Shown here: in pieces, positions 1 through 47,707 of the stretch
How positions within the stretch are numbered: the first letter of the stretch is position 1
Layout of the letters: each line of letters starts with the position of its first letter
NCBI GenBank assembly: GCA_903911135.1
Contig: CAIWCG010000178.1
Span: 1 to 47,707 of the forward strand
Source of the DNA: an uncultured Bacteroidota bacterium
Lineage (GTDB): Bacteria; Bacteroidota; Bacteroidia; AKYH767-A; JABDAW01
Length of the DNA stretch: 47,707 bases
Direction: 5' to 3'
Made by a program: the position numbers and the translations under genes
The notes under the pieces: generated by a model
The model's database searches: none
The model's input: only the letters and a program-made list of their open reading frames with translations
Told to the model about the DNA's origin: nothing

Positions 1-113
1 CCTAAAACAATTGAAGCACAAACTTCAAAACAGAGCAGTTTGATTCCAAAAACCAAACTGCTGTCTGATAAAGATTTTGAAAAGATTTCATCTAAAAAGT
101 ACTTATGTTTCAT
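1..113 (-). CDS. Possible 5' end of a gene running off the left edge
   Basis: ATG at 113 opens a stop-free frame to the edge (MKHKYFLDEIFSKSLSDSSLVFGIKLLCFEVCASIVL...); no recognisable motif. Confidence 0.3.
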   Translation of the reverse strand, partial: MKHKYFLDEIFSKSLSDSSLVFGIKLLCFEVCASIVL

Positions 114-703
114 ACTATATATTTTTGTAAATTTAATGATTCTTGATATTTAAACCGAAAATAGAAAGTTTGAATGGTACGCAATTTGTGATTTTTTGTT
201 TCGATTGCCAAGTACTATTATTTATTGTTTTCATTATTTTTATCAGTTAATCTTATAATTATTTTTCTCTCCCTTTTTATTACAACATATGCCATTTCAG
301 CTAATTTTCAAGAAGCAATATTAGAGATTTTTTTTTTTTGCTCCAAATTTTTCTTTGAAAAATACACCTGCAAGCTCATAAGTCATTGATAATTAATCTA
401 TTAAATTTTCATTAAAAACCTATATGTTACCTTTGTTTTCCAATAATACACACATTTTTCATCGTTTATAGCCACCCCCTTTTCTTCTTATTGAGTAAAA
501 ACCTTAAATTACTTTTTTATTTTAGGGGGGCAAAACTATGAAATTTTTTTTGATTACAAACAATTTATATTAAATGTTAAAATATCTTAATAGATAAAAA
601 TTTATCTTCACTTTAAACAACAATTATAAGATTTAATTTCTTCCATAATTTTCGCTATGGAATCAAACCCAATTTTCTATTTTTTTAACAATTTGAACAC
701 GTT

Positions 704-2089
704 TTAAAACAATGGTTTTGCCAAAGATTTAGTGGTGCAGATTTTATATCTTATGTCATTGATCGAATCCATTTCAGGAAGATAATAAATCGAATAGCCA
801 TGTTTAATAAAATCGTGCATCTCTTCTTCCCTGATGCAATAGACAAAATTAATTTTATTCCATTTGTTTAACGGGACTAATTGATTTAATACTGGATTTA
901 ACCACCAACCGGATATAATTACTGATTTAACATTTATCAAAGCAGCCTTTTTAATTATTTCATCAGTGAAATCCATACGTGACTTTCTCTTAAGATAATC
1001 ATCGATGACTGGACCGTGGAGGAAATCAAGATGTACGATTTGTCCTGACATTACCATATTGATATTCAATCTGGATGGTTCAGCTCCTCGTGTTTTATCC
1101 CCAAGATTGATCCCTAAAAAGTAGGATGAAACCAATATGCTGCATGAAAAGACATAAAAACTTATCTTGTTCAGATATTGCGCTGCCAATAGGATTACAA
1201 AAGGTATCACTGGTATAAAATAAGCCGACTTTTGTGGTAGCATAAAATATAATGCTGTGTATAAAACGATTATTAAAAACCAGACTTTGGATAATCCATT
1301 GATGAAGACTTTATAGGTTTTGTTCCTGATTACATTGATTAATACTATCAATAAAAAGAACAACAACCCAAAATATCCGATGGTTCCCCAAATGCCGATT
1401 GTTTCCTTAAAGATTACTTTTGAAAAGGATGGATAGGGGAATTGGTCATAATAATGAAAAAATCCTGGCCCATATTTATGATATACAGGGAAATAAAACA
1501 GGCATGAAAGCAGCAAAAGGGGCAAACTTAGTTTGCACAGATTATTCCATAGAGCTTTCTTGTAAAGATATAACTGTAGGACATATGGAATGAAAAAAAC
1601 GGCTGAAGTAATTCGGCACCCGACAGCAAAGGCAAGTAAAATGCCCGCAATGATAAACCGATCATGAATCAACCAATAATAACTCATCATGATGAATCCT
1701 AAAGCCCACACATAATCCATGCAATCGGTGCTATGCATATATATAATAGGAGTAAAGGCAAGCGTCAGGGCTCCAATAAATGAATGCTTAAACTTCAATT
1801 TTTCAAGAATCAAATAGAAATATAGGCAAGCGACAAGGCTAAAAATCGCCGTGATTCCATTCAATATATATATGCTGACATTATTTATTATCGCTGCATA
1901 AAAATATTCTTGTACCGGATGCCCTGGCAATCGTGAGGCCTCATAAGTCCCTGATTGGGCCATGTGTTTTGCCGTCAATCCAACTCCCCATGCATCTTCC
2001 TCAGAACCATATCCCGCATCAAGAAAGAAAATTCTGGAGATAAGTACGATTGCAGTTAATATAAGTAAAGCCCTATTCGTTGAACCCAT
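704..2089 (-). CDS. Polytopic membrane protein, probable GT-C fold (ArnT/PMT-like) glycosyltransferase
   Basis: 461 aa with many hydrophobic segments; acidic EED motif after the first TM helix; TAATTTTG -7 box on minus strand at 2097-2104. Confidence 0.6.
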   Translation of the reverse strand: MGSTNRALLILTAIVLISRIFFLDAGYGSEEDAWGVGLTAKHMAQSGTYEASRLPGHPVQEYFYAAIINNVSIYILNGITAIFSLVACLYFYLILEKLKFKHSFIGALTLAFTPIIYMHSTDCMDYVWALGFIMMSYYWLIHDRFIIAGILLAFAVGCRITSAVFFIPYVLQLYLYKKALWNNLCKLSLPLLLLSCLFYFPVYHKYGPGFFHYYDQFPYPSFSKVIFKETIGIWGTIGYFGLLFFLLIVLINVIRNKTYKVFINGLSKVWFLIIVLYTALYFMLPQKSAYFIPVIPFVILLAAQYLNKISFYVFSCSILVSSYFLGINLGDKTRGAEPSRLNINMVMSGQIVHLDFLHGPVIDDYLKRKSRMDFTDEIIKKAALINVKSVIISGWWLNPVLNQLVPLNKWNKINFVYCIREEEMHDFIKHGYSIYYLPEMDSINDIRYKICTTKSLAKPLF

Positions 2090-2413
2090 TGCGCGGCAAA
2101 ATTACTAACTATATTTGTATTGCTTCCTTAAACATTGGTTAAATTAATCAAGGCCATGATAATTCGAGAAGCGCACCATTTGTTTTCCTTTCAGTGTAAA
2201 TTTTTAACCATTGACTTATTTATAATTCTATTCAAGATGTTATCAATCATTAAAATTATTAATGACAAAATCGATAGTCATTAGAATATTTATGCTTGAA
2301 TTTCTTCTCAATAAAAGTTCATGAAAAAACAATTTCCATTTCCATAAATTCAATTTCTTTGTGATTATTAAGTTTACTTTGTATGGAATATGTATTAGGC
2401 TACGGTTAATTCT

Positions 2414-2453
2414 AATTCCATGACGATTAATCAGTAATAATCGTCATGGAATT
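2414..2453. terminator. Perfect 16-bp stem hairpin, terminator-like
   Basis: AATTCCATGACGATTA-8 nt-TAATCGTCATGGAATT. Confidence 0.5.
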
Positions 2454-2574
2454 TCTTGTCCTTTTGATAGCAAATTAATTATAAAACATTAGAATTCATA
2501 AATGAAAGGTTGTTTAATATGGGTAATAAGCAAAATAAAAGGAGCCTGATAGCTTAATATTTTATTTCCGACAA

Positions 2575-2780
2575 GCTAAAACCAGTTCCATACATGGGAT
2601 TAACCTTTTTAAGCTAAATAAGCCCATTCCCATACATGCGATTGGCCTTTTTAAACCAAAAAACACCAAACCCATACATGGGATTGACCTTTTTAAACTC
2701 CAAAATACCAAACTCATACATGGGATTGACCTTTTTAAACCCCAAAATACCAAACCCATACATGCGATTGGCATTTTTAA
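2575..2780. repeat. Tandem repeat, 42-bp period, 5 copies
   Basis: CATACATG recurs at 2589, 2631, 2673, 2715, 2757, each followed by (G/C)GATT..C(C/A)TTTTTAA. Confidence 0.95.
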
Positions 2781-2884
2781 GGTTTTTATAGTTTTGATGC
2801 AGGAGGGGAGGGCTTCAACTCAAATTTAAATCGTTGCACTGCACCCCAAACGGATTCTCTGCAACGTTTTCTTGTGATATAATA

Positions 2885-2919
2885 TAAAAAGCCAGATACA
2901 TAATTACTGTATCTGGCTT
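2885..2919 (-). terminator. Intrinsic terminator after tRNA-Pro
   Basis: AAGCCAGATACA-7 nt-TGTATCTGGCTT stem, followed by a T-run on the minus strand. Confidence 0.85.
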
Positions 2920-2928
2920 GATTTTCAG

Positions 2929-3002
2929 TCGGGGTGGCGAGATTTGAACTCACGACCCCTTGCACCCCATGCAAGTACGCTACCAGGCTGCGCTACACCC
3001 CG
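2929..3002 (-). tRNA. tRNA-Pro(GGG)
   Basis: Reverse complement CGGGGTGTAGCGCAGCCTGGTAGCGTACTTGCATGGGGTGCAAGGGGTCGTGAGTTCAAATCTCGCCACCCCGA; cloverleaf with anticodon stem CTTGC/GCAAG, anticodon GGG and T-loop GTTCAAATC; CCA not encoded. Confidence 0.97.
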
Positions 3003-3076
3003 AATTTCTGGTCATCAAACAAAATAAAGAACCGATTTTAACTACTTTTATGAGTTGGAACAATACCAAAACGCTG

Positions 3077-3114
3077 CAAAAGTAAAATAAATACTTTTAA
3101 ATTCAATAAATTTG
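3077..3114. promoter_or_regulatory. Divergent Bacteroidota -7 promoter boxes (tRNA-Pro and TonB receptor)
   Basis: TACTTTTG on minus (3077-3084) and TAAATTTG on plus (3107-3114) match TAnnTTTG. Confidence 0.7.
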
Positions 3115-3167
3115 CAGTCTTCACTGAAACAAATTCATGCGAAACAAAACATACCCAATACCTAATT

Positions 3168-5540
3168 ATGCATAAAACCTTCAAGATATTTTTTATTTTT
3201 TCATTGGTCTTTCTTTTACGATTCCAAAGCTCCATTGCCCAAGAAAAATACACCATCAGCGGCTATGTAAAAGATGCATCGAATGGTGAAGCGTTGATTG
3301 GCGCACGGGTATTCATCAAGGAGATTGCACAAGGAACAGCCGCCAACCAATACGGCTTTTATTCCTTGACGATAGATAAGGGAAATTACAACTTAACTTT
3401 CTCATTTTTAAGTTTTAAGGATACCGTAATACCTATTATTTTAGATAAAAACATAAGACTGAACATCAATTTGTTGCCAGCAGCCATTGAGGGAAAAGAA
3501 TTTGTAGTGTCGGATAAGAGAAGCGATGAAAATGTGCATGGAACACAGATGGGAACCACCACTTTATCCATTGACAAGATTAAAACTCTGCCTGCATTTA
3601 TGGGCGAAGTGGATATCATCAAAACTATCCAATTATTGCCAGGGGTTCAATCTGCAGGAGAAGGAAATTCCGGTTTTTATGTTCGAGGTGGTGGTCCTGA
3701 TGAGAACCTTATTTTGTTGGATGGCGCCAATGTTTATAATGCCTCGCATCTATTCGGTTTCTTTTCCATTTTTAATTCTGATGCCATCAATTCCGTTGAA
3801 CTGATAAAAGGTGGAATGCCTGCCCAATATGGCGGCCGACTGGCTTCTGTTCTCGACATTACCATGAAAGAGGGCAATAATCAGGACTATCATGTAGAAG
3901 GTGGAATTGGATTGATATCATCCCGATTTACAGCCCAGGGACCCATTAAAAAGAACAAATCTTCGTTCATTGTTTCTGGCCGAAGAACTTATATAGATGT
4001 CTTGATGCAGCCGTTCATCAGCTCCAGTTCGGCATTTAAGGGGAGTGGTTATTATTTTTATGACCTCAATGTAAAACTCAATTACGAATTTTCAGATAGG
4101 GACAAATTATATGTGAGCGGATATTTTGGACGAGATGTATTTACCTATAAAAATTCCGAGACTGATTTCAGCGTAAGTGTACCTTGGGGAAATACCACAT
4201 TAACCACTCGATGGAACCACTTATTCAATGACAAACTTTTCATGAATACATCTCTCATCTATACCGATTATCAGTTCGAATCCTCATTCACAGCCAACCA
4301 ATTTGTCTTCAATTTATTTTCTGGGATAAAGGATGTAAATGCAAAATGGGACTTGAATTATTATCCTACTATCCGTCATAACATCAAGTTTGGAGCCGAC
4401 TATACCTTTCATATTTTTTCTCCAAGCAGCGTAACAGGCCAGGCGGGAAGCGTGAGTTTTAATACCGACCAAATCAAACATCTATATGCCAATGAAGCGG
4501 CAGTTTATGTGTCCGATGATTTTGATCTGACAGATAAAATAAAACTTAATGGTGGATTGAGATATTCGGCATTTCAGCAGGTAGGCCCTTTCTATCGATA
4601 TGGACATGACCAATATGGAAGAATCACCGATTCCACCTATTATGCTCCATCAAAACAGGTTTGCTTTTACCAAGGAATAGAGCCCCGTTTCTCCATCAGA
4701 TATTCCCTGGACCTTCATTCATCTCTTAAAGCTGCATTTACCATAAACAACCAGTACATGCACCTCGCATCGCTCTCCACCGTAACGCTTCCTACAGATG
4801 TATGGGTTCCAAGTTCATCAGTAATCAAACCCGAAATAGGTACGCAATATGCATTGGGTTATTTCAGGAATTTCAAGAAAGATATGTACGAAACCTCGGT
4901 GGAAGTTTACTATAAGCAGATGAAAAACATGATTGATTATGTTGCTGGCTCCACCTATCAGGATAGCTATATGGATAACTTCGACAAGTCCTTCACTCTT
5001 GGGAAAGGATGGTCTTATGGGGTTGAATTATTTATCAAGAAATCGTTAGGAAAATTCACTGGTTGGATAGGCTACACGCTGTCTTATTCCTTCCGAAACT
5101 TCCCTGCAAACAATGATTCCATGACTTTCCCTGCTAAATATGACCGCAGACATGACCTATCGGTGGTGGCAAATTATGTATTGAATGAGCATTGGACCAT
5201 GTCCTCCCAATTCGTCTATGCCACTGGCAATGCCATGACCGTAACCGTAGGTCGGTATTTTGTCGAAGGCCGCTTGGTGCCTCAATATGGAACTGAAAAC
5301 GGTTATCGTCTCGACCCTTACCATCGTCTTGATTTGTCGGTTACCTATATCCGTAAAAAGCATGTTAAATATCAATCGAGCTGGACCTTCTCCGTTTATA
5401 ATGCTTACGACCGCCATAACCCCTATTTCATCTATCCTGCCCAAACAGGCAGTATAGATTATGGCAACCTTCGACTCACCGAAAAACAGGTTTCCTTGTT
5501 CCCGATACTTCCTTCTGTCACTTGGAATTTTAAATTTTAA
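3168..5540 (+). CDS. TonB-dependent outer-membrane receptor with N-terminal carboxypeptidase-regulatory-like domain
   Basis: Signal peptide, ISGYVKD..GEALIGA, plug motif FYVRGG..DENLILLDG, C-terminal WNFKF. Confidence 0.92.
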   Translation: MHKTFKIFFIFSLVFLLRFQSSIAQEKYTISGYVKDASNGEALIGARVFIKEIAQGTAANQYGFYSLTIDKGNYNLTFSFLSFKDTVIPIILDKNIRLNINLLPAAIEGKEFVVSDKRSDENVHGTQMGTTTLSIDKIKTLPAFMGEVDIIKTIQLLPGVQSAGEGNSGFYVRGGGPDENLILLDGANVYNASHLFGFFSIFNSDAINSVELIKGGMPAQYGGRLASVLDITMKEGNNQDYHVEGGIGLISSRFTAQGPIKKNKSSFIVSGRRTYIDVLMQPFISSSSAFKGSGYYFYDLNVKLNYEFSDRDKLYVSGYFGRDVFTYKNSETDFSVSVPWGNTTLTTRWNHLFNDKLFMNTSLIYTDYQFESSFTANQFVFNLFSGIKDVNAKWDLNYYPTIRHNIKFGADYTFHIFSPSSVTGQAGSVSFNTDQIKHLYANEAAVYVSDDFDLTDKIKLNGGLRYSAFQQVGPFYRYGHDQYGRITDSTYYAPSKQVCFYQGIEPRFSIRYSLDLHSSLKAAFTINNQYMHLASLSTVTLPTDVWVPSSSVIKPEIGTQYALGYFRNFKKDMYETSVEVYYKQMKNMIDYVAGSTYQDSYMDNFDKSFTLGKGWSYGVELFIKKSLGKFTGWIGYTLSYSFRNFPANNDSMTFPAKYDRRHDLSVVANYVLNEHWTMSSQFVYATGNAMTVTVGRYFVEGRLVPQYGTENGYRLDPYHRLDLSVTYIRKKHVKYQSSWTFSVYNAYDRHNPYFIYPAQTGSIDYGNLRLTEKQVSLFPILPSVTWNFKF

Positions 5541-5541
5541 C

Positions 5542-6453
5542 ATGAAAAAAACGAACCTCAACATCTGCTTCACCTTTGCGCTGCTGCTTATTTCAGCCGT
5601 TTCCTTCTTAGGCTGCGAAAAAGACATTACGGTTGATTTTCCACCCGCTCCCGATTTGATTGTGGTGGAAGGCCATATAGAACCTGGCCAATATGCCTAT
5701 GTGCATCTTACCAAAAACTCCTCCTATTTCGCCCCTACCGATACGGCTACGCTTTTGAGTTATGTCATCGGCAATGCCACCGTCCTCGTATCGGATGGCG
5801 TGGATTACGACACCTTGAAATTCACCATCGATTTCCATAATTTCCCCTATTTTCCGTTTGTTTATAAAGGCAGCAAAATCATCGGTCAGGCCAATCATTT
5901 CTATACCTTGAAGGTGATGGCGAATGGGCAAACGGTTACTTCCTACACCTCCATCCCTACCCCTGTTAAGCCCGACAGTGCGTGGTTTAGGGTGCAGGGA
6001 AACCTCGACAGTCTGGGTTTTGTATGGATTCATTTCAAAGACCCCGACACCACGGGCAACTGCTACCGTTTCATGACCAAACGTATCAGCCATAGACCCG
6101 ACGGTTCAGTTAAAGACATCGATTTCTTGACCAACATAAACTCCGTTTTCGACGACAAGATATTCAATGGCACCAGTCCCGATTTCAGTTTCAATCGAGG
6201 CCATGTGCCCCATGATACCGCCATGGATTCGCACAATGTGGAGGCAGGTTTTTTCAAGAAAGGCGACACCATCATCTTCAAATACATGAACATTGACCGG
6301 CCACATTTCGATTTTTGGAGCACCGAAGGCATCGCTGCCGAAAGCAGTGGCAATCCTTTTGCCGCTCCCATCATGGTGAAGAGCAACATAGTGGGCGGTT
6401 TGGGCATCTGGGGTGGTTATGGCGCTGCCTACGATACGGTGATTGCGAAATAA
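5542..6453 (+). CDS. DUF4249 family lipoprotein (TonB receptor partner)
   Basis: ATG at 5542 directly after the receptor stop; lipobox FLGC, LIVVEG, C-terminal SNIVGGLGIWGG. Confidence 0.85.
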   Translation: MKKTNLNICFTFALLLISAVSFLGCEKDITVDFPPAPDLIVVEGHIEPGQYAYVHLTKNSSYFAPTDTATLLSYVIGNATVLVSDGVDYDTLKFTIDFHNFPYFPFVYKGSKIIGQANHFYTLKVMANGQTVTSYTSIPTPVKPDSAWFRVQGNLDSLGFVWIHFKDPDTTGNCYRFMTKRISHRPDGSVKDIDFLTNINSVFDDKIFNGTSPDFSFNRGHVPHDTAMDSHNVEAGFFKKGDTIIFKYMNIDRPHFDFWSTEGIAAESSGNPFAAPIMVKSNIVGGLGIWGGYGAAYDTVIAK

Positions 6454-6644
6454 ATCAATACCAATCTTCATCAAGATTTGGATGATTCATTCATGATGGC
6501 TCGCAAAAGGCGAAGCTATTATTAATGATTCATCAATGATTTAGAACAATCGTTTAATCCTTTCAATTTATAAATTGCTGATTTCTTGTCAAATAAATGA
6601 TAATTAATCTGCTCTTTTTCATTTGCAATGACTTTAAAGCACCA

Positions 6645-6960
6645 CGTCGCGTCGTTGGGACCCAATGCCGCTTCGTTAGGTCCTTACGCCGTTTCGTTGG
6701 GTCCTTACGCCGTTTCGTTGGGTCCTTACGCCGTTTCGTTGGGTCCTTACGCCGCTTCGTTGGGTCCTTACGCCGCTTCGTTAGGTCCCTACGCCGCTTC
6801 GTTGGGTCCTTACGCCGCTTCGTTGGGTCCTTACGCCGTTTCGTTGGGTCCTTACGCCGCTTCGTTGGGTCCCAAGGTCGTGTCGTTGGGTCCCAAGGTC
6901 GTGTAATTGGGTCCCAAGGTCGTGTCGTTGGGTTCCAAGGTCTCGACCTTGGGTCCCAAC
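6645..6960. repeat. Tandem repeat, 21-bp period, 15 copies
   Basis: Unit TCGTTGGGTCCTTACGCCG(C/T)T in register from 6652 to 6946; the right-hand units switch to TCGTTGGGTCCCAAGGTCGTG. Confidence 0.97.
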
Positions 6961-7075
6961 ATCTCTCCGCCGAGTTATTTTGCCCCGCCAAAAAAGGCTT
7001 TTCAAGTATAAAACTCCTGAAATCGGGTCTTTTTGGTTTTTGAGTGGATTTTTGGGGTTTTATGAAAAAAGATGA

Positions 7076-7210
7076 TTCGAGGCGGCTGCCATCAATCATA
7101 GCCCCGATAGAAGCGGCAGCCCGCTGCTTTCGTCAGGAAATGGGGGTGCAGCGGCTACAGCGGATAGCGGGACGAAGATGATACGAGAACTGCACATAGG
7201 CTTCAAAAAA
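7076..7210 (+). repeat. Dispersed structured repeat copy 1 (Flavo-1 RNA motif-like)
   Basis: Core TAGCCCCGATAGAAGCGGCAGCCCGCTGC...GCAGCGGCTACAGCGGATAGCGGGAC; five more copies in the window. The Flavo-1 name is recalled resemblance only. Confidence 0.9.
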
Positions 7211-7295
7211 TAATCATGATGGTGATTTTAGTTATTTAGGCTAAAATGTTGGCTTGATTATCTTGGAATTACCATCTTACATCTCCCCAATTTAT

Positions 7296-7303
7296 TAGTT
7301 TTG
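7296..7303 (+). promoter_or_regulatory. -7 promoter box of purL
   Basis: TAGTTTTG about 30 bp before the ATG. Confidence 0.6.
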
Positions 7304-7332
7304 CAGACGAAGAAAAATAATAAATTACGATA

Positions 7333-9549
7333 ATGACAACGACTGAAGCACTTCCCACCTTTGAAACTGCAAAGAAATTAGGCCTCATAGAAGAGGAATT
7401 CGAACGGATAAAAGAGATTCTTGGCCGCAGCCCCAATTTCACCGAATTGAGCATCTTTTCGGTGATGTGGTCAGAGCATTGTTCCTATAAAAACTCCATC
7501 ACCTGGCTGAAAACCTTGCCAAAGAAAGGGCCGCATTTGCTGGTGGAAGCCGGCGAAGAAAACGCGGGATTGGTAGGTATCGGCGAAGGATTGGCGTGTG
7601 CCTTCAAGATAGAATCGCACAACCACCCATCGGCCTTGGAACCCTATCAGGGAGCAGCCACCGGGGTGGGAGGAATAAACAGGGACATCTTCACGATGGG
7701 GGCTCGCCCGATAGCGCAATTGAACTCCTTGCGATTCGGAAACCTCAACTCCGAAAAGACCAAGTGGCTACTTAAAGGTGTGGTGAAAGGCATCGGCGAT
7801 TATGGCAATGCCTTCGGAATACCTACGGTGGGTGGAGAGGTTTTCTTCGACGATTGCTATAACATCAACCCATTGGTAAACGCCATGTCGGTGGGCATAG
7901 TAGAGGTGGGCAAGACGGTTTCGGCGATATCTTATGGTGTAGGCAATCCGGTTTATATCGTGGGTTCGGCTACCGGCAAGGATGGAATTCATGGAGCCAC
8001 ATTCGCTTCCGAAGATATCAGTGCTGCCTCATCTGAAAAACTACCTTCGGTGCAGGTGGGCGATCCATTTCAAGAGAAATTATTGTTGGAGGCCACCTTG
8101 GAAGTGATTCAAACAGGTGCCGTCATTGGAATGCAGGACATGGGTGCTGCCGGCATCATCTGCTCCAACTCGGAAATGTCGGCCAAAGGCAAGCATGGCA
8201 TGAGGATAGATTTGGACAAGGTGCCTACTCGCCAGGCCAACATGCAGCCATTCGAGATACTGCTTTCCGAGTCGCAAGAGCGGATGCTGATAGTGGTGGA
8301 GAAAGGCAAGGAAGCATTGGTGGAGAAGGTTTTCGACAAGTGGGATTTGAATTGTGCCATCATCGGAGAGGTGATAGAAGGCGACCATTTGAGGTATTAC
8401 ATGCATGGCGAACTGGTGGCTGATGTGCCTGCCGATGTGCTGGTATTGGGAGGTGGAGCACCGGTATATACCAGGGAATACAAGGAGCCTGCATACATTG
8501 CTTTGAACAAGGCTTTCGACATGAATAAAGTCAAGGTGCCAAAAGATTTGGTGGCCGTTGCCAAGCACTTGACCACGCACCCGAACATCGCTTCGAAGCG
8601 TTGGGTTTATAACCAATACGATTCGATGGTAGGCACCGTGAACATGACTACCAACAGTCCATCTGATGCAGCCATCATCAACATAAAAGGAACCAATAAA
8701 GCGCTTGCACTGACGGTAGATTGCAACGCAAGATATGTGCAGGCAGACCCCGAAACCGGCTGTGCCATAGCGGTAGCCGAAGCGGCAAGAAACATCGTAT
8801 GTGCAGGTGGTGAGCCTTCTGCCATAACTAACTGCTTGAACTTTGGCAATCCTTACAATCAGGAGGTCTATTGGCAATTCGTGCATGCGATAAAGGGCAT
8901 GGGCAAGGCCTGCGAAATGTTCCAGACACCGGTAACGGGTGGCAATGTGAGCTTCTATAATCAATCGAATGATGAAGGCCCGGTGTTCCCGACGCCTACC
9001 ATAGGCATGCTGGGATTATTGGACAAGGAAAACAGGATGACGCTGGATTTCAAGAAGGCGGGAGACCACATCTTTTTGATTGGAGAATCGAGGAACGACA
9101 TCGCTTCATCGGAGTATCTTTATTCCTTTCATAATGTAAAGAATTCTCCTGCACCCTACTTCAATCTGGATGAGGAATATGACCTGCACCAAGTGGTGAA
9201 AGGCTTGATATCAAACAAGCTCGTAGCCTCTGCACACGATGTTTCTGATGGCGGATTATACATCGCGCTATTGGAATCTGGCATGCCGAACAATCTTGGT
9301 TTCGAGATAGATACCGACGATGAAATCCGCAAGGATGCCTTCCTTTTCGGTGAGGCACAAGGCCGTGTGGTGGTATCTGTTTCGGCAGAGAAGCTGGATG
9401 AATTCATTGTGTTTTTGGCTGAGTCGGATGTAGAATTTACCAACCTCGGAATCGTTACCTCTGGCGACATGCTGATTGATTCCGCTTCGTTCGGGGCGAT
9501 AGCTGATGCCAAGGATTTGTATGACAACGCCATCGAAAGAAGTTTATAA
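7333..9549 (+). CDS. purL: Phosphoribosylformylglycinamidine synthase subunit PurL (small, PurQ/PurS-dependent type)
   Basis: [60 protein letters not shown]. Confidence 0.97.
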
Positions 9550-9604
9550 AACGGACTTGGTTAACAAATAAAGCTGTTCTCATTTATTGATAATGGAGAA
9601 GCTA

Positions 9605-9890
9605 TTTGTCTGTTCTTGAAGCATCGTTGGGTGTTTTTGGGTAGATAGAGTCTGTTGTTGGGACATGAGGTTCTGTTTTTGGCATATCTTGGGATGTACT
9701 TAAGACAATAGGTGTTGTTGCTGCAACTTGATGCTCTGTTCTTGAGAAATGTGTGGGTGTTCATACAAAATCAAGCTCTGTTCTTGGGAGATGATGGGCT
9801 GTTGTTGGGAAATGAGTGTCTGTTGCCGAAATAGGGTGGTCTGTTGTGGAAATGATGGTGTGTTCTGATAATGAGGGGCTGTTCTGAAAA
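9605..9890. repeat. Degenerate tandem repeat, 21-bp period, about 12 copies
   Basis: TGTT (once TGTA) at 9611, 9632, 9653, 9674, 9695, 9716, 9737, 9758, 9779, 9800, 9821, 9842; then two 19-bp steps. Confidence 0.85.
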
Positions 9891-10016
9891 AATAACAGAT
9901 TTTAATTTCATCATAAATTATTGGTGTTTTATTCAAGCAGGGGTGGCATTTCGGACTTTTGTGGAGCTTGTTAACCGTTATTGATAGGGTTTTGGGTGCT
10001 TGATGGTGTCTTAGAT

Positions 10017-10046
10017 GGTTGATTTATATGGGGAAGGCGAATAATT
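10017..10046 (+). repeat. 30-bp direct repeat, copy 1
   Basis: GGTTGATTTATATGGGGAAGGCGAATAATT, 29/30 identical to 13350-13379. Confidence 0.9.
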
Positions 10047-10164
10047 ACCTATTGGATCGGGTGGGGTGAATTAGGGTTTTTATGGTAGATTTGCGGCTTG
10101 AAAAAAGTATTATGGAAATAACAGACAAAAAAATGAGAGGTATAAATTATGAATATATTTAACT

Positions 10165-11115
10165 ATGGAAAACGATGAAATTTTAAAAGAGCTTAAACTT
10201 AAAACATGCAGCAAAAATCTACGATTACCAGATGGCATAATATTTTCAATATTTGGCAATGTTTTAAAAGTTGATTTAAAAAATGTTAGTGGAAATATGC
10301 AAGTAGATAAATATGCTTTTGAAGGTTGGATAGTTTGTCTAAAACTTTGGTTTCCTGAAATTGACAAAGTAGAAATAAATTGGAAGCATATAAAAGAAAA
10401 CAACCTACATTATAATAGATTTTTATTTAGAGTTTTACAATTCAAAAAAATGTACTCATGGTTTTCATTCTCTGAAGAAAAAAATCAAGCGATTGCCGAT
10501 TTTAAGAAAGGATTAGAAGGGACACTTTTAATGAACTATCCTGAAAAAGATAAAGTACATAAAATTAAAGGAGATGAGGATAAAATAGAGATGCTGTTTG
10601 CGAATAAATACGAAGCTCTTTTAAAGGAAAGATTACAGTTAAACTTCTTAAATCAACAACTTCCTGTTGGTGTTTTTGAAGAATTTGAAGAAGAAAAAAA
10701 GAAAAGAAGATTGTTTACTGGTGGTAAAAGTGCTATTGATTTATGGGGGATCAAAAATAATGAACTTTGCATATTTGAACTCAAATATCATAATAAGAAG
10801 CCAGGAAAGGTAGGAATAATATCCGAATTACTTTTTTACTTATCTCTAATGAATGAGGTTTTTATTACTGAAGGGATTACATACCCAAAAATTGATGATA
10901 AAGATGATAAAGTTTGGTTTAGGGGTTTTGATAAATTATATGGTAAAAAGTTTACAAGTATTAAAGGGTATTTTTTGATAGATAAATTACACCCCCTTAT
11001 TGACCAAAAAGTGGTTGACATGATAAATTTAGGTCTAAAAGAAATTGGCAGCATTTCTGTTCACATACTTAAATATAAGTACGATACTGAACTTGATAAA
11101 ATTGAACTATTATGA
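10165..11115 (+). CDS. Hypothetical protein, probable PD-(D/E)XK nuclease fold
   Basis: 316 aa; IDLWG...IFELK fits the D...ExK catalytic pattern; AT-rich; TAGATTTG -7 box at 10086-10093. Confidence 0.6.
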   Translation: MENDEILKELKLKTCSKNLRLPDGIIFSIFGNVLKVDLKNVSGNMQVDKYAFEGWIVCLKLWFPEIDKVEINWKHIKENNLHYNRFLFRVLQFKKMYSWFSFSEEKNQAIADFKKGLEGTLLMNYPEKDKVHKIKGDEDKIEMLFANKYEALLKERLQLNFLNQQLPVGVFEEFEEEKKKRRLFTGGKSAIDLWGIKNNELCIFELKYHNKKPGKVGIISELLFYLSLMNEVFITEGITYPKIDDKDDKVWFRGFDKLYGKKFTSIKGYFLIDKLHPLIDQKVVDMINLGLKEIGSISVHILKYKYDTELDKIELL

Positions 11116-12374
11116 AAATAATTGTTCATAGAGGCACTCGACAAATTGGAGGTTCGTGCATAGAGATTTGTACAGATCAAGCACGAATTATCTTTGATAT
11201 TGGAGAAGAATTGCCTGACAAATATCAAAAGGAAAGGGAGAAGAAATTATTGGTTGTTGATGATTTATTTGTCAATTCTAAAACTACGGACAGAAAAATT
11301 GATGGCATCATTATTTCACATAATCACGGCGACCATATTGGGTTAATTGATTCGACCAAAGAAGGCATACCTCTTTTTATAGGGAAAATATCTGCCGATG
11401 TGCATAATATTATTTGTGATTTCACAAGTAAAGGAAATAAAATAAAAGCACACAAATATATCGAACATGAAAAGCCATTCAAGATTAAAGATATTGTAAT
11501 TACTCCTTATTTGGTTGATCATTCTGCTTATGATTCGTATGCTTTTATGATAGAGAGTAATGGCAAAAAAATACTTTATACCGGAGACTTCCGAAAGCAT
11601 GGTGCAAAAGGTAAATTGAGTGAATGGTTTTATAAGAATCCAAAAACACATAATGCTGATGTTTTAATAATTGAAGGTACAAACTTGTATAAAGAGAACT
11701 ATGTTGCAGAAACCGAAAACCAAATTGGTGCAAGAGCATTGGAGTTTATGAAAAAAACAGCGGGCAATGTTTTTGTCCTTCAATCATCGGCAAATATTGA
11801 CCGTTTGGTTCAAATGTATATAGCTGCTAAACACTCCAATAGATTGTTTCTTGTAGATATTTTTACAGCAAATATCTTAGCTCAATTACCTGATAATATT
11901 CCTAACCCAAAAACATTTAAGGATGTCAAAGTATTTTATCCTTATTGGCTAACACAAAGGATGTTTAAAGAAGAAAACAAAAGTCATTTGGCTTATAAAT
12001 TCAGTCAATATAAATTGGATAATGAAGAACTGAATCAACGAACAGACTTATGTGTTTTGGTTCGAGAAAACATGTTGAGCGATATTCAAAAAAAGATGAA
12101 TTATTCAAAATCGGGAGTTATTTATTCAAAATGGGAAGGGTATAAAACTGACAAGAAAGTAGAAACATTCCTGGATTTTTTCAGGAAAAATAATTCTGAA
12201 ATAGAAAGCATCCATACCAGTGGTCACGCTGATACTGATACCATCAAGAATTTTGTTAAATATTCTAACCCTAAAAAGATTATTCCTGTTCATACCGAAA
12301 CCCCAGAAATATATTCTAAACTCTTTGGTGATATTGTTGGTAACATTAAGGATGGAATTGAATATATTGTTTGA
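11112..12374 (+). CDS. MBL-fold beta-CASP metallohydrolase (RNase J-like nuclease)
   Basis: IGGSC, SHNHGDH (HxHxDH), VDHS, YTGDFR, HTSGHA, PVHTE; ATGA overlap with the upstream gene. Confidence 0.88.
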   Translation: MKIIVHRGTRQIGGSCIEICTDQARIIFDIGEELPDKYQKEREKKLLVVDDLFVNSKTTDRKIDGIIISHNHGDHIGLIDSTKEGIPLFIGKISADVHNIICDFTSKGNKIKAHKYIEHEKPFKIKDIVITPYLVDHSAYDSYAFMIESNGKKILYTGDFRKHGAKGKLSEWFYKNPKTHNADVLIIEGTNLYKENYVAETENQIGARALEFMKKTAGNVFVLQSSANIDRLVQMYIAAKHSNRLFLVDIFTANILAQLPDNIPNPKTFKDVKVFYPYWLTQRMFKEENKSHLAYKFSQYKLDNEELNQRTDLCVLVRENMLSDIQKKMNYSKSGVIYSKWEGYKTDKKVETFLDFFRKNNSEIESIHTSGHADTDTIKNFVKYSNPKKIIPVHTETPEIYSKLFGDIVGNIKDGIEYIV

Positions 12375-12410
12375 TGTAATTTCCAACTTGAACCAAAACA
12401 TTCAAGAACT

Positions 12411-12995
12411 TTGCAGCAAATCAAAATAAACCTATTCGGTATTGGATGCAGGGTTATCAAAGGGGAATTTGAAGAGGGGATTTGGAAACGGTTTCACGCC
12501 ACTGCAAGGGCAATAAAAACCCCATTGGATGAGGCTATATTCGAAACCTCGTTTTATGAATCGCTAAAAATGGAGGAGTATAAATCTTTGTCTGATTTAG
12601 GAAATGTGTTTCAATATAACGGGTTGATGAATGATGCTAAAAGCCTTATTGAAATACGGATTAACAATAGAAAAAAGCGAAACATCCGTACCAATGAACT
12701 GTTTAACGAATCGGTATTGTTTCCGGTATTTCGAACGACTGTTTGCAAGGTTGAAAACTCGCCTCTTCTCCCAAATTCCTTATTGGCTGTTGAAAAGGAA
12801 ATGGGAACCATTACGAGTTATAAATTCGAGACGGGAAATTTTTCATTGGATAAACTATCCTTTGCCATTACGATTTTGAATATCAATAAACCGGGGGACT
12901 GTGTTTTATTAACCAAGATAGAATATGATGGAATGGTGCTAACGGCAACACCATCGGATACTTTGGTTACGGAGAGGTATTGCTATTTAGATTGA
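12411..12995 (+). CDS. Hypothetical protein
   Basis: 194-aa ORF with TTG start, co-oriented with the upstream pair; no motif recognised. Confidence 0.65.
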   Translation: MQQIKINLFGIGCRVIKGEFEEGIWKRFHATARAIKTPLDEAIFETSFYESLKMEEYKSLSDLGNVFQYNGLMNDAKSLIEIRINNRKKRNIRTNELFNESVLFPVFRTTVCKVENSPLLPNSLLAVEKEMGTITSYKFETGNFSLDKLSFAITILNINKPGDCVLLTKIEYDGMVLTATPSDTLVTERYCYLD

Positions 12996-12998
12996 AAT

Positions 12999-13123
12999 AA
13001 TATTTGATCCCTCTGGGGTCTGGGATTGTTGGGGATGTTTATTGCTACCAATATTTGACCCCGATAGGGTTTAGGAAGTGTATGGTGGAAAAGATTGCTA
13101 CAAACAGAACACTCTGATGGGGA
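12999..13123. repeat. Cluster of three REP-like short palindromic units (~50-bp spacing)
   Basis: AATATTTGATCCCTCTGGGGTC (12999), ATTGCTACCAATATTTGACCCCGATAGGGTT (13041), ATTGCTACAAACAGAACACTCTGATGGGGA (13094); CTAC is GTAG on the minus strand. Confidence 0.6.
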
Positions 13124-13135
13124 TTTGTTTTAATA

Positions 13136-13163
13136 CCTTTCAGGATTGAGAAAACCTGAAAGG
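13136..13163. other. Hairpin next to the REP-like cluster
   Basis: CCTTTCAGG-10 nt-CCTGAAAGG. Confidence 0.5.
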
Positions 13164-13349
13164 ATGGGTGGGTTGATTTGTCTATTTTGCTCTTAATGGT
13201 GAAAGGAAATGGGTGGAAAATGATTTTTGTGGCGGGGTGGCAAGAAAATAAATGGCTGCTGGAATATTGTTGCGAGCGTAGGGACGAGGGGCTTTATATC
13301 TCTGGAAGGGCTTGGTAGCATAGGATGGGGGAAGAATTGTGGCTGTATG

Positions 13350-13379
13350 GGTTGATTTATATGGGCAAGGCGAATAATT
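13350..13379 (+). repeat. 30-bp direct repeat, copy 2
   Basis: GGTTGATTTATATGGGCAAGGCGAATAATT. Confidence 0.9.
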
Positions 13380-13484
13380 GTTTTGAGAATGTTGATAAAT
13401 AATTTTGAGAATGGGAGTGTTTTGCGGGCGAAACGGATAATTATAATTGCATCTTTGCAAGACTTATAAAAATATAAAATAATC

Positions 13485-14480
13485 ATGACTACGGCACATT
13501 CGAATTATTTAAGGATGATCATCACTGCAAGGGGTGTGATGGATTATGGCGACAATCCAGCTATTTGGGATGGCAACACTTGGGTGGTGGTGGCGAAATC
13601 GGATGTTCAGACAATATTGGACCGGATACTTGCGAATGAAGGCATTACGGAAGAGGATTTGCATGGGAACACGGAAAACAAGGAGACTTTGTGGATGGAT
13701 GCGGCAAAATTGGGCGTGCACATGAACATAGGGACGAAGGTTTGGGCAGAAAACAAAACAGTTCCTGACCCTGTTTTGGCGGCGGAGATGCATTACACCA
13801 TTTCGGATTTGGACAGGGGAGCGATTCAGGATGTGTTGGTGAAATTGAATTTCATCAAGGGTAAGGTGGGTCTTATTCCTGTTTTGGATTTGCCCCATGT
13901 GAACATCACGGCGTTGGATATTTCGACCTTTAACGATAAAATCGATTCATTGACTCTTGCGGCTCCTCAATTCAGGATAAAGCAGGTGGTGAAAAGTGCG
14001 GCAGTGAGTGACATCAATGCTGATTTTAAATTGCTTCGGGAGGCGAAAGGCAAGCAGGATAGGCTGGTTCATATCTATAAATTGACGCGTGGGACTTTTG
14101 TTAAGGCTTACGATAACGGGAGTAAAATCATTGACTTGGGCAAGGGGGCGACAACGGAGGAGGCGGTGCTGCACCCGAGGGAGCATGTGGCTTGGTTTTT
14201 CAAGAAGTTTTTGCCTGGGGATACGCTGACTTTCAGGAATCATAGTGTATTGGCGAAGGTGAAGGTTTTTTTGAACGACACGACTGATGTGCCTGCAACT
14301 GGTGGGATAGAAATAGGGACTGAAACAGATTTGAAATTGGCTATTCCTACTGATTTTAATGGTGTATTCGGCCATTATATCATTGTGGTGAGTTTGAGCG
14401 ATATGGATGATGCTCATGTGACGGGGATATTGGCGAAGGGGAAGAGTGCGAGTGAGGCTGCCAGTCCGCAATTGATTTAG
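13485..14480 (+). CDS. Hypothetical protein
   Basis: 331-aa ORF; helical-looking N-terminal half and beta-rich C-terminal part; no signal peptide. Confidence 0.8.
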   Translation: MTTAHSNYLRMIITARGVMDYGDNPAIWDGNTWVVVAKSDVQTILDRILANEGITEEDLHGNTENKETLWMDAAKLGVHMNIGTKVWAENKTVPDPVLAAEMHYTISDLDRGAIQDVLVKLNFIKGKVGLIPVLDLPHVNITALDISTFNDKIDSLTLAAPQFRIKQVVKSAAVSDINADFKLLREAKGKQDRLVHIYKLTRGTFVKAYDNGSKIIDLGKGATTEEAVLHPREHVAWFFKKFLPGDTLTFRNHSVLAKVKVFLNDTTDVPATGGIEIGTETDLKLAIPTDFNGVFGHYIIVVSLSDMDDAHVTGILAKGKSASEAASPQLI

Positions 14481-14527
14481 GGAATCAGGAATTGTGTATT
14501 ATAGATTAAAAATTAATCAAGGATAAG

Positions 14528-14959
14528 ATGATGAAAAAGATGCTGATGGTAATTATGATTGCACTGATGAGCATTAAGGGTTATGGGCAAATAGATGGAA
14601 TTAAATGTAAGAATGCAATTGATAGTTTTAAATCAAATTGGCAATATATAGATTCATTACATTATTATAAAACGAACCTGACAATTCAAGATATTAAATA
14701 TTATTCCGAATGTTTTAAAGGAATGGATTCTGTTAATGTAAAAAAAATCTTTGGTGAACCTTCTCGAAGATATAAAGGATATCAAGCAATATGTTGGGAT
14801 TATAACCTTGAAAAATTTGATGAAAAAAATCTTGAAAAATTTGATGGAGTAAATTTTTATACGGGTCTTCGTTTAGTTGTTAATGTTTATACCGGAGTTA
14901 TATTTTCTGATATAATATCAATTGCCGGACCTCTAAAACTAAAAGGGGTTTATGAATAA
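14528..14959 (+). CDS. Exported hypothetical protein
   Basis: Signal peptide MKKMLMVIMIALMSIKGYG; V.KIFGEPS segment reminiscent of SmpA/BamE-like small domains; AT-rich. Confidence 0.65.
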   Translation: MMKKMLMVIMIALMSIKGYGQIDGIKCKNAIDSFKSNWQYIDSLHYYKTNLTIQDIKYYSECFKGMDSVNVKKIFGEPSRRYKGYQAICWDYNLEKFDEKNLEKFDGVNFYTGLRLVVNVYTGVIFSDIISIAGPLKLKGVYE

Positions 14960-15121
14960 TATTCATTTACCCTCTCCTATCATCTATCCAATCCCTGCCC
15001 ATGATAAAACGATGGGCATGGGCATGAGTTTCAGTTTGCGGTTTTGAAAGGCAATTAAAAATATTTATGTTTGATCATCCCTTAATGATTGCTTCTGTTT
15101 TGTATCTTTGCCATCAAATAA

Positions 15122-15307
15122 ATGAGAAAGAAGATGAGAAAGAGCATCATTATAAACCATAATTCGAGCCGCAAGGAACTTGATGAGGCATTGGCAAAAT
15201 TATCCAAGAAGCCTAAAGGCATCAACCTGAAAAAGTATTTCGGCAAAGTAAAGTTCAAGATGGATGGGTTGGAATATCAAAAGCAAATCCGCAATGAGTG
15301 GAGATAA
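15122..15307 (+). CDS. Probable antitoxin of a type II TA pair
   Basis: Small basic protein ending DGLEYQKQIRNEW and overlapping the PIN gene; TATCTTTG box at 15103-15110. Confidence 0.75.
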   Translation: MRKKMRKSIIINHNSSRKELDEALAKLSKKPKGINLKKYFGKVKFKMDGLEYQKQIRNEWR

Positions 15308-15665
15308 CATTGTAGCCGACACCTCCATTTTAATAAACTTCTTTAATGGAAATGAAGTAGCTGAAAGGTGCTTGGCCGAGCGCACCATCTTTGTGTCTGT
15401 CATTACTGAAATAGAATTGTTGTGCTATCCCGGACTCACAAATCATGGAAGAAAATTGATTAAGGAGTTTCTTTCGGAGTGCATCATCATAGACTTGGAG
15501 CCCGAAATAAAAGAACTCATCATTGATATCAGATCCAAACATAAAATCAAACTCCCAGATGCGGCAATAGCTGCTACTGCCATGAAATATGATTTTCCTC
15601 TATTCACAATGGATAAGGGTTTCAATAAAATCACCAATCTTAAACCTGTAATAATTGAAGTCTGA
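15294..15665 (+). CDS. vapC: PIN-domain VapC family toxin
   Basis: VADTSILI, SVITEIELL, KLPDAAIAATA, LFTMD; likely start ATG at 15294. Confidence 0.9.
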   Translation: MSGDNIVADTSILINFFNGNEVAERCLAERTIFVSVITEIELLCYPGLTNHGRKLIKEFLSECIIIDLEPEIKELIIDIRSKHKIKLPDAAIAATAMKYDFPLFTMDKGFNKITNLKPVIIEV

Positions 15666-15773
15666 TACGGGGATCAATACAACAAAGCGGGTGTAGTAAA
15701 AACTGGTAGGTGATTGTTGGAGAACCCTTAATTTACCATTTTTTTATTAGTTTTGGCTATCTTAAATCAATAA

Positions 15774-17606
15774 ATGGATATGAAAAGAATCGTTACATCA
15801 CTAATTTTCGTGCTGCTGTCGGCACTGGTTTTTGCCAATGTGGGCGGCCCCGACATGTATGGCTACCGCTGGAAAGACAGCAACGACACCACTGGCCCAC
15901 ACTATAACTGGATAGACATTTTGCCTTTGGCTGGCGCTACGCAGGTGAAACTGCTGGGCGACGACAATGTGCGTGGTCCTTTTGGCATCGGGTTTCACTT
16001 TCATTATTACTGGGAAGACGATTCGATGTTTTGGGTCGGGTCGAATGGCTATATCGGCTTCAATGATTTCTCGGGAGGGCAGTTGGCATCTCCGTTTCCA
16101 ACGATACCGAACACCGCCAACCCACAGAACTTTCTTGCCATCATGACGGCAGACTTGACTTTTTATGGAGCTACCAATCCTGCGCTATGCTACTACTGGA
16201 GCAATGGTGTGGACACCTTGATAGTTTCGTTCTTGAACGTGCCTTTTTGGGACACTACAATTAATGGATATTCCGGCTCGAATACGTTTCAGGTCATCGT
16301 GTCTAATGTGGACAGTTCCATCACGTATCAATACAAGGAGCAGACGGGAGGGACTTTCTTTACTCCTAATTTCATGACGATAGGGATAGAGAATTATTCA
16401 GGTGTGATCGGGTTGCAGCATTCTCACAACACCTATCCTCCCATCAACTATGCCATCAAGTTTTATCATCCGCAGAATCCCACCTATACAGTGTCGGATG
16501 CCGCAGTAAACTGGAATGACAACACCTCTTCAGGCGGGATATTTCTATCACAAGGCGGCAATCCATTTACCATGACCACGAATATTGCAAATGTTGGCAA
16601 TATGCCATTGGCTTCGCTGAATGTCTTTTGTCAGGTGCTGGACCCGAACAACATCGTTTACCAGCAAGGTAATGCGAACACCTCGGCACTGACACCCGGA
16701 AGCAATGAAACGGTGAGCATAAGTTCCACTTTTACACCTGCAGTGGCCGGGAGATATGCCTTTACCACCACCATACCGAGTGACGGCATCTATACCAACA
16801 ACAGCCTGACGCAAGAGTTGGTAGTCATTGACACAACGGCACTCTTGATGACGCTTGCCTACGACAACAATGTTCCCGATCCGATAGGCATCAGCTGGCA
16901 GGGGGGTGATGGTGGTGTAGGAGTTTATTTTATCCCACCATTTCATCCCTACAAGATAAAAAGGGTTTATTATTACATCAACCAGAACCCAAGTCTTGTG
17001 GGCTTTTATGCCAAGATTTACAAAGACGATGGCAACTACCATTCGGCAGGAACCTTGCTCGATTCCATCTTCATAGACAGCACGCAAGTTACCGCTCCAG
17101 GTTGGAATACGGTTACCTTGCCTACTCCCATCTATGTAAACAGCGGAGGCTTTTATGTGGGATGGTACATGCAAGGGGTTAACATTGCCATTGCCACCAA
17201 CTCGGACTCGTTGATATGTCATCGTACCTATGAACTGTTGGGCAATCTCTGGTCCACCTACCGTAACAGCGAGACACAGAACTTCATGATTCGGGCACAG
17301 ATAACGAAGAGCATAACCGGCATTGACGAAGTAGCGGAAAACAGCTTAAATATTGGCGATTTCTACCCTTTACCAGGACATGATCAAGTTTCCATCGATT
17401 TAAATTCGAATGGTGTGCTGCAACAAGGAAGTTTCATGTTGCATGATTTGCAGGGAAGAGCTATATTGAATGAATCTTTAGGGCATATTGAAGCCGGCAT
17501 CACGACATACCATATCAATACAACACAATTATCATCTGGAATTTATTTCGGCGAGTTTCGATTTAATGAAAAAGTATTTCAACGTAAATTGATCATCGGC
17601 AATTGA
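15774..17606 (+). CDS. Secreted T9SS type A sorting-domain protein
   Basis: Signal peptide; GGPD.YGY.W.DS N-terminus; CARDB/Ig-like middle; C-terminal domain FYP.P...LSSGIYF...KLII. Confidence 0.85.
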   Translation: MDMKRIVTSLIFVLLSALVFANVGGPDMYGYRWKDSNDTTGPHYNWIDILPLAGATQVKLLGDDNVRGPFGIGFHFHYYWEDDSMFWVGSNGYIGFNDFSGGQLASPFPTIPNTANPQNFLAIMTADLTFYGATNPALCYYWSNGVDTLIVSFLNVPFWDTTINGYSGSNTFQVIVSNVDSSITYQYKEQTGGTFFTPNFMTIGIENYSGVIGLQHSHNTYPPINYAIKFYHPQNPTYTVSDAAVNWNDNTSSGGIFLSQGGNPFTMTTNIANVGNMPLASLNVFCQVLDPNNIVYQQGNANTSALTPGSNETVSISSTFTPAVAGRYAFTTTIPSDGIYTNNSLTQELVVIDTTALLMTLAYDNNVPDPIGISWQGGDGGVGVYFIPPFHPYKIKRVYYYINQNPSLVGFYAKIYKDDGNYHSAGTLLDSIFIDSTQVTAPGWNTVTLPTPIYVNSGGFYVGWYMQGVNIAIATNSDSLICHRTYELLGNLWSTYRNSETQNFMIRAQITKSITGIDEVAENSLNIGDFYPLPGHDQVSIDLNSNGVLQQGSFMLHDLQGRAILNESLGHIEAGITTYHINTTQLSSGIYFGEFRFNEKVFQRKLIIGN

Positions 17607-17654
17607 AGAGATAAGAATTTATACGACGGTTTAATCTACCAAACCGTCCTATAA

Positions 17655-17686
17655 CAGAAAAGCCCTGAATATTCAGGGCTTTTCTG
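17655..17686. terminator. Bidirectional intrinsic terminator
   Basis: Perfect palindrome CAGAAAAGCCCTGAATATTCAGGGCTTTTCTG between convergent genes. Confidence 0.85.
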
Positions 17687-17704
17687 CTTTTATAAAGGAA
17701 TGGA

Positions 17705-18379
17705 TTAATGAGCCCCGCCCATTTGTTTCACCATTTCATCCAAAGTCATTTCTTTATATCCTGCAGGAATCTTGAATATGTTGTCATCCACTTTGTCTTT
17801 GGAAACGGACTTTACGGACATCTTCATGCCGATACCATTTTGGCTGATTACATATTCCATCGGAAATCCATCAATGCCCTTCAGGCCAGCCTTCATGGCA
17901 CTAGCATTTTTTGTTACGATGTCTTTTGTATAAAACACTATTTGCTTATCCTTCTCGCCTTCAACGGTGATTTCTGCCTTATTGCAGGTATATCCACAAA
18001 TCACCTTTGTGTCGGGCAGTGTTTTAACGGTGGTTTTCTTTTCTTTTCCCGATTGTTTTTCAAGGTCGGATTCGGTCATCTTCACCGCTGTTTTGTTTCC
18101 CATCATATCCATCAGCATGGTTGTGATTTTTGTCTTGGCGTTAAAGATGTAATCCATCGTACCCATTCCCATCTTCATATCCGTTTTGGACAAGTCGCCC
18201 TTAAAGCTCAATGACATTTCTTTTGGCATCATTGCTGCCACTTGAGGGTCTAAATCATCGTTAGTCATAGAAATTGCGTACACCACCGTTCCCTCTGTTA
18301 ACTTTGTTTGTGCCATTGCACTGGTCATTGCCATAAATAAGGCCATTACAACCATTAATTTTTTTGCCATTGATTTCAT
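17705..18379 (-). CDS. DUF4412/GLPGLI-like exported protein
   Basis: Signal peptide; TKVICGYTCNKA, GIDGFPMEY, FKIPAGY. Confidence 0.75.
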   Translation of the reverse strand: MKSMAKKLMVVMALFMAMTSAMAQTKLTEGTVVYAISMTNDDLDPQVAAMMPKEMSLSFKGDLSKTDMKMGMGTMDYIFNAKTKITTMLMDMMGNKTAVKMTESDLEKQSGKEKKTTVKTLPDTKVICGYTCNKAEITVEGEKDKQIVFYTKDIVTKNASAMKAGLKGIDGFPMEYVISQNGIGMKMSVKSVSKDKVDDNIFKIPAGYKEMTLDEMVKQMGGAH

Positions 18380-18490
18380 TTTCTTGGTATATTATTGTTT
18401 ATAGCCGCAAATCTAAAGATATTTTTCGAAAAGAATCATCAAGGTTTCTGAACATTTTGTAGTTTTGAACCATCCATTATCATTCAAAGC

Positions 18491-18781
18491 ATGAGAAAAA
18501 CAAACGAACAATCACTCAAAGACGTAATTCAAGACTTACTGAATGCCTACAAGCTGAAAGGAAAGCTGAATGAATTCAGGCTCGTCAAATCATGGGAAAA
18601 GGTAATGGGAACCACCATCGCTTCAAGAACTTCCGATATTTTCATACGTAACCAAACGCTTTTCATCAGGATTGCTTCGGCACCACTGAAAAACCAACTC
18701 TTTCTTTCCAAGACCGAAGTCATGAAAATGCTGAATGATGAAGCTGGAGAAATAATCATAACCAATATGGTGCTTTTATAA
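18491..18781 (+). CDS. DUF721 (DciA-like) protein
   Basis: 96 aa; SWEKVMG..IA..T...LFIRIASAPLK..L; divergent -7 boxes at 18408-18415 (-) and 18460-18467 (+). Confidence 0.85.
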   Translation: MRKTNEQSLKDVIQDLLNAYKLKGKLNEFRLVKSWEKVMGTTIASRTSDIFIRNQTLFIRIASAPLKNQLFLSKTEVMKMLNDEAGEIIITNMVLL

Positions 18782-18837
18782 TGGTTTTTTTTCGGTAAGG
18801 ATGTCTTGTCCAAAATGATTTTACGATTTCTTTTAGC

Positions 18838-19260
18838 ATGGCAGATATCTTCGACAAGGAAACACGGAGCTATGTGATGTCTCGCATACGCAGCAAAGAT
18901 ACCAAACCCGAACTCCTGGTTCGAAAGTATTTTTTCTCTCAAGGCTTTAGGTATAGATTGCATGAAAAGAAGTTGCCCGGCACACCTGATATCACTTTAC
19001 CCAAGTACCATACCGTGATTTTTGTGCATGGATGTTTCTGGCATGGCCACAAGAACTGTAAATATGCCTGCATTCCAAAAACCAGAACGGAGTTTTGGAT
19101 GAATAAAATTGCGCGCAATAAAATGAATGACCGAACGAACATCAAACTTCTCAAATCTCTTGGTTGGCAGGTGCTGGTGATTCATGAATGCCAACTAAAG
19201 AAAGATAAAATCAACAGGTCATTGAAAAAAATAGTAGAGAAGATCAATCAAAGACTTTAA
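18838..19260 (+). CDS. vsr: Very short patch repair endonuclease Vsr
   Basis: RS.VMSRIRSKDTKPE, LPGTPD, FVHGCFWHGH. Confidence 0.93.
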   Translation: MADIFDKETRSYVMSRIRSKDTKPELLVRKYFFSQGFRYRLHEKKLPGTPDITLPKYHTVIFVHGCFWHGHKNCKYACIPKTRTEFWMNKIARNKMNDRTNIKLLKSLGWQVLVIHECQLKKDKINRSLKKIVEKINQRL

Positions 19261-20084
19261 TAAGGGGTTCTTTTGGTGGTTTTTATGAGTGGAATTGGTG
19301 GTTTTTATTTGGAGATTAATCAATGGAATATTTAAGGTATTTTATGGGTAGAAATCTTAAGGAAAATGGGTGTTTTTTACCGGAAAATGGAGCGCGAAAA
19401 AAGGTGAAAAACGACGGTTCATTTAACATAATAATTTAGACATGCCTTGATAATGAATAAGTTCCACCATAGAGGAGGACAGAATTGGGGATTGGAGGAA
19501 GGATTTTGCCATAGAGTTGGGGCTTTTTTACGATGAGGAGGAGGGTATTGAGAAATAGTGATAAAATGGGTGTTTTTGGTGGGTGTGGATGGGGTGGCGG
19601 GACTGACATTTTGTCATTGGGGTGTGGGTATAAGTGCATTAATGGCAAAAACTAGGGGTTTGAGGGGTGGAAATGGGGCAAGAGGGGGTAAAAAATCTCA
19701 TAGAGATGGATGGTTTTTGAAATTGGATGGAGGATATTTTGGATGAACGAAAAGGCATGAATATTTGGGCAGGGGACAGGGGAAAGGAGGGGGATGTTTT
19801 TGGGAAAATGGAATAGTTTTTTTGTGATGGGGGAAGGGATGATTTTATTTGGGTGTAGGTACATCAAAATGGCCCAAAAAGTTTATTAAAGATTAAAGAG
19901 GAAATGGGAGCCTAATTAAAATAAACGCTTGGACAGGTAAGTGGCGAAGGCATGATTTATCTTGCTGCCGATTCTCCAGATGGGCAGTGATTGTTTTAGT
20001 AGCATCGTTTAATAATTTCCAATGTAATAAAGAGTTCTAAAAAGATGAAAAACACCATCAATCTTCTTGATTGTTCATGGGACC

Positions 20085-21458
20085 TCATAAATACGATCCA
20101 AGGAAATCTCGATACCACTTGCCAGACTCCTTGATTATTCTCTCTTGTGTTTTAAAATCCACATAAACCATTCCGAATCGCTGACGATACCCTTCAGCCC
20201 ATTCAAAATTATCAGTAAGCGACCAAACAAAATATCCTGAAATGGAATATCCATCCTGTTTCGCTTGTAGTACCTGTTCCATGTGTAATTGCAAATAATG
20301 TTTTCTGTCCTTATCATCCACCAACGTGCCAATTAGTTCATCTGGAAACGATGCCCCATTTTCTGTAATGATTAGCTTTTTAATTCCTTTGTAGCCATTA
20401 TATTTTTTAATCATCTCATACATTGCCTCTGGATAAACCTCCCAATTCATCAAGGTATGATACACTTTTCGCTTATCTGCGGGCACCAGTTTGGCTTTCA
20501 AAAATGGGATAAAGAAACTATGTTTTACCACTTCGCGAGTATAGTTTTGAATGCCTATGAAATCAAAATCAGCTTTCATCAATTCCTCGTCACCCTTATG
20601 CATGTATTTTTTGATTTTTTTCAAAAAAGGTATTTCATCTATGGGATATCCAAGGCCAAGAGAAGGTTCTAAAAAGCAATTGTTCAGCAAGGCATCGATT
20701 CTCTTTGCAGCACTTTTATCTTTTTCAGAATTGGAATACGGAGTGATATAAGAGCCTGAAAAGGTGGAACCCACTTCTGCATCCGGTTGTATTTTCTTAA
20801 TTGTTTTAAAACCGATTCCCTGGCACAATACCGCATGATGCATGGCTGCAAGAAAGTTGGAGAAACCTTTTCTGCCTGGGGCATGAACTCCGAGATAATA
20901 TCCGGCACCAGTGAATCCCAAAGGTTCATTGAGTACCATCCAGTACTTTACTTTATCCTTAAATGCATTCACGCAAACTTCTACATATTCCTTAAACCAA
21001 TGAATGATATCCCTATTCGTCCAACCACCTTTCTTTTCAAGGGCAAGAGGTAAATCCCAATGATATAAGGTAATCCATGGCACTATGCCCAATTCCAGAC
21101 AATAATCAATGACCTTATGATAAAATTCCAATCCTTTTTCGTTAATGGCTCCTACGCCTTCAGGTAAAATCCTTGACCATGAAAAGGAGAACCTGAAATT
21201 TGGAATTCCCAATTCCTTAATCAATTCGATATCCCTTCGATAGTCCTTATAAAAGTCACAGGCAACTTCATGGGTATCATTATTATGAATTTTATTTTTC
21301 TTTGAAGTGAACTCATCCCAGATCGATAATCCCTTCCCATCGATATTTATTGAACCTTCCGTCTGAAGCGCAGAAGTGGAAATGCCCCAAACGAAATCTT
21401 GGCCAAAATCCTCTTTGGTAAAAGCAATGGGAAGGTCTGAATGATTCTTTTTATGCAT
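20085..21458 (-). CDS. Glycoside hydrolase family 1 beta-glucosidase
   Basis: FRFSFSWSRI, TLYHWDLP, catalytic NEP and TENG motifs, DNFEWAEG. Confidence 0.93.
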   Translation of the reverse strand: MHKKNHSDLPIAFTKEDFGQDFVWGISTSALQTEGSINIDGKGLSIWDEFTSKKNKIHNNDTHEVACDFYKDYRRDIELIKELGIPNFRFSFSWSRILPEGVGAINEKGLEFYHKVIDYCLELGIVPWITLYHWDLPLALEKKGGWTNRDIIHWFKEYVEVCVNAFKDKVKYWMVLNEPLGFTGAGYYLGVHAPGRKGFSNFLAAMHHAVLCQGIGFKTIKKIQPDAEVGSTFSGSYITPYSNSEKDKSAAKRIDALLNNCFLEPSLGLGYPIDEIPFLKKIKKYMHKGDEELMKADFDFIGIQNYTREVVKHSFFIPFLKAKLVPADKRKVYHTLMNWEVYPEAMYEMIKKYNGYKGIKKLIITENGASFPDELIGTLVDDKDRKHYLQLHMEQVLQAKQDGYSISGYFVWSLTDNFEWAEGYRQRFGMVYVDFKTQERIIKESGKWYRDFLGSYL

Positions 21459-21509
21459 CCTGTTTTGACAATAATGTAAAAGCGAAGCTGATGAAAATGT
21501 TTGAAAGGA

Positions 21510-22553
21510 TTATTTATGAAATAGGTTGTAGTGCTGTGATTCAAATTCGGTATCCAACAACTTTTTTCCAGCATGGTTTTCTATAATAGTATCTACTATC
21601 TCATTAGTCTGATCGGGATAATCCACCTCCACGATATTTGTGTCATTTAGCCAATCTTCCAATTTATCATGATACTTTTCTTTTAGTTTTTTCATGACTG
21701 GAACTCCCATACTTTTTAGCATCGCTGCATTGCAATGTTGTTCATATTGAGTTTTCATAGGGATTACCAATAACTTTTTCTTCAAGAACAAGGCCTCACT
21801 TGCAGTACCGAAGCCCGCATTGCAAAGAACACCCTTTGAGGAAGCCATGCTTTTCAGAAACATATCCTTGTCAATTGGAAGTATGGTGATGTTCTGGAAT
21901 TTATAATTCTCCGTATAATGCTTGCTGAACACCACCCAATTGATATCCTTGAACTTTCGCAGATTCTTTATGATTCGTTCATCATCATAAGAGGGCAAAT
22001 AAACGGTATAATGCCCTTGATTGGTAGGTTTCAGCTTTCTCACTTCCTTGCGGATTATGGGTGTATAAATATTCTTATCGAGACTTTTAAAATGAAAGCC
22101 ATAGTTGTAGTTTGTTGGAGCATAATTGCGCAGGATTATTTTTCCCAATACATCCTTCTTTTTGGTTTCAGGTGCCAGAGGGTGTAGTGTCGCCACCTGA
22201 TTACTCAAACCGATGCAGGGCTTTTTCGCTTTTATGCAAGCCCATGATGTAACTGGTTCAAAATCGCTGATGATAAGGTCATATTGTTCCACATCCAGCG
22301 ACTTGATTTCTTTGTACAATTTCCTCGAATTTATTTTCCAATACGTTCTCCATAAATCCAATCCACCTTGCTTTCCAAAGATAAAGGAAAGTCCCCTGAA
22401 TTTGTATTTAACATCAAAAGGCAATTCAATATCATTCTGGATACCGCTAATGAGAATATCCAAATCTCCCTTTTTCTGAAGATAGGGAATTATTTCCATC
22501 GCCCTTGTGATATGGCCATTTCCGGTGCCTTGCACCCCATAAAGTATCTTCAT
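21510..22553 (-). CDS. GT-B glycosyltransferase (MJ1255/VC2487-like)
   Basis: MKILYGVQGTGNGHITRA, ISDFEP, NAGF...SEAL, QYEQ..NA. Confidence 0.88.
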   Translation of the reverse strand: MKILYGVQGTGNGHITRAMEIIPYLQKKGDLDILISGIQNDIELPFDVKYKFRGLSFIFGKQGGLDLWRTYWKINSRKLYKEIKSLDVEQYDLIISDFEPVTSWACIKAKKPCIGLSNQVATLHPLAPETKKKDVLGKIILRNYAPTNYNYGFHFKSLDKNIYTPIIRKEVRKLKPTNQGHYTVYLPSYDDERIIKNLRKFKDINWVVFSKHYTENYKFQNITILPIDKDMFLKSMASSKGVLCNAGFGTASEALFLKKKLLVIPMKTQYEQHCNAAMLKSMGVPVMKKLKEKYHDKLEDWLNDTNIVEVDYPDQTNEIVDTIIENHAGKKLLDTEFESQHYNLFHK

Positions 22554-23428
22554 GATAAATCAAAAGTTTTATTACCCACTATTTTAAATTCACCAAGCAT
22601 CTGTTTGAAAATTTCATCATCCGACATCATCACCAAACCTTCCTCCTCTTCCTGTTCGCTCTCCTTAAAGTCATTTTCATTATATCTGAACAAAGTCCAT
22701 TTGCCATTCAAATATTCCAAAGCTGTGAGGTTCTCTATCCAATCGCCAGAGTTTAGATATTCTACCTGCCCTTTCTCCGTTTTTATGGTTTTCATTTCCG
22801 GATGGTGGATATGTCCGCATAATACATAATCATAACCATTCTCTATGGCTATATCCGCTGTGGTAGTTTCGAAATCATTCAAGAATTTCACTGCCGACTT
22901 CACGCTATTCTTTATAGTTTTCGATAAGGATATCTTCCCTCTCCCCATCTTAACCGAAATCCAATTGCAAAGGGTATTGATAAGAATCAATAGGTCGTAA
23001 CCATGCGAACCAAGCTTGGTAAGCCATTTCGAATGCTTCATTGTTACATCAAAAACATCACCATGAAATATCCAAGTCTTCTTGCCATCCAAGTCCAACA
23101 GCAATTTATTGTCTATTACCAACGAACCCATCTTGAAACCTGCAAATTTCCGAAGCATCTCATCATGATTTCCTGTGATATAATAAACCTTGGTTCCTTT
23201 GCTGATCCATTTTATCAGAATTTGAATGACACCCATGTGCGATTTCGGCCAGTAGCGTTTCCTGAACTGCCACATGTCTATGATATCGCCATTGAGAATC
23301 ACCATCTTGGGCCTTACGCTTTTCAGGTATTTCATCAGTTCTATGGCATGGCAGCCATAAGTCCCCAAATGAATATCCGATAGCACCAGAATATCCACTC
23401 TCCTTTTCTTTTTTTTAGTCTTTTCCAT
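22550..23428 (-). CDS. UDP-2,3-diacylglucosamine diphosphatase-like metallophosphoesterase (LpxH/LpxH2 family)
   Basis: SDIHLG, NGDIID, GNHD, HGD, CGHIH, NSGDWIE; ATGA overlap with the GT gene. Confidence 0.88.
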   Translation of the reverse strand: MEKTKKKKRRVDILVLSDIHLGTYGCHAIELMKYLKSVRPKMVILNGDIIDMWQFRKRYWPKSHMGVIQILIKWISKGTKVYYITGNHDEMLRKFAGFKMGSLVIDNKLLLDLDGKKTWIFHGDVFDVTMKHSKWLTKLGSHGYDLLILINTLCNWISVKMGRGKISLSKTIKNSVKSAVKFLNDFETTTADIAIENGYDYVLCGHIHHPEMKTIKTEKGQVEYLNSGDWIENLTALEYLNGKWTLFRYNENDFKESEQEEEEGLVMMSDDEIFKQMLGEFKIVGNKTFDLS

Positions 23429-23657
23429 AAAATAATCTTATTGGTAATTGTTCCATAGTGTATGCTGAATCGTCATTCCTGATCGGGTAATCTATCTTGT
23501 CCACACAAAACCATTCCATACTCTTAAATTCTTTGCTATCAATGTCATTCTGTAAGGAGACATTAAGGGTGGAGGATGCTTTGATGAACTGCCGAGTGGT
23601 TTTTATATGTGTTAGCGTATTTATCAAAATTATCCAATGCAAAAATACCCCTGCCAT
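23415..23657 (-). CDS. Possible small hypothetical protein
   Basis: 80-aa ORF overlapping the start of the LpxH-like gene; no motif. Confidence 0.25.
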   Translation of the reverse strand: MAGVFLHWIILINTLTHIKTTRQFIKASSTLNVSLQNDIDSKEFKSMEWFCVDKIDYPIRNDDSAYTMEQLPIRLFYGKD

Positions 23658-23822
23658 CGAAAGAAATGATTAAGCCAATGTAAATTTTATGTTAACGATG
23701 ATATGGATGATGAAATATTTCGTTCGTAGGGTCAGGGTCAAAAAGAAAAACAAGAAATTTCATGGGACCATTAATGTTCATACTTTTTACTGGCCTGACA
23801 AGTAGGTTAAGCAACTCTCCCA

Positions 23823-24581
23823 CTACCTCCACCGTTTATACCAAGGTTTCTTGACAACGGTAATACCCACCTTTAGCATCAATTTGATGAATTCATAAGA
23901 TGTTATCGCACTGTATGCTAGCGTTGAGCCATCATTTATGTTGTGTGTTACTATCAACATGCCTATGAATTCTTTGGTTTTTGCACTGAAAACTGGGGAT
24001 CCGGCTTCCCGTTCAGGTTTCCCTTCAAAATGAATCGTTAAAGTCATGGTTCTATTCTTAGGATCCAAAATTTCAGGCTTATCGTAATTGCCCTCCGAAT
24101 TTTCAGATACAAATTGAGCGAGATGGTTAATGCCGCCCATGCCGTGATTGGTGCAATAATATTTCTCCAAGTTATGAGAACGGATGTTCAGCGTCCTGTT
24201 TTCCCAAGAATATCTCAAAGATACATTGTCCAGCGCATCCTTCAAACTTTCACAGTAAACGATTTCATTCAAATGCTTATAGTCCTTGCAACACTGAACC
24301 GGAGCTATGTCATACGACTGGCTTAAAACAATGAATGTGATGCCTACCTCCTGATATTCATAGATGTTTTCTGCCGTGAAAGGAATGCTGAAACCGTTTA
24401 TCAAGATGAAACATTTGCAATATTTCAAGTTATTTTCCGGCTTTATCGATAGTGCGTTTACACCCTGATGGGCACAAGCAATGATGTTTTTGGTCACAAA
24501 AAAGCATTCCGAAAGCGAAGTTACCATAGGCTCCCTTTCACCTATCGCCTTATAGCTAAGTTTTAAAATCAGCCCTGTCAT
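23823..24581 (-). CDS. Hypothetical protein, degenerate trypsin-like fold
   Basis: IACAH (TxxH-like) and EAGSPVF...FIGM (GxSGSPV-like, lacking the Ser); C-terminal KKPWYKRW. Confidence 0.55.
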   Translation of the reverse strand: MTGLILKLSYKAIGEREPMVTSLSECFFVTKNIIACAHQGVNALSIKPENNLKYCKCFILINGFSIPFTAENIYEYQEVGITFIVLSQSYDIAPVQCCKDYKHLNEIVYCESLKDALDNVSLRYSWENRTLNIRSHNLEKYYCTNHGMGGINHLAQFVSENSEGNYDKPEILDPKNRTMTLTIHFEGKPEREAGSPVFSAKTKEFIGMLIVTHNINDGSTLAYSAITSYEFIKLMLKVGITVVKKPWYKRWR

Positions 24582-24886
24582 GACGTGACTTCCTTTCGTA
24601 TCAAAAACAGGATATCATAAACCATTCTTTGCTTGACCGTTAAGCCTTCTACATGCAGAAAATTCGCTTCCATAATTAGGTATCTTTTTTAACCCTGCAT
24701 AATTACATTAATTGCGGGAGGTTTAGGTAATAATCTTGAATCTGTATCCATTTATTCCAGATGTGACTCATAGTCCGTTGTGAGATGAGTAAGGTGGGGG
24801 TGATTTTTATTAATTAAATTATGTGTAATTTTCCGCACCAGAATTTGAAGACCTCTTTGAATAAATAGATATTGATAAATGTTTAA

Positions 24887-25279
24887 TTGAGAATGATAAA
24901 TGTCGCATGTGCCATCATATTAAAGGATAATAAGTTTTTAGTTACTCAAAGAAGTGAATATATGAATCTGCCTTTAAAATGGGAATTCCCAGGAGGCAAA
25001 ATTGAGAAGGAAGAAACGGCTGAAGTTTGTTTGATGAGGGAACTAAAAGAGGAATTAAATATTGAAGTTGCCATTATTAAAAAACTCAACAATAATATTC
25101 ATGACTATGGTAATGTGGTGATAAATTTAATTCCATTTGTTGTGGAGTACATTTTAGGTGAAATAGTTTTATCCGAACATGCCTCATATCAATTACTGGA
25201 AAAAGATCAATTGCATTATTTGGATTGGGCAGAAGCTGATTTACCAATTTTAAAAGAATTAATTAACTCAAATATATGA
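24887..25279 (+). CDS. Nudix hydrolase (MutT-like dNTP pyrophosphohydrolase)
   Basis: WEFPGGKIEKEETAEVCLMRELKEEL Nudix box; ATGA overlap with the next gene. Confidence 0.92.
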   Translation: MRMINVACAIILKDNKFLVTQRSEYMNLPLKWEFPGGKIEKEETAEVCLMRELKEELNIEVAIIKKLNNNIHDYGNVVINLIPFVVEYILGEIVLSEHASYQLLEKDQLHYLDWAEADLPILKELINSNI

Positions 25280-28200
25280 ACCAAGGAATTTATGAGGAGT
25301 TAGTAACACAATTAGTTGCTACAAAATTAAATGAAATTGATAGGTCCAAATTTTATATCAAAGAAGTTAAAATTGATAAAGAAGAAGCCTCAAATATCCT
25401 TTCACAGCATTTGTCAAAAACAATAAAATATGCTCTATCAATTATTAAAGGTGACGACATAATAGAGCGTCAAATTGAAATTGCAAATAAAATTATCAAA
25501 TTATTAAAAGAGGAATTAAACCAAGTAGATTTTGATGATGATTTGGTAAGCATCGAAGGGAAAATACTAAAAGCGGTTTTCGAAAAAACAGATGCACATT
25601 TTTCCGATTTGGATTTGCATCTTAAAGAAATTACACCTTATACTAGACTAACCCATAGTGAATTATTTACAGGAGGGAACGTTGGCTTATCATTAGAAAG
25701 TGAATTAAAAAAAGAAATCCTATCATCAAACAGGATAGATTTATTGGTTTCATTTATAAAATGGAAGGGAGTTGTAATCCTTAAAAGTGAATTGGAAGAG
25801 TTTACAAAAAGAGGAGGGAAATTACGAGTTATTACAACGACATATATGGGTGCTTCGGATTACAAAGCTATCCTTGAATTATCAAAACTTGAAAATACCG
25901 AAGTGAAAATATCTTATAACAATGGAAATGAAAGGTTGCATGCAAAAGCATATTTATTTCATAGAAATACAGGTTATCATACAGGATATATAGGCTCGTC
26001 AAACTTTTCAAGGTCTGCCCTTACAGATGGATTGGAATGGAACATTAAAATAACAACCAATGAAGTAAGCCATATTATTGATAAGTTTCAAAAAACATTT
26101 GATGCTTATTGGTTGAATAAGGAGTTCGAATTATTTGATGAAATAAAAGATTCAGAAAAACTATTAGATGCACTTAAACAAAGTAAACTTTCAAAAAGTC
26201 AAAACAACACACTGGCATTTTTTGATTTGACACCACACCAATATCAAAAGGAAATTTTAGAAAAGTTAGACGTTGAAAGAAACGTACATGGAAGATATAG
26301 AAACTTAATAGTTGCTGCAACTGGAATGGGAAAAACCATTATTTCTGCCTTCGATTACAAGAATTTTCGACAAAAAAACAAATCATCAAAATTGTTATTT
26401 GTTGCACATCGAAAAGAAATTCTAACTCAATCAATGGCAACCTTTCAAGGAGTTTTAAAAGATAATAATTTTGGAGAATTATGGGTTGATGGTATTGTTC
26501 CTTCAAATTATGAATTTGTTTTCGCATCGGTTCAAACACTAAATAATAAGATTAAAGATTTATCACTTTCTCCAGAGTATTATGACTATATTATAATTGA
26601 TGAAGTGCATCATATTAAAGCTGCAAGTTATAGACCAATTATAAACTATTTTAAACCTAAAATACTTCTTGGATTAACAGCTACTCCAGAAAGGATGGAT
26701 GGAGGCGATATACTAGAAGATTTCTGCAATAAAATTGCTGCAGAAATCAGATTGCCTGAAGCATTAAATGGAAAACATTTATGCCCTTTTCAATATTTCG
26801 GAATATCTGATAGTATTGATTTATCAAATGTAGGTTGGGAGAAAGGCAGATATGTTGCAAGTGAATTAACAAAGTTGTATACATCAAATGATAGAAGGGT
26901 TAATGAAATCATTTTCAACTTAAATAAATATACTAAAGATATTAACGATTTAAGAGCACTATGCTTTTGCGTATCTATTGAACATGCGAAGTTTATGGCA
27001 GAAAAGTTTTCATTAGCTGGTTTAAAAGCAAATTGTTTGACTTCAGAAAACGATGTGGAACGCGAAGCTTTAAGAAAACAATTACAAATTAAAGAAATCA
27101 ACTATTTATTTGTTGTTGACATTTTTAATGAAGGAGTTGACATTCCTGAAATTGATACGGTTTTATTTTTACGCCCCACTGAAAGTCTAACCGTTTTCTT
27201 GCAACAACTTGGACGAGGATTAAGATTAGCTGAAGGCAAAGAAAACTTAACTGTTTTAGACTTTGTTGGGAATGCAAGACCAGAATACAATTTTGAGAAT
27301 AAATTTAGAGCATTAATTGGCAAAACAACGACCACAGTTCAGAAAGAGTTAGAGGATAATTTTCCTCATTTGCCATTGGGTTGTTCAATAATTTTAGAAC
27401 AAAAAGCAAAAGAAATAATATTGAAGAATATTATTTCTGCTACTACATTTAATAGAAACCAAATTATACAAAAAATTAGAAACTTTGAAAGCCAAACAAC
27501 CTTACCTCTCACTCTATATAATTTTTCTTCATTCTATAATATACCAATTCAAACAATTTACAGTAAATATAGAAAAGATAGTTGGAATAGGCTTCTGCAA
27601 TTAGCCGGTAAAATTGAAGCTTTTGAAAGCACTAATGAAAATCAAATTGTTTCAGCCATTCGTAATAAATGGCTTTCTACAAATTCATCTAGCTATTTCA
27701 ATTTTCTATTGAGAATTGCAAAGCAAAACTTTATTGTTGAATTAGAAAACTTTACAGAAGACGAAAAAACTATGCTTCTAATGCTTCATTATGATGTTTG
27801 GCAGAATGCAGGAGGTTTTCCAACATTAGAAGAAAGCATAAAGGAAATTGGGAGGAATAGCATTTTAGTTCAAGAGATCATTGAAGTATTACAAATTTTA
27901 TGTGATAAAATTAATTTCAAAGAAATTCATATTGAATTACCATTCAGCCAACCATTAAAACTACATGCGAGATATACAAGAGACCAAATATTAACAGCTT
28001 TCAAATTGAATACATTTGAGAATAAATCTTCTAATCGAGAAGGAGTTGCAGAAAATAAGAAAATAAATGTTGAAATGCTTTTTATTGACCTTATCAAATC
28101 AGAAGAAGATTATTCACCTACAACTATGTATGAAGACTATGCAATAAGCGATTTGCTGTTTCATTGGCAAAGCCAAAACTCCGCAAGGCCAGACAAAGGA

Positions 28201-28425
28201 AAAGGATTGTCCTATATTAACCATCTTGAGAATAATAAAATAATCCTGTTATTTGTTCGAGAAAAAGCAAATGATGAATTTGGAAGCACTATGGGTTATG
28301 TATTTATTGGAAATGCTAAAATTAAAGATTATCATGGATCAAAACCTATGAGTATAAATTGGGAATTAAATGAACCTATGCCACCTTATCTTTGGAAAGA
28401 TTCTGCGAAATTAGCTATAGGTTAA
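25276..28425 (+). CDS. PLD nuclease-SF2 helicase-DUF3427 protein (SauUSI-like type IV restriction enzyme)
   Basis: LHAK...GSSNFS...LEWN (PLD), AATGMGKT, DEVH, TATPER, QQLGRGLR, C-terminal Y.DY...FHWQSQN. Confidence 0.87.
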   Translation: MNQGIYEELVTQLVATKLNEIDRSKFYIKEVKIDKEEASNILSQHLSKTIKYALSIIKGDDIIERQIEIANKIIKLLKEELNQVDFDDDLVSIEGKILKAVFEKTDAHFSDLDLHLKEITPYTRLTHSELFTGGNVGLSLESELKKEILSSNRIDLLVSFIKWKGVVILKSELEEFTKRGGKLRVITTTYMGASDYKAILELSKLENTEVKISYNNGNERLHAKAYLFHRNTGYHTGYIGSSNFSRSALTDGLEWNIKITTNEVSHIIDKFQKTFDAYWLNKEFELFDEIKDSEKLLDALKQSKLSKSQNNTLAFFDLTPHQYQKEILEKLDVERNVHGRYRNLIVAATGMGKTIISAFDYKNFRQKNKSSKLLFVAHRKEILTQSMATFQGVLKDNNFGELWVDGIVPSNYEFVFASVQTLNNKIKDLSLSPEYYDYIIIDEVHHIKAASYRPIINYFKPKILLGLTATPERMDGGDILEDFCNKIAAEIRLPEALNGKHLCPFQYFGISDSIDLSNVGWEKGRYVASELTKLYTSNDRRVNEIIFNLNKYTKDINDLRALCFCVSIEHAKFMAEKFSLAGLKANCLTSENDVEREALRKQLQIKEINYLFVVDIFNEGVDIPEIDTVLFLRPTESLTVFLQQLGRGLRLAEGKENLTVLDFVGNARPEYNFENKFRALIGKTTTTVQKELEDNFPHLPLGCSIILEQKAKEIILKNIISATTFNRNQIIQKIRNFESQTTLPLTLYNFSSFYNIPIQTIYSKYRKDSWNRLLQLAGKIEAFESTNENQIVSAIRNKWLSTNSSSYFNFLLRIAKQNFIVELENFTEDEKTMLLMLHYDVWQNAGGFPTLEESIKEIGRNSILVQEIIEVLQILCDKINFKEIHIELPFSQPLKLHARYTRDQILTAFKLNTFENKSSNREGVAENKKINVEMLFIDLIKSEEDYSPTTMYEDYAISDLLFHWQSQNSARPDKGKGLSYINHLENNKIILLFVREKANDEFGSTMGYVFIGNAKIKDYHGSKPMSINWELNEPMPPYLWKDSAKLAIG

Positions 28426-28500
28426 ATAAAACCAGCTGCGAAGGATATGAAATCATTCGCCTACTCAATTGGATTTAAATTCTAATCAGTACCATTCCAC

Positions 28501-28552
28501 AACCTTCTTTTATTATCCTATGTTTGCATAGCTGAAAAGGGAGTAGGCATTT
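28501..28552 (+). promoter_or_regulatory. Shared promoter/leader, copy 1
   Basis: AACCTTCTTTTATTATCCTATGTTTGCATAGCTGAAAAGGGAGTAGGCATTT with TAnnTTTG box. Confidence 0.85.
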
Positions 28553-28580
28553 TACGATTATAAAAATAAACAAATAGAAT

Positions 28581-29186
28581 ATGCCTAAATGTATTGAATG
28601 CAGCAACATGACAACTTATGAAAATTGGCTTTGTTATTCTTGCTATCAAAAGAAACAAAAAAGTCATGTTTACACAGATAATCATCCTAGTGGGCTAAGT
28701 TACAATGATTGGATATTTCATTATAACATGATTAAAGGAAGGATTGCGGAAACTTTGATTCAGGAATTATTCCTACAACTGAAATTTAATGTGTATCGTT
28801 ATGGCATGGAAAATACCATTCCAGGAATAATGGAACTGCTTAGACATGATAATTCTTCTGTTGCAAGTTCCATTAGAAGCATGCCTGATTTTGTGATTCA
28901 AAATTCAACATCAAAAGAGATACGACTTTTAGAAGTGAAGTTTCGAGCAAATGGCTCTTTCAAAATCAATGAGTTGATAAAAAACTATCCTTGGGAGGAT
29001 GCGTATATAATCTTAGTTTCGAAGGTGAGCATCAAATGCATTACCTATAAGGAACTGAAAGAAGGAGGCGAGATAACTGCAACATCTGACAATCATCTTT
29101 ATGACCGCATTGAATTCAGTAACGATAAAGCGGTAATAATTGAATTTTGCAACTTTGCTACGAGATTCTTTGCTTGTGTAAATTAA
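28581..29186 (+). CDS. N-terminal Zn-finger plus PD-(D/E)XK nuclease-like protein
   Basis: CIEC...CYSC; KGRIAE; PDFVI...LLEVKFR. Confidence 0.7.
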   Translation: MPKCIECSNMTTYENWLCYSCYQKKQKSHVYTDNHPSGLSYNDWIFHYNMIKGRIAETLIQELFLQLKFNVYRYGMENTIPGIMELLRHDNSSVASSIRSMPDFVIQNSTSKEIRLLEVKFRANGSFKINELIKNYPWEDAYIILVSKVSIKCITYKELKEGGEITATSDNHLYDRIEFSNDKAVIIEFCNFATRFFACVN

Positions 29187-29261
29187 CACTGAACCTTTAT
29201 AGATTTTGCCTATGGATTATGGATTAAAATTTCTTGAGCCTTTGAAAAGTGAGCATTCATT

Positions 29262-29313
29262 AACCTTCTTTTATTATCCTATGTTTGCATAGCTGAAAAT
29301 GAAGTAGGCATTT
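29262..29313 (+). promoter_or_regulatory. Shared promoter/leader, copy 2
   Basis: AACCTTCTTTTATTATCCTATGTTTGCATAGCTGAAAATGAAGTAGGCATTT, 50/52 identical to copy 1. Confidence 0.85.
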
Positions 29314-29327
29314 ATATATAGAATGAA

Positions 29328-30596
29328 ATGAAAAAATTTAAAAGCGAAGAAGCAATAAGAAAAGCAATAGAGAAAAATCCTATGGATGCTGAATTATATT
29401 TTCAGCTTGGGGTATGGATATTTGAGAACGGCAAAGCACTGGACATAAATTATAGGCATAGAGCCATGGATGAATTCGATAAGGCCAAAGCCATCAATCC
29501 ACAAGAGGGGAAGTATCATTTTCATTATGGGCTATGTTCGATTGATATGGGAAACCCGGAAGCTACCACGAATGCGAGTTTCAATAAGGCCATCCATCTT
29601 GGATATAAGGTGGAGGAATGCAAGAGGCTGATGGCGGAAGCAAAAACAAAATATGATGCGGAGTATAAAAAGGCGCATGAGGACTATTTGGATAGGCTGG
29701 AAAAGGAAGTTGACGGCGCACATAAATTTGGTCAACTGGGTTCTCATTATTACTGGAAAGATAAAAAGAAGGCGATTGCTTTATTGGAGAGGGCCTTGGA
29801 ATTTGATCCTAATGATGGCAACGCAAATGTTTTGTTGGGCAGATATTATGGCGAACAGGGGGATATGGAAAAAGCATTGGAACATTTCAAAAGGGCGGGG
29901 GCTGATTCTCTTAAATATGGTTCTGGCTATCGTGATAACCACTATGATGAAATGGCCAGCATTTATGAGAAGAAGGAGGATTGGGAAAATGCCTTGATAT
30001 GGCGAAAGAAGGGGTATGAATTGTATCCTGATGAAATTTGGAATGCGCAGCAATATGGCATTCATTTATATAAATTTGAAAAGCAGGAAGAGGCTTTGGC
30101 TGTTTTCATGAAAATTCTTGAGATGAATCCTGAAGGCAGCAATACGTTTGTTTATACCCATCTTGCCTCGTACCACTCGAACAAAGGAGACATAGAAACC
30201 ACTTTGAAATACCTGCATGAGGGTTTGAAGTACAATGCTCAAAATTGGTTCTTTCATTTTAATCTGGGGCATATCCATGAATATACGAAGCAATATGATT
30301 TGGCAGAAAAGTTTTTTCTGAATGCTGTAGTTTATCGGTTGGATGATGATGCAGCCTATATTCGACTTGGGAAAATGAATTTGAGGGAAGATTATTTTGA
30401 CATAAAGAAAAGCAGGGATTATTTTGTGAAAGCTTTGGAAATAAATTCTTTAAATATAATTGCACATGAAAAGTTGAGTGAGATCTATATGGAACTAAAT
30501 GAACCAACAAAAGCCAAATATCATCAATCGAAAACGCAAGAGCTGCGAATTCAGGAATTATACCCTAACCCCAACAGCAAGGATTTTCTTGCCTAA
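29328..30596 (+). CDS. Tetratricopeptide repeat protein
   Basis: Repeated LG..Y...G...KA...F.RA and ALE.DP/NP patterns; no signal peptide. Confidence 0.88.
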   Translation: MKKFKSEEAIRKAIEKNPMDAELYFQLGVWIFENGKALDINYRHRAMDEFDKAKAINPQEGKYHFHYGLCSIDMGNPEATTNASFNKAIHLGYKVEECKRLMAEAKTKYDAEYKKAHEDYLDRLEKEVDGAHKFGQLGSHYYWKDKKKAIALLERALEFDPNDGNANVLLGRYYGEQGDMEKALEHFKRAGADSLKYGSGYRDNHYDEMASIYEKKEDWENALIWRKKGYELYPDEIWNAQQYGIHLYKFEKQEEALAVFMKILEMNPEGSNTFVYTHLASYHSNKGDIETTLKYLHEGLKYNAQNWFFHFNLGHIHEYTKQYDLAEKFFLNAVVYRLDDDAAYIRLGKMNLREDYFDIKKSRDYFVKALEINSLNIIAHEKLSEIYMELNEPTKAKYHQSKTQELRIQELYPNPNSKDFLA

Positions 30597-30624
30597 TATG
30601 GCGAACACGCCACCATTCTCCACA

Positions 30625-30663
30625 TATCCTATCTTTGCATAGCTGAAAAGGGGGTAGGCGTTT
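30625..30663 (+). promoter_or_regulatory. Shared promoter/leader, copy 3
   Basis: TATCCTATCTTTGCATAGCTGAAAAGGGGGTAGGCGTTT, 36/39 identical to the matching part of copy 1. Confidence 0.8.
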
Positions 30664-30693
30664 GGGGATAAAAAGAAACAAATAATTTAGATT

Positions 30694-32463
30694 ATGGCTA
30701 AAAGATATACCATTGATGACATGCAGGAGTATGCCAAAGATAAGGGGGGACTGTGCATGAGCAAGGAATACGTCGATTCGATCTCTCCCTTGAAATGGCG
30801 ATGTGAAAAGGGCCATACCTGGGATGCCGACTTTGAAATCATCAGGCAGGGTGGGTGGTGCCCGCAGTGCTTGAAGAAAGAACACGACATTATCGAACGA
30901 TTTGAGAAGATAAAAGCCATTGCCATTGCAAAAGGAGGAAAATGTCTATCCACGGAATTCATTAACATGAAGGAAAAATTGGATTTTGAATGTGCTGAAG
31001 GGCATAGATGGAGTGTTGCCCCAGGTGGAATATTAAATAATAATCAATGGTGCAGCAAATGTGCATATAAAAAATTGGGGATGAATTCAAGGGACCCAAT
31101 TGAGATGTTTCAAAAAATAGCAGCCGATCATGGAGGGAAATTACTATCTCTAACCTATTCAGGAAGTAGAGATAAATTGCTTTGGGAATGCAAGGAAGGT
31201 CATCAATGGTATGCCAATGCATTTTGTATAAAGAGAATTAAAACATGGTGTCCTGAATGTTCAGGAAAACTCCCTCTAACTATTGAGGATATGAAAAATG
31301 ATGCTGCCAAGCATGGAGGTGAATGCCTTTCAACCGAGTATCTTGGTGTTAGCAAACAATTGAAATGGAAATGCTCGGAAGGGCATGTTTGGATGGCAAA
31401 ACCAAATAATATCCGTTCAGGTAACTGGTGCGACATTTGTGCACATAAAAGAATTGGAGACTTTCATAGAGACAATATAGAGACCTTTCATGAAATTGCG
31501 AAAAAACGGGGAGGAAAATGCCTATCAACAACGTATGTTAGGAATCTATACAAATTGGAATTTGAATGCTCGGAAGGTCATAGATGGAAAGCAGCACCCA
31601 TTGGAATAAAAAACATGAATAACTGGTGCCCAAAATGTGCTCGCGTTTCTTGTGGCATAAAAAACAGGGAAGATATAGCCATATATCATAAAATTGCCAA
31701 AGAACGTGGAGGGCGATGCTTGGAATTTACTTATAAAGGAAACCGTGTAATTATCAAACTTGAATGTGCGGAAGGACATAGTTGGACTATAGAAGGTCAT
31801 GCAATCAAACAAGGGAACTGGTGTTTCAAGTGTGCCCATAAACGAATTGCTGCAAAACAATTTGACACCATCGAAACATTTCATGCCATAGCAAAGGAAA
31901 ATGGGGGTAAAGTTCTGTCGAAGGAATATGTCAGTAGTCTTACAAAAATGGAATTTCAATGTTCAGAGGGACATGTTTTTTGGGCTTCGGCATCCAACAT
32001 TAAAAATAATCGTCTTTGGTGTATCATTTGCAATAAAATAAAGAGGGATAAACCAAAGAATAAAATTGAAAGATTCAAACAATTGGCGATTGAAAAAGGT
32101 GGCAAGTGTTTATCGGAGGTATGTTATAATACCCATGATAAACTGGATTGGGAATGTGCAGAAGGGCATAGATGGACAGTATCAGGGAAAGGCATAGTAT
32201 GCGGAAACTGGTGCAAGAAATGTGCTAGTAAATCAAATGCCATGAAACAATTTGACACCATCGAAAATATTCAGGAAATAGCGAAGAAGCATGGAGGAAA
32301 ATGCTTGTCGGAAGTTTATGTAAACAACACAACAAAGATGAAGTTTCAATGTTCGGAAGGGCATATTTGGATGTCTACTGCAGGCAATATTAAAAACCAT
32401 CCTACTTGGTGTGTTGTATGCAATAAGAATAACAAGAAAAAATCATTAAAACCAAAGATTTGA
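30694..32463 (+). CDS. Protein of nine tandem zinc-ribbon repeats
   Basis: Nine ~64-aa units GGKCLS..Y......L.W/F.C..GH.W......I....WC..C; no other domain. Confidence 0.85.
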   Translation: MAKRYTIDDMQEYAKDKGGLCMSKEYVDSISPLKWRCEKGHTWDADFEIIRQGGWCPQCLKKEHDIIERFEKIKAIAIAKGGKCLSTEFINMKEKLDFECAEGHRWSVAPGGILNNNQWCSKCAYKKLGMNSRDPIEMFQKIAADHGGKLLSLTYSGSRDKLLWECKEGHQWYANAFCIKRIKTWCPECSGKLPLTIEDMKNDAAKHGGECLSTEYLGVSKQLKWKCSEGHVWMAKPNNIRSGNWCDICAHKRIGDFHRDNIETFHEIAKKRGGKCLSTTYVRNLYKLEFECSEGHRWKAAPIGIKNMNNWCPKCARVSCGIKNREDIAIYHKIAKERGGRCLEFTYKGNRVIIKLECAEGHSWTIEGHAIKQGNWCFKCAHKRIAAKQFDTIETFHAIAKENGGKVLSKEYVSSLTKMEFQCSEGHVFWASASNIKNNRLWCIICNKIKRDKPKNKIERFKQLAIEKGGKCLSEVCYNTHDKLDWECAEGHRWTVSGKGIVCGNWCKKCASKSNAMKQFDTIENIQEIAKKHGGKCLSEVYVNNTTKMKFQCSEGHIWMSTAGNIKNHPTWCVVCNKNNKKKSLKPKI

Positions 32464-32532
32464 GATCGAATCGCAAGGAACGTTTGTCTAATTATCGGTA
32501 ATTAAAGTTTATGTTTAGCTTGAAAAAGCTCT

Positions 32533-32657
32533 TTCGAAGCAACCTGCCGTCAATCAGCCCCGATAGTAGCGGCAGCCCGCTGCTTTGTATCGGCAATGAG
32601 GATGCAGCGGATAGCGGGACTGGCCATGATACGAGAAGAAACCATAGGCTCCTTATT
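32533..32657 (+). repeat. Dispersed structured repeat copy 2
   Basis: Same core as 7076; lacks the 9-bp CTACAGCGG. Confidence 0.9.
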
Positions 32658-32691
32658 AAAAATGCTAAAAGCAAGCGGGAATTGGGACGGA

Positions 32692-33534
32692 TTATTCGCC
32701 GAGATGGAACAAGGTGAGCCCGGCAATGGGTGTTTCGATGATGCGACCTACCGTAATGCCCTTTTCTTTGGCGGCATATTTCAGGATGTCGGAGAAATAA
32801 AAGGCTATCGAGCCGGTGAAATTGCAGGGAACTTCTTGGTGGCGCGAATATTTGCAGACTTGATATTGGAAGAAATCGCGGAAGCAGCGATGGATGATGT
32901 CGGAGATGAAGGGATGGTTGTGATGCCTCAACAGAAATGGAACGAAGGAGGCGAAATAGCGGTTTTGGTAGGGCTTGCCATAGTGGTCGTCCAAGAATTT
33001 CTCTCTAGTAAGCTGGTAGGTTCCGAAGAACATTTCGTGGAGTTCCTTGGGCAGCTCCTCCTCGAAATAATGCTTCAAAAAGGTTTTGCCCAAATGTGCC
33101 CCGCTGCCATCATCGCCTATGACAAAACCCAAGGAAGGGACATTCTCGAGCACTTCCTTGCCATCATAATAGCATGAATTGGAACCGGTGCCAAGGATGG
33201 CGGCTATACCTGCATCGTGGCCACATAAGGCTCGGGCAGCTCCTAGCATGTCGTGGTTGACATCTATAACGGCGTTCTTGAAATTGTTTTGCAAGGCCTG
33301 CTGGATGATGTTCTTGTTTTCATCGGAGGAACAACCGGTGCCGTAATAATGAATCTCGTTCACCGCATCTGCTTCAAGGTTTGGAACCAGGGTTTGTTTT
33401 ATTTCGTTGGTAATGTCTTCCATCGACTGAAAGAACGGACTGATGCCGTTGCTTCGTAGCTGATGTATCTTTCTGTCGTTATCCTGCAGTCTCCAATCGG
33501 TTTTGGTAGCACCGCTGTCAGCAATCAAAATCAT
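32692..33534 (-). CDS. BadF/BadG/BcrA/BcrD-type N-acetylglucosamine kinase
   Basis: MILIADSGATKTDW, ILGTGSNS, GDDGSGA, FTGSIA; likely start at 33534. Confidence 0.88.
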   Translation of the reverse strand: MILIADSGATKTDWRLQDNDRKIHQLRSNGISPFFQSMEDITNEIKQTLVPNLEADAVNEIHYYGTGCSSDENKNIIQQALQNNFKNAVIDVNHDMLGAARALCGHDAGIAAILGTGSNSCYYDGKEVLENVPSLGFVIGDDGSGAHLGKTFLKHYFEEELPKELHEMFFGTYQLTREKFLDDHYGKPYQNRYFASFVPFLLRHHNHPFISDIIHRCFRDFFQYQVCKYSRHQEVPCNFTGSIAFYFSDILKYAAKEKGITVGRIIETPIAGLTLFHLGE

Positions 33535-33535
33535 C

Positions 33536-34447
33536 TTATTCGGTTGAAAACGTTTCACCTTCTATGGCCAGCCAGGTGTTCTTGAATTCTGATTCGGCTT
33601 CTTTCAACATGGTATTCAGTTCCTTGTATCTTGCTGAGAAATGCCCGATGAGCAACTTTCCCACCTTGGCTTTGGTAGCCATCATGCCTGCCTGCTTGCT
33701 GGTGGTATGAAAGGTTTCCATCGCCCGTTCTATCAAGTCGTGAGTAAAAGTGGATTCATGATAAAGCATATCTATTCCGGTAATCTGCTCCAATATCCTT
33801 TCATCATAAAGCGTATCAGAACAATAGGCATAACTTCTGGCAGTATGAGACTGAATGGTGATTTCATTGTTCGGAATCATCTTGCCATTGAAATTATAAT
33901 CCTCCCCGCTCTTGATGGCATGCAGCGCTGAAACGGGGATGTTATATTTCTCCACCATCTCCCTAATGAGTTTCCGTGGCTTCCTCTTTTCCTTGAACAA
34001 AAAACCGGTACATGGAATGCGATGATTTAGGATGATGGTTTCTATCGTCAATTGGTCGTCTTCGAATATGACTTCACTCTTTTCGGCATTGGTATAATGG
34101 TAGATGACGGGATAGCGCAACGTGGTTTGGGAATATTTCAACTGGATATCGATTATTTCTTCCAATTCTTTGGCTGCATAAATGTGAAGTTCTTTGGTTC
34201 GGCCTTGCAGATGCATGGTGGACATGAGCCCCATCAATCCAAGGTAATGATCACCATGAAGATGCGAAATGAATATCCTGTTGATGCGATGATACTTGAT
34301 TTTGTATCGCTCCATCTGTATTTGTGTTCCTTCTCCACAATCAATCAAAAAAAACCGCTCAAGTATGTTTAGAACTTGAGCGGATGGATGTCGTTGATAT
34401 GAAGGAGATGCAGAACTGCTTCCCAATATCGTTACTTCAAAGGTCAT
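33536..34447 (-). CDS. rnz: Ribonuclease Z
   Basis: LIDCGEGTQ, SHLHGDH, AYCSDT, HESTF, GHFSARY. Confidence 0.95.
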   Translation of the reverse strand: MTFEVTILGSSSASPSYQRHPSAQVLNILERFFLIDCGEGTQIQMERYKIKYHRINRIFISHLHGDHYLGLMGLMSTMHLQGRTKELHIYAAKELEEIIDIQLKYSQTTLRYPVIYHYTNAEKSEVIFEDDQLTIETIILNHRIPCTGFLFKEKRKPRKLIREMVEKYNIPVSALHAIKSGEDYNFNGKMIPNNEITIQSHTARSYAYCSDTLYDERILEQITGIDMLYHESTFTHDLIERAMETFHTTSKQAGMMATKAKVGKLLIGHFSARYKELNTMLKEAESEFKNTWLAIEGETFSTE

Positions 34448-35202
34448 TATTTTGCGGTGACAATCATTCTTTTGGTGATGGTTTGAATGCCATTTGATAA
34501 ACTGTACATATAAATTCCTGGAGCCAACTCCTTAGAATTGATGAACACCTGGTTCATTCCAGTTTTTGCATCATAAGTTCTGTTCATCACTGTTGATCCA
34601 AGAACATTGAAAACTTTCAAGTTTACTTTACCGCTCATTGCAGATGAGTAATCTATTTCAGTAGTTCCATTGAATGGATTTGGTGCATTTTGATATACGT
34701 CAAATTTCGCTGGACCAACTAGGGTTGGCACTCCGGCATGAGATGCACTGTCGATAACAATTCTGTAGCCTCTTACTGTGTCAGCAATTGGAATTGTAAA
34801 AGAAGCATAAACCACATGAGCAGTCATTACTACTGTAAGTGGATAAGTTCCTGCCATACCATCGGTAGCTGTTCCAGAAATATGGAAACAACCAGCCGTT
34901 CCTCCTGGGAAAACACAATTGGTAGGTACACAAGCATAAGAGAATCCTGCTGGCAATCCCATTACGCTTGTCAATGTGAAATCGGTGATTGGAACTGCTG
35001 TTAATAAATAGGTGGTGTCATGTGTAACAAAGATCTGAATATCTGCCGTATATGGAATCGTAGCTACACAGATAGGTAAATTGATAGTTGTGTCAGGATT
35101 AATGTGGCTTGCAGGGCCAGTCAGGTTTGGGGTGCACTGTGCTGTAATCGTATTGCAGGCAAACGTACAGGCACATAAGATAATAAGTAGGATTTTGTTC
35201 AT
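34447..35202 (-). CDS. Small secreted T9SS type A sorting-domain protein
   Basis: Signal peptide; QNAPNPF...VFNVLG...LAPGIYMY...KRMIV. Confidence 0.85.
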   Translation of the reverse strand: MNKILLIILCACTFACNTITAQCTPNLTGPASHINPDTTINLPICVATIPYTADIQIFVTHDTTYLLTAVPITDFTLTSVMGLPAGFSYACVPTNCVFPGGTAGCFHISGTATDGMAGTYPLTVVMTAHVVYASFTIPIADTVRGYRIVIDSASHAGVPTLVGPAKFDVYQNAPNPFNGTTEIDYSSAMSGKVNLKVFNVLGSTVMNRTYDAKTGMNQVFINSKELAPGIYMYSLSNGIQTITKRMIVTAK

Positions 35203-35269
35203 ATCGTATAGTTTTTATTGTTTATAATGCGGCAAAATTAAGTTATTTCTCTGAATTGACAATGAAAAA

Positions 35270-35653
35270 TTATTCCTCATCGCTGGCATTGGCCAGTTCG
35301 CGCTCCACTTCTTCCATATATATAAGGTCGGTGGCCTCCGAAATGCTTGGAACGATGGACAGCACCTTATCGAGCTGGCTGATGGTGATGATTCGTTTCA
35401 CGTTCACCTTCAATCCTACCAAAACAAAGCTGCCTTTGGCTTTCTTGCAGAGCTTGTTGCCTATCAATATGGCGCTTAATCCGGATGAATCGCAGTAGCT
35501 CACTTCGCTCAAATCGAGGATGATATTGCGTACGCCATCCTGGTTCATAGCCACTATCTGTGATTTCAAATCCGAGGAGATGAGTTCGTTCAACTTGTCG
35601 TCTTTAAGTTTCAGGATGCTGTATTTGTCTTTGTTTTCGATAGTATATTTCAT
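35270..35653 (-). CDS. STAS-domain anti-sigma factor antagonist
   Basis: ILDLSEVSYCDSSGLSA. Confidence 0.92.
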   Translation of the reverse strand: MKYTIENKDKYSILKLKDDKLNELISSDLKSQIVAMNQDGVRNIILDLSEVSYCDSSGLSAILIGNKLCKKAKGSFVLVGLKVNVKRIITISQLDKVLSIVPSISEATDLIYMEEVERELANASDEE

Positions 35654-35792
35654 CGTATGTTACTTTTTTGGTACTGCAATATTAAGGAATTAATTTCAAT
35701 CATCCAAAAATATTTGCATTTTTCTGCATTTTCTCCCAACCCAAGGCCTCTAAAATGCGTCTATCCTTAAGTAGTAGGGGTAAAAAACGACA

Positions 35793-35821
35793 AGCCCTCG
35801 AATGGGTCTCACTCGAGGGCT
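35793..35821. other. Intergenic hairpin
   Basis: AGCCCTCGA-11 nt-TCGAGGGCT. Confidence 0.5.
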
Positions 35822-35924
35822 GCTGTTTTGGATTTGCTTTAGACCGTATCGCGTTTTTAAGCTTAAAAAATAGTAATTTAGCTTAAATCCCTTCTAATGG
35901 AAAGAAGTAATGTTGTCTTGAAGT

Positions 35925-36225
35925 CAAAATCTGTTTCAACACACTTTGACTCCGTTGTGACACATTTTGGTTCTGTTCGAACAAACTCCGGTTTCGTTCG
36001 AACAAACTCCAGGTTTGTTGCCAACGAAACCAAGTTTCAAGGGAAGAAACGGCATTTTGTTCTCCTGAAAACCATTTTCGTTCGAACGAAACCCAACCTT
36101 GTTCGAACGAAACCAAAATGTGTCGCGACATACTTTGACGTTTCGAAGCTACATTTTGAGTTCGTTTGAACAGAAATCGCTTTCGTTCGAACGGAATCCG
36201 TTTGCGTTCGAACAGAGTTGAACTT
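35925..36225. repeat. Degenerate tandem repeat, 21-bp period, about 14 units
   Basis: Palindrome GTTCGAAC at 35975, 35996, 36080, 36101, 36185, 36206; variants in register at 35933, 35954, 36017, 36059, 36122, 36164. Confidence 0.88.
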
Positions 36226-36457
36226 CATTGGAAGGTTATTTTTCTGTTGCCATTTCTTTATTTGAAGAAATCCTTATGTTTGAGACAATTAATCAAAAGC
36301 TCCTGAAACAGTAGTCTCCATAGGACATGTGGCAGGAGGTGGCTGGGGCGAAAAGTGTTGTTTTTAAGGATATTTATGAAGGCATTTATAGAACTTCATC
36401 TAAAAATCGCTAAATAAAACGTACCTTTGCGCCATTAAAAAATAAAAATATACATTA

Positions 36458-38380
36458 ATGAAATTATTTAGCGAATTGGGAGTAGGAGACGAATTGATTC
36501 AAGCCATTACCGAGTTAGGCTTCGAAGCACCTACACCAATACAACAACAGGCAATCCCTGAATTGTTGAAACTGGGCAGTCGAGACTTGATTGGCTTGGC
36601 ACAAACGGGAACAGGGAAGACGGCCGCTTTTGGGTTACCTTTACTTCAAACATTGGACTTCAACGGCTCCAAGACGCAAGCCTTGATATTGGCGCCTACA
36701 CGAGAATTATGCATGCAGATAACCAACGATTTGGTGTCGTATTCCAAATACATGGCGAATGTGAGGATAGTGGCCGTATATGGCGGAGCAAGCATTCAGA
36801 CGCAGATATCACAGATAAAGAGAGGAGTGCAGATAGTGGTGGCCACACCTGGCCGATTGCTGGATTTGATTGAAAGAAGGGCGATAGACATCACCAAGGT
36901 GGAATATCTGGTGCTCGATGAAGCGGATGAGATGCTGAACATGGGTTTCAGGGAGGATATCGATTCCATTTTGTCTAATACTCCTGATGATAAGAAGGTG
37001 TGGTTGTTTTCGGCCACGATGCCAAGAGAGGTTCGTGAGATTGCATCGAACTACATGACCGATCCCTTCGAATTGACCGTTGGCAAGAAAAACACCGGAG
37101 CCGAAAACATAGAGCATATATATTATGTGGTTCATGCACGGGACAAATACCGAGCCTTGAAACGCATCGTGGATTTCAATCCTGATATCTTCGGAATAGT
37201 TTTTTGCAGGACAAAAATAGAATCGCAGGAAGTGGCCGAGAATCTTATCAAGGATGGTTATAATGCCGATGCATTGCACGGAGATTTGAGCCAGCAGCAA
37301 CGCGATAAGGTGATGAAACGTTTCAGAGACAAGTCCTTGCAGTTGATGATAGCCACCGATGTTGCAGCTCGAGGCATCGATGTTGATGATATCACGCATG
37401 TCATCAATTATGATTTGCCTGATGAACTGGAAAGTTATACCCACCGAAGCGGACGAACTGCCCGTGCAGGCAAGTCGGGAGTTTCTTTGGCCATTATAAA
37501 CATGAAGGAAACCGGAAAGATTCGTCATATAGAGAAACAGATAAACAAAAAGTTCATCGTAGGCAGAATACCTGATGGGGTAGAGGTTTGCGAAAAACAA
37601 TTGTTCAATTTGGTAAACAAGGTGAAGGCCGTAGAAGTGAATGAAAAGGAAATAGAGAAGTATCTGCCAACCATCATGGAAGAATTGAAGGACATCGACA
37701 GGGAAGAACTCATCAAACGATTTGCTTCCATCGAGTTCAACCGGTTCTTGGAATATTACCGTAATGCTCCTGACATCAATATAGACAGCAGCAAGCGTTC
37801 GAACAGCGATGGAGCGGATGGATTCAGAAAAGGTTCGACTATTTTCCTAAGTCTTGGAGCAATGGATGGTTTCGACAAGGGAGCCATGTTGAAATATTTC
37901 TGCAGCATAACTGGAATGAAGGGAAGTGATGTGGGAAGAATAGAAGTGAAAGGTGTCTATTCCTTTATTGATGTAGAACCAGGCAATGAAAATACCATCA
38001 TGGAAGCATTCAATGGGGAAGTTTATAAAGGCAGGAAGGTTCGTGCAGACATATCAGGAAGCACCGGTGGTGGTGGAGGCGGTGGCGGGAGAAGCCGTGG
38101 CAAAAAGAGTTATGGCGGTGGAAGAAATGATTATGGTGGCGGCGGTGGTGGTGGTTATAGTTCTGGTGGTGGTGGTTTCCATCGCAAGGAAAATACCAGA
38201 AGTTATAAATCCGACAAGCCAAGTTATGGTTCAGACAAACCAAGTTATGGTTCAGACAAGCCGAGCTATGGCAAATCCGACAAGCCTAGTTATGGCAAGA
38301 AGGATTCTTCGCCAAAGCCTACCTATAAGAAAGCCGATGGAGGTGGAAAGAAGCGCAAGAAAAAGGAAAACGAATGGTAA
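36458..38380 (+). CDS. deaD: DEAD-box RNA helicase (DeaD/CsdA-like, with DbpA-type RNA-binding domain)
   Basis: AQTGTGKT, PTREL, TPGR, DEAD, SAT, ARGID, HRSGRTAR; Gly/Lys-rich tail; TACCTTTG box at 36422-36429. Confidence 0.9.
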   Translation: MKLFSELGVGDELIQAITELGFEAPTPIQQQAIPELLKLGSRDLIGLAQTGTGKTAAFGLPLLQTLDFNGSKTQALILAPTRELCMQITNDLVSYSKYMANVRIVAVYGGASIQTQISQIKRGVQIVVATPGRLLDLIERRAIDITKVEYLVLDEADEMLNMGFREDIDSILSNTPDDKKVWLFSATMPREVREIASNYMTDPFELTVGKKNTGAENIEHIYYVVHARDKYRALKRIVDFNPDIFGIVFCRTKIESQEVAENLIKDGYNADALHGDLSQQQRDKVMKRFRDKSLQLMIATDVAARGIDVDDITHVINYDLPDELESYTHRSGRTARAGKSGVSLAIINMKETGKIRHIEKQINKKFIVGRIPDGVEVCEKQLFNLVNKVKAVEVNEKEIEKYLPTIMEELKDIDREELIKRFASIEFNRFLEYYRNAPDINIDSSKRSNSDGADGFRKGSTIFLSLGAMDGFDKGAMLKYFCSITGMKGSDVGRIEVKGVYSFIDVEPGNENTIMEAFNGEVYKGRKVRADISGSTGGGGGGGGRSRGKKSYGGGRNDYGGGGGGGYSSGGGGFHRKENTRSYKSDKPSYGSDKPSYGSDKPSYGKSDKPSYGKKDSSPKPTYKKADGGGKKRKKKENEW

Positions 38381-38383
38381 AAG

Positions 38384-38417
38384 AAAAGTCCCGATTAAGA
38401 ATTTAATCGGGACTTTT
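38384..38417. terminator. Bidirectional intrinsic terminator
   Basis: AAAAGTCCCGATTAA-GAAT-TTAATCGGGACTTTT between convergent genes. Confidence 0.88.
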
Positions 38418-38423
38418 TATTTT

Positions 38424-39092
38424 TTACTGGATATTTGAAGTGATGTATTGAATCAGATTGGCACCCATCTGCAAGGCTTGCTGGTGTTTCTCCGGTGGAT
38501 CCTTATGCACATCATAGCTTTCCCAGCCATCACCAAGATCACATTCATAAGAATAAAAACAAACCAATCGTCCTTGGTAGATCAATCCGAAACCTTGTGG
38601 CGCTTTGCCATCATGCTCATGTACCTTGGGCAAACCGTTGGGGAATTGGAACTTTTGATGATAAATAGGATAAGAAAAAGGAAGTTCTATCATTTCAAGC
38701 TCTGGGAACACCTTCTTCATTTGCGGACGAACAAAAGGATTCAGGCCATAATTGTCATCAATATGCAGGAACCCACCGCCTATAAGGTAGTTTCTTAGAT
38801 TTTGGGCCTCTTCAGAACTTAAAACCCAATTGCCATGGCCGGTCATGTGAACAAAAGGATAATTGAACAGGTCAGGGCTTCCTACTTCTACGATTCCTTG
38901 TTCAGGGTCAATGTTGGTTCCAAGATTATCATTGCAGAATTTGATGAGATTGGGCAAGGATGTAGGCAAGTTGGCATACCAGTCGCCACCACCATGATAC
39001 TTGAGCAAGCCAATCTTGAACGAATAGCCTCCAGGTGCGAACGATGTGGAAACGAACACCAGTATGATTAAAGGAAGAAATATCTTTTTCAT
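38424..39092 (-). CDS. DUF4159 domain protein
   Basis: KY.GGGDWY, YPFVHMTGHG, GGFLHIDDNYG, DLGDGWE. Confidence 0.88.
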   Translation of the reverse strand: MKKIFLPLIILVFVSTSFAPGGYSFKIGLLKYHGGGDWYANLPTSLPNLIKFCNDNLGTNIDPEQGIVEVGSPDLFNYPFVHMTGHGNWVLSSEEAQNLRNYLIGGGFLHIDDNYGLNPFVRPQMKKVFPELEMIELPFSYPIYHQKFQFPNGLPKVHEHDGKAPQGFGLIYQGRLVCFYSYECDLGDGWESYDVHKDPPEKHQQALQMGANLIQYITSNIQ

Positions 39093-39207
39093 TGATTTTA
39101 TTTGGCTGCAAAAGTAATTAAACGGAAATACTTCACGTTCATTTTATGGAATCAGACAACTATTTTAATCTTTAACTTTGTAACACATAAAAATAAATAT
39201 AAAACAT

Positions 39208-40896
39208 ATGAACAAAACGATTCTAACGATAGCCATGATGCTATTCGCAGTGGTGCTCAAGGCGGGCATACCCAGCAAACAAATTACCACTAAAGTAGGT
39301 TCGGTGACGGTTTATACCACTGGTGCACTCATTAATCAGTCAGGTTCTATTGCAGTGGAGGCCGGACAGACGAACATCATTGTCTCGGGTGTGTCGCCAA
39401 GCATAGATACCAAACACATCCATGTGGCGGCAAACAACGATGTCAAGATTGTATCGGTGACGCATGAGATAAACTTCCTCAACAAGCCGATAGAGAACCC
39501 TAGAGTCAAGACGTTGCAAGACTCCGTCAAAACCATCAATGATGATTTGGCGATAACGAACAATACCATCGATGCCTATTCGGAGGAGAGGAAGATGATC
39601 ATCAAGAATTCCAGCATAGGTGGAGCCAATTCTGGTGTAAACGTGATGGATTTGCCCAAAGTGCTTGAATTTATGCAGACCAATCTGGCTGACATAAGTA
39701 AAAAATCATTGGCTCTGGAGAAAAATAGGGACAAGCTAAACGAAAGGCTGATGATGATAAACAACCAACTCGAGGAATTGAATGTGAAGGAAAACAACAG
39801 CAACCAAGAGATAGTGATTACCATTTCGGCGCCTGCCAAGATGAACGTGAATCTGGACATTTCTTATCTGGTTCTCAATGCCGGATGGGCTCCCAATTAT
39901 GATTTGAAGGTAAAGGACATCAGCAAGCCCATAGATTTGGTTTATAAGGCCAAGGTTTTCAACAATACCGGCATAGACTGGGATAATGTGAAGCTCACGC
40001 TATCTACTGCCGACCCAAACAAGACAGCAGAGAAACCCAAGCTGACTGCGTGGACATTGAACCACGAAATAACCACCATAACAACTGCTGAAAACAACCT
40101 GCAGCAGCAGAGTTTTCAGTGGAATTCGAATGTCAATGGAAACTTGAACAACGGCTTCTACAGCATTCCGCCTGCTACCCAGAGTTTCGAGGAAAAGGCC
40201 TTGGAAAAAAAGGGGAAAAACAAGGTAATCATGAACTATTCCGAGATAAGCTTGAGCGAATTGAGCGTGGATTTCGAGATTAAGGAGAACTACTCCATCC
40301 CTTCCGACAGCAAGCCCTACACGGTGGATGTTACCAAGTATTCCTTGCCCGCATCCTATCATTATTTCGCCATTCCGAAGCTGGACAAGGATGCATTTCT
40401 GGTGGCTCGCGTTACGGGATGGGAGGATTTGAACCTTACCGACGGCACTGCCAATGTTTATTATGGCGAAAACTACATCGGCGAAAGTTTCATCAGCACC
40501 AGACAGACGGGTGATACCTTGGACCTTTCGCTGGGCAGGGACAAAAAGATTTTGGTGAGCCGCGTGAAGAAGCAGGATTTCGGTTCCAAGTCGTTTACGG
40601 GCAGCAACAGGATTGAAAGTTTCATGTACGAGCTCACGGTGAAGAACAACAACAAGGATACCATCGACATAGAGCTGCAAGATCAGGTTCCGGTGTCGCA
40701 GGAGAGCGACATAACGGTGGATTTATCCGAAACATCGAAGGCCGAACGCGATGAGTTGAGCGGCAAGCTCTGTTGGAAGCTGAAGCTGGCCCCAGGCGAA
40801 ATCAAAAAGTTCCCGCTGTCGTTTTCCGTCAAGTATCCCAAGAACAAGCCCGTTCTTATCCGTAGATTTCGCTCCGTTGCCTGTCCTAAGTTTTAG
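39208..40896 (+). CDS. DUF4140/DUF4139 (MuiA-like) exported protein
   Basis: Signal peptide, VTVY..GA, coiled coil, AGWAPNYDL, NNTGIDW..V.LTLST, LQDQVPVS. Confidence 0.88.
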   Translation: MNKTILTIAMMLFAVVLKAGIPSKQITTKVGSVTVYTTGALINQSGSIAVEAGQTNIIVSGVSPSIDTKHIHVAANNDVKIVSVTHEINFLNKPIENPRVKTLQDSVKTINDDLAITNNTIDAYSEERKMIIKNSSIGGANSGVNVMDLPKVLEFMQTNLADISKKSLALEKNRDKLNERLMMINNQLEELNVKENNSNQEIVITISAPAKMNVNLDISYLVLNAGWAPNYDLKVKDISKPIDLVYKAKVFNNTGIDWDNVKLTLSTADPNKTAEKPKLTAWTLNHEITTITTAENNLQQQSFQWNSNVNGNLNNGFYSIPPATQSFEEKALEKKGKNKVIMNYSEISLSELSVDFEIKENYSIPSDSKPYTVDVTKYSLPASYHYFAIPKLDKDAFLVARVTGWEDLNLTDGTANVYYGENYIGESFISTRQTGDTLDLSLGRDKKILVSRVKKQDFGSKSFTGSNRIESFMYELTVKNNNKDTIDIELQDQVPVSQESDITVDLSETSKAERDELSGKLCWKLKLAPGEIKKFPLSFSVKYPKNKPVLIRRFRSVACPKF

Positions 40897-41061
40897 GATG
40901 CAGGCCCGAATAAGCGGCTCCTTGTCATTTTATTAGATCTCTTTCAAGTTGAGTTCTATTTTTAAGTTTCATAAGGCCCTATAGTTCTTTTGATATGTGT
41001 TATTAGGCTTTAATTAAGAATGTAGTTCAATCAAAACCAGGTTAATTAATTGGATTAGCAG

Positions 41062-41249
41062 TTTGGAAAATGACTTTCCAAGGTGGGAAAATGATTTTCC
41101 AAGGTGGGAAAATGACTTTCCAAGGTGGGAAAATGACTTTCCAAGGTGGGAAAACGATTTTCCAAGGTGGGAAAATGACTTTCCAAGGTGGGAAAATGAC
41201 TTTCCAAGGTGGGAAAACGACTTTCCCAGTAGGAAAAACGACTTTCCAA
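41062..41249. repeat. Tandem repeat, 21-bp period, 9 copies
   Basis: Unit GGAAAATGACTTTCCAAGGTG from 41065 in steps of 21. Confidence 0.97.
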
Positions 41250-41345
41250 TCTATGAAATGAGTTTATAAGGCTGTTAAAATGATAAGACCTGTTAGAATA
41301 AAGTTCTTTTTTACTTGAGTTTTGGATGTTTAGGCTGAAAGCTTA

Positions 41346-41482
41346 TTCGAAGCAAGCTGCCGTCAAAGCATAGCCCCGATAGTAGCGGCAGCCCGCTGCT
41401 TTGTGTCGGCAATGGGAAGGCAGCGGCTACAGCGGATAGCGGGACGCAGATGGGACGAGAAGCTGCCATAGGCTTCAAAAAA
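41346..41482 (+). repeat. Dispersed structured repeat copy 3
   Basis: TTCGAAGCAAGCTGCCGTCAAAGCATAGCCCCGATAGTAGCGGCAGCCCGCTGC...GCGGATAGCGGGAC...CATAGGCTTCAAAAAA. Confidence 0.92.
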
Positions 41483-41501
41483 GAAAATTTACTTTAAACA
41501 A

Positions 41502-41531
41502 AAAGAGCCAGCGGATTAATGCTGGCTCTTT
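41502..41531 (-). terminator. Intrinsic terminator of the Omp28 operon
   Basis: AAAGAGCCAGC-8 nt-GCTGGCTCTTT. Confidence 0.85.
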
Positions 41532-41549
41532 GTATAATGATGTTTGTGT

Positions 41550-42428
41550 TTATTTGGTGACGGTGGCCATTTCGGCTTGCACCACTTCGTAGGTGGCGGC
41601 GTTGTATATGAAGGCGACGACGTGGCAATTTTTATCAACCTTGATTTTGGTGGAACTCAAATCAAGGGAATAAGTTTTTGTAAAAACGCTATTCATGGGC
41701 TGCGAACCAGATGACAAGGTGTCTCCCCATGTGCTGTTGAGGGAGGCTCGGAGGATGTGTTTGAAAACGTAAGTAGGGTCATCGTGGGTGGTAGGATAAT
41801 AGAAATCCTGATGGTCTATCACGCTGTCTTCGGTGACCACTACGGAGAGTTTGTAGGTGCTGTCTAATGCGGTAAGATATTTAGAAGAAATTGTTGTTGT
41901 CAAACTTCTTTTTGAACCTCTGTAAACATTGGTTATTTTAATATTCATCTTATGAGGCAAGCCCAGGAAGTAAGCTGCCGTGCCTGCCCAAGAATTGTAG
42001 CTTGCAGGGAAATTACCTGGATAACCTAGTCTATTGACGCATCCTTGCGGGTTTCCTGCGGCAGACATTCCGAAATAGGTATCCCATGCAGTGCCTACCG
42101 TTGTTTGGAAATCGGTGGTGTAATTGCCAGTGGCGTCAGGCCAGGCAAAGAAGCCAGCATGAACTGCAATGGGGATAATACTGTCTCCATAAGTTTGGAT
42201 GATGGAGTCCAGTCTGTCGGCAGCATGTGGGCAGTTACCGCATTTGTGGCCGGTATAGTCTTCGATAAGGACTGTTTTGGTTGTTGTAGAATCAATGATT
42301 ATTGAGGTGATGGGTGCAGTTGTATCTACAGGAGGAGTTGAAACCGCGACGGTGGGGACTACATAATCGCAACCATGGAGGATGGCGGCAAGGATGATGA
42401 GGGCTATAAGTTTGGTTATATTTTTCAT
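41550..42428 (-). CDS. Omp28 family outer-membrane lipoprotein (thioredoxin-like CxxC)
   Basis: Lipobox LHGC; VLIEDYTGHKCGNCP; HILR; VVAFIY...EVVQA. Confidence 0.87.
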   Translation of the reverse strand: MKNITKLIALIILAAILHGCDYVVPTVAVSTPPVDTTAPITSIIIDSTTTKTVLIEDYTGHKCGNCPHAADRLDSIIQTYGDSIIPIAVHAGFFAWPDATGNYTTDFQTTVGTAWDTYFGMSAAGNPQGCVNRLGYPGNFPASYNSWAGTAAYFLGLPHKMNIKITNVYRGSKRSLTTTISSKYLTALDSTYKLSVVVTEDSVIDHQDFYYPTTHDDPTYVFKHILRASLNSTWGDTLSSGSQPMNSVFTKTYSLDLSSTKIKVDKNCHVVAFIYNAATYEVVQAEMATVTK

Positions 42429-42455
42429 TTGAGTGTTTTATTTAATGTAATAAGT

Positions 42456-44129
42456 TTAGAAACTGCTGGTTATGGAAAGCGTGATGCCATTGGATGCGGG
42501 TACTTGGCGGCATAATCCTCCTACACAGAATATCCCTGCCCTTTGTTTGCCATATCCTATCGCAAAGCGATTGGCATTTTTGGTGAATCCGGCTGAAAGG
42601 TTGGGATAATGAAGTTGGTAGTTCTTGTCGGGATTGCCATAATTGTAAAGATCCAATGCGGCCACATACAAATGAGGAGCGATGGTATATTCTATCAGGC
42701 CCATAGCCCAGTTCTTTTGGTCTTGCATGGTAGAGAGGTGTTGCATTTCGGTGCGGATGGTCTTTTTGTCCGTCACCTTGAAGAACATTTCGAGAACTGC
42801 AACTTGAGCATTGACGGTGCCATCGCCTGGCGCCACGGTGATGTCTCTATTGCAGATGATGTTCATGTAGGTGGCCACAAACTTGAAGGTCTTGCTCACC
42901 TTTTTGGTAACTTCCATATTGATGTCATGGAAATAAACCTCTTTACCTATTTTGAAGAAATTGGATGTGTAGCCTTTGGTGTTTTCTTTACCTACTGCGG
43001 TGCTGCTGTTGATTTGCTGACGGTCGATGGATTGAGTTTGAGAATAATTTACGTCTATGTTGGTTCCATATTTTCCACCGAGGAAGGTATTTGGTTTGAA
43101 AATATAGAACAATTCTGCCTGAACGCCCATCTCGCCATTAGCTTGAGAGGCATAAGGATAAAAGGCAGCCAAGGCATAGGTATGTTGTTTTGCAAGCACA
43201 GGCAAGAAGTTGATCATCTGGTCTATTTGTTTGGCATTTCTGTCTGCTCGAAAATCCATGTTGTCGACTCTTTCTGCAGATAAAGTGATGCCGAAACCTT
43301 TCTTGCTATAGTTCGCATTGACCAACAGTGCCTGACCATCCTTATAGATATATCCATTGCTGGCAGAAGGGTCATTGATTTTGTAGGCGTACTCACCGGA
43401 TAGGTTAAGGTTGCCTCGGATGATGTTCAATCTTCCTGCCGATGCACCGACATTTACAGGCAATACATGAAAGGGATCGTTGGAGGTTTGGTATTTGCTT
43501 ACGAAACTTCCGCCGATGATGATTTTGGTTTTGTGTTCTGCCCAAGAGCTGATGGCTTCATTCAGGTTCACCTCGCCATCAAAGCCACGGACAAGACCCG
43601 GGATAGTATAGATGGCATTGAAATAAAGTCTTTCCTTGCCAATGATTCCTTTGAAATAAACACCGTTGACAGGAGAATATTTTATTCGCAAGCCTTCCAT
43701 GGCGTTGTCATATCCAAGACCTCTTTCTTCATAAGTTCTATAGATGAGTCCACTGCCGAATTGCTCATAAAAGTTTCCTGCCGTCACTTCCAGTCCTTCG
43801 TTCTTGTAAGTGATGAATCGGTATGGTATGCCGCTGTTGTTGCTATAGCCTTGAGGAAATCCCAACAAGGAATTCATGTAGGTTTCATAGCGGAAACCGG
43901 CAGAGAAGTTATCATTGGCATAGATAAAATTTGCAAACCCGGCACCGAGCATTTTTTCATTCGGAACGGAATCGGCATAATATTTTGAGGCGGGCATGTA
44001 ATATTGTCCATTGGCTTCGAAGTTTCCATGAATGGAGCCACCACCAAGAGTTTGGGCCATGCTGCCAAGGGTGGATATTGCAATAGCCACTGCTAATGCA
44101 AAGGAGCGTTTAATGTTTTTTGTTTTCAA
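42456..44129 (-). CDS. DUF6029 family outer-membrane beta-barrel protein
   Basis: Signal peptide; GNFYEQFGSG...YEER.LG.DN; YGKQRAGIFCVGGLCR; terminal F. Confidence 0.82.
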   Translation of the reverse strand: MKTKNIKRSFALAVAIAISTLGSMAQTLGGGSIHGNFEANGQYYMPASKYYADSVPNEKMLGAGFANFIYANDNFSAGFRYETYMNSLLGFPQGYSNNSGIPYRFITYKNEGLEVTAGNFYEQFGSGLIYRTYEERGLGYDNAMEGLRIKYSPVNGVYFKGIIGKERLYFNAIYTIPGLVRGFDGEVNLNEAISSWAEHKTKIIIGGSFVSKYQTSNDPFHVLPVNVGASAGRLNIIRGNLNLSGEYAYKINDPSASNGYIYKDGQALLVNANYSKKGFGITLSAERVDNMDFRADRNAKQIDQMINFLPVLAKQHTYALAAFYPYASQANGEMGVQAELFYIFKPNTFLGGKYGTNIDVNYSQTQSIDRQQINSSTAVGKENTKGYTSNFFKIGKEVYFHDINMEVTKKVSKTFKFVATYMNIICNRDITVAPGDGTVNAQVAVLEMFFKVTDKKTIRTEMQHLSTMQDQKNWAMGLIEYTIAPHLYVAALDLYNYGNPDKNYQLHYPNLSAGFTKNANRFAIGYGKQRAGIFCVGGLCRQVPASNGITLSITSSF

Positions 44130-44150
44130 AATGATTGCTGTTTTATTGGT

Positions 44151-44690
44151 TTATTTACTTTCTGGCAATGGCTTTCCGGCAGCTACGGCCTTGATCATTT
44201 CATACAGTTCCTTTTCGTTGCCTTCAGCAAAGCCGACATGTTGCCAAACGATTTCGCCGTTGCCGTTTATCAGGAAGGCATGCGGAGGATTGTTTACATT
44301 CATGGCGCGTTTGAAATCGCCGTTCGGGTCGCCATAAATTTCATAAGTCCAGCCTTTGCCATTGACAAAAGTGCCAACGCGGGCAGATGTTTTGGCGTCG
44401 TCTATGGAGATGGCTATCACCTTTACGCCGGTTTCCTTTTGCCAGTCTATGTAGTTTTCGGAGATGGCGTTCAGCTCCTCTATGCAGGGCTTGCACCAGG
44501 TGGCCCAAAACGAAATTACCATCGGTTTGCCATTGTTCGAAAACGTGGACGTGTTCACTTTTCCGCCATCGAGACCTTTCAAATCTACGGATGGAATCTT
44601 TCTTGATTTCGCATTATCCTGTGCCGATACATTCGAAAACAGCATTGAAAACAACAGTGCAGCCACTGCCAGCATTAGTTTCTTTGTCAT
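44151..44690 (-). CDS. TlpA family thiol:disulfide reductase
   Basis: Signal peptide; SFWATWCKPCIEEL. Confidence 0.92.
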   Translation of the reverse strand: MTKKLMLAVAALLFSMLFSNVSAQDNAKSRKIPSVDLKGLDGGKVNTSTFSNNGKPMVISFWATWCKPCIEELNAISENYIDWQKETGVKVIAISIDDAKTSARVGTFVNGKGWTYEIYGDPNGDFKRAMNVNNPPHAFLINGNGEIVWQHVGFAEGNEKELYEMIKAVAAGKPLPESK

Positions 44691-44780
44691 GACTTTTAAG
44701 TTTATTTTTATTGATTATGGTGGCAAAAATAATAAAAATGCTTTAACAAATGGATGAAAATACAAAATGGCAAATATTTC

Positions 44781-44939
44781 TAATTCCAATAAGGAGCCTA
44801 TGTTCGCTTCTCGTCCCATCTACGTCCCGCTATCCGCTGTAGCCGCTGCTCCCCATTTCCGACACCAAGCAGCGGGCTGCCGCTACTATCGGGGCTAGAT
44901 TTGACGGCAGGTTGCTCGAATGAACTTTTGGCAGAAATG
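44781..44939 (-). repeat. Dispersed structured repeat copy 4 (left arm of inverted pair)
   Basis: Reverse complement of 45109-45269 with scattered differences. Confidence 0.92.
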
Positions 44940-44990
44940 CCGCTCTCAAGCAAGAATTCGTTCAAATGGTTTATAAAACTACCTATTTCC

Positions 44991-45091
44991 GGTTTCCGAC
45001 CGATAGGACGGAGGTTGCGGATGATAAGACGGAGGTTGCGGATGATAGGACGGAGGTTGCGGACGATAGGACGGACGATGCGGACGATAGG
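44991..45091. repeat. Tandem repeat, 21-bp period, about 4.8 copies
   Basis: Unit (C/T)GATAGGACGGAGGTTGCGGA at 45001, 45022, 45043, 45064; partial at 45085. Confidence 0.95.
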
Positions 45092-45108
45092 TAGAAACGG
45101 CGGTTTTC

Positions 45109-45269
45109 CATTTTCTGTTGAAAGTTGGTTCGAGGCAACCTGCCGTCAAATCTAGCCCCGATAGTAGCGGCAGCCCGCTGCTTTTTTAGGATTTAGGGAT
45201 GCAGCGGCTACAGCGGATAGCGGGACGTAGATGATACGAGAAGTGAACATAGGCTCCTTATTGGAATTA
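45109..45269 (+). repeat. Dispersed structured repeat copy 5 (right arm of inverted pair)
   Basis: Same core; ends GAACATAGGCTCCTTATTGGAATTA. Confidence 0.92.
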
Positions 45270-45320
45270 TAAATTATAAATTATGAATGGAGGCGTGAGG
45301 AGGAAAAGTTTGGGAATAAA

Positions 45321-45352
45321 AAAAGGGCATGGAAGTGAATCCATGCCCTTTT
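45321..45352 (-). terminator. Intrinsic terminator
   Basis: AAAAGGGCATGGA-6 nt-TCCATGCCCTTTT after the 45371 stop. Confidence 0.85.
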
Positions 45353-45370
45353 CTGTTAAGAGTTTAAAAA

Positions 45371-47458
45371 TTATTTGATGATGGAAATTTTCTGAGTCAT
45401 TGTGTTTTCGCCTGCCTTCAAGGTAACGAAATAGATGCCTGCAGGTAAATTAGTTCCATTAACCGCGATGGAATGATCGCCTTGAGCCATCGTTCCGCTG
45501 AATACATTCATAACCGTTTGTCCAAGAACATCGCCAACAGTTACCGTAACATTGCTTTCATTCTTCAAGTTGAAGTTAACGTTAGAGGTAGTGCTGAAAG
45601 GATTTGGATAAACATTGAAGCCAGCTACTGAGTTGCTGATTTCGGTAACGCCTGTTGGAGATAATACGCCATGATTAGAATTTACAATCTGGCCGGTAGT
45701 GGTGTTTATCAACATCACGATAGCTCTCATGTGCACTGGATTTGAACCGGCAGGAACGCTATATGCTGGGAAAGTATAGTTTTGAGTGGCTCCTGAAACA
45801 ACGGTAACAGGAATGCTTCCGGAAGTGCCAGTGTATGAACCAAGGATAGCTTCACCAACATAGTTATACCACATTTGAGCAGAAGGGATGACTTGAGGAT
45901 CGGTTTGGAAATTATGGCCAGCACCGGAAAGGGCGATGTTTTGAGATTGGAAACTGTAATAGTTGTGTTGATCCCAAGTACCGCCAGAAGTGTTATGAAC
46001 ACTATCTTCAACGATAACCAAAGCTAAATTATAAGCACCGGTAGCAGGAGCAACAGGTACGGCAAAATGAGCAGCAGCAGAAACAGTAAGAGCACGTGTA
46101 GCCCAGTTGAAGGAAGGAGTCACCGTGATGTCAGCAATTCCGAAATCGCCGATATGAGCGGTATATTCGTCGAAGATGTAAGATGGATCATCAATAACTT
46201 TACGGTCAACCTCGATAGAAGGGAAACCGGAGAATCCTGGCATGGTAGTGGCACCTGCATCATAAGCGGTAACAGTCATTGGGTCAGCATCATGAACAGC
46301 AATCAATTCGCAGTTTGCACCGTAAGATGAATGTGCGATGGAATCCAAAAAAACGAATCCACGAACGCACCATCCGCACCATGTTCCGGTTTCTTCTTCG
46401 AAAGTCACTTTATGAACCGGCATGAAATCAGCACCGGTAAGAACGGTAGCCAAAGTATCGTCGTTGTGGTTTGAATCACCTGTCAACTCAACCCAAACTT
46501 TCATGTTGTGAGGGCCAGCAGCAGGAGCATAAGCAGTTGGAATGGTAAACGCAGCATTCGCCATGCTTGCAACGGCATTAGGATAAACATAAGATACGGT
46601 AGAAACACCGTCGTTATATTTAATGGTAAGACCATTGGCAGCAATACCTGTAGAACCGATGTTCTTAACGTTTCCTGTGATGGTGATGTTTCCTGGAACC
46701 ACAGCATAGGAAGCAGAAGTTCCGGTAGTTGGAGCTATGTTTAACAGAGCCACAGAATTTGCAGGCTGAGTTCCATAGATGAATTCATAATAGGTATTGT
46801 CAACAGGAGAAGGATCTGCAGTTGTAGTTGCATTTGAGCCAATTGTTGGCGAGCCTGTTACCTGAATGGCAGTGGTAGAATTGATTTGTATTCCAAGCGT
46901 CAAGGCCAGAGGAGCATTGTAACTTCTGTGGTCAACAATATAAATCTTGTTGGTGGTTTCTTCCAAAACGAATGACCAATATGTCCAGCCAGTAGCAGAA
47001 GGGCAATCGTAAGATACGAACTGCACCCAATGCTGACGGTTTGGAGAGGTTCCAAAAGTCTTGGTTTTGATGGAATCATTGGCGCCAAAGCCGGATAAAC
47101 CCCAAACACAAACAGAATTGTTTGGAATGGCAGCATTAGGGATAGTAGCACTGGTAGAACTTGGTGCTGTACCTGCCGAAGTGGTGAAAGTCAAGATTCC
47201 GGAAGTGGACACCTTGTATTGTGTTACAGGCGCTCCATTGAAATTGAAGGTAAAAGGAATAGTAACCGTTGACGACCAGATAGGAGTGGCGGATGGATTA
47301 CAGATAGCCGTCCAGCCAGCAGTGGCAGGTTGTTCAGCGTCGTTGTTTAAACCACCAGGATTCGTTCCTGCGTTGATCCAAGGAAGGTAATAATACTGGC
47401 TAAATCCTACAAAGCTGATAGCCATGAACAACATTAAAATAGGTAATGCTTTTTTCAT
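45371..47458 (-). CDS. Omp28-related T9SS-secreted protein with thioredoxin-like CxxC domain
   Basis: Signal peptide; EEETGTWCGWC, IAVH..DPM, GFPS; C-terminal domain VYPNPF...LPAGIYFV...KISIIK. Confidence 0.87.
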   Translation of the reverse strand: MKKALPILMLFMAISFVGFSQYYYLPWINAGTNPGGLNNDAEQPATAGWTAICNPSATPIWSSTVTIPFTFNFNGAPVTQYKVSTSGILTFTTSAGTAPSSTSATIPNAAIPNNSVCVWGLSGFGANDSIKTKTFGTSPNRQHWVQFVSYDCPSATGWTYWSFVLEETTNKIYIVDHRSYNAPLALTLGIQINSTTAIQVTGSPTIGSNATTTADPSPVDNTYYEFIYGTQPANSVALLNIAPTTGTSASYAVVPGNITITGNVKNIGSTGIAANGLTIKYNDGVSTVSYVYPNAVASMANAAFTIPTAYAPAAGPHNMKVWVELTGDSNHNDDTLATVLTGADFMPVHKVTFEEETGTWCGWCVRGFVFLDSIAHSSYGANCELIAVHDADPMTVTAYDAGATTMPGFSGFPSIEVDRKVIDDPSYIFDEYTAHIGDFGIADITVTPSFNWATRALTVSAAAHFAVPVAPATGAYNLALVIVEDSVHNTSGGTWDQHNYYSFQSQNIALSGAGHNFQTDPQVIPSAQMWYNYVGEAILGSYTGTSGSIPVTVVSGATQNYTFPAYSVPAGSNPVHMRAIVMLINTTTGQIVNSNHGVLSPTGVTEISNSVAGFNVYPNPFSTTSNVNFNLKNESNVTVTVGDVLGQTVMNVFSGTMAQGDHSIAVNGTNLPAGIYFVTLKAGENTMTQKISIIK

Positions 47459-47587
47459 TTTTTTTAAATTTAATTGTTATTAATTTGTTTTGAACTTGGG
47501 TGCAATATTAGGAAAAATTCAGAAAACAAAATATGGTAATAGCCACGATTCCATTTATAATTCATAATTCAATATTCCCAATTCTTT

Positions 47588-47707
47588 TAAGGAGCCTAAG
47601 GCAAGTTCTCGTATCATGGCCAGTCCCGCTATCCGCTGTAGCCGCTGCATCCCCATTGCCGACACAAAGCAGCGGGCTGCCGCTACTATCGGGGCTAGGC
47701 TTTGACG
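47588..47707 (-). repeat. Dispersed structured repeat copy 6 (cut by the window edge)
   Basis: GTCCCGCTATCCGCTGTAGCCGCTGC...GCAGCGGGCTGCCGCTACTATCGGGGCTA. Confidence 0.92.

Follow-up and report, generated by a model that had tools for sequence, protein, structure and literature searches.

Six tandem arrays in the window

The window, meaning the whole 47,707-nt stretch of DNA analysed here, contains six intergenic tandem arrays, all of which are detected by Tandem Repeats Finder (TRF). Array 1 (2588–2780) is built from a 42-bp unit and has five related solo arrays at other sites in the genome. Array 2 (6644–6959; 15 × 21 bp) has a copy of the Flavo-1 repeat to its right. Arrays 3 (9605–9890; 21 bp, with TRF calling part of the span) and 4 (35925–36216; TRF period 21, with a GTTCGAAC core) are decayed. 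Array 5 (41065–41249; 9 × 21 bp) lies between convergent genes, and array 6 (45001–45091; 4.3 × 21 bp) is flanked by two inverted Flavo-1 copies. None is assigned to a strand. Best-lag identities for arrays 1–6 are 0.79 (at lag 42), 0.89, 0.54, 0.56, 0.90 and 0.86, compared with maxima of 0.35–0.42 in 300 base shuffles per array; identity at lag 7 is 0.15–0.29. A sliding scan of the window revealed no seventh intergenic array, and the sole other periodic signal (38065–38317) falls within a DEAD-box gene.

An earlier note had described these arrays as unrelated in sequence, alike in a 21-bp register and often palindromic at the core. The units are indeed unrelated, with best 21-mer matches among arrays 2–6 of 9–11 out of 21, the level of random pairs. 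The common register holds for arrays 2–6 and is not clear within array 1, whose unit is 42 bp and whose four best lags do not include 21. Palindromic cores occur in only part of the units: of the 15 units in array 2 just four contain TTGGGTCCCAA, and six of the 14 in array 4 contain GTTCGAAC. Related-strain contigs from other freshwater metagenomes extend to these arrays too, which are therefore not assembly artefacts. Most of these contigs break at the arrays, and none shows an empty allele. In congeners, the gene order around most array sites differs.

All six arrays are gene-less (solo) copies, and some have gene-linked relatives. The family of array 5 includes a member 52 bp upstream of a helical-bundle protein gene elsewhere in this genome (C214:16694–17356), and in the congeners G001 and G002 homologues of array 4 precede a gene of the helical+FN3 type. 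Array 3 is similar to the array that precedes, in G002, the homologue of a window gene, P0002 (13485–14480, + strand). This resemblance suggests that array 3 once belonged to P0002 and was probably displaced from it. The three-gene block that now separates the two is enclosed by 30-bp direct repeats, 29/30 identical, at 10017–10046 (+) and 13350–13379 (+), the right copy lying in the P0002 leader. P0002 encodes a 331-residue protein with a long helical bundle (residues 1–213) followed by a jelly-roll domain (220–320). It has no match in Pfam, NCBIfam or PHROGs, the ESM Atlas names no family for it and a related-locus search with P0002 as query returned no match.

Genome-wide array population

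The period of the window arrays dominates the entire genome (G000). A genome-wide TRF run placed 651 of 848 merged loci at a period of 21n; these loci make up 3.4% of the genome DNA, and 605 of the 651 lie outside long ORFs. The earlier suggestion that the fixed period is not due to chance is upheld. The 568 robust arrays fall into 372 sequence families, the largest with nine members, and their density is ~150 per Mb. Because they fill so much of the genome and are found at 86 contig ends, the arrays fragment short-read assemblies.

Autocorrelation within the robust arrays peaks at 21, 42, 63, 84, 105 and 126 only, and higher-order units of 42, 63 and 84 bp are common. Values at lags 7 and 14 (0.26 and 0.25) are background, which rules out an origin from heptamers of the STRR (TAACTGA) type. 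Array length is narrowly distributed (median 193 bp, quartiles 144–239). Dyad symmetry is in excess, with 11.69 matches of 21 versus 10.5 expected (SD of shuffle means 0.08). AA/TT dinucleotides lack 10.5-bp phasing, which argues against A-tract bending. Neither trinucleotide bias nor the family consensuses reveal a motif common to all units, the arrays show no strand skew and variation within them has no 3-nt periodicity (power 0.086 versus 0.1 for a flat spectrum). As the earlier note had held, the arrays are not CRISPR loci: units run head to tail without unique spacers, and no cas1 match is found in this 98% complete genome. Nor are they simple remnants of heptad-coding genes. An array is present in 87 of 395 convergent gaps, ruling out a general role as promoter-upstream elements.

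Array-linked genes encode helical-bundle proteins

In G000, ~127 divergent genes (hereafter cassette genes) encode cytoplasmic helical-bundle proteins whose C-terminal domain is of FN3, jelly-roll or CarboxypepD-like type. Most are adjoined by an array on a side that is fixed for each family: fam6 genes have the array upstream in 18 of 21 cases and downstream in 0 of 21, and fam7 genes upstream in 0 of 10 and downstream in 9 of 10. These families were initially chosen for proximity to arrays, so counts within G000 are partly circular. In 11 gene pairs, amino-acid identity is 0.64–0.89 and four-fold-site identity 0.47–0.78; the cassette genes are under purifying selection. Fold searches with the cassette proteins gave generic helical-bundle, jelly-roll and FN3 matches alone (best Z 9.5), and their predicted models matched no known DNA-binding, nuclease or catalytic fold. 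The proteins are not basic, with a median pI of 6.4.

Only 96 of the 568 arrays are linked to a gene, and 21 of these 96 are downstream of it. In fam2, terminator-like hairpins separate the gene from its downstream array. In 13 of 68 cases the stretch from array to gene contains a TAnnTTTG box, which we take to be a promoter motif, and a palindromic TATATA motif, matching on the gene's strand, is found on the far side of nine upstream arrays. Two paralogues whose proteins are 86% identical carry their array in opposite orientations. Proteins that are 74–81% identical frequently adjoin unrelated arrays, so a strict lock between protein and array sequence is unsupported.

The gene link extends across Bacteroidia

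An independent test used homologues in other genomes chosen by protein profile alone. For P0002-type genes, an array was scored where the best lag was 21, 42 or 63 at an identity of at least 0.55. Among the matches listed, best first and up to 30 per genome search, an array precedes the gene at 26 of 50 loci and follows it at 2 of 49, leaving 24 of 50 with no detected upstream array; these counts exclude G000's own loci and L055, L023 and L149 (gene at contig start). For helical+FN3 genes, 21 of 26 listed loci have an array (16 upstream, 6 downstream, one of them both), excluding G000's own loci and two weak matches in long proteins (L201 and L202). Genes for DUF6261 (PF19775), a family of all-helical Bacteroidota proteins of ~250 residues, have a 41/42-bp array upstream in 6 of 12 listed cases and downstream in 0 of 11. 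Array periods of 41 and 43 bp exist. DUF6261 itself has no match in G000. Comparison of the three gene types (P0002, FN3 and DUF6261) by hhalign gives probabilities of 1–3% between their helical domains. Of 17 P0002-positive genomes among the matches listed, 14 also encode the FN3 type, 8 of the 14 coming from two genera.

The arrays are therefore tied to genes for helical-bundle proteins across Bacteroidia. Background array density does not account for this link, because random chunks of carrier genomes outside this genus hold 0–38 arrays per Mb, compared with 118–200 per Mb in G001 and G002. We found no literature on an array–gene link; Bacteroidota examples or gene neighbours may be given in the supplementary material of PMC8161180, PMC6749651 and PMC2864571.

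Solo arrays and their flanks

Exactly one member is gene-linked in 50 of 113 multi-member array families (35.5 ± 4.6 expected, P = 0.0015). Only 4 of 103 linked–solo pairs share sequence that extends into the gene, ruling out solo arrays as relics of whole-cassette duplication, and the likeness between related gene-less arrays mostly ends near the array edge. Array turnover is fast. A comparison of C32 and C75 is suggestive of in-place array swapping between conserved flanks; drift is enough to explain the change, however, since four-fold sites there are just 51% identical.

Flavo-1 (RF01705) is an accessory at array flanks and not the array itself. In the window, a motif at 7096–7178 (+) forms the core of a ~145-bp repeat and points away from array 2, another at 41368–41450 (+) points away from array 5, and copies at 44819–44900 (−) and 45150–45231 (+) bracket array 6 on its left and right. 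Six window copies pass the Rfam gathering score (45–56.6 bits; cut-off 42). The genome has 348 Flavo-1-type copies; of the 184 near arrays, 180 face outward, 29 arrays are bracketed on both sides, and a second element shows the same polarity in 49 of 49 cases. This strict outward polarity is absent from the Flavo-1 table row of Weinberg et al. (2010, PMC2864571) and from the passage in PMC9723704. The commonest flank is missing from 424 of 568 arrays (341 of 480 solo and 83 of 88 gene-linked).

Relationship to known repeat systems

The arrays belong to the constant-length, variable-sequence tandem repeats of bacteria, in the 20–23-nt class (PMC8161180). Subirana and Messeguer (2021, PMC8161180) describe a 20–21-nt class that is non-coding, comprises many species-specific, unrelated families and has no known function, and they remark that 20–23 nt corresponds to two helical turns. 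The G000 arrays share the single dominant length, the many unrelated families and the non-coding location. They differ in density (~150 per Mb here versus a Bacillus average of 22.8 per genome), in their 42/63/84-bp higher orders and in the gene link; the text of PMC8161180 on these repeats names no linked gene family. A short motif shared by most repeats of a species also marks the class, and none common to all units is apparent here.

BrickBuilt and MITE-PgRS/464 of Porphyromonas gingivalis, in 10–20 copies, are likewise intergenic tandem repeats (23 and 41 nt) of a member of the Bacteroidota and have repeated modules at their flanks (Klein et al. 2015, PMC4596501). As described there, each element has one unit sequence and IS5-type terminal inverted repeats, whereas G000 has hundreds of units, no common ends and a linked gene. 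The absence of the commonest flank from most arrays also speaks against a BrickBuilt-type shared leader, tail and terminal inverted repeats.

Plasmid iterons and the parC/tubC centromere repeats are phased short direct repeats beside the gene for their binder, and their specificity diverges among paralogues. The P0002, FN3 and DUF6261 loci likewise place phased repeats beside the gene for a candidate binder. Here, however, the system is chromosomal with more than 100 paralogues, binding is predicted, and no Rep, ATPase or ribbon-helix-helix/winged-helix adaptor fold is among the matches listed for the cassette proteins. Type III toxin–antitoxin systems (ToxIN, CptIN, TenpIN) also have a tandem repeat array adjoining a single gene. 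Their layout is upstream, on a fixed strand and co-transcribed; the arrays described here have a shorter, dyad-rich unit and are sometimes downstream (21 of 96) or, in one case, inverted, and the cassette proteins scanned have no Pfam or NCBIfam match to a ToxN/CptN/TenpN endoribonuclease.

Models for array function

Phased protein binding, one of two mechanisms put forward in the earlier note, now has a concrete candidate in the adjacent helical-bundle genes. The dyad excess, the inverted array, the 41-bp periods, the hairpins before downstream arrays and the TAnnTTTG boxes favour action at the level of DNA. The reading we prefer, plausible though short of probable, is that the arrays are phased double-stranded DNA sites for the adjacent helical-bundle proteins, whose binding is predicted. 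A two-part cassette would then comprise a non-coding array of about ten 21-bp or five 41–42-bp units and the protein gene. The proteins would bind side by side along the array, one dimer per two helical turns, and binding would remove unit lengths other than ~21n yet leave the sequence free to drift. Its first function may be control or tethering of the locus of the cassette. In this genus, gene-free copies of arrays would have come to occupy most of the long intergenic gaps, and Flavo-1 and further small repeats would later have settled at the array edges. The predicted models without a known DNA-binding fold, the pI of 6.4, the low share of linked arrays and the 24 array-less P0002-type loci count against this binding model, as do the unrelated arrays beside similar proteins, the low hhalign probabilities among the three gene types and the lack of A-tract phasing. 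A bolder version, in which each of more than 100 paralogous helical-bundle proteins per genome polymerises on a private 21-bp-phased array and its dispersed copies, as a widespread undescribed two-part system, is a doubtful possibility.

It is unlikely, though worth weighing, that the 21-bp phasing is read by a common host factor (nucleoid protein or transcription activator) instead of by the protein encoded alongside. The arrays would then be upstream activating or copy-number tuning elements of a diversifying repertoire, possibly immune-like, with a helical effector and a variable sensor domain. Subirana and Messeguer proposed a polymerising protein (PMC8161180), unrelated arrays adjoin near-identical proteins, and arrays are common to three gene types that lack demonstrable homology and co-occur across genomes. 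This explanation offers no candidate factor and does not account for arrays beside one protein architecture outside this genus, or for family-fixed downstream arrays beyond terminators.

A variable repeat adjoining a conserved protein is the layout of type III toxin–antitoxin and repeat-guided systems, and an array transcript could accordingly act on the protein encoded beside it as a guide, antitoxin or decoy. The sense-strand bias of open frames in upstream arrays, the TATATA palindromes beyond nine of them and the transcription of Bacillus 52-nt repeats (PMC8161180) fit such a role. We consider it distinctly unlikely given the array inversion between close paralogues, the fam2 arrays downstream of terminator-like hairpins, the lack of strand skew and the absence of a nuclease fold from the fold searches.

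That an enzyme (a reverse transcriptase, primase-polymerase, HUH transposase or cassette protein) measures 21 nt and builds or copies arrays is improbable, and the templated or enzymatic repeat synthesis raised in the earlier note found no support. Arrays are copied without genes, with edges frequently near the array boundary, their length is narrow and higher-order units are common, all of which an enzyme could explain. However, the search for RT and HUH genes yielded one RT, not beside a cassette, which from reading the sequences we take to be retron-like and adjacent to a vWA-like gene, and one broken Y1_Tnp. The cassette proteins show no catalytic fold, and near-saturated neutral divergence suffices for the changed units.

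Since 21 bp is seven codons, arrays encoding heptad-repeat peptides that pair with the helical bundle were also considered, and are very improbable. A stop-free frame on the gene's strand is present in 44 of 48 upstream arrays, where 39.2 ± 1.9 would be expected (P = 0.006 in one test out of six). Of 65 arrays, 47 are spanned by an ATG-started frame in the sense direction and 33 in the antisense direction, as are 151 of 364 solo arrays on one strand. Against this stand the flat 3-nt spectrum, translation-start contexts that are weak (median −1.6, compared with 2.6 in real genes), the lack of common peptide chemistry or of any bias in downstream arrays, the 41- and 43-bp periods and the inverted array. 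That arrays are cargo of a composite MITE with Flavo-1 ends, like the 23-nt repeat within BrickBuilt, is hardly credible despite the abundance, outward polarity and bracketing of the flanking elements, as most solo and nearly all gene-linked arrays lack the flank, the window's Flavo-1 copy has no match in 60 kb of the array-richer G001, the genome has no intact Y1 transposase and the period is left unexplained.

Implications

The cause of uniform length combined with arbitrary sequence in the tandem repeats of many bacteria is a standing question. The repeat class itself is already in print, a point that the earlier note missed along with the gene link, and its authors could only guess at a binding protein (PMC8161180). 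The array–gene link names candidates, among them DUF6261 and short proteins with an FN3 domain. Should every protein read an array of its own, these genomes would hold a large natural library of orthogonal protein–DNA pairs, built on a fold for which DNA binding is not known. Such private reading would amount to a programmable DNA-address or chromosome-bridging code, or to a selfish element spreading its own binding array, and would supply the missing cause of constant-length bacterial satellites.

Arrays in the window and across the source genome

The source genome is a 3.8-Mb, Bacteroidota-type genome with T9SS and TonB genes, and its sequence is also contained in freshwater metagenomes. All six tandem arrays described in the earlier note are present in the window, flanked by ordinary genes: array 1 (2588..2780), array 2 (6644..6959), array 3 (9605..9890), array 4 (35925..36216), array 5 (41065..41249) and array 6 (45001..45091). 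Their best-lag identities are 0.54–0.90, compared with shuffle maxima of 0.35–0.42, and comparison of the units bears out that their sequences are unrelated. Array 1 is a true 42-mer with no clear 21-bp half-repeat. The palindromic cores are real, but in arrays 2 and 4 only some units carry them.

The periodicity extends throughout the genome. Among 941 arrays detected by TRF, the period is 21 in 371, 42 in 199, 63 in 89 and 84 in 31; 651 of 848 merged loci have a 21n period, and autocorrelation peaks fall at multiples of 21 only. The 21n loci have a median length of 193 bp, cover 127.9 kb (3.4% of the genome) and lie outside long ORFs in 605 of 651 cases. Intergenic gaps of at least 400 bp hold an array in 330 of 479 cases, versus 3 of 1688 gaps shorter than 200 bp, and array-bearing gaps occur in all gene orientations. 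The 568 robust arrays form 372 sequence families, the largest with nine members.

Other parts of the window were also noted. Beyond a Vsr-like gene, 825 bp of strongly G-skewed intergenic DNA (19260–20085) gave no 21/42 signal in a sliding scan; this stretch is perhaps a fully decayed array. A low-GC block (24887–32463) with NUDIX, PLD-helicase-DUF3427 restriction-like, TPR and zinc-finger genes is array-free. A dispersed repeat at 12996–13127 also occurs in two congeners, G001 and G002, at several sites that are not orthologous.

Association of arrays with helical-bundle genes

Genes adjoining the arrays cluster into many small families of 200–390-aa proteins that have no Pfam match and mostly lack a hydrophobic N-terminus. 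We refer to an array with such a gene as a cassette. The source genome contains 127 cassette genes on 100 contigs, rarely neighbours of one another; the side on which the array lies is constant within each gene family, at a distance of mostly 40–330 bp. Because these families were chosen for their nearness to arrays, the link was tested in other genomes by protein profile. The profile of P0002, a cassette protein of the window (13485–14480, + strand), has matches in 11 of 41 relatives and, more widely in the class, in 18 of 151 genomes; at these loci a 21/42/63 array lies upstream in 26 of 50 cases and downstream in 2 of 49. The profile made from the shorter, FN3-type proteins has matches in 21 of 151 genomes, and 21 of the 26 loci have an array. 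For DUF6261 (PF19775), which was not found in the source genome, the detector placed a 41/42-bp array upstream of the gene in 6 of 12 cases, and inspection by eye adds two. Periods of 22/44 (L195, genome G153), 20/61 (L208, G042) and 43 (L075, G003) also occur in cassettes, which shows slight variation of the step among lineages.

In the predicted structure of P0002 (pLDDT 91.5), a jelly-roll domain comes after a long helical bundle; that of the FN3-type protein (pLDDT 76) has a shorter bundle and an FN3 domain. In other cassette families the C-terminal domain is CarboxypepD-like, and DUF6261 consists of helices alone. Structure searches with these models found no specific relative, and comparison of the three helical domains did not demonstrate homology. 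Paralogue pairs share 64–89% amino-acid identity at a four-fold-site identity of 47–78%, so the genes are under purifying selection.

Solo arrays and their relation to cassettes

Only 96 of the 568 arrays are gene-linked. Multi-member array families with exactly one linked array number 50, against 35.5 expected (P = 0.0015), a count that depends on an incomplete gene inventory. Of 103 linked–solo pairs, 40 stay alike for at least 30 bp beyond the far edge of the array and 30 do so beyond the edge nearer the gene; in 4 the likeness enters the gene. Arrays diverge much faster than the proteins. In the window, array 5 belongs to the same family as an array 52 bp before a gene at C214:16694, homologues of array 4 precede an FN3-type gene in both congeners, and all relatives of arrays 1, 2 and 6 in the source genome are solo.

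Array 3 is similar to the array that precedes P0002's homologue in G002. Between array 3 and P0002 lies a block of three genes (10017–13379), flanked by two 30-bp direct repeats and encoding a 316-aa protein with no family match above cut-off, a beta-CASP metallo-hydrolase and a 194-aa protein of unknown function. The block looks like an inserted module that split a cassette, and is possibly defence-related. Elsewhere, two paralogous cassettes with differing arrays share a 202-bp, 85% conserved element (C32:109–310 and C75:6195–6396), bounded by TATATA motifs and found at these two places only; it is a candidate structured RNA or DNA site.

Repeats flanking the arrays

A repeat of ~145 bp with a Flavo-1 core (RF01705) has 348 copies in the source genome. 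Within 400 bp of an array lie 184 copies, 180 of them pointing outward; among the remaining copies, 128 face a contig end. Array 6 is one of 29 arrays with a copy on either side, and just 5 of 88 gene-linked arrays adjoin one. A search of 60 kb of G001, where arrays are denser, found no match to the window's copy, so we read the repeat as a later settler. A second element, a GC-rich 160-bp hairpin repeat (77 copies, e.g. C233:420–579), has the same polarity, pointing away from the array in every one of 49 cases.

Flavo-1 copies have short heptamer tracts at their outer ends (window 45265–45288); in the congeners, inverted pairs of such tracts lie between gene and array (L035, L036). A near-perfect palindrome, CATAC(C)TATATATATAGTATG, is present at ~40 intergenic sites (e.g. 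C30:26407, C58:6362), often 50–110 bp from an array and, where the array is gene-linked, usually on the side away from the gene.

Possible mode of action

Several features point to the arrays acting as double-stranded DNA: unit dyad symmetry exceeds that of shuffles, one array is inverted between two paralogues 86% identical in protein, periods of 41–43 bp occur, downstream arrays sit beyond terminator-like hairpins, and no codon periodicity was found. No A-tract phasing was found in the units. The simplest candidate binder is the neighbouring protein, which may well sit on the array once per two helical turns. A shared host factor binding the arrays is less probable, and an RNA partner slightly less so again. 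The repeat-synthesising enzyme proposed in the earlier note is improbable and finds no support in a genome with a single reverse transcriptase, a broken Y1_Tnp and no cas1. That reverse transcriptase (L212, contig C187; 371 aa) appears to be of the retron or defence kind, and its gene is followed by a vWA-like one. Open frames on the gene's strand of upstream arrays exceed expectation, which runs against a DNA-only view; their start contexts are poor, and we consider translation into heptad peptides very unlikely. Least likely of all is carriage of the arrays as MITE cargo. BrickBuilt and PgRS (PMC4596501) are single-sequence MITEs, unlike these arrays.

Distribution and relation to known repeats

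With one dominant repeat length, many unrelated sequence families of that length and a mostly non-coding position, the arrays fit the 20–21-nt constant-length class described in PMC8161180; trinucleotide bias and family consensuses gave no sign of a short motif common to the units. We found no paper on the array–gene link in the literature searched. Array density is 200/Mb in G001 (60 kb sampled) and 118/Mb in G002 (17 kb sampled); in 28 other genomes, with 7–80 kb sampled from each, it is 0–50/Mb, and the arrays detected in genomes without a cassette match differ in best period or comprise just two copies. Since arrays are rare in random DNA outside the genus, we infer that what is widespread is the cassette, and that the abundance of solo arrays reflects an expansion at the level of the genus.

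Follow-up and report, generated by a model that had tools for sequence, protein, structure and literature searches.

The window, by which we mean the whole stretch of 47,707 nt analysed here, comes from a lake bacterium of Bacteroidota. The locus under study contains the following features, where + denotes the forward strand.

24887..25279, +: NUDIX hydrolase gene, the first of the restriction pair (Pfam NUDIX 8.3e-16; PADLOC PDC-S07 2.8e-47)
25276..28425, +: type IV restriction enzyme, 1049 aa (Pfam PLDc_2, ResIII, Helicase_C, DUF3427; PADLOC mREase_IV)
28468..29253, no strand: strain-variable segment that spans copy 1, P0001 and the 67 nt following that gene (X2 and X4 contigs)
28493-28580, +: module copy 1 (-7 box TATGTTTG at 28519-28526; predicted transcription start 28531; 50-nt 5' leader)
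28581..29186, +: P0001, 201 aa, with an N-terminal CxxC...CxxC zinc ribbon and a PD-(D/E)xK nuclease core (PDF...EVK)
29254-29327, +: module copy 2 (-7 box TATGTTTG at 29280-29287; predicted transcription start 29292; 36-nt leader)
29328..30596, +: P0002, TPR protein, 422 aa (Pfam TPR families)
30604-30693, +: module copy 3 (-7 box TATCTTTG at 30630-30637; predicted transcription start 30642; 52-nt leader)
30694..32463, +: P0003, 589 aa, with about nine treble-clef zinc-ribbon (DUF4379) repeats (Pfam DUF4379 1.4e-15)
32552..32625, +: Flavo-1 repeat element closing the islet (Rfam RF01705, 45 bits vs a gathering score of 42)

The upstream neighbour had been called a type IV restriction locus in an earlier note on this DNA, and both the domain set and the PADLOC model mREase_IV (6.9e-225, residues 119-1045) agree with this assignment. 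The GC content of the restriction gene is 29-31%, as compared to 38-46% in the flanks, and the NUDIX and restriction genes are kept together in genome G014 without the three accessory genes. At the other end, conserved core genes follow directly after Flavo-1, and synteny with the same-genus genome G001 begins at ~32690. The three genes are best seen as occupying a small islet that varies between strains, flanked by a mobile NUDIX and type IV restriction pair on one side and by core genes on the other.

P0001 is predicted to be a zinc-ribbon, Hjc-like nuclease. Its structure model (pLDDT 83) has Hjc resolvases as best folds, albeit with a weak E of 5e-3, and E57, D103, E118 and K120 are invariant. 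With 1792 homologues, none of which is named or carries a Pfam domain, P0001 belongs to a large, unnamed nuclease family. Atlas leads for P0001 point to Hjc/Endonuc_Holl. The repeats of P0003 fall into internal families D1, D2, D4 and D5, and the repeat region is matched by the PHROG 681/559 endonuclease families; no nuclease domain was found in P0003. None of the three genes has an immunity-gene homologue by Pfam, PADLOC or NCBIfam. As the earlier note had held, the three proteins are unrelated: pairwise BLASTP gave nothing significant, the best alignment being 36 aa between P0001 and P0002 (E 0.007). The genes are sporadic, with P0001 in 3/40 and P0003-like proteins in 8/40 relatives, and P0002 has a match (E<=1e-30, 30% identity) in only one of 145 other genomes of the order. 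Their GC contents also differ (32% vs 37-41%).

Module copies and their putative promoter

The pattern TATCCTATSTTTGCATAGCTGAAAA, with up to three mismatches allowed, matches at exactly three positions (28514, 29275 and 30625), each time on the + strand, and nowhere in 100 dinucleotide-preserving shuffles. A repeat search returned a 60-nt family with 28493-28552 as reference and 29254-29313 (92%) and 30604-30663 (75%) as the other members, and by blastn-short copies 1 and 2 share 52 nt at 96.2% while copies 1 and 3 share 35 nt at 94.3%. Between GGCRTTT and the ATG lie 28, 14 and 30 nt in copies 1, 2 and 3, respectively. A second block, ATAAAAA[T/G]AAACAAA ... TAGA[A/T]TATG, is found in copies 1 and 3 only, and its alignment score of 32 was reached by 0/2000 shuffles (best shuffle 31). 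Similarity further upstream (GCCTA...TGGATT[T/A]AAATT) is marginal, being reached by 70/2000 shuffles. The homology is a mosaic: between copies 1 and 2 it covers -38 to +22, and between copies 1 and 3 it runs from about -20 as far as the ATG. These results bear out what the earlier note had read from the letters, namely a repeat 14-30 bp before the starts at 28581, 29328 and 30694, 50/52 identity between copies 1 and 2, and an A-rich block before the ATG in copies 1 and 3. Its length of ~50 bp needs correction: the repeat is real, but extends over 60 nt between copies 1 and 2.

TAnnTTTG is present in all three copies. Since the Bacteroidota sigma-A -7 box spans -12 to -5 (PMC9723704), the conserved 22 nt behind it would be +1 to +22 of each transcript, the predicted first transcribed bases being GCTGAAAA-G/T-G-R-R-GTAGGC-R-TTT, so that the earlier reading of a -7 box followed by a 5' leader fits. 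Across the genome, 1521 TAnnTTTG sites lie before long ORFs, and their profile holds information only in the box and the following C. The -33 element of Bacteroidota sigma-A is a TTG about 19-21 nt upstream of the -7 box. No such TTG stands at the expected place in any of the three copies (CATTCCACAAC, CATTCATTAAC, CACGCCACCAT), and no -33 signal appears in the profile of the 1521 sites. Because the generic signal comprises the box and one C only, the other ~50 shared bases would reflect common descent. What is private to this locus is the ~25 nt upstream of the box and the 22 nt predicted to begin the transcript. Judged from sequence, the copies probably switch on the genes behind them, with promoter activity and start sites as predicted from the box. 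Neither a terminator nor a stem-loop is conserved together with the promoter, and no terminator-like site was found on the + strand between the genes.

Distribution of the module and strain comparison

All three matches of the module core in its own genome (3/3) lie at this locus. The core pattern occurs in 0/40 relatives, BLAST of the module in 20 relatives gave no significant match but only short ones at E>=0.002, and the core has 0 matches in genome_contigs, metagenome_contigs and viral_contigs. The module is also missing where homologues of the genes stand elsewhere, at 3/3 P0001 loci and 2/2 TPR loci (71-78% identity). A generic promoter that also precedes housekeeping genes was considered and rejected: the genome has three copies, all here, and the generic part is the box plus C.

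Comparison of gene order across strains, as the earlier note had proposed, revealed one replacement. The X2 contig, from another study (record 11, 4702 nt), matches 26921-28467 and 29254-29850, and carries 2559 other letters in place of 28468-29253. The restriction and TPR genes are retained on it, and the other letters take the place of copy 1 and the nuclease gene. The match resumes at 29254, which is the first base of copy 2, whereas the left break at 28467 lies 25 nt before copy 1 and outside any copy. In the X4 contig, the match also ends at 28467, and 114 further letters run on. The X3 contig covers copy 3 (30563-31681, 6 other letters in 1119). Divergence from X2 is itself a mosaic, amounting to 0.6% in the zinc-ribbon gene, 7% in the 3' part of the restriction gene, 15% in copy 2 and the 5' end of the TPR gene, and 2.4-3.7% in the core flanks. 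This strain evidence comprises one bridged junction pair in assembled contigs, and plain allelic replacement via flanking homology accounts for the X2 change equally well. In the assembled contigs, which cannot show rare forms, no circle was seen, nor any joint formed by deletion from one copy to another.

Possible origins of the array

With a promoter copy before each gene and the X2 swap ending at a copy edge, the copies probably switch on their genes and may also mark points of gene exchange. We give an even chance to the explanation that an expression module has been copied before genes acquired singly in a strain-variable defence islet, and that the copies act as homology patches for gain and replacement. 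The private module would then consist of a sigma-A promoter together with ~25 nt of sequence upstream and the initial 22 nt of the transcript. In copies 1 and 3 it would also take in the A-rich leader down to the ATG. Each copy would give its own gene its own transcription start and an identical 5' end, so that the three genes would be expressed alike. Genes would be added singly by recombination inside the module, either by integration of a circle with module and gene or by allelic replacement with the module as one homology arm, and the general recombination of the host would do the work without a dedicated recombinase. In this way the copies would serve both as promoters and as joints of gene gain, loss and replacement. 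Such recombination is the most likely origin of the copies, and the PeSL cassettes of T4-type phages have been proposed to work in this way.

Alternatively, the bases from -4 to +22, perhaps together with a CTATG-N4-CATAG dyad over the -7 box, might bind one regulator or RNA-binding factor, with selection for co-regulation of the three defence-type genes keeping the site identical and the duplication history being incidental. It is in line with this idea that copy 3, the most diverged, keeps 24/26 bases at -4 to +22 and only about half in the 26 bases upstream of the box, and that all three genes stand behind the restriction system; an operator overlapping the transcription start is in the usual repressor position. 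The strong conservation of -4 to +22 in copy 3, the oldest copy, could be owed to selection on an operator rather than mark a recombination boundary. However, only three sites in the genome imply a dedicated regulator, and no regulator gene is seen in or beside the islet, where the 252-aa, 80-aa and 58-aa ORFs have no Pfam match. The dyad, with arms of 5 bp, is interrupted in copy 3 and, by our own estimate, occurs at about chance frequency. The three genes were not found together elsewhere, and folding of the leaders is no more stable than that of shuffled sequences (z -0.38, -0.18 and +0.47). A shared operator seems rather unlikely; it is compatible with the homology-patch explanation, and both may hold.

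An accretion of small integrative elements in tandem, by successive insertions into the promoter region of a resident gene, would make the repeats att remnants of a recombinase encoded elsewhere or lost. Direct repeats do bound each unit, one unit varies between strains, and two mobile-element-type integrases (~480 aa) are encoded elsewhere in the genome. Nevertheless, we consider this origin improbable, because each unit is one gene, 0.8-1.9 kb in size, without integrase or excisionase, the repeat is at least 60 nt and includes a near-complete promoter without a short conserved core, and the left break of X2 and X4 is outside the repeat. Furthermore, among the five PF00589 recombinase matches in the genome (296 contigs, 98% complete) none is on this contig, consistent with the earlier statement that the window has no integrase, and none adjoins a copy of the module, so that the tyrosine recombinase sought beside the copies was not found.

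Even less probable is an integron-like array (a CALIN, or an Xer-type array such as rAID-1) whose repeats would be attC-like sites carrying a promoter by chance. Single-strand DNA of the three intergenic regions, on both strands, folds no better than shuffles (z -1.21 to +1.00). The consensus of integron R'/R'' boxes is GTTRRRY / RYYYAAC, and such boxes were not seen by eye; the repeat precedes each gene and is absent after the last one. Xer-size recombinases occur only on contigs C12 and C23, in apparent housekeeping neighbourhoods with neighbours that resemble rpsU/hpf and aroQ (by eye, from neighbouring N-termini). Among Bacteroidetes, the IntegronFinder 2.0 preprint lists a complete integron only in Salinibacter ruber. 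The strain-level replacement ending at the edge of copy 2 supports the earlier cassette idea. Its other half, the repeat as a recombination site, is no more than a possibility: the copies do not fold as hairpins, no recombinase gene is nearby, and a single junction was seen.

Phase-variable promoters, which an invertase acting at short flanking inverted repeats (GCCTAC..GTAGGC) would turn on and off as at the capsule and surface-protein loci of Bacteroides, are hardly credible here: arms bracket copy 1 (GCCTACTC / GAGTAGGC, 8 bp), copy 2 (TGCCTA / TAGGCA, 6 bp) and copy 3 (GCCTA / TAGGC, 5 bp), but just 5 bp are common to the three copies as compared to the ~10-30 bp that flank Bacteroides-type invertible promoters, which occur in both orientations in a population, and all three promoters point at their own genes, no invertase gene lies nearby, and no strand-changing joint was found here in the contigs of 4 runs (contigs drop rare forms).

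Sister loci and known systems

The same layout recurs at three other loci of the genome (C194, C16 and C47), each with a different local module that contains a TAnnTTTG box and recurs in front of accessory or toxin-antitoxin genes that are not homologous. The C194 module has five copies in the genome and is also found in both same-genus genomes, where its copies include three in tandem in G002 with no gene between. It is thus older and wider than the module described here (C178), which is confined to this locus. As a tentative and rather unlikely generalization, private promoter/leader modules might act as portable homology patches in bacterial chromosomes too, and not in T4-type phages alone. 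A gene that arrives behind a copy would be expressed at once, and genes between copies could leave as loops, be transferred and be inserted again by ordinary homologous recombination. If true, this would be a recombinase-free capture system for defence and toxin-antitoxin genes, with at least four loci in this genome. How single genes are gained or swapped in defence islands without transposases or integrases is poorly understood, and promoter modules that double as joints would explain both expression on arrival and the clustering of variation at fixed intergenic points. This locus and its three sister loci offer a concrete place for such a test in a free-living lake bacterium, and the module is a candidate compact expression signal for Bacteroidota.

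Like integron arrays and CALINs, the islet has co-oriented, unrelated, strain-variable genes separated by a repeat. In contrast to integrons, whose cassettes are usually promoterless and end with attC, it has no hairpin-forming sites and no IntI, and its repeat, which carries the predicted promoter, stands on the 5' side of each gene. The rAID-1 arrays of Bacteroidales (Ross et al., bioRxiv 10.1101/471110), as described there, likewise combine Bacteroidota hosts, accessory defence-type genes, repetitive intergenic sequences and skewed GC, but are headed by a XerD-family recombinase and contain up to 31 immunity genes, whereas here a type IV restriction enzyme heads three genes and no recombinase is on the contig. 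Morons of lambdoid phages, as discussed in PMC2839356, are also single added genes with a promoter each, although their promoters are unrelated and not bounded by shared sequence, unlike the one same sequence seen here.

The closest likeness is to the PeSLs of the T4-type phages RB49 and phi1 (Arbiol et al. 2010, PMC2839356). These are described as promoter-bearing repeats of ~100 bp that flank ORFans and mark indels between close relatives. Common to PeSLs and the present locus is a promoter-bearing repeat of ~60-100 nt immediately before unrelated orphan or accessory genes in a hyperplastic region. Differences from PeSLs are the bacterial rather than phage chromosome, three copies instead of about 50, a module without stem-loop or terminator part, a Bacteroidota -7 promoter, and restriction to one locus. 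In 2010, its authors wrote that there was as yet no evidence of such plasticity in cellular organisms (PMC2839356). In PeSLs the differences between relatives map to the repeats; here, the one replacement seen, in X2, starts 25 nt ahead of copy 1 and stops at the first base of copy 2. In both cases no dedicated recombinase is known, as far as the PeSL account goes, and the repeat would supply expression signals to whichever gene lands behind it.

The islet and its promoter repeat

The genome that holds the window, which came from lake water according to the run records, comprises 3.8 Mb in 296 contigs and is 98% complete. The islet under study contains the following features.

24887-25279: NUDIX hydrolase gene (PADLOC PDC-S07, 2.8e-47)
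25276-28425: gene for a 1049-aa protein with PLD, ResIII and DUF3427 domains (PADLOC type IV model, 6.9e-225)
28493-28580, 29254-29327 and 30604-30693: module copies 1, 2 and 3 (promoter and 5' leader)
28581-29186: P0001, 201 aa, with a CxxC...CxxC ribbon and an invariant E...PDF...EVK core
29328-30596: P0002, a 422-aa TPR protein (domain search)
30694-32463: P0003, 589 aa, with about nine DUF4379 treble-clef repeats (Pfam and internal repeats)
32552-32625: Flavo-1 element behind the last gene

The description in the earlier note of three unrelated genes behind a type IV restriction locus was borne out by the PADLOC type IV match and by pairwise comparison of the three proteins, which shows no kinship. 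P0001 has 1792 relatives at E<=0.001, up to 60% identical and without names; most are from Bacteroidota, and the Atlas adds an archaeal cluster. The alignment of 19 family members contains 71 invariant positions, and no Pfam, NCBIfam, PHROG or PADLOC model covers the protein. The closest folds to its structure model (pLDDT 83) are Hjc-type resolvases, with weak Foldseek matches (best E 5e-3); members of the family join a zinc ribbon to an Hjc-like PD-(D/E)xK core. Matches of P0003 to the endonuclease families phrog_681 and phrog_559 fall in its repeat region; we read them as matches to the putative DNA-binding part of those endonucleases, and Pfam found no nuclease domain in P0003. PADLOC gave no match for P0001, P0002 or P0003, and in NCBIfam P0001 had none, P0002 had only generic TPR-family rows that fell below their cut-offs, and P0003 had two rows at chance level. 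Domain searches of the window found no integrase, as the earlier note had said, and no phage or conjugation genes, and the remainder of the window is ordinary chromosome. Elsewhere in it, a gene for a Vsr very-short-patch-repair endonuclease (18838-19260, Pfam 5.5e-36) adjoins a DciA gene, and a Pfam scan of the adjacent ORFs found no cytosine methyltransferase.

The repeat is genuine and confined to this locus. Its core, TATCCTAT[G/C]TTTGCATAGCTGAAAA, is present three times, at 28514, 29275 and 30625, each on the plus strand, and was never matched in 100 shuffled sequences. Repeat finding extends it to 60 nt (28493-28552; 29254-29313, 92%; 30604-30663, 75%), and the 50/52 identity between copies 1 and 2 noted previously was reproduced over the best stretch. 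The second block reported for copies 1 and 3 also held: it lies in the A-rich leader and runs down to the ATG, and none of 2000 shuffles reached its score, the top one falling one point short. Farther upstream, the similarity of copies 1 and 2 is marginal (70 of 2000 shuffles reach the score). BLAST of the motif against its own genome returned exactly three copies, all at the islet.

Among 40 relatives the pattern was not found even with three mismatches, and a BLAST search with the 122-nt module in 20 relatives returned nothing significant, only short matches with E values of at least 0.002. GTDB (one genome per species), JGI metagenome contigs and IMG/VR gave no match either, these scans being exact matching of one degenerate pattern, which diverged copies would escape. 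Where homologues of the genes do occur, other sequences stand upstream of them (three of three P0001 loci and two of two TPR loci, the latter in metagenomes, where the only TPR relatives were 71-78% identical). The distribution of the genes is patchy: among 40 relatives, P0001 is present in 3 and P0003-like genes in 8, and P0002 occurs in 1 of 145. GC also differs among the islet genes. Thus the module belongs to the locus in this lineage and not to the genes. The NUDIX and restriction pair occurs alone, at 72% identity, in one relative (G014), whose homology ends with the restriction gene. On the right flank, synteny with a genome of the same genus (G001) begins at about 32690; on the left flank none was found in G001-G003, so that no empty site is definable. 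Counts among relatives for the motif pattern, the module BLAST, P0001, P0003-like genes, the restriction pair and the C194 module described below include an unpublished genome, G018, which matched neither motif nor genes and on which alone no claim depends.

Promoter and leader

The genome contains 4743 TAnnTTTG sites, 1521 of them upstream of an ORF with 100 codons or more, and in these 1521 the information is limited to the box and the C that follows it. The module exceeds this promoter consensus, as the earlier note had maintained. A generic promoter consensus, which that note had named as the finding that would refute it if the motif stood before many housekeeping genes, is rejected as the explanation of the repeat: the whole genome holds exactly three copies, all at this locus, and the generic signal is box plus C only.

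The flavobacterial sigma-A box lies at -12 to -5 according to PMC9723704, which places the predicted starts at about 28531, 29292 and 30642 and gives predicted leaders of 50, 36 and 52 nt. Since the conserved stretch GCTGAAAA..GTAGGC.TTT would thereby occupy positions +1 to +22, the repeat would comprise the promoter and the beginning of the transcript; copies 1 and 3 would include the leader in full. None of the module copies shows a -33 TTG. The three leader RNAs fold no better than shuffles, and an Rfam search of 28400-30750 at E<=1 found no RNA family, only two chance-level rows. In copy 1 (28543-28587), the leader UAGGCAU is exactly complementary to the P0001 start-codon region AUGCCUA and is paired with it in the minimum-energy fold; this pairing has one G-G mismatch in copy 3 and is missing in copy 2.

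Variation between strains

Contigs of four public sequencing runs (X1-X4), among which X1 is a possible source of the window and X2 comes from another study, were aligned on 21000-36000. A 4702-nt contig of X2 matches 26921-28467, continues with 2559 other letters, and matches again over 29254-29850, so that copy 1, P0001 and 67 nt behind it (786 nt) are replaced. The match restarts at the exact base where copy 2 starts to resemble copy 1, so that a replacement junction falls on a module edge, in one case seen in assembled contigs. An X4 contig likewise ceases to match at 28467, with 114 further letters. Depth over 28515-29015 is 0 in X3 and 0.27 in X4, and neither run has a bridging contig; this low cover does not enter into the argument. 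In a second difference, a 252-aa ORF with its flanks (ORF 23823-24581, minus strand; segment 23695-24745) is replaced in X2 by 16 letters. This ORF belongs to no known family and is a strain-specific insertion directly upstream of the restriction pair. The divergence of X2 is a mosaic: 2.4-3.7% in the core flanks, 5.5-7.6% in the restriction gene, about 15% in copy 2 and the TPR 5' end, and 0.6% in the zinc-ribbon repeat gene. Together with the segment differences, this marks the islet as a recombination hot spot. The P0003 gene is 99.4% identical in X2, while neighbouring segments differ by 7-15%, and an X3 contig carries within this gene a joint that goes back 417 nt (31392 to 30976), which suggests a change in repeat number or recombination among the internal repeats.

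The idea of a gene cassette array put forward in the earlier note gains support in so far as gene content varies between strains (X2), but a role of the module copies in recombination would rest on one junction. To our mind there is about an even chance that the module is an expression cassette which was copied along as genes were added, and whose copies would act as homology patches. A shared operator, which may coexist with such a cassette, seems possible but rather doubtful: positions -4 to +22 are nearly perfectly conserved even in copy 3, the oldest and most diverged, but a regulator gene was looked for near the islet and none was found.

Similar layouts and known systems

To see TAnnTTTG sites with locally shared surroundings, sites were aligned on the box and compared within the same contig at distances of up to 10 kb (at least 72% identity over 72 flanking positions). 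Eight families resulted, and four of them, on C178 (the contig of the window), C194, C16 and C47, precede non-homologous genes, each locus with its own distinct module. The C194 family heads three units of unrelated toxin-antitoxin or defence genes (for a 472-aa protein, for a nucleotidyltransferase/HEPN pair, and for an aspartyl-protease-like product), and the C16 family a YoeB toxin-antitoxin pair and a 140-aa gene. The C2 family precedes tandem paralogues, and for those of C214, C143 and C254 no ORF qualifies in the 120 nt that follow the box. The C194 module (G000:C194:42860-45885) is an older family of about 75-130 nt, with a CCGG-TTTT-CCGG hairpin core and the box at its end, and has no Rfam match. 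It has five copies in the genome, four on C194 and one on C30, and is present in both same-genus genomes; in one of these (G002:C61:9689-10034) three tandem copies have no gene between them and stand before a pair which, read by eye, is an antitoxin and a MazF-like toxin. An AAA_15/AbiEii-type ATPase gene lies in the same stretch as the C194 units.

The genome is extremely repeat-rich, with 149,916 matches in a self-BLAST and many tandem arrays whose periods are multiples of 21 nt (63, 84, 126), beside dispersed elements some 140 nt long. Six Flavo-1 elements lie in the window (7096, 32552, 41368, 44819, 45150, 47618); the summed contig depth in X1 is 1845 at 32552 against about 9-14 for its neighbours.

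Accretion of the genes in tandem by an integrase since lost is improbable in our estimation. An integron-like array is more improbable still: folded as single-stranded DNA, the three intergenic regions do no better than shuffled sequences on either strand, and none of the five tyrosine recombinase matches in the genome is on the contig of the window. Of these, two have surroundings that look like those of housekeeping Xer genes, and another two are integrases of the mobile-element type. The lack of folding and of a recombinase on the contig argues against an integron, a CALIN or an Xer-headed array of the rAID-1 type, as these are described in bioRxiv 10.1101/471110 (rAID-1) and the IntegronFinder 2.0 preprint (integron/CALIN). 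On C244 (G000:C244:617-1963), three copies of a 65-nt imperfect palindrome, TCATCGTCGTGTTGCAGCAGCC...GGCTGCTATCACACAACGATGA, separate ParE-type toxin-antitoxin genes and lie at the 3' ends of these; their resemblance to an attC site is greater than that of the C178 repeat. Invertible promoters are hardly credible, for although the promoters lie between short inverted repeats (GCCTAC/GTAGGC; 8, 6 and 5 bp), the arms are too short to argue for inversion, and no inverted joint was reported in the contigs of the four runs.

For the copied expression cassette, the closest working model is the promoter-early stem-loops (PeSLs) of T4-type phages. According to PMC2839356, these repeats, about 100 bp long and each with a promoter, flank orphan genes and mark the places where close relatives differ by indels; they loop out mini-circles by recombination with no known recombinase. 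Both systems have a promoter repeat and unrelated cargo, and a strain difference at a repeat edge, as in PeSLs, is found in one instance for the C178 module. Unlike PeSLs, the C178 module has no stem-loop and is chromosomal. Its principle is probably that of the regulatory cassettes of T4-type phages, in a chromosomal variant.
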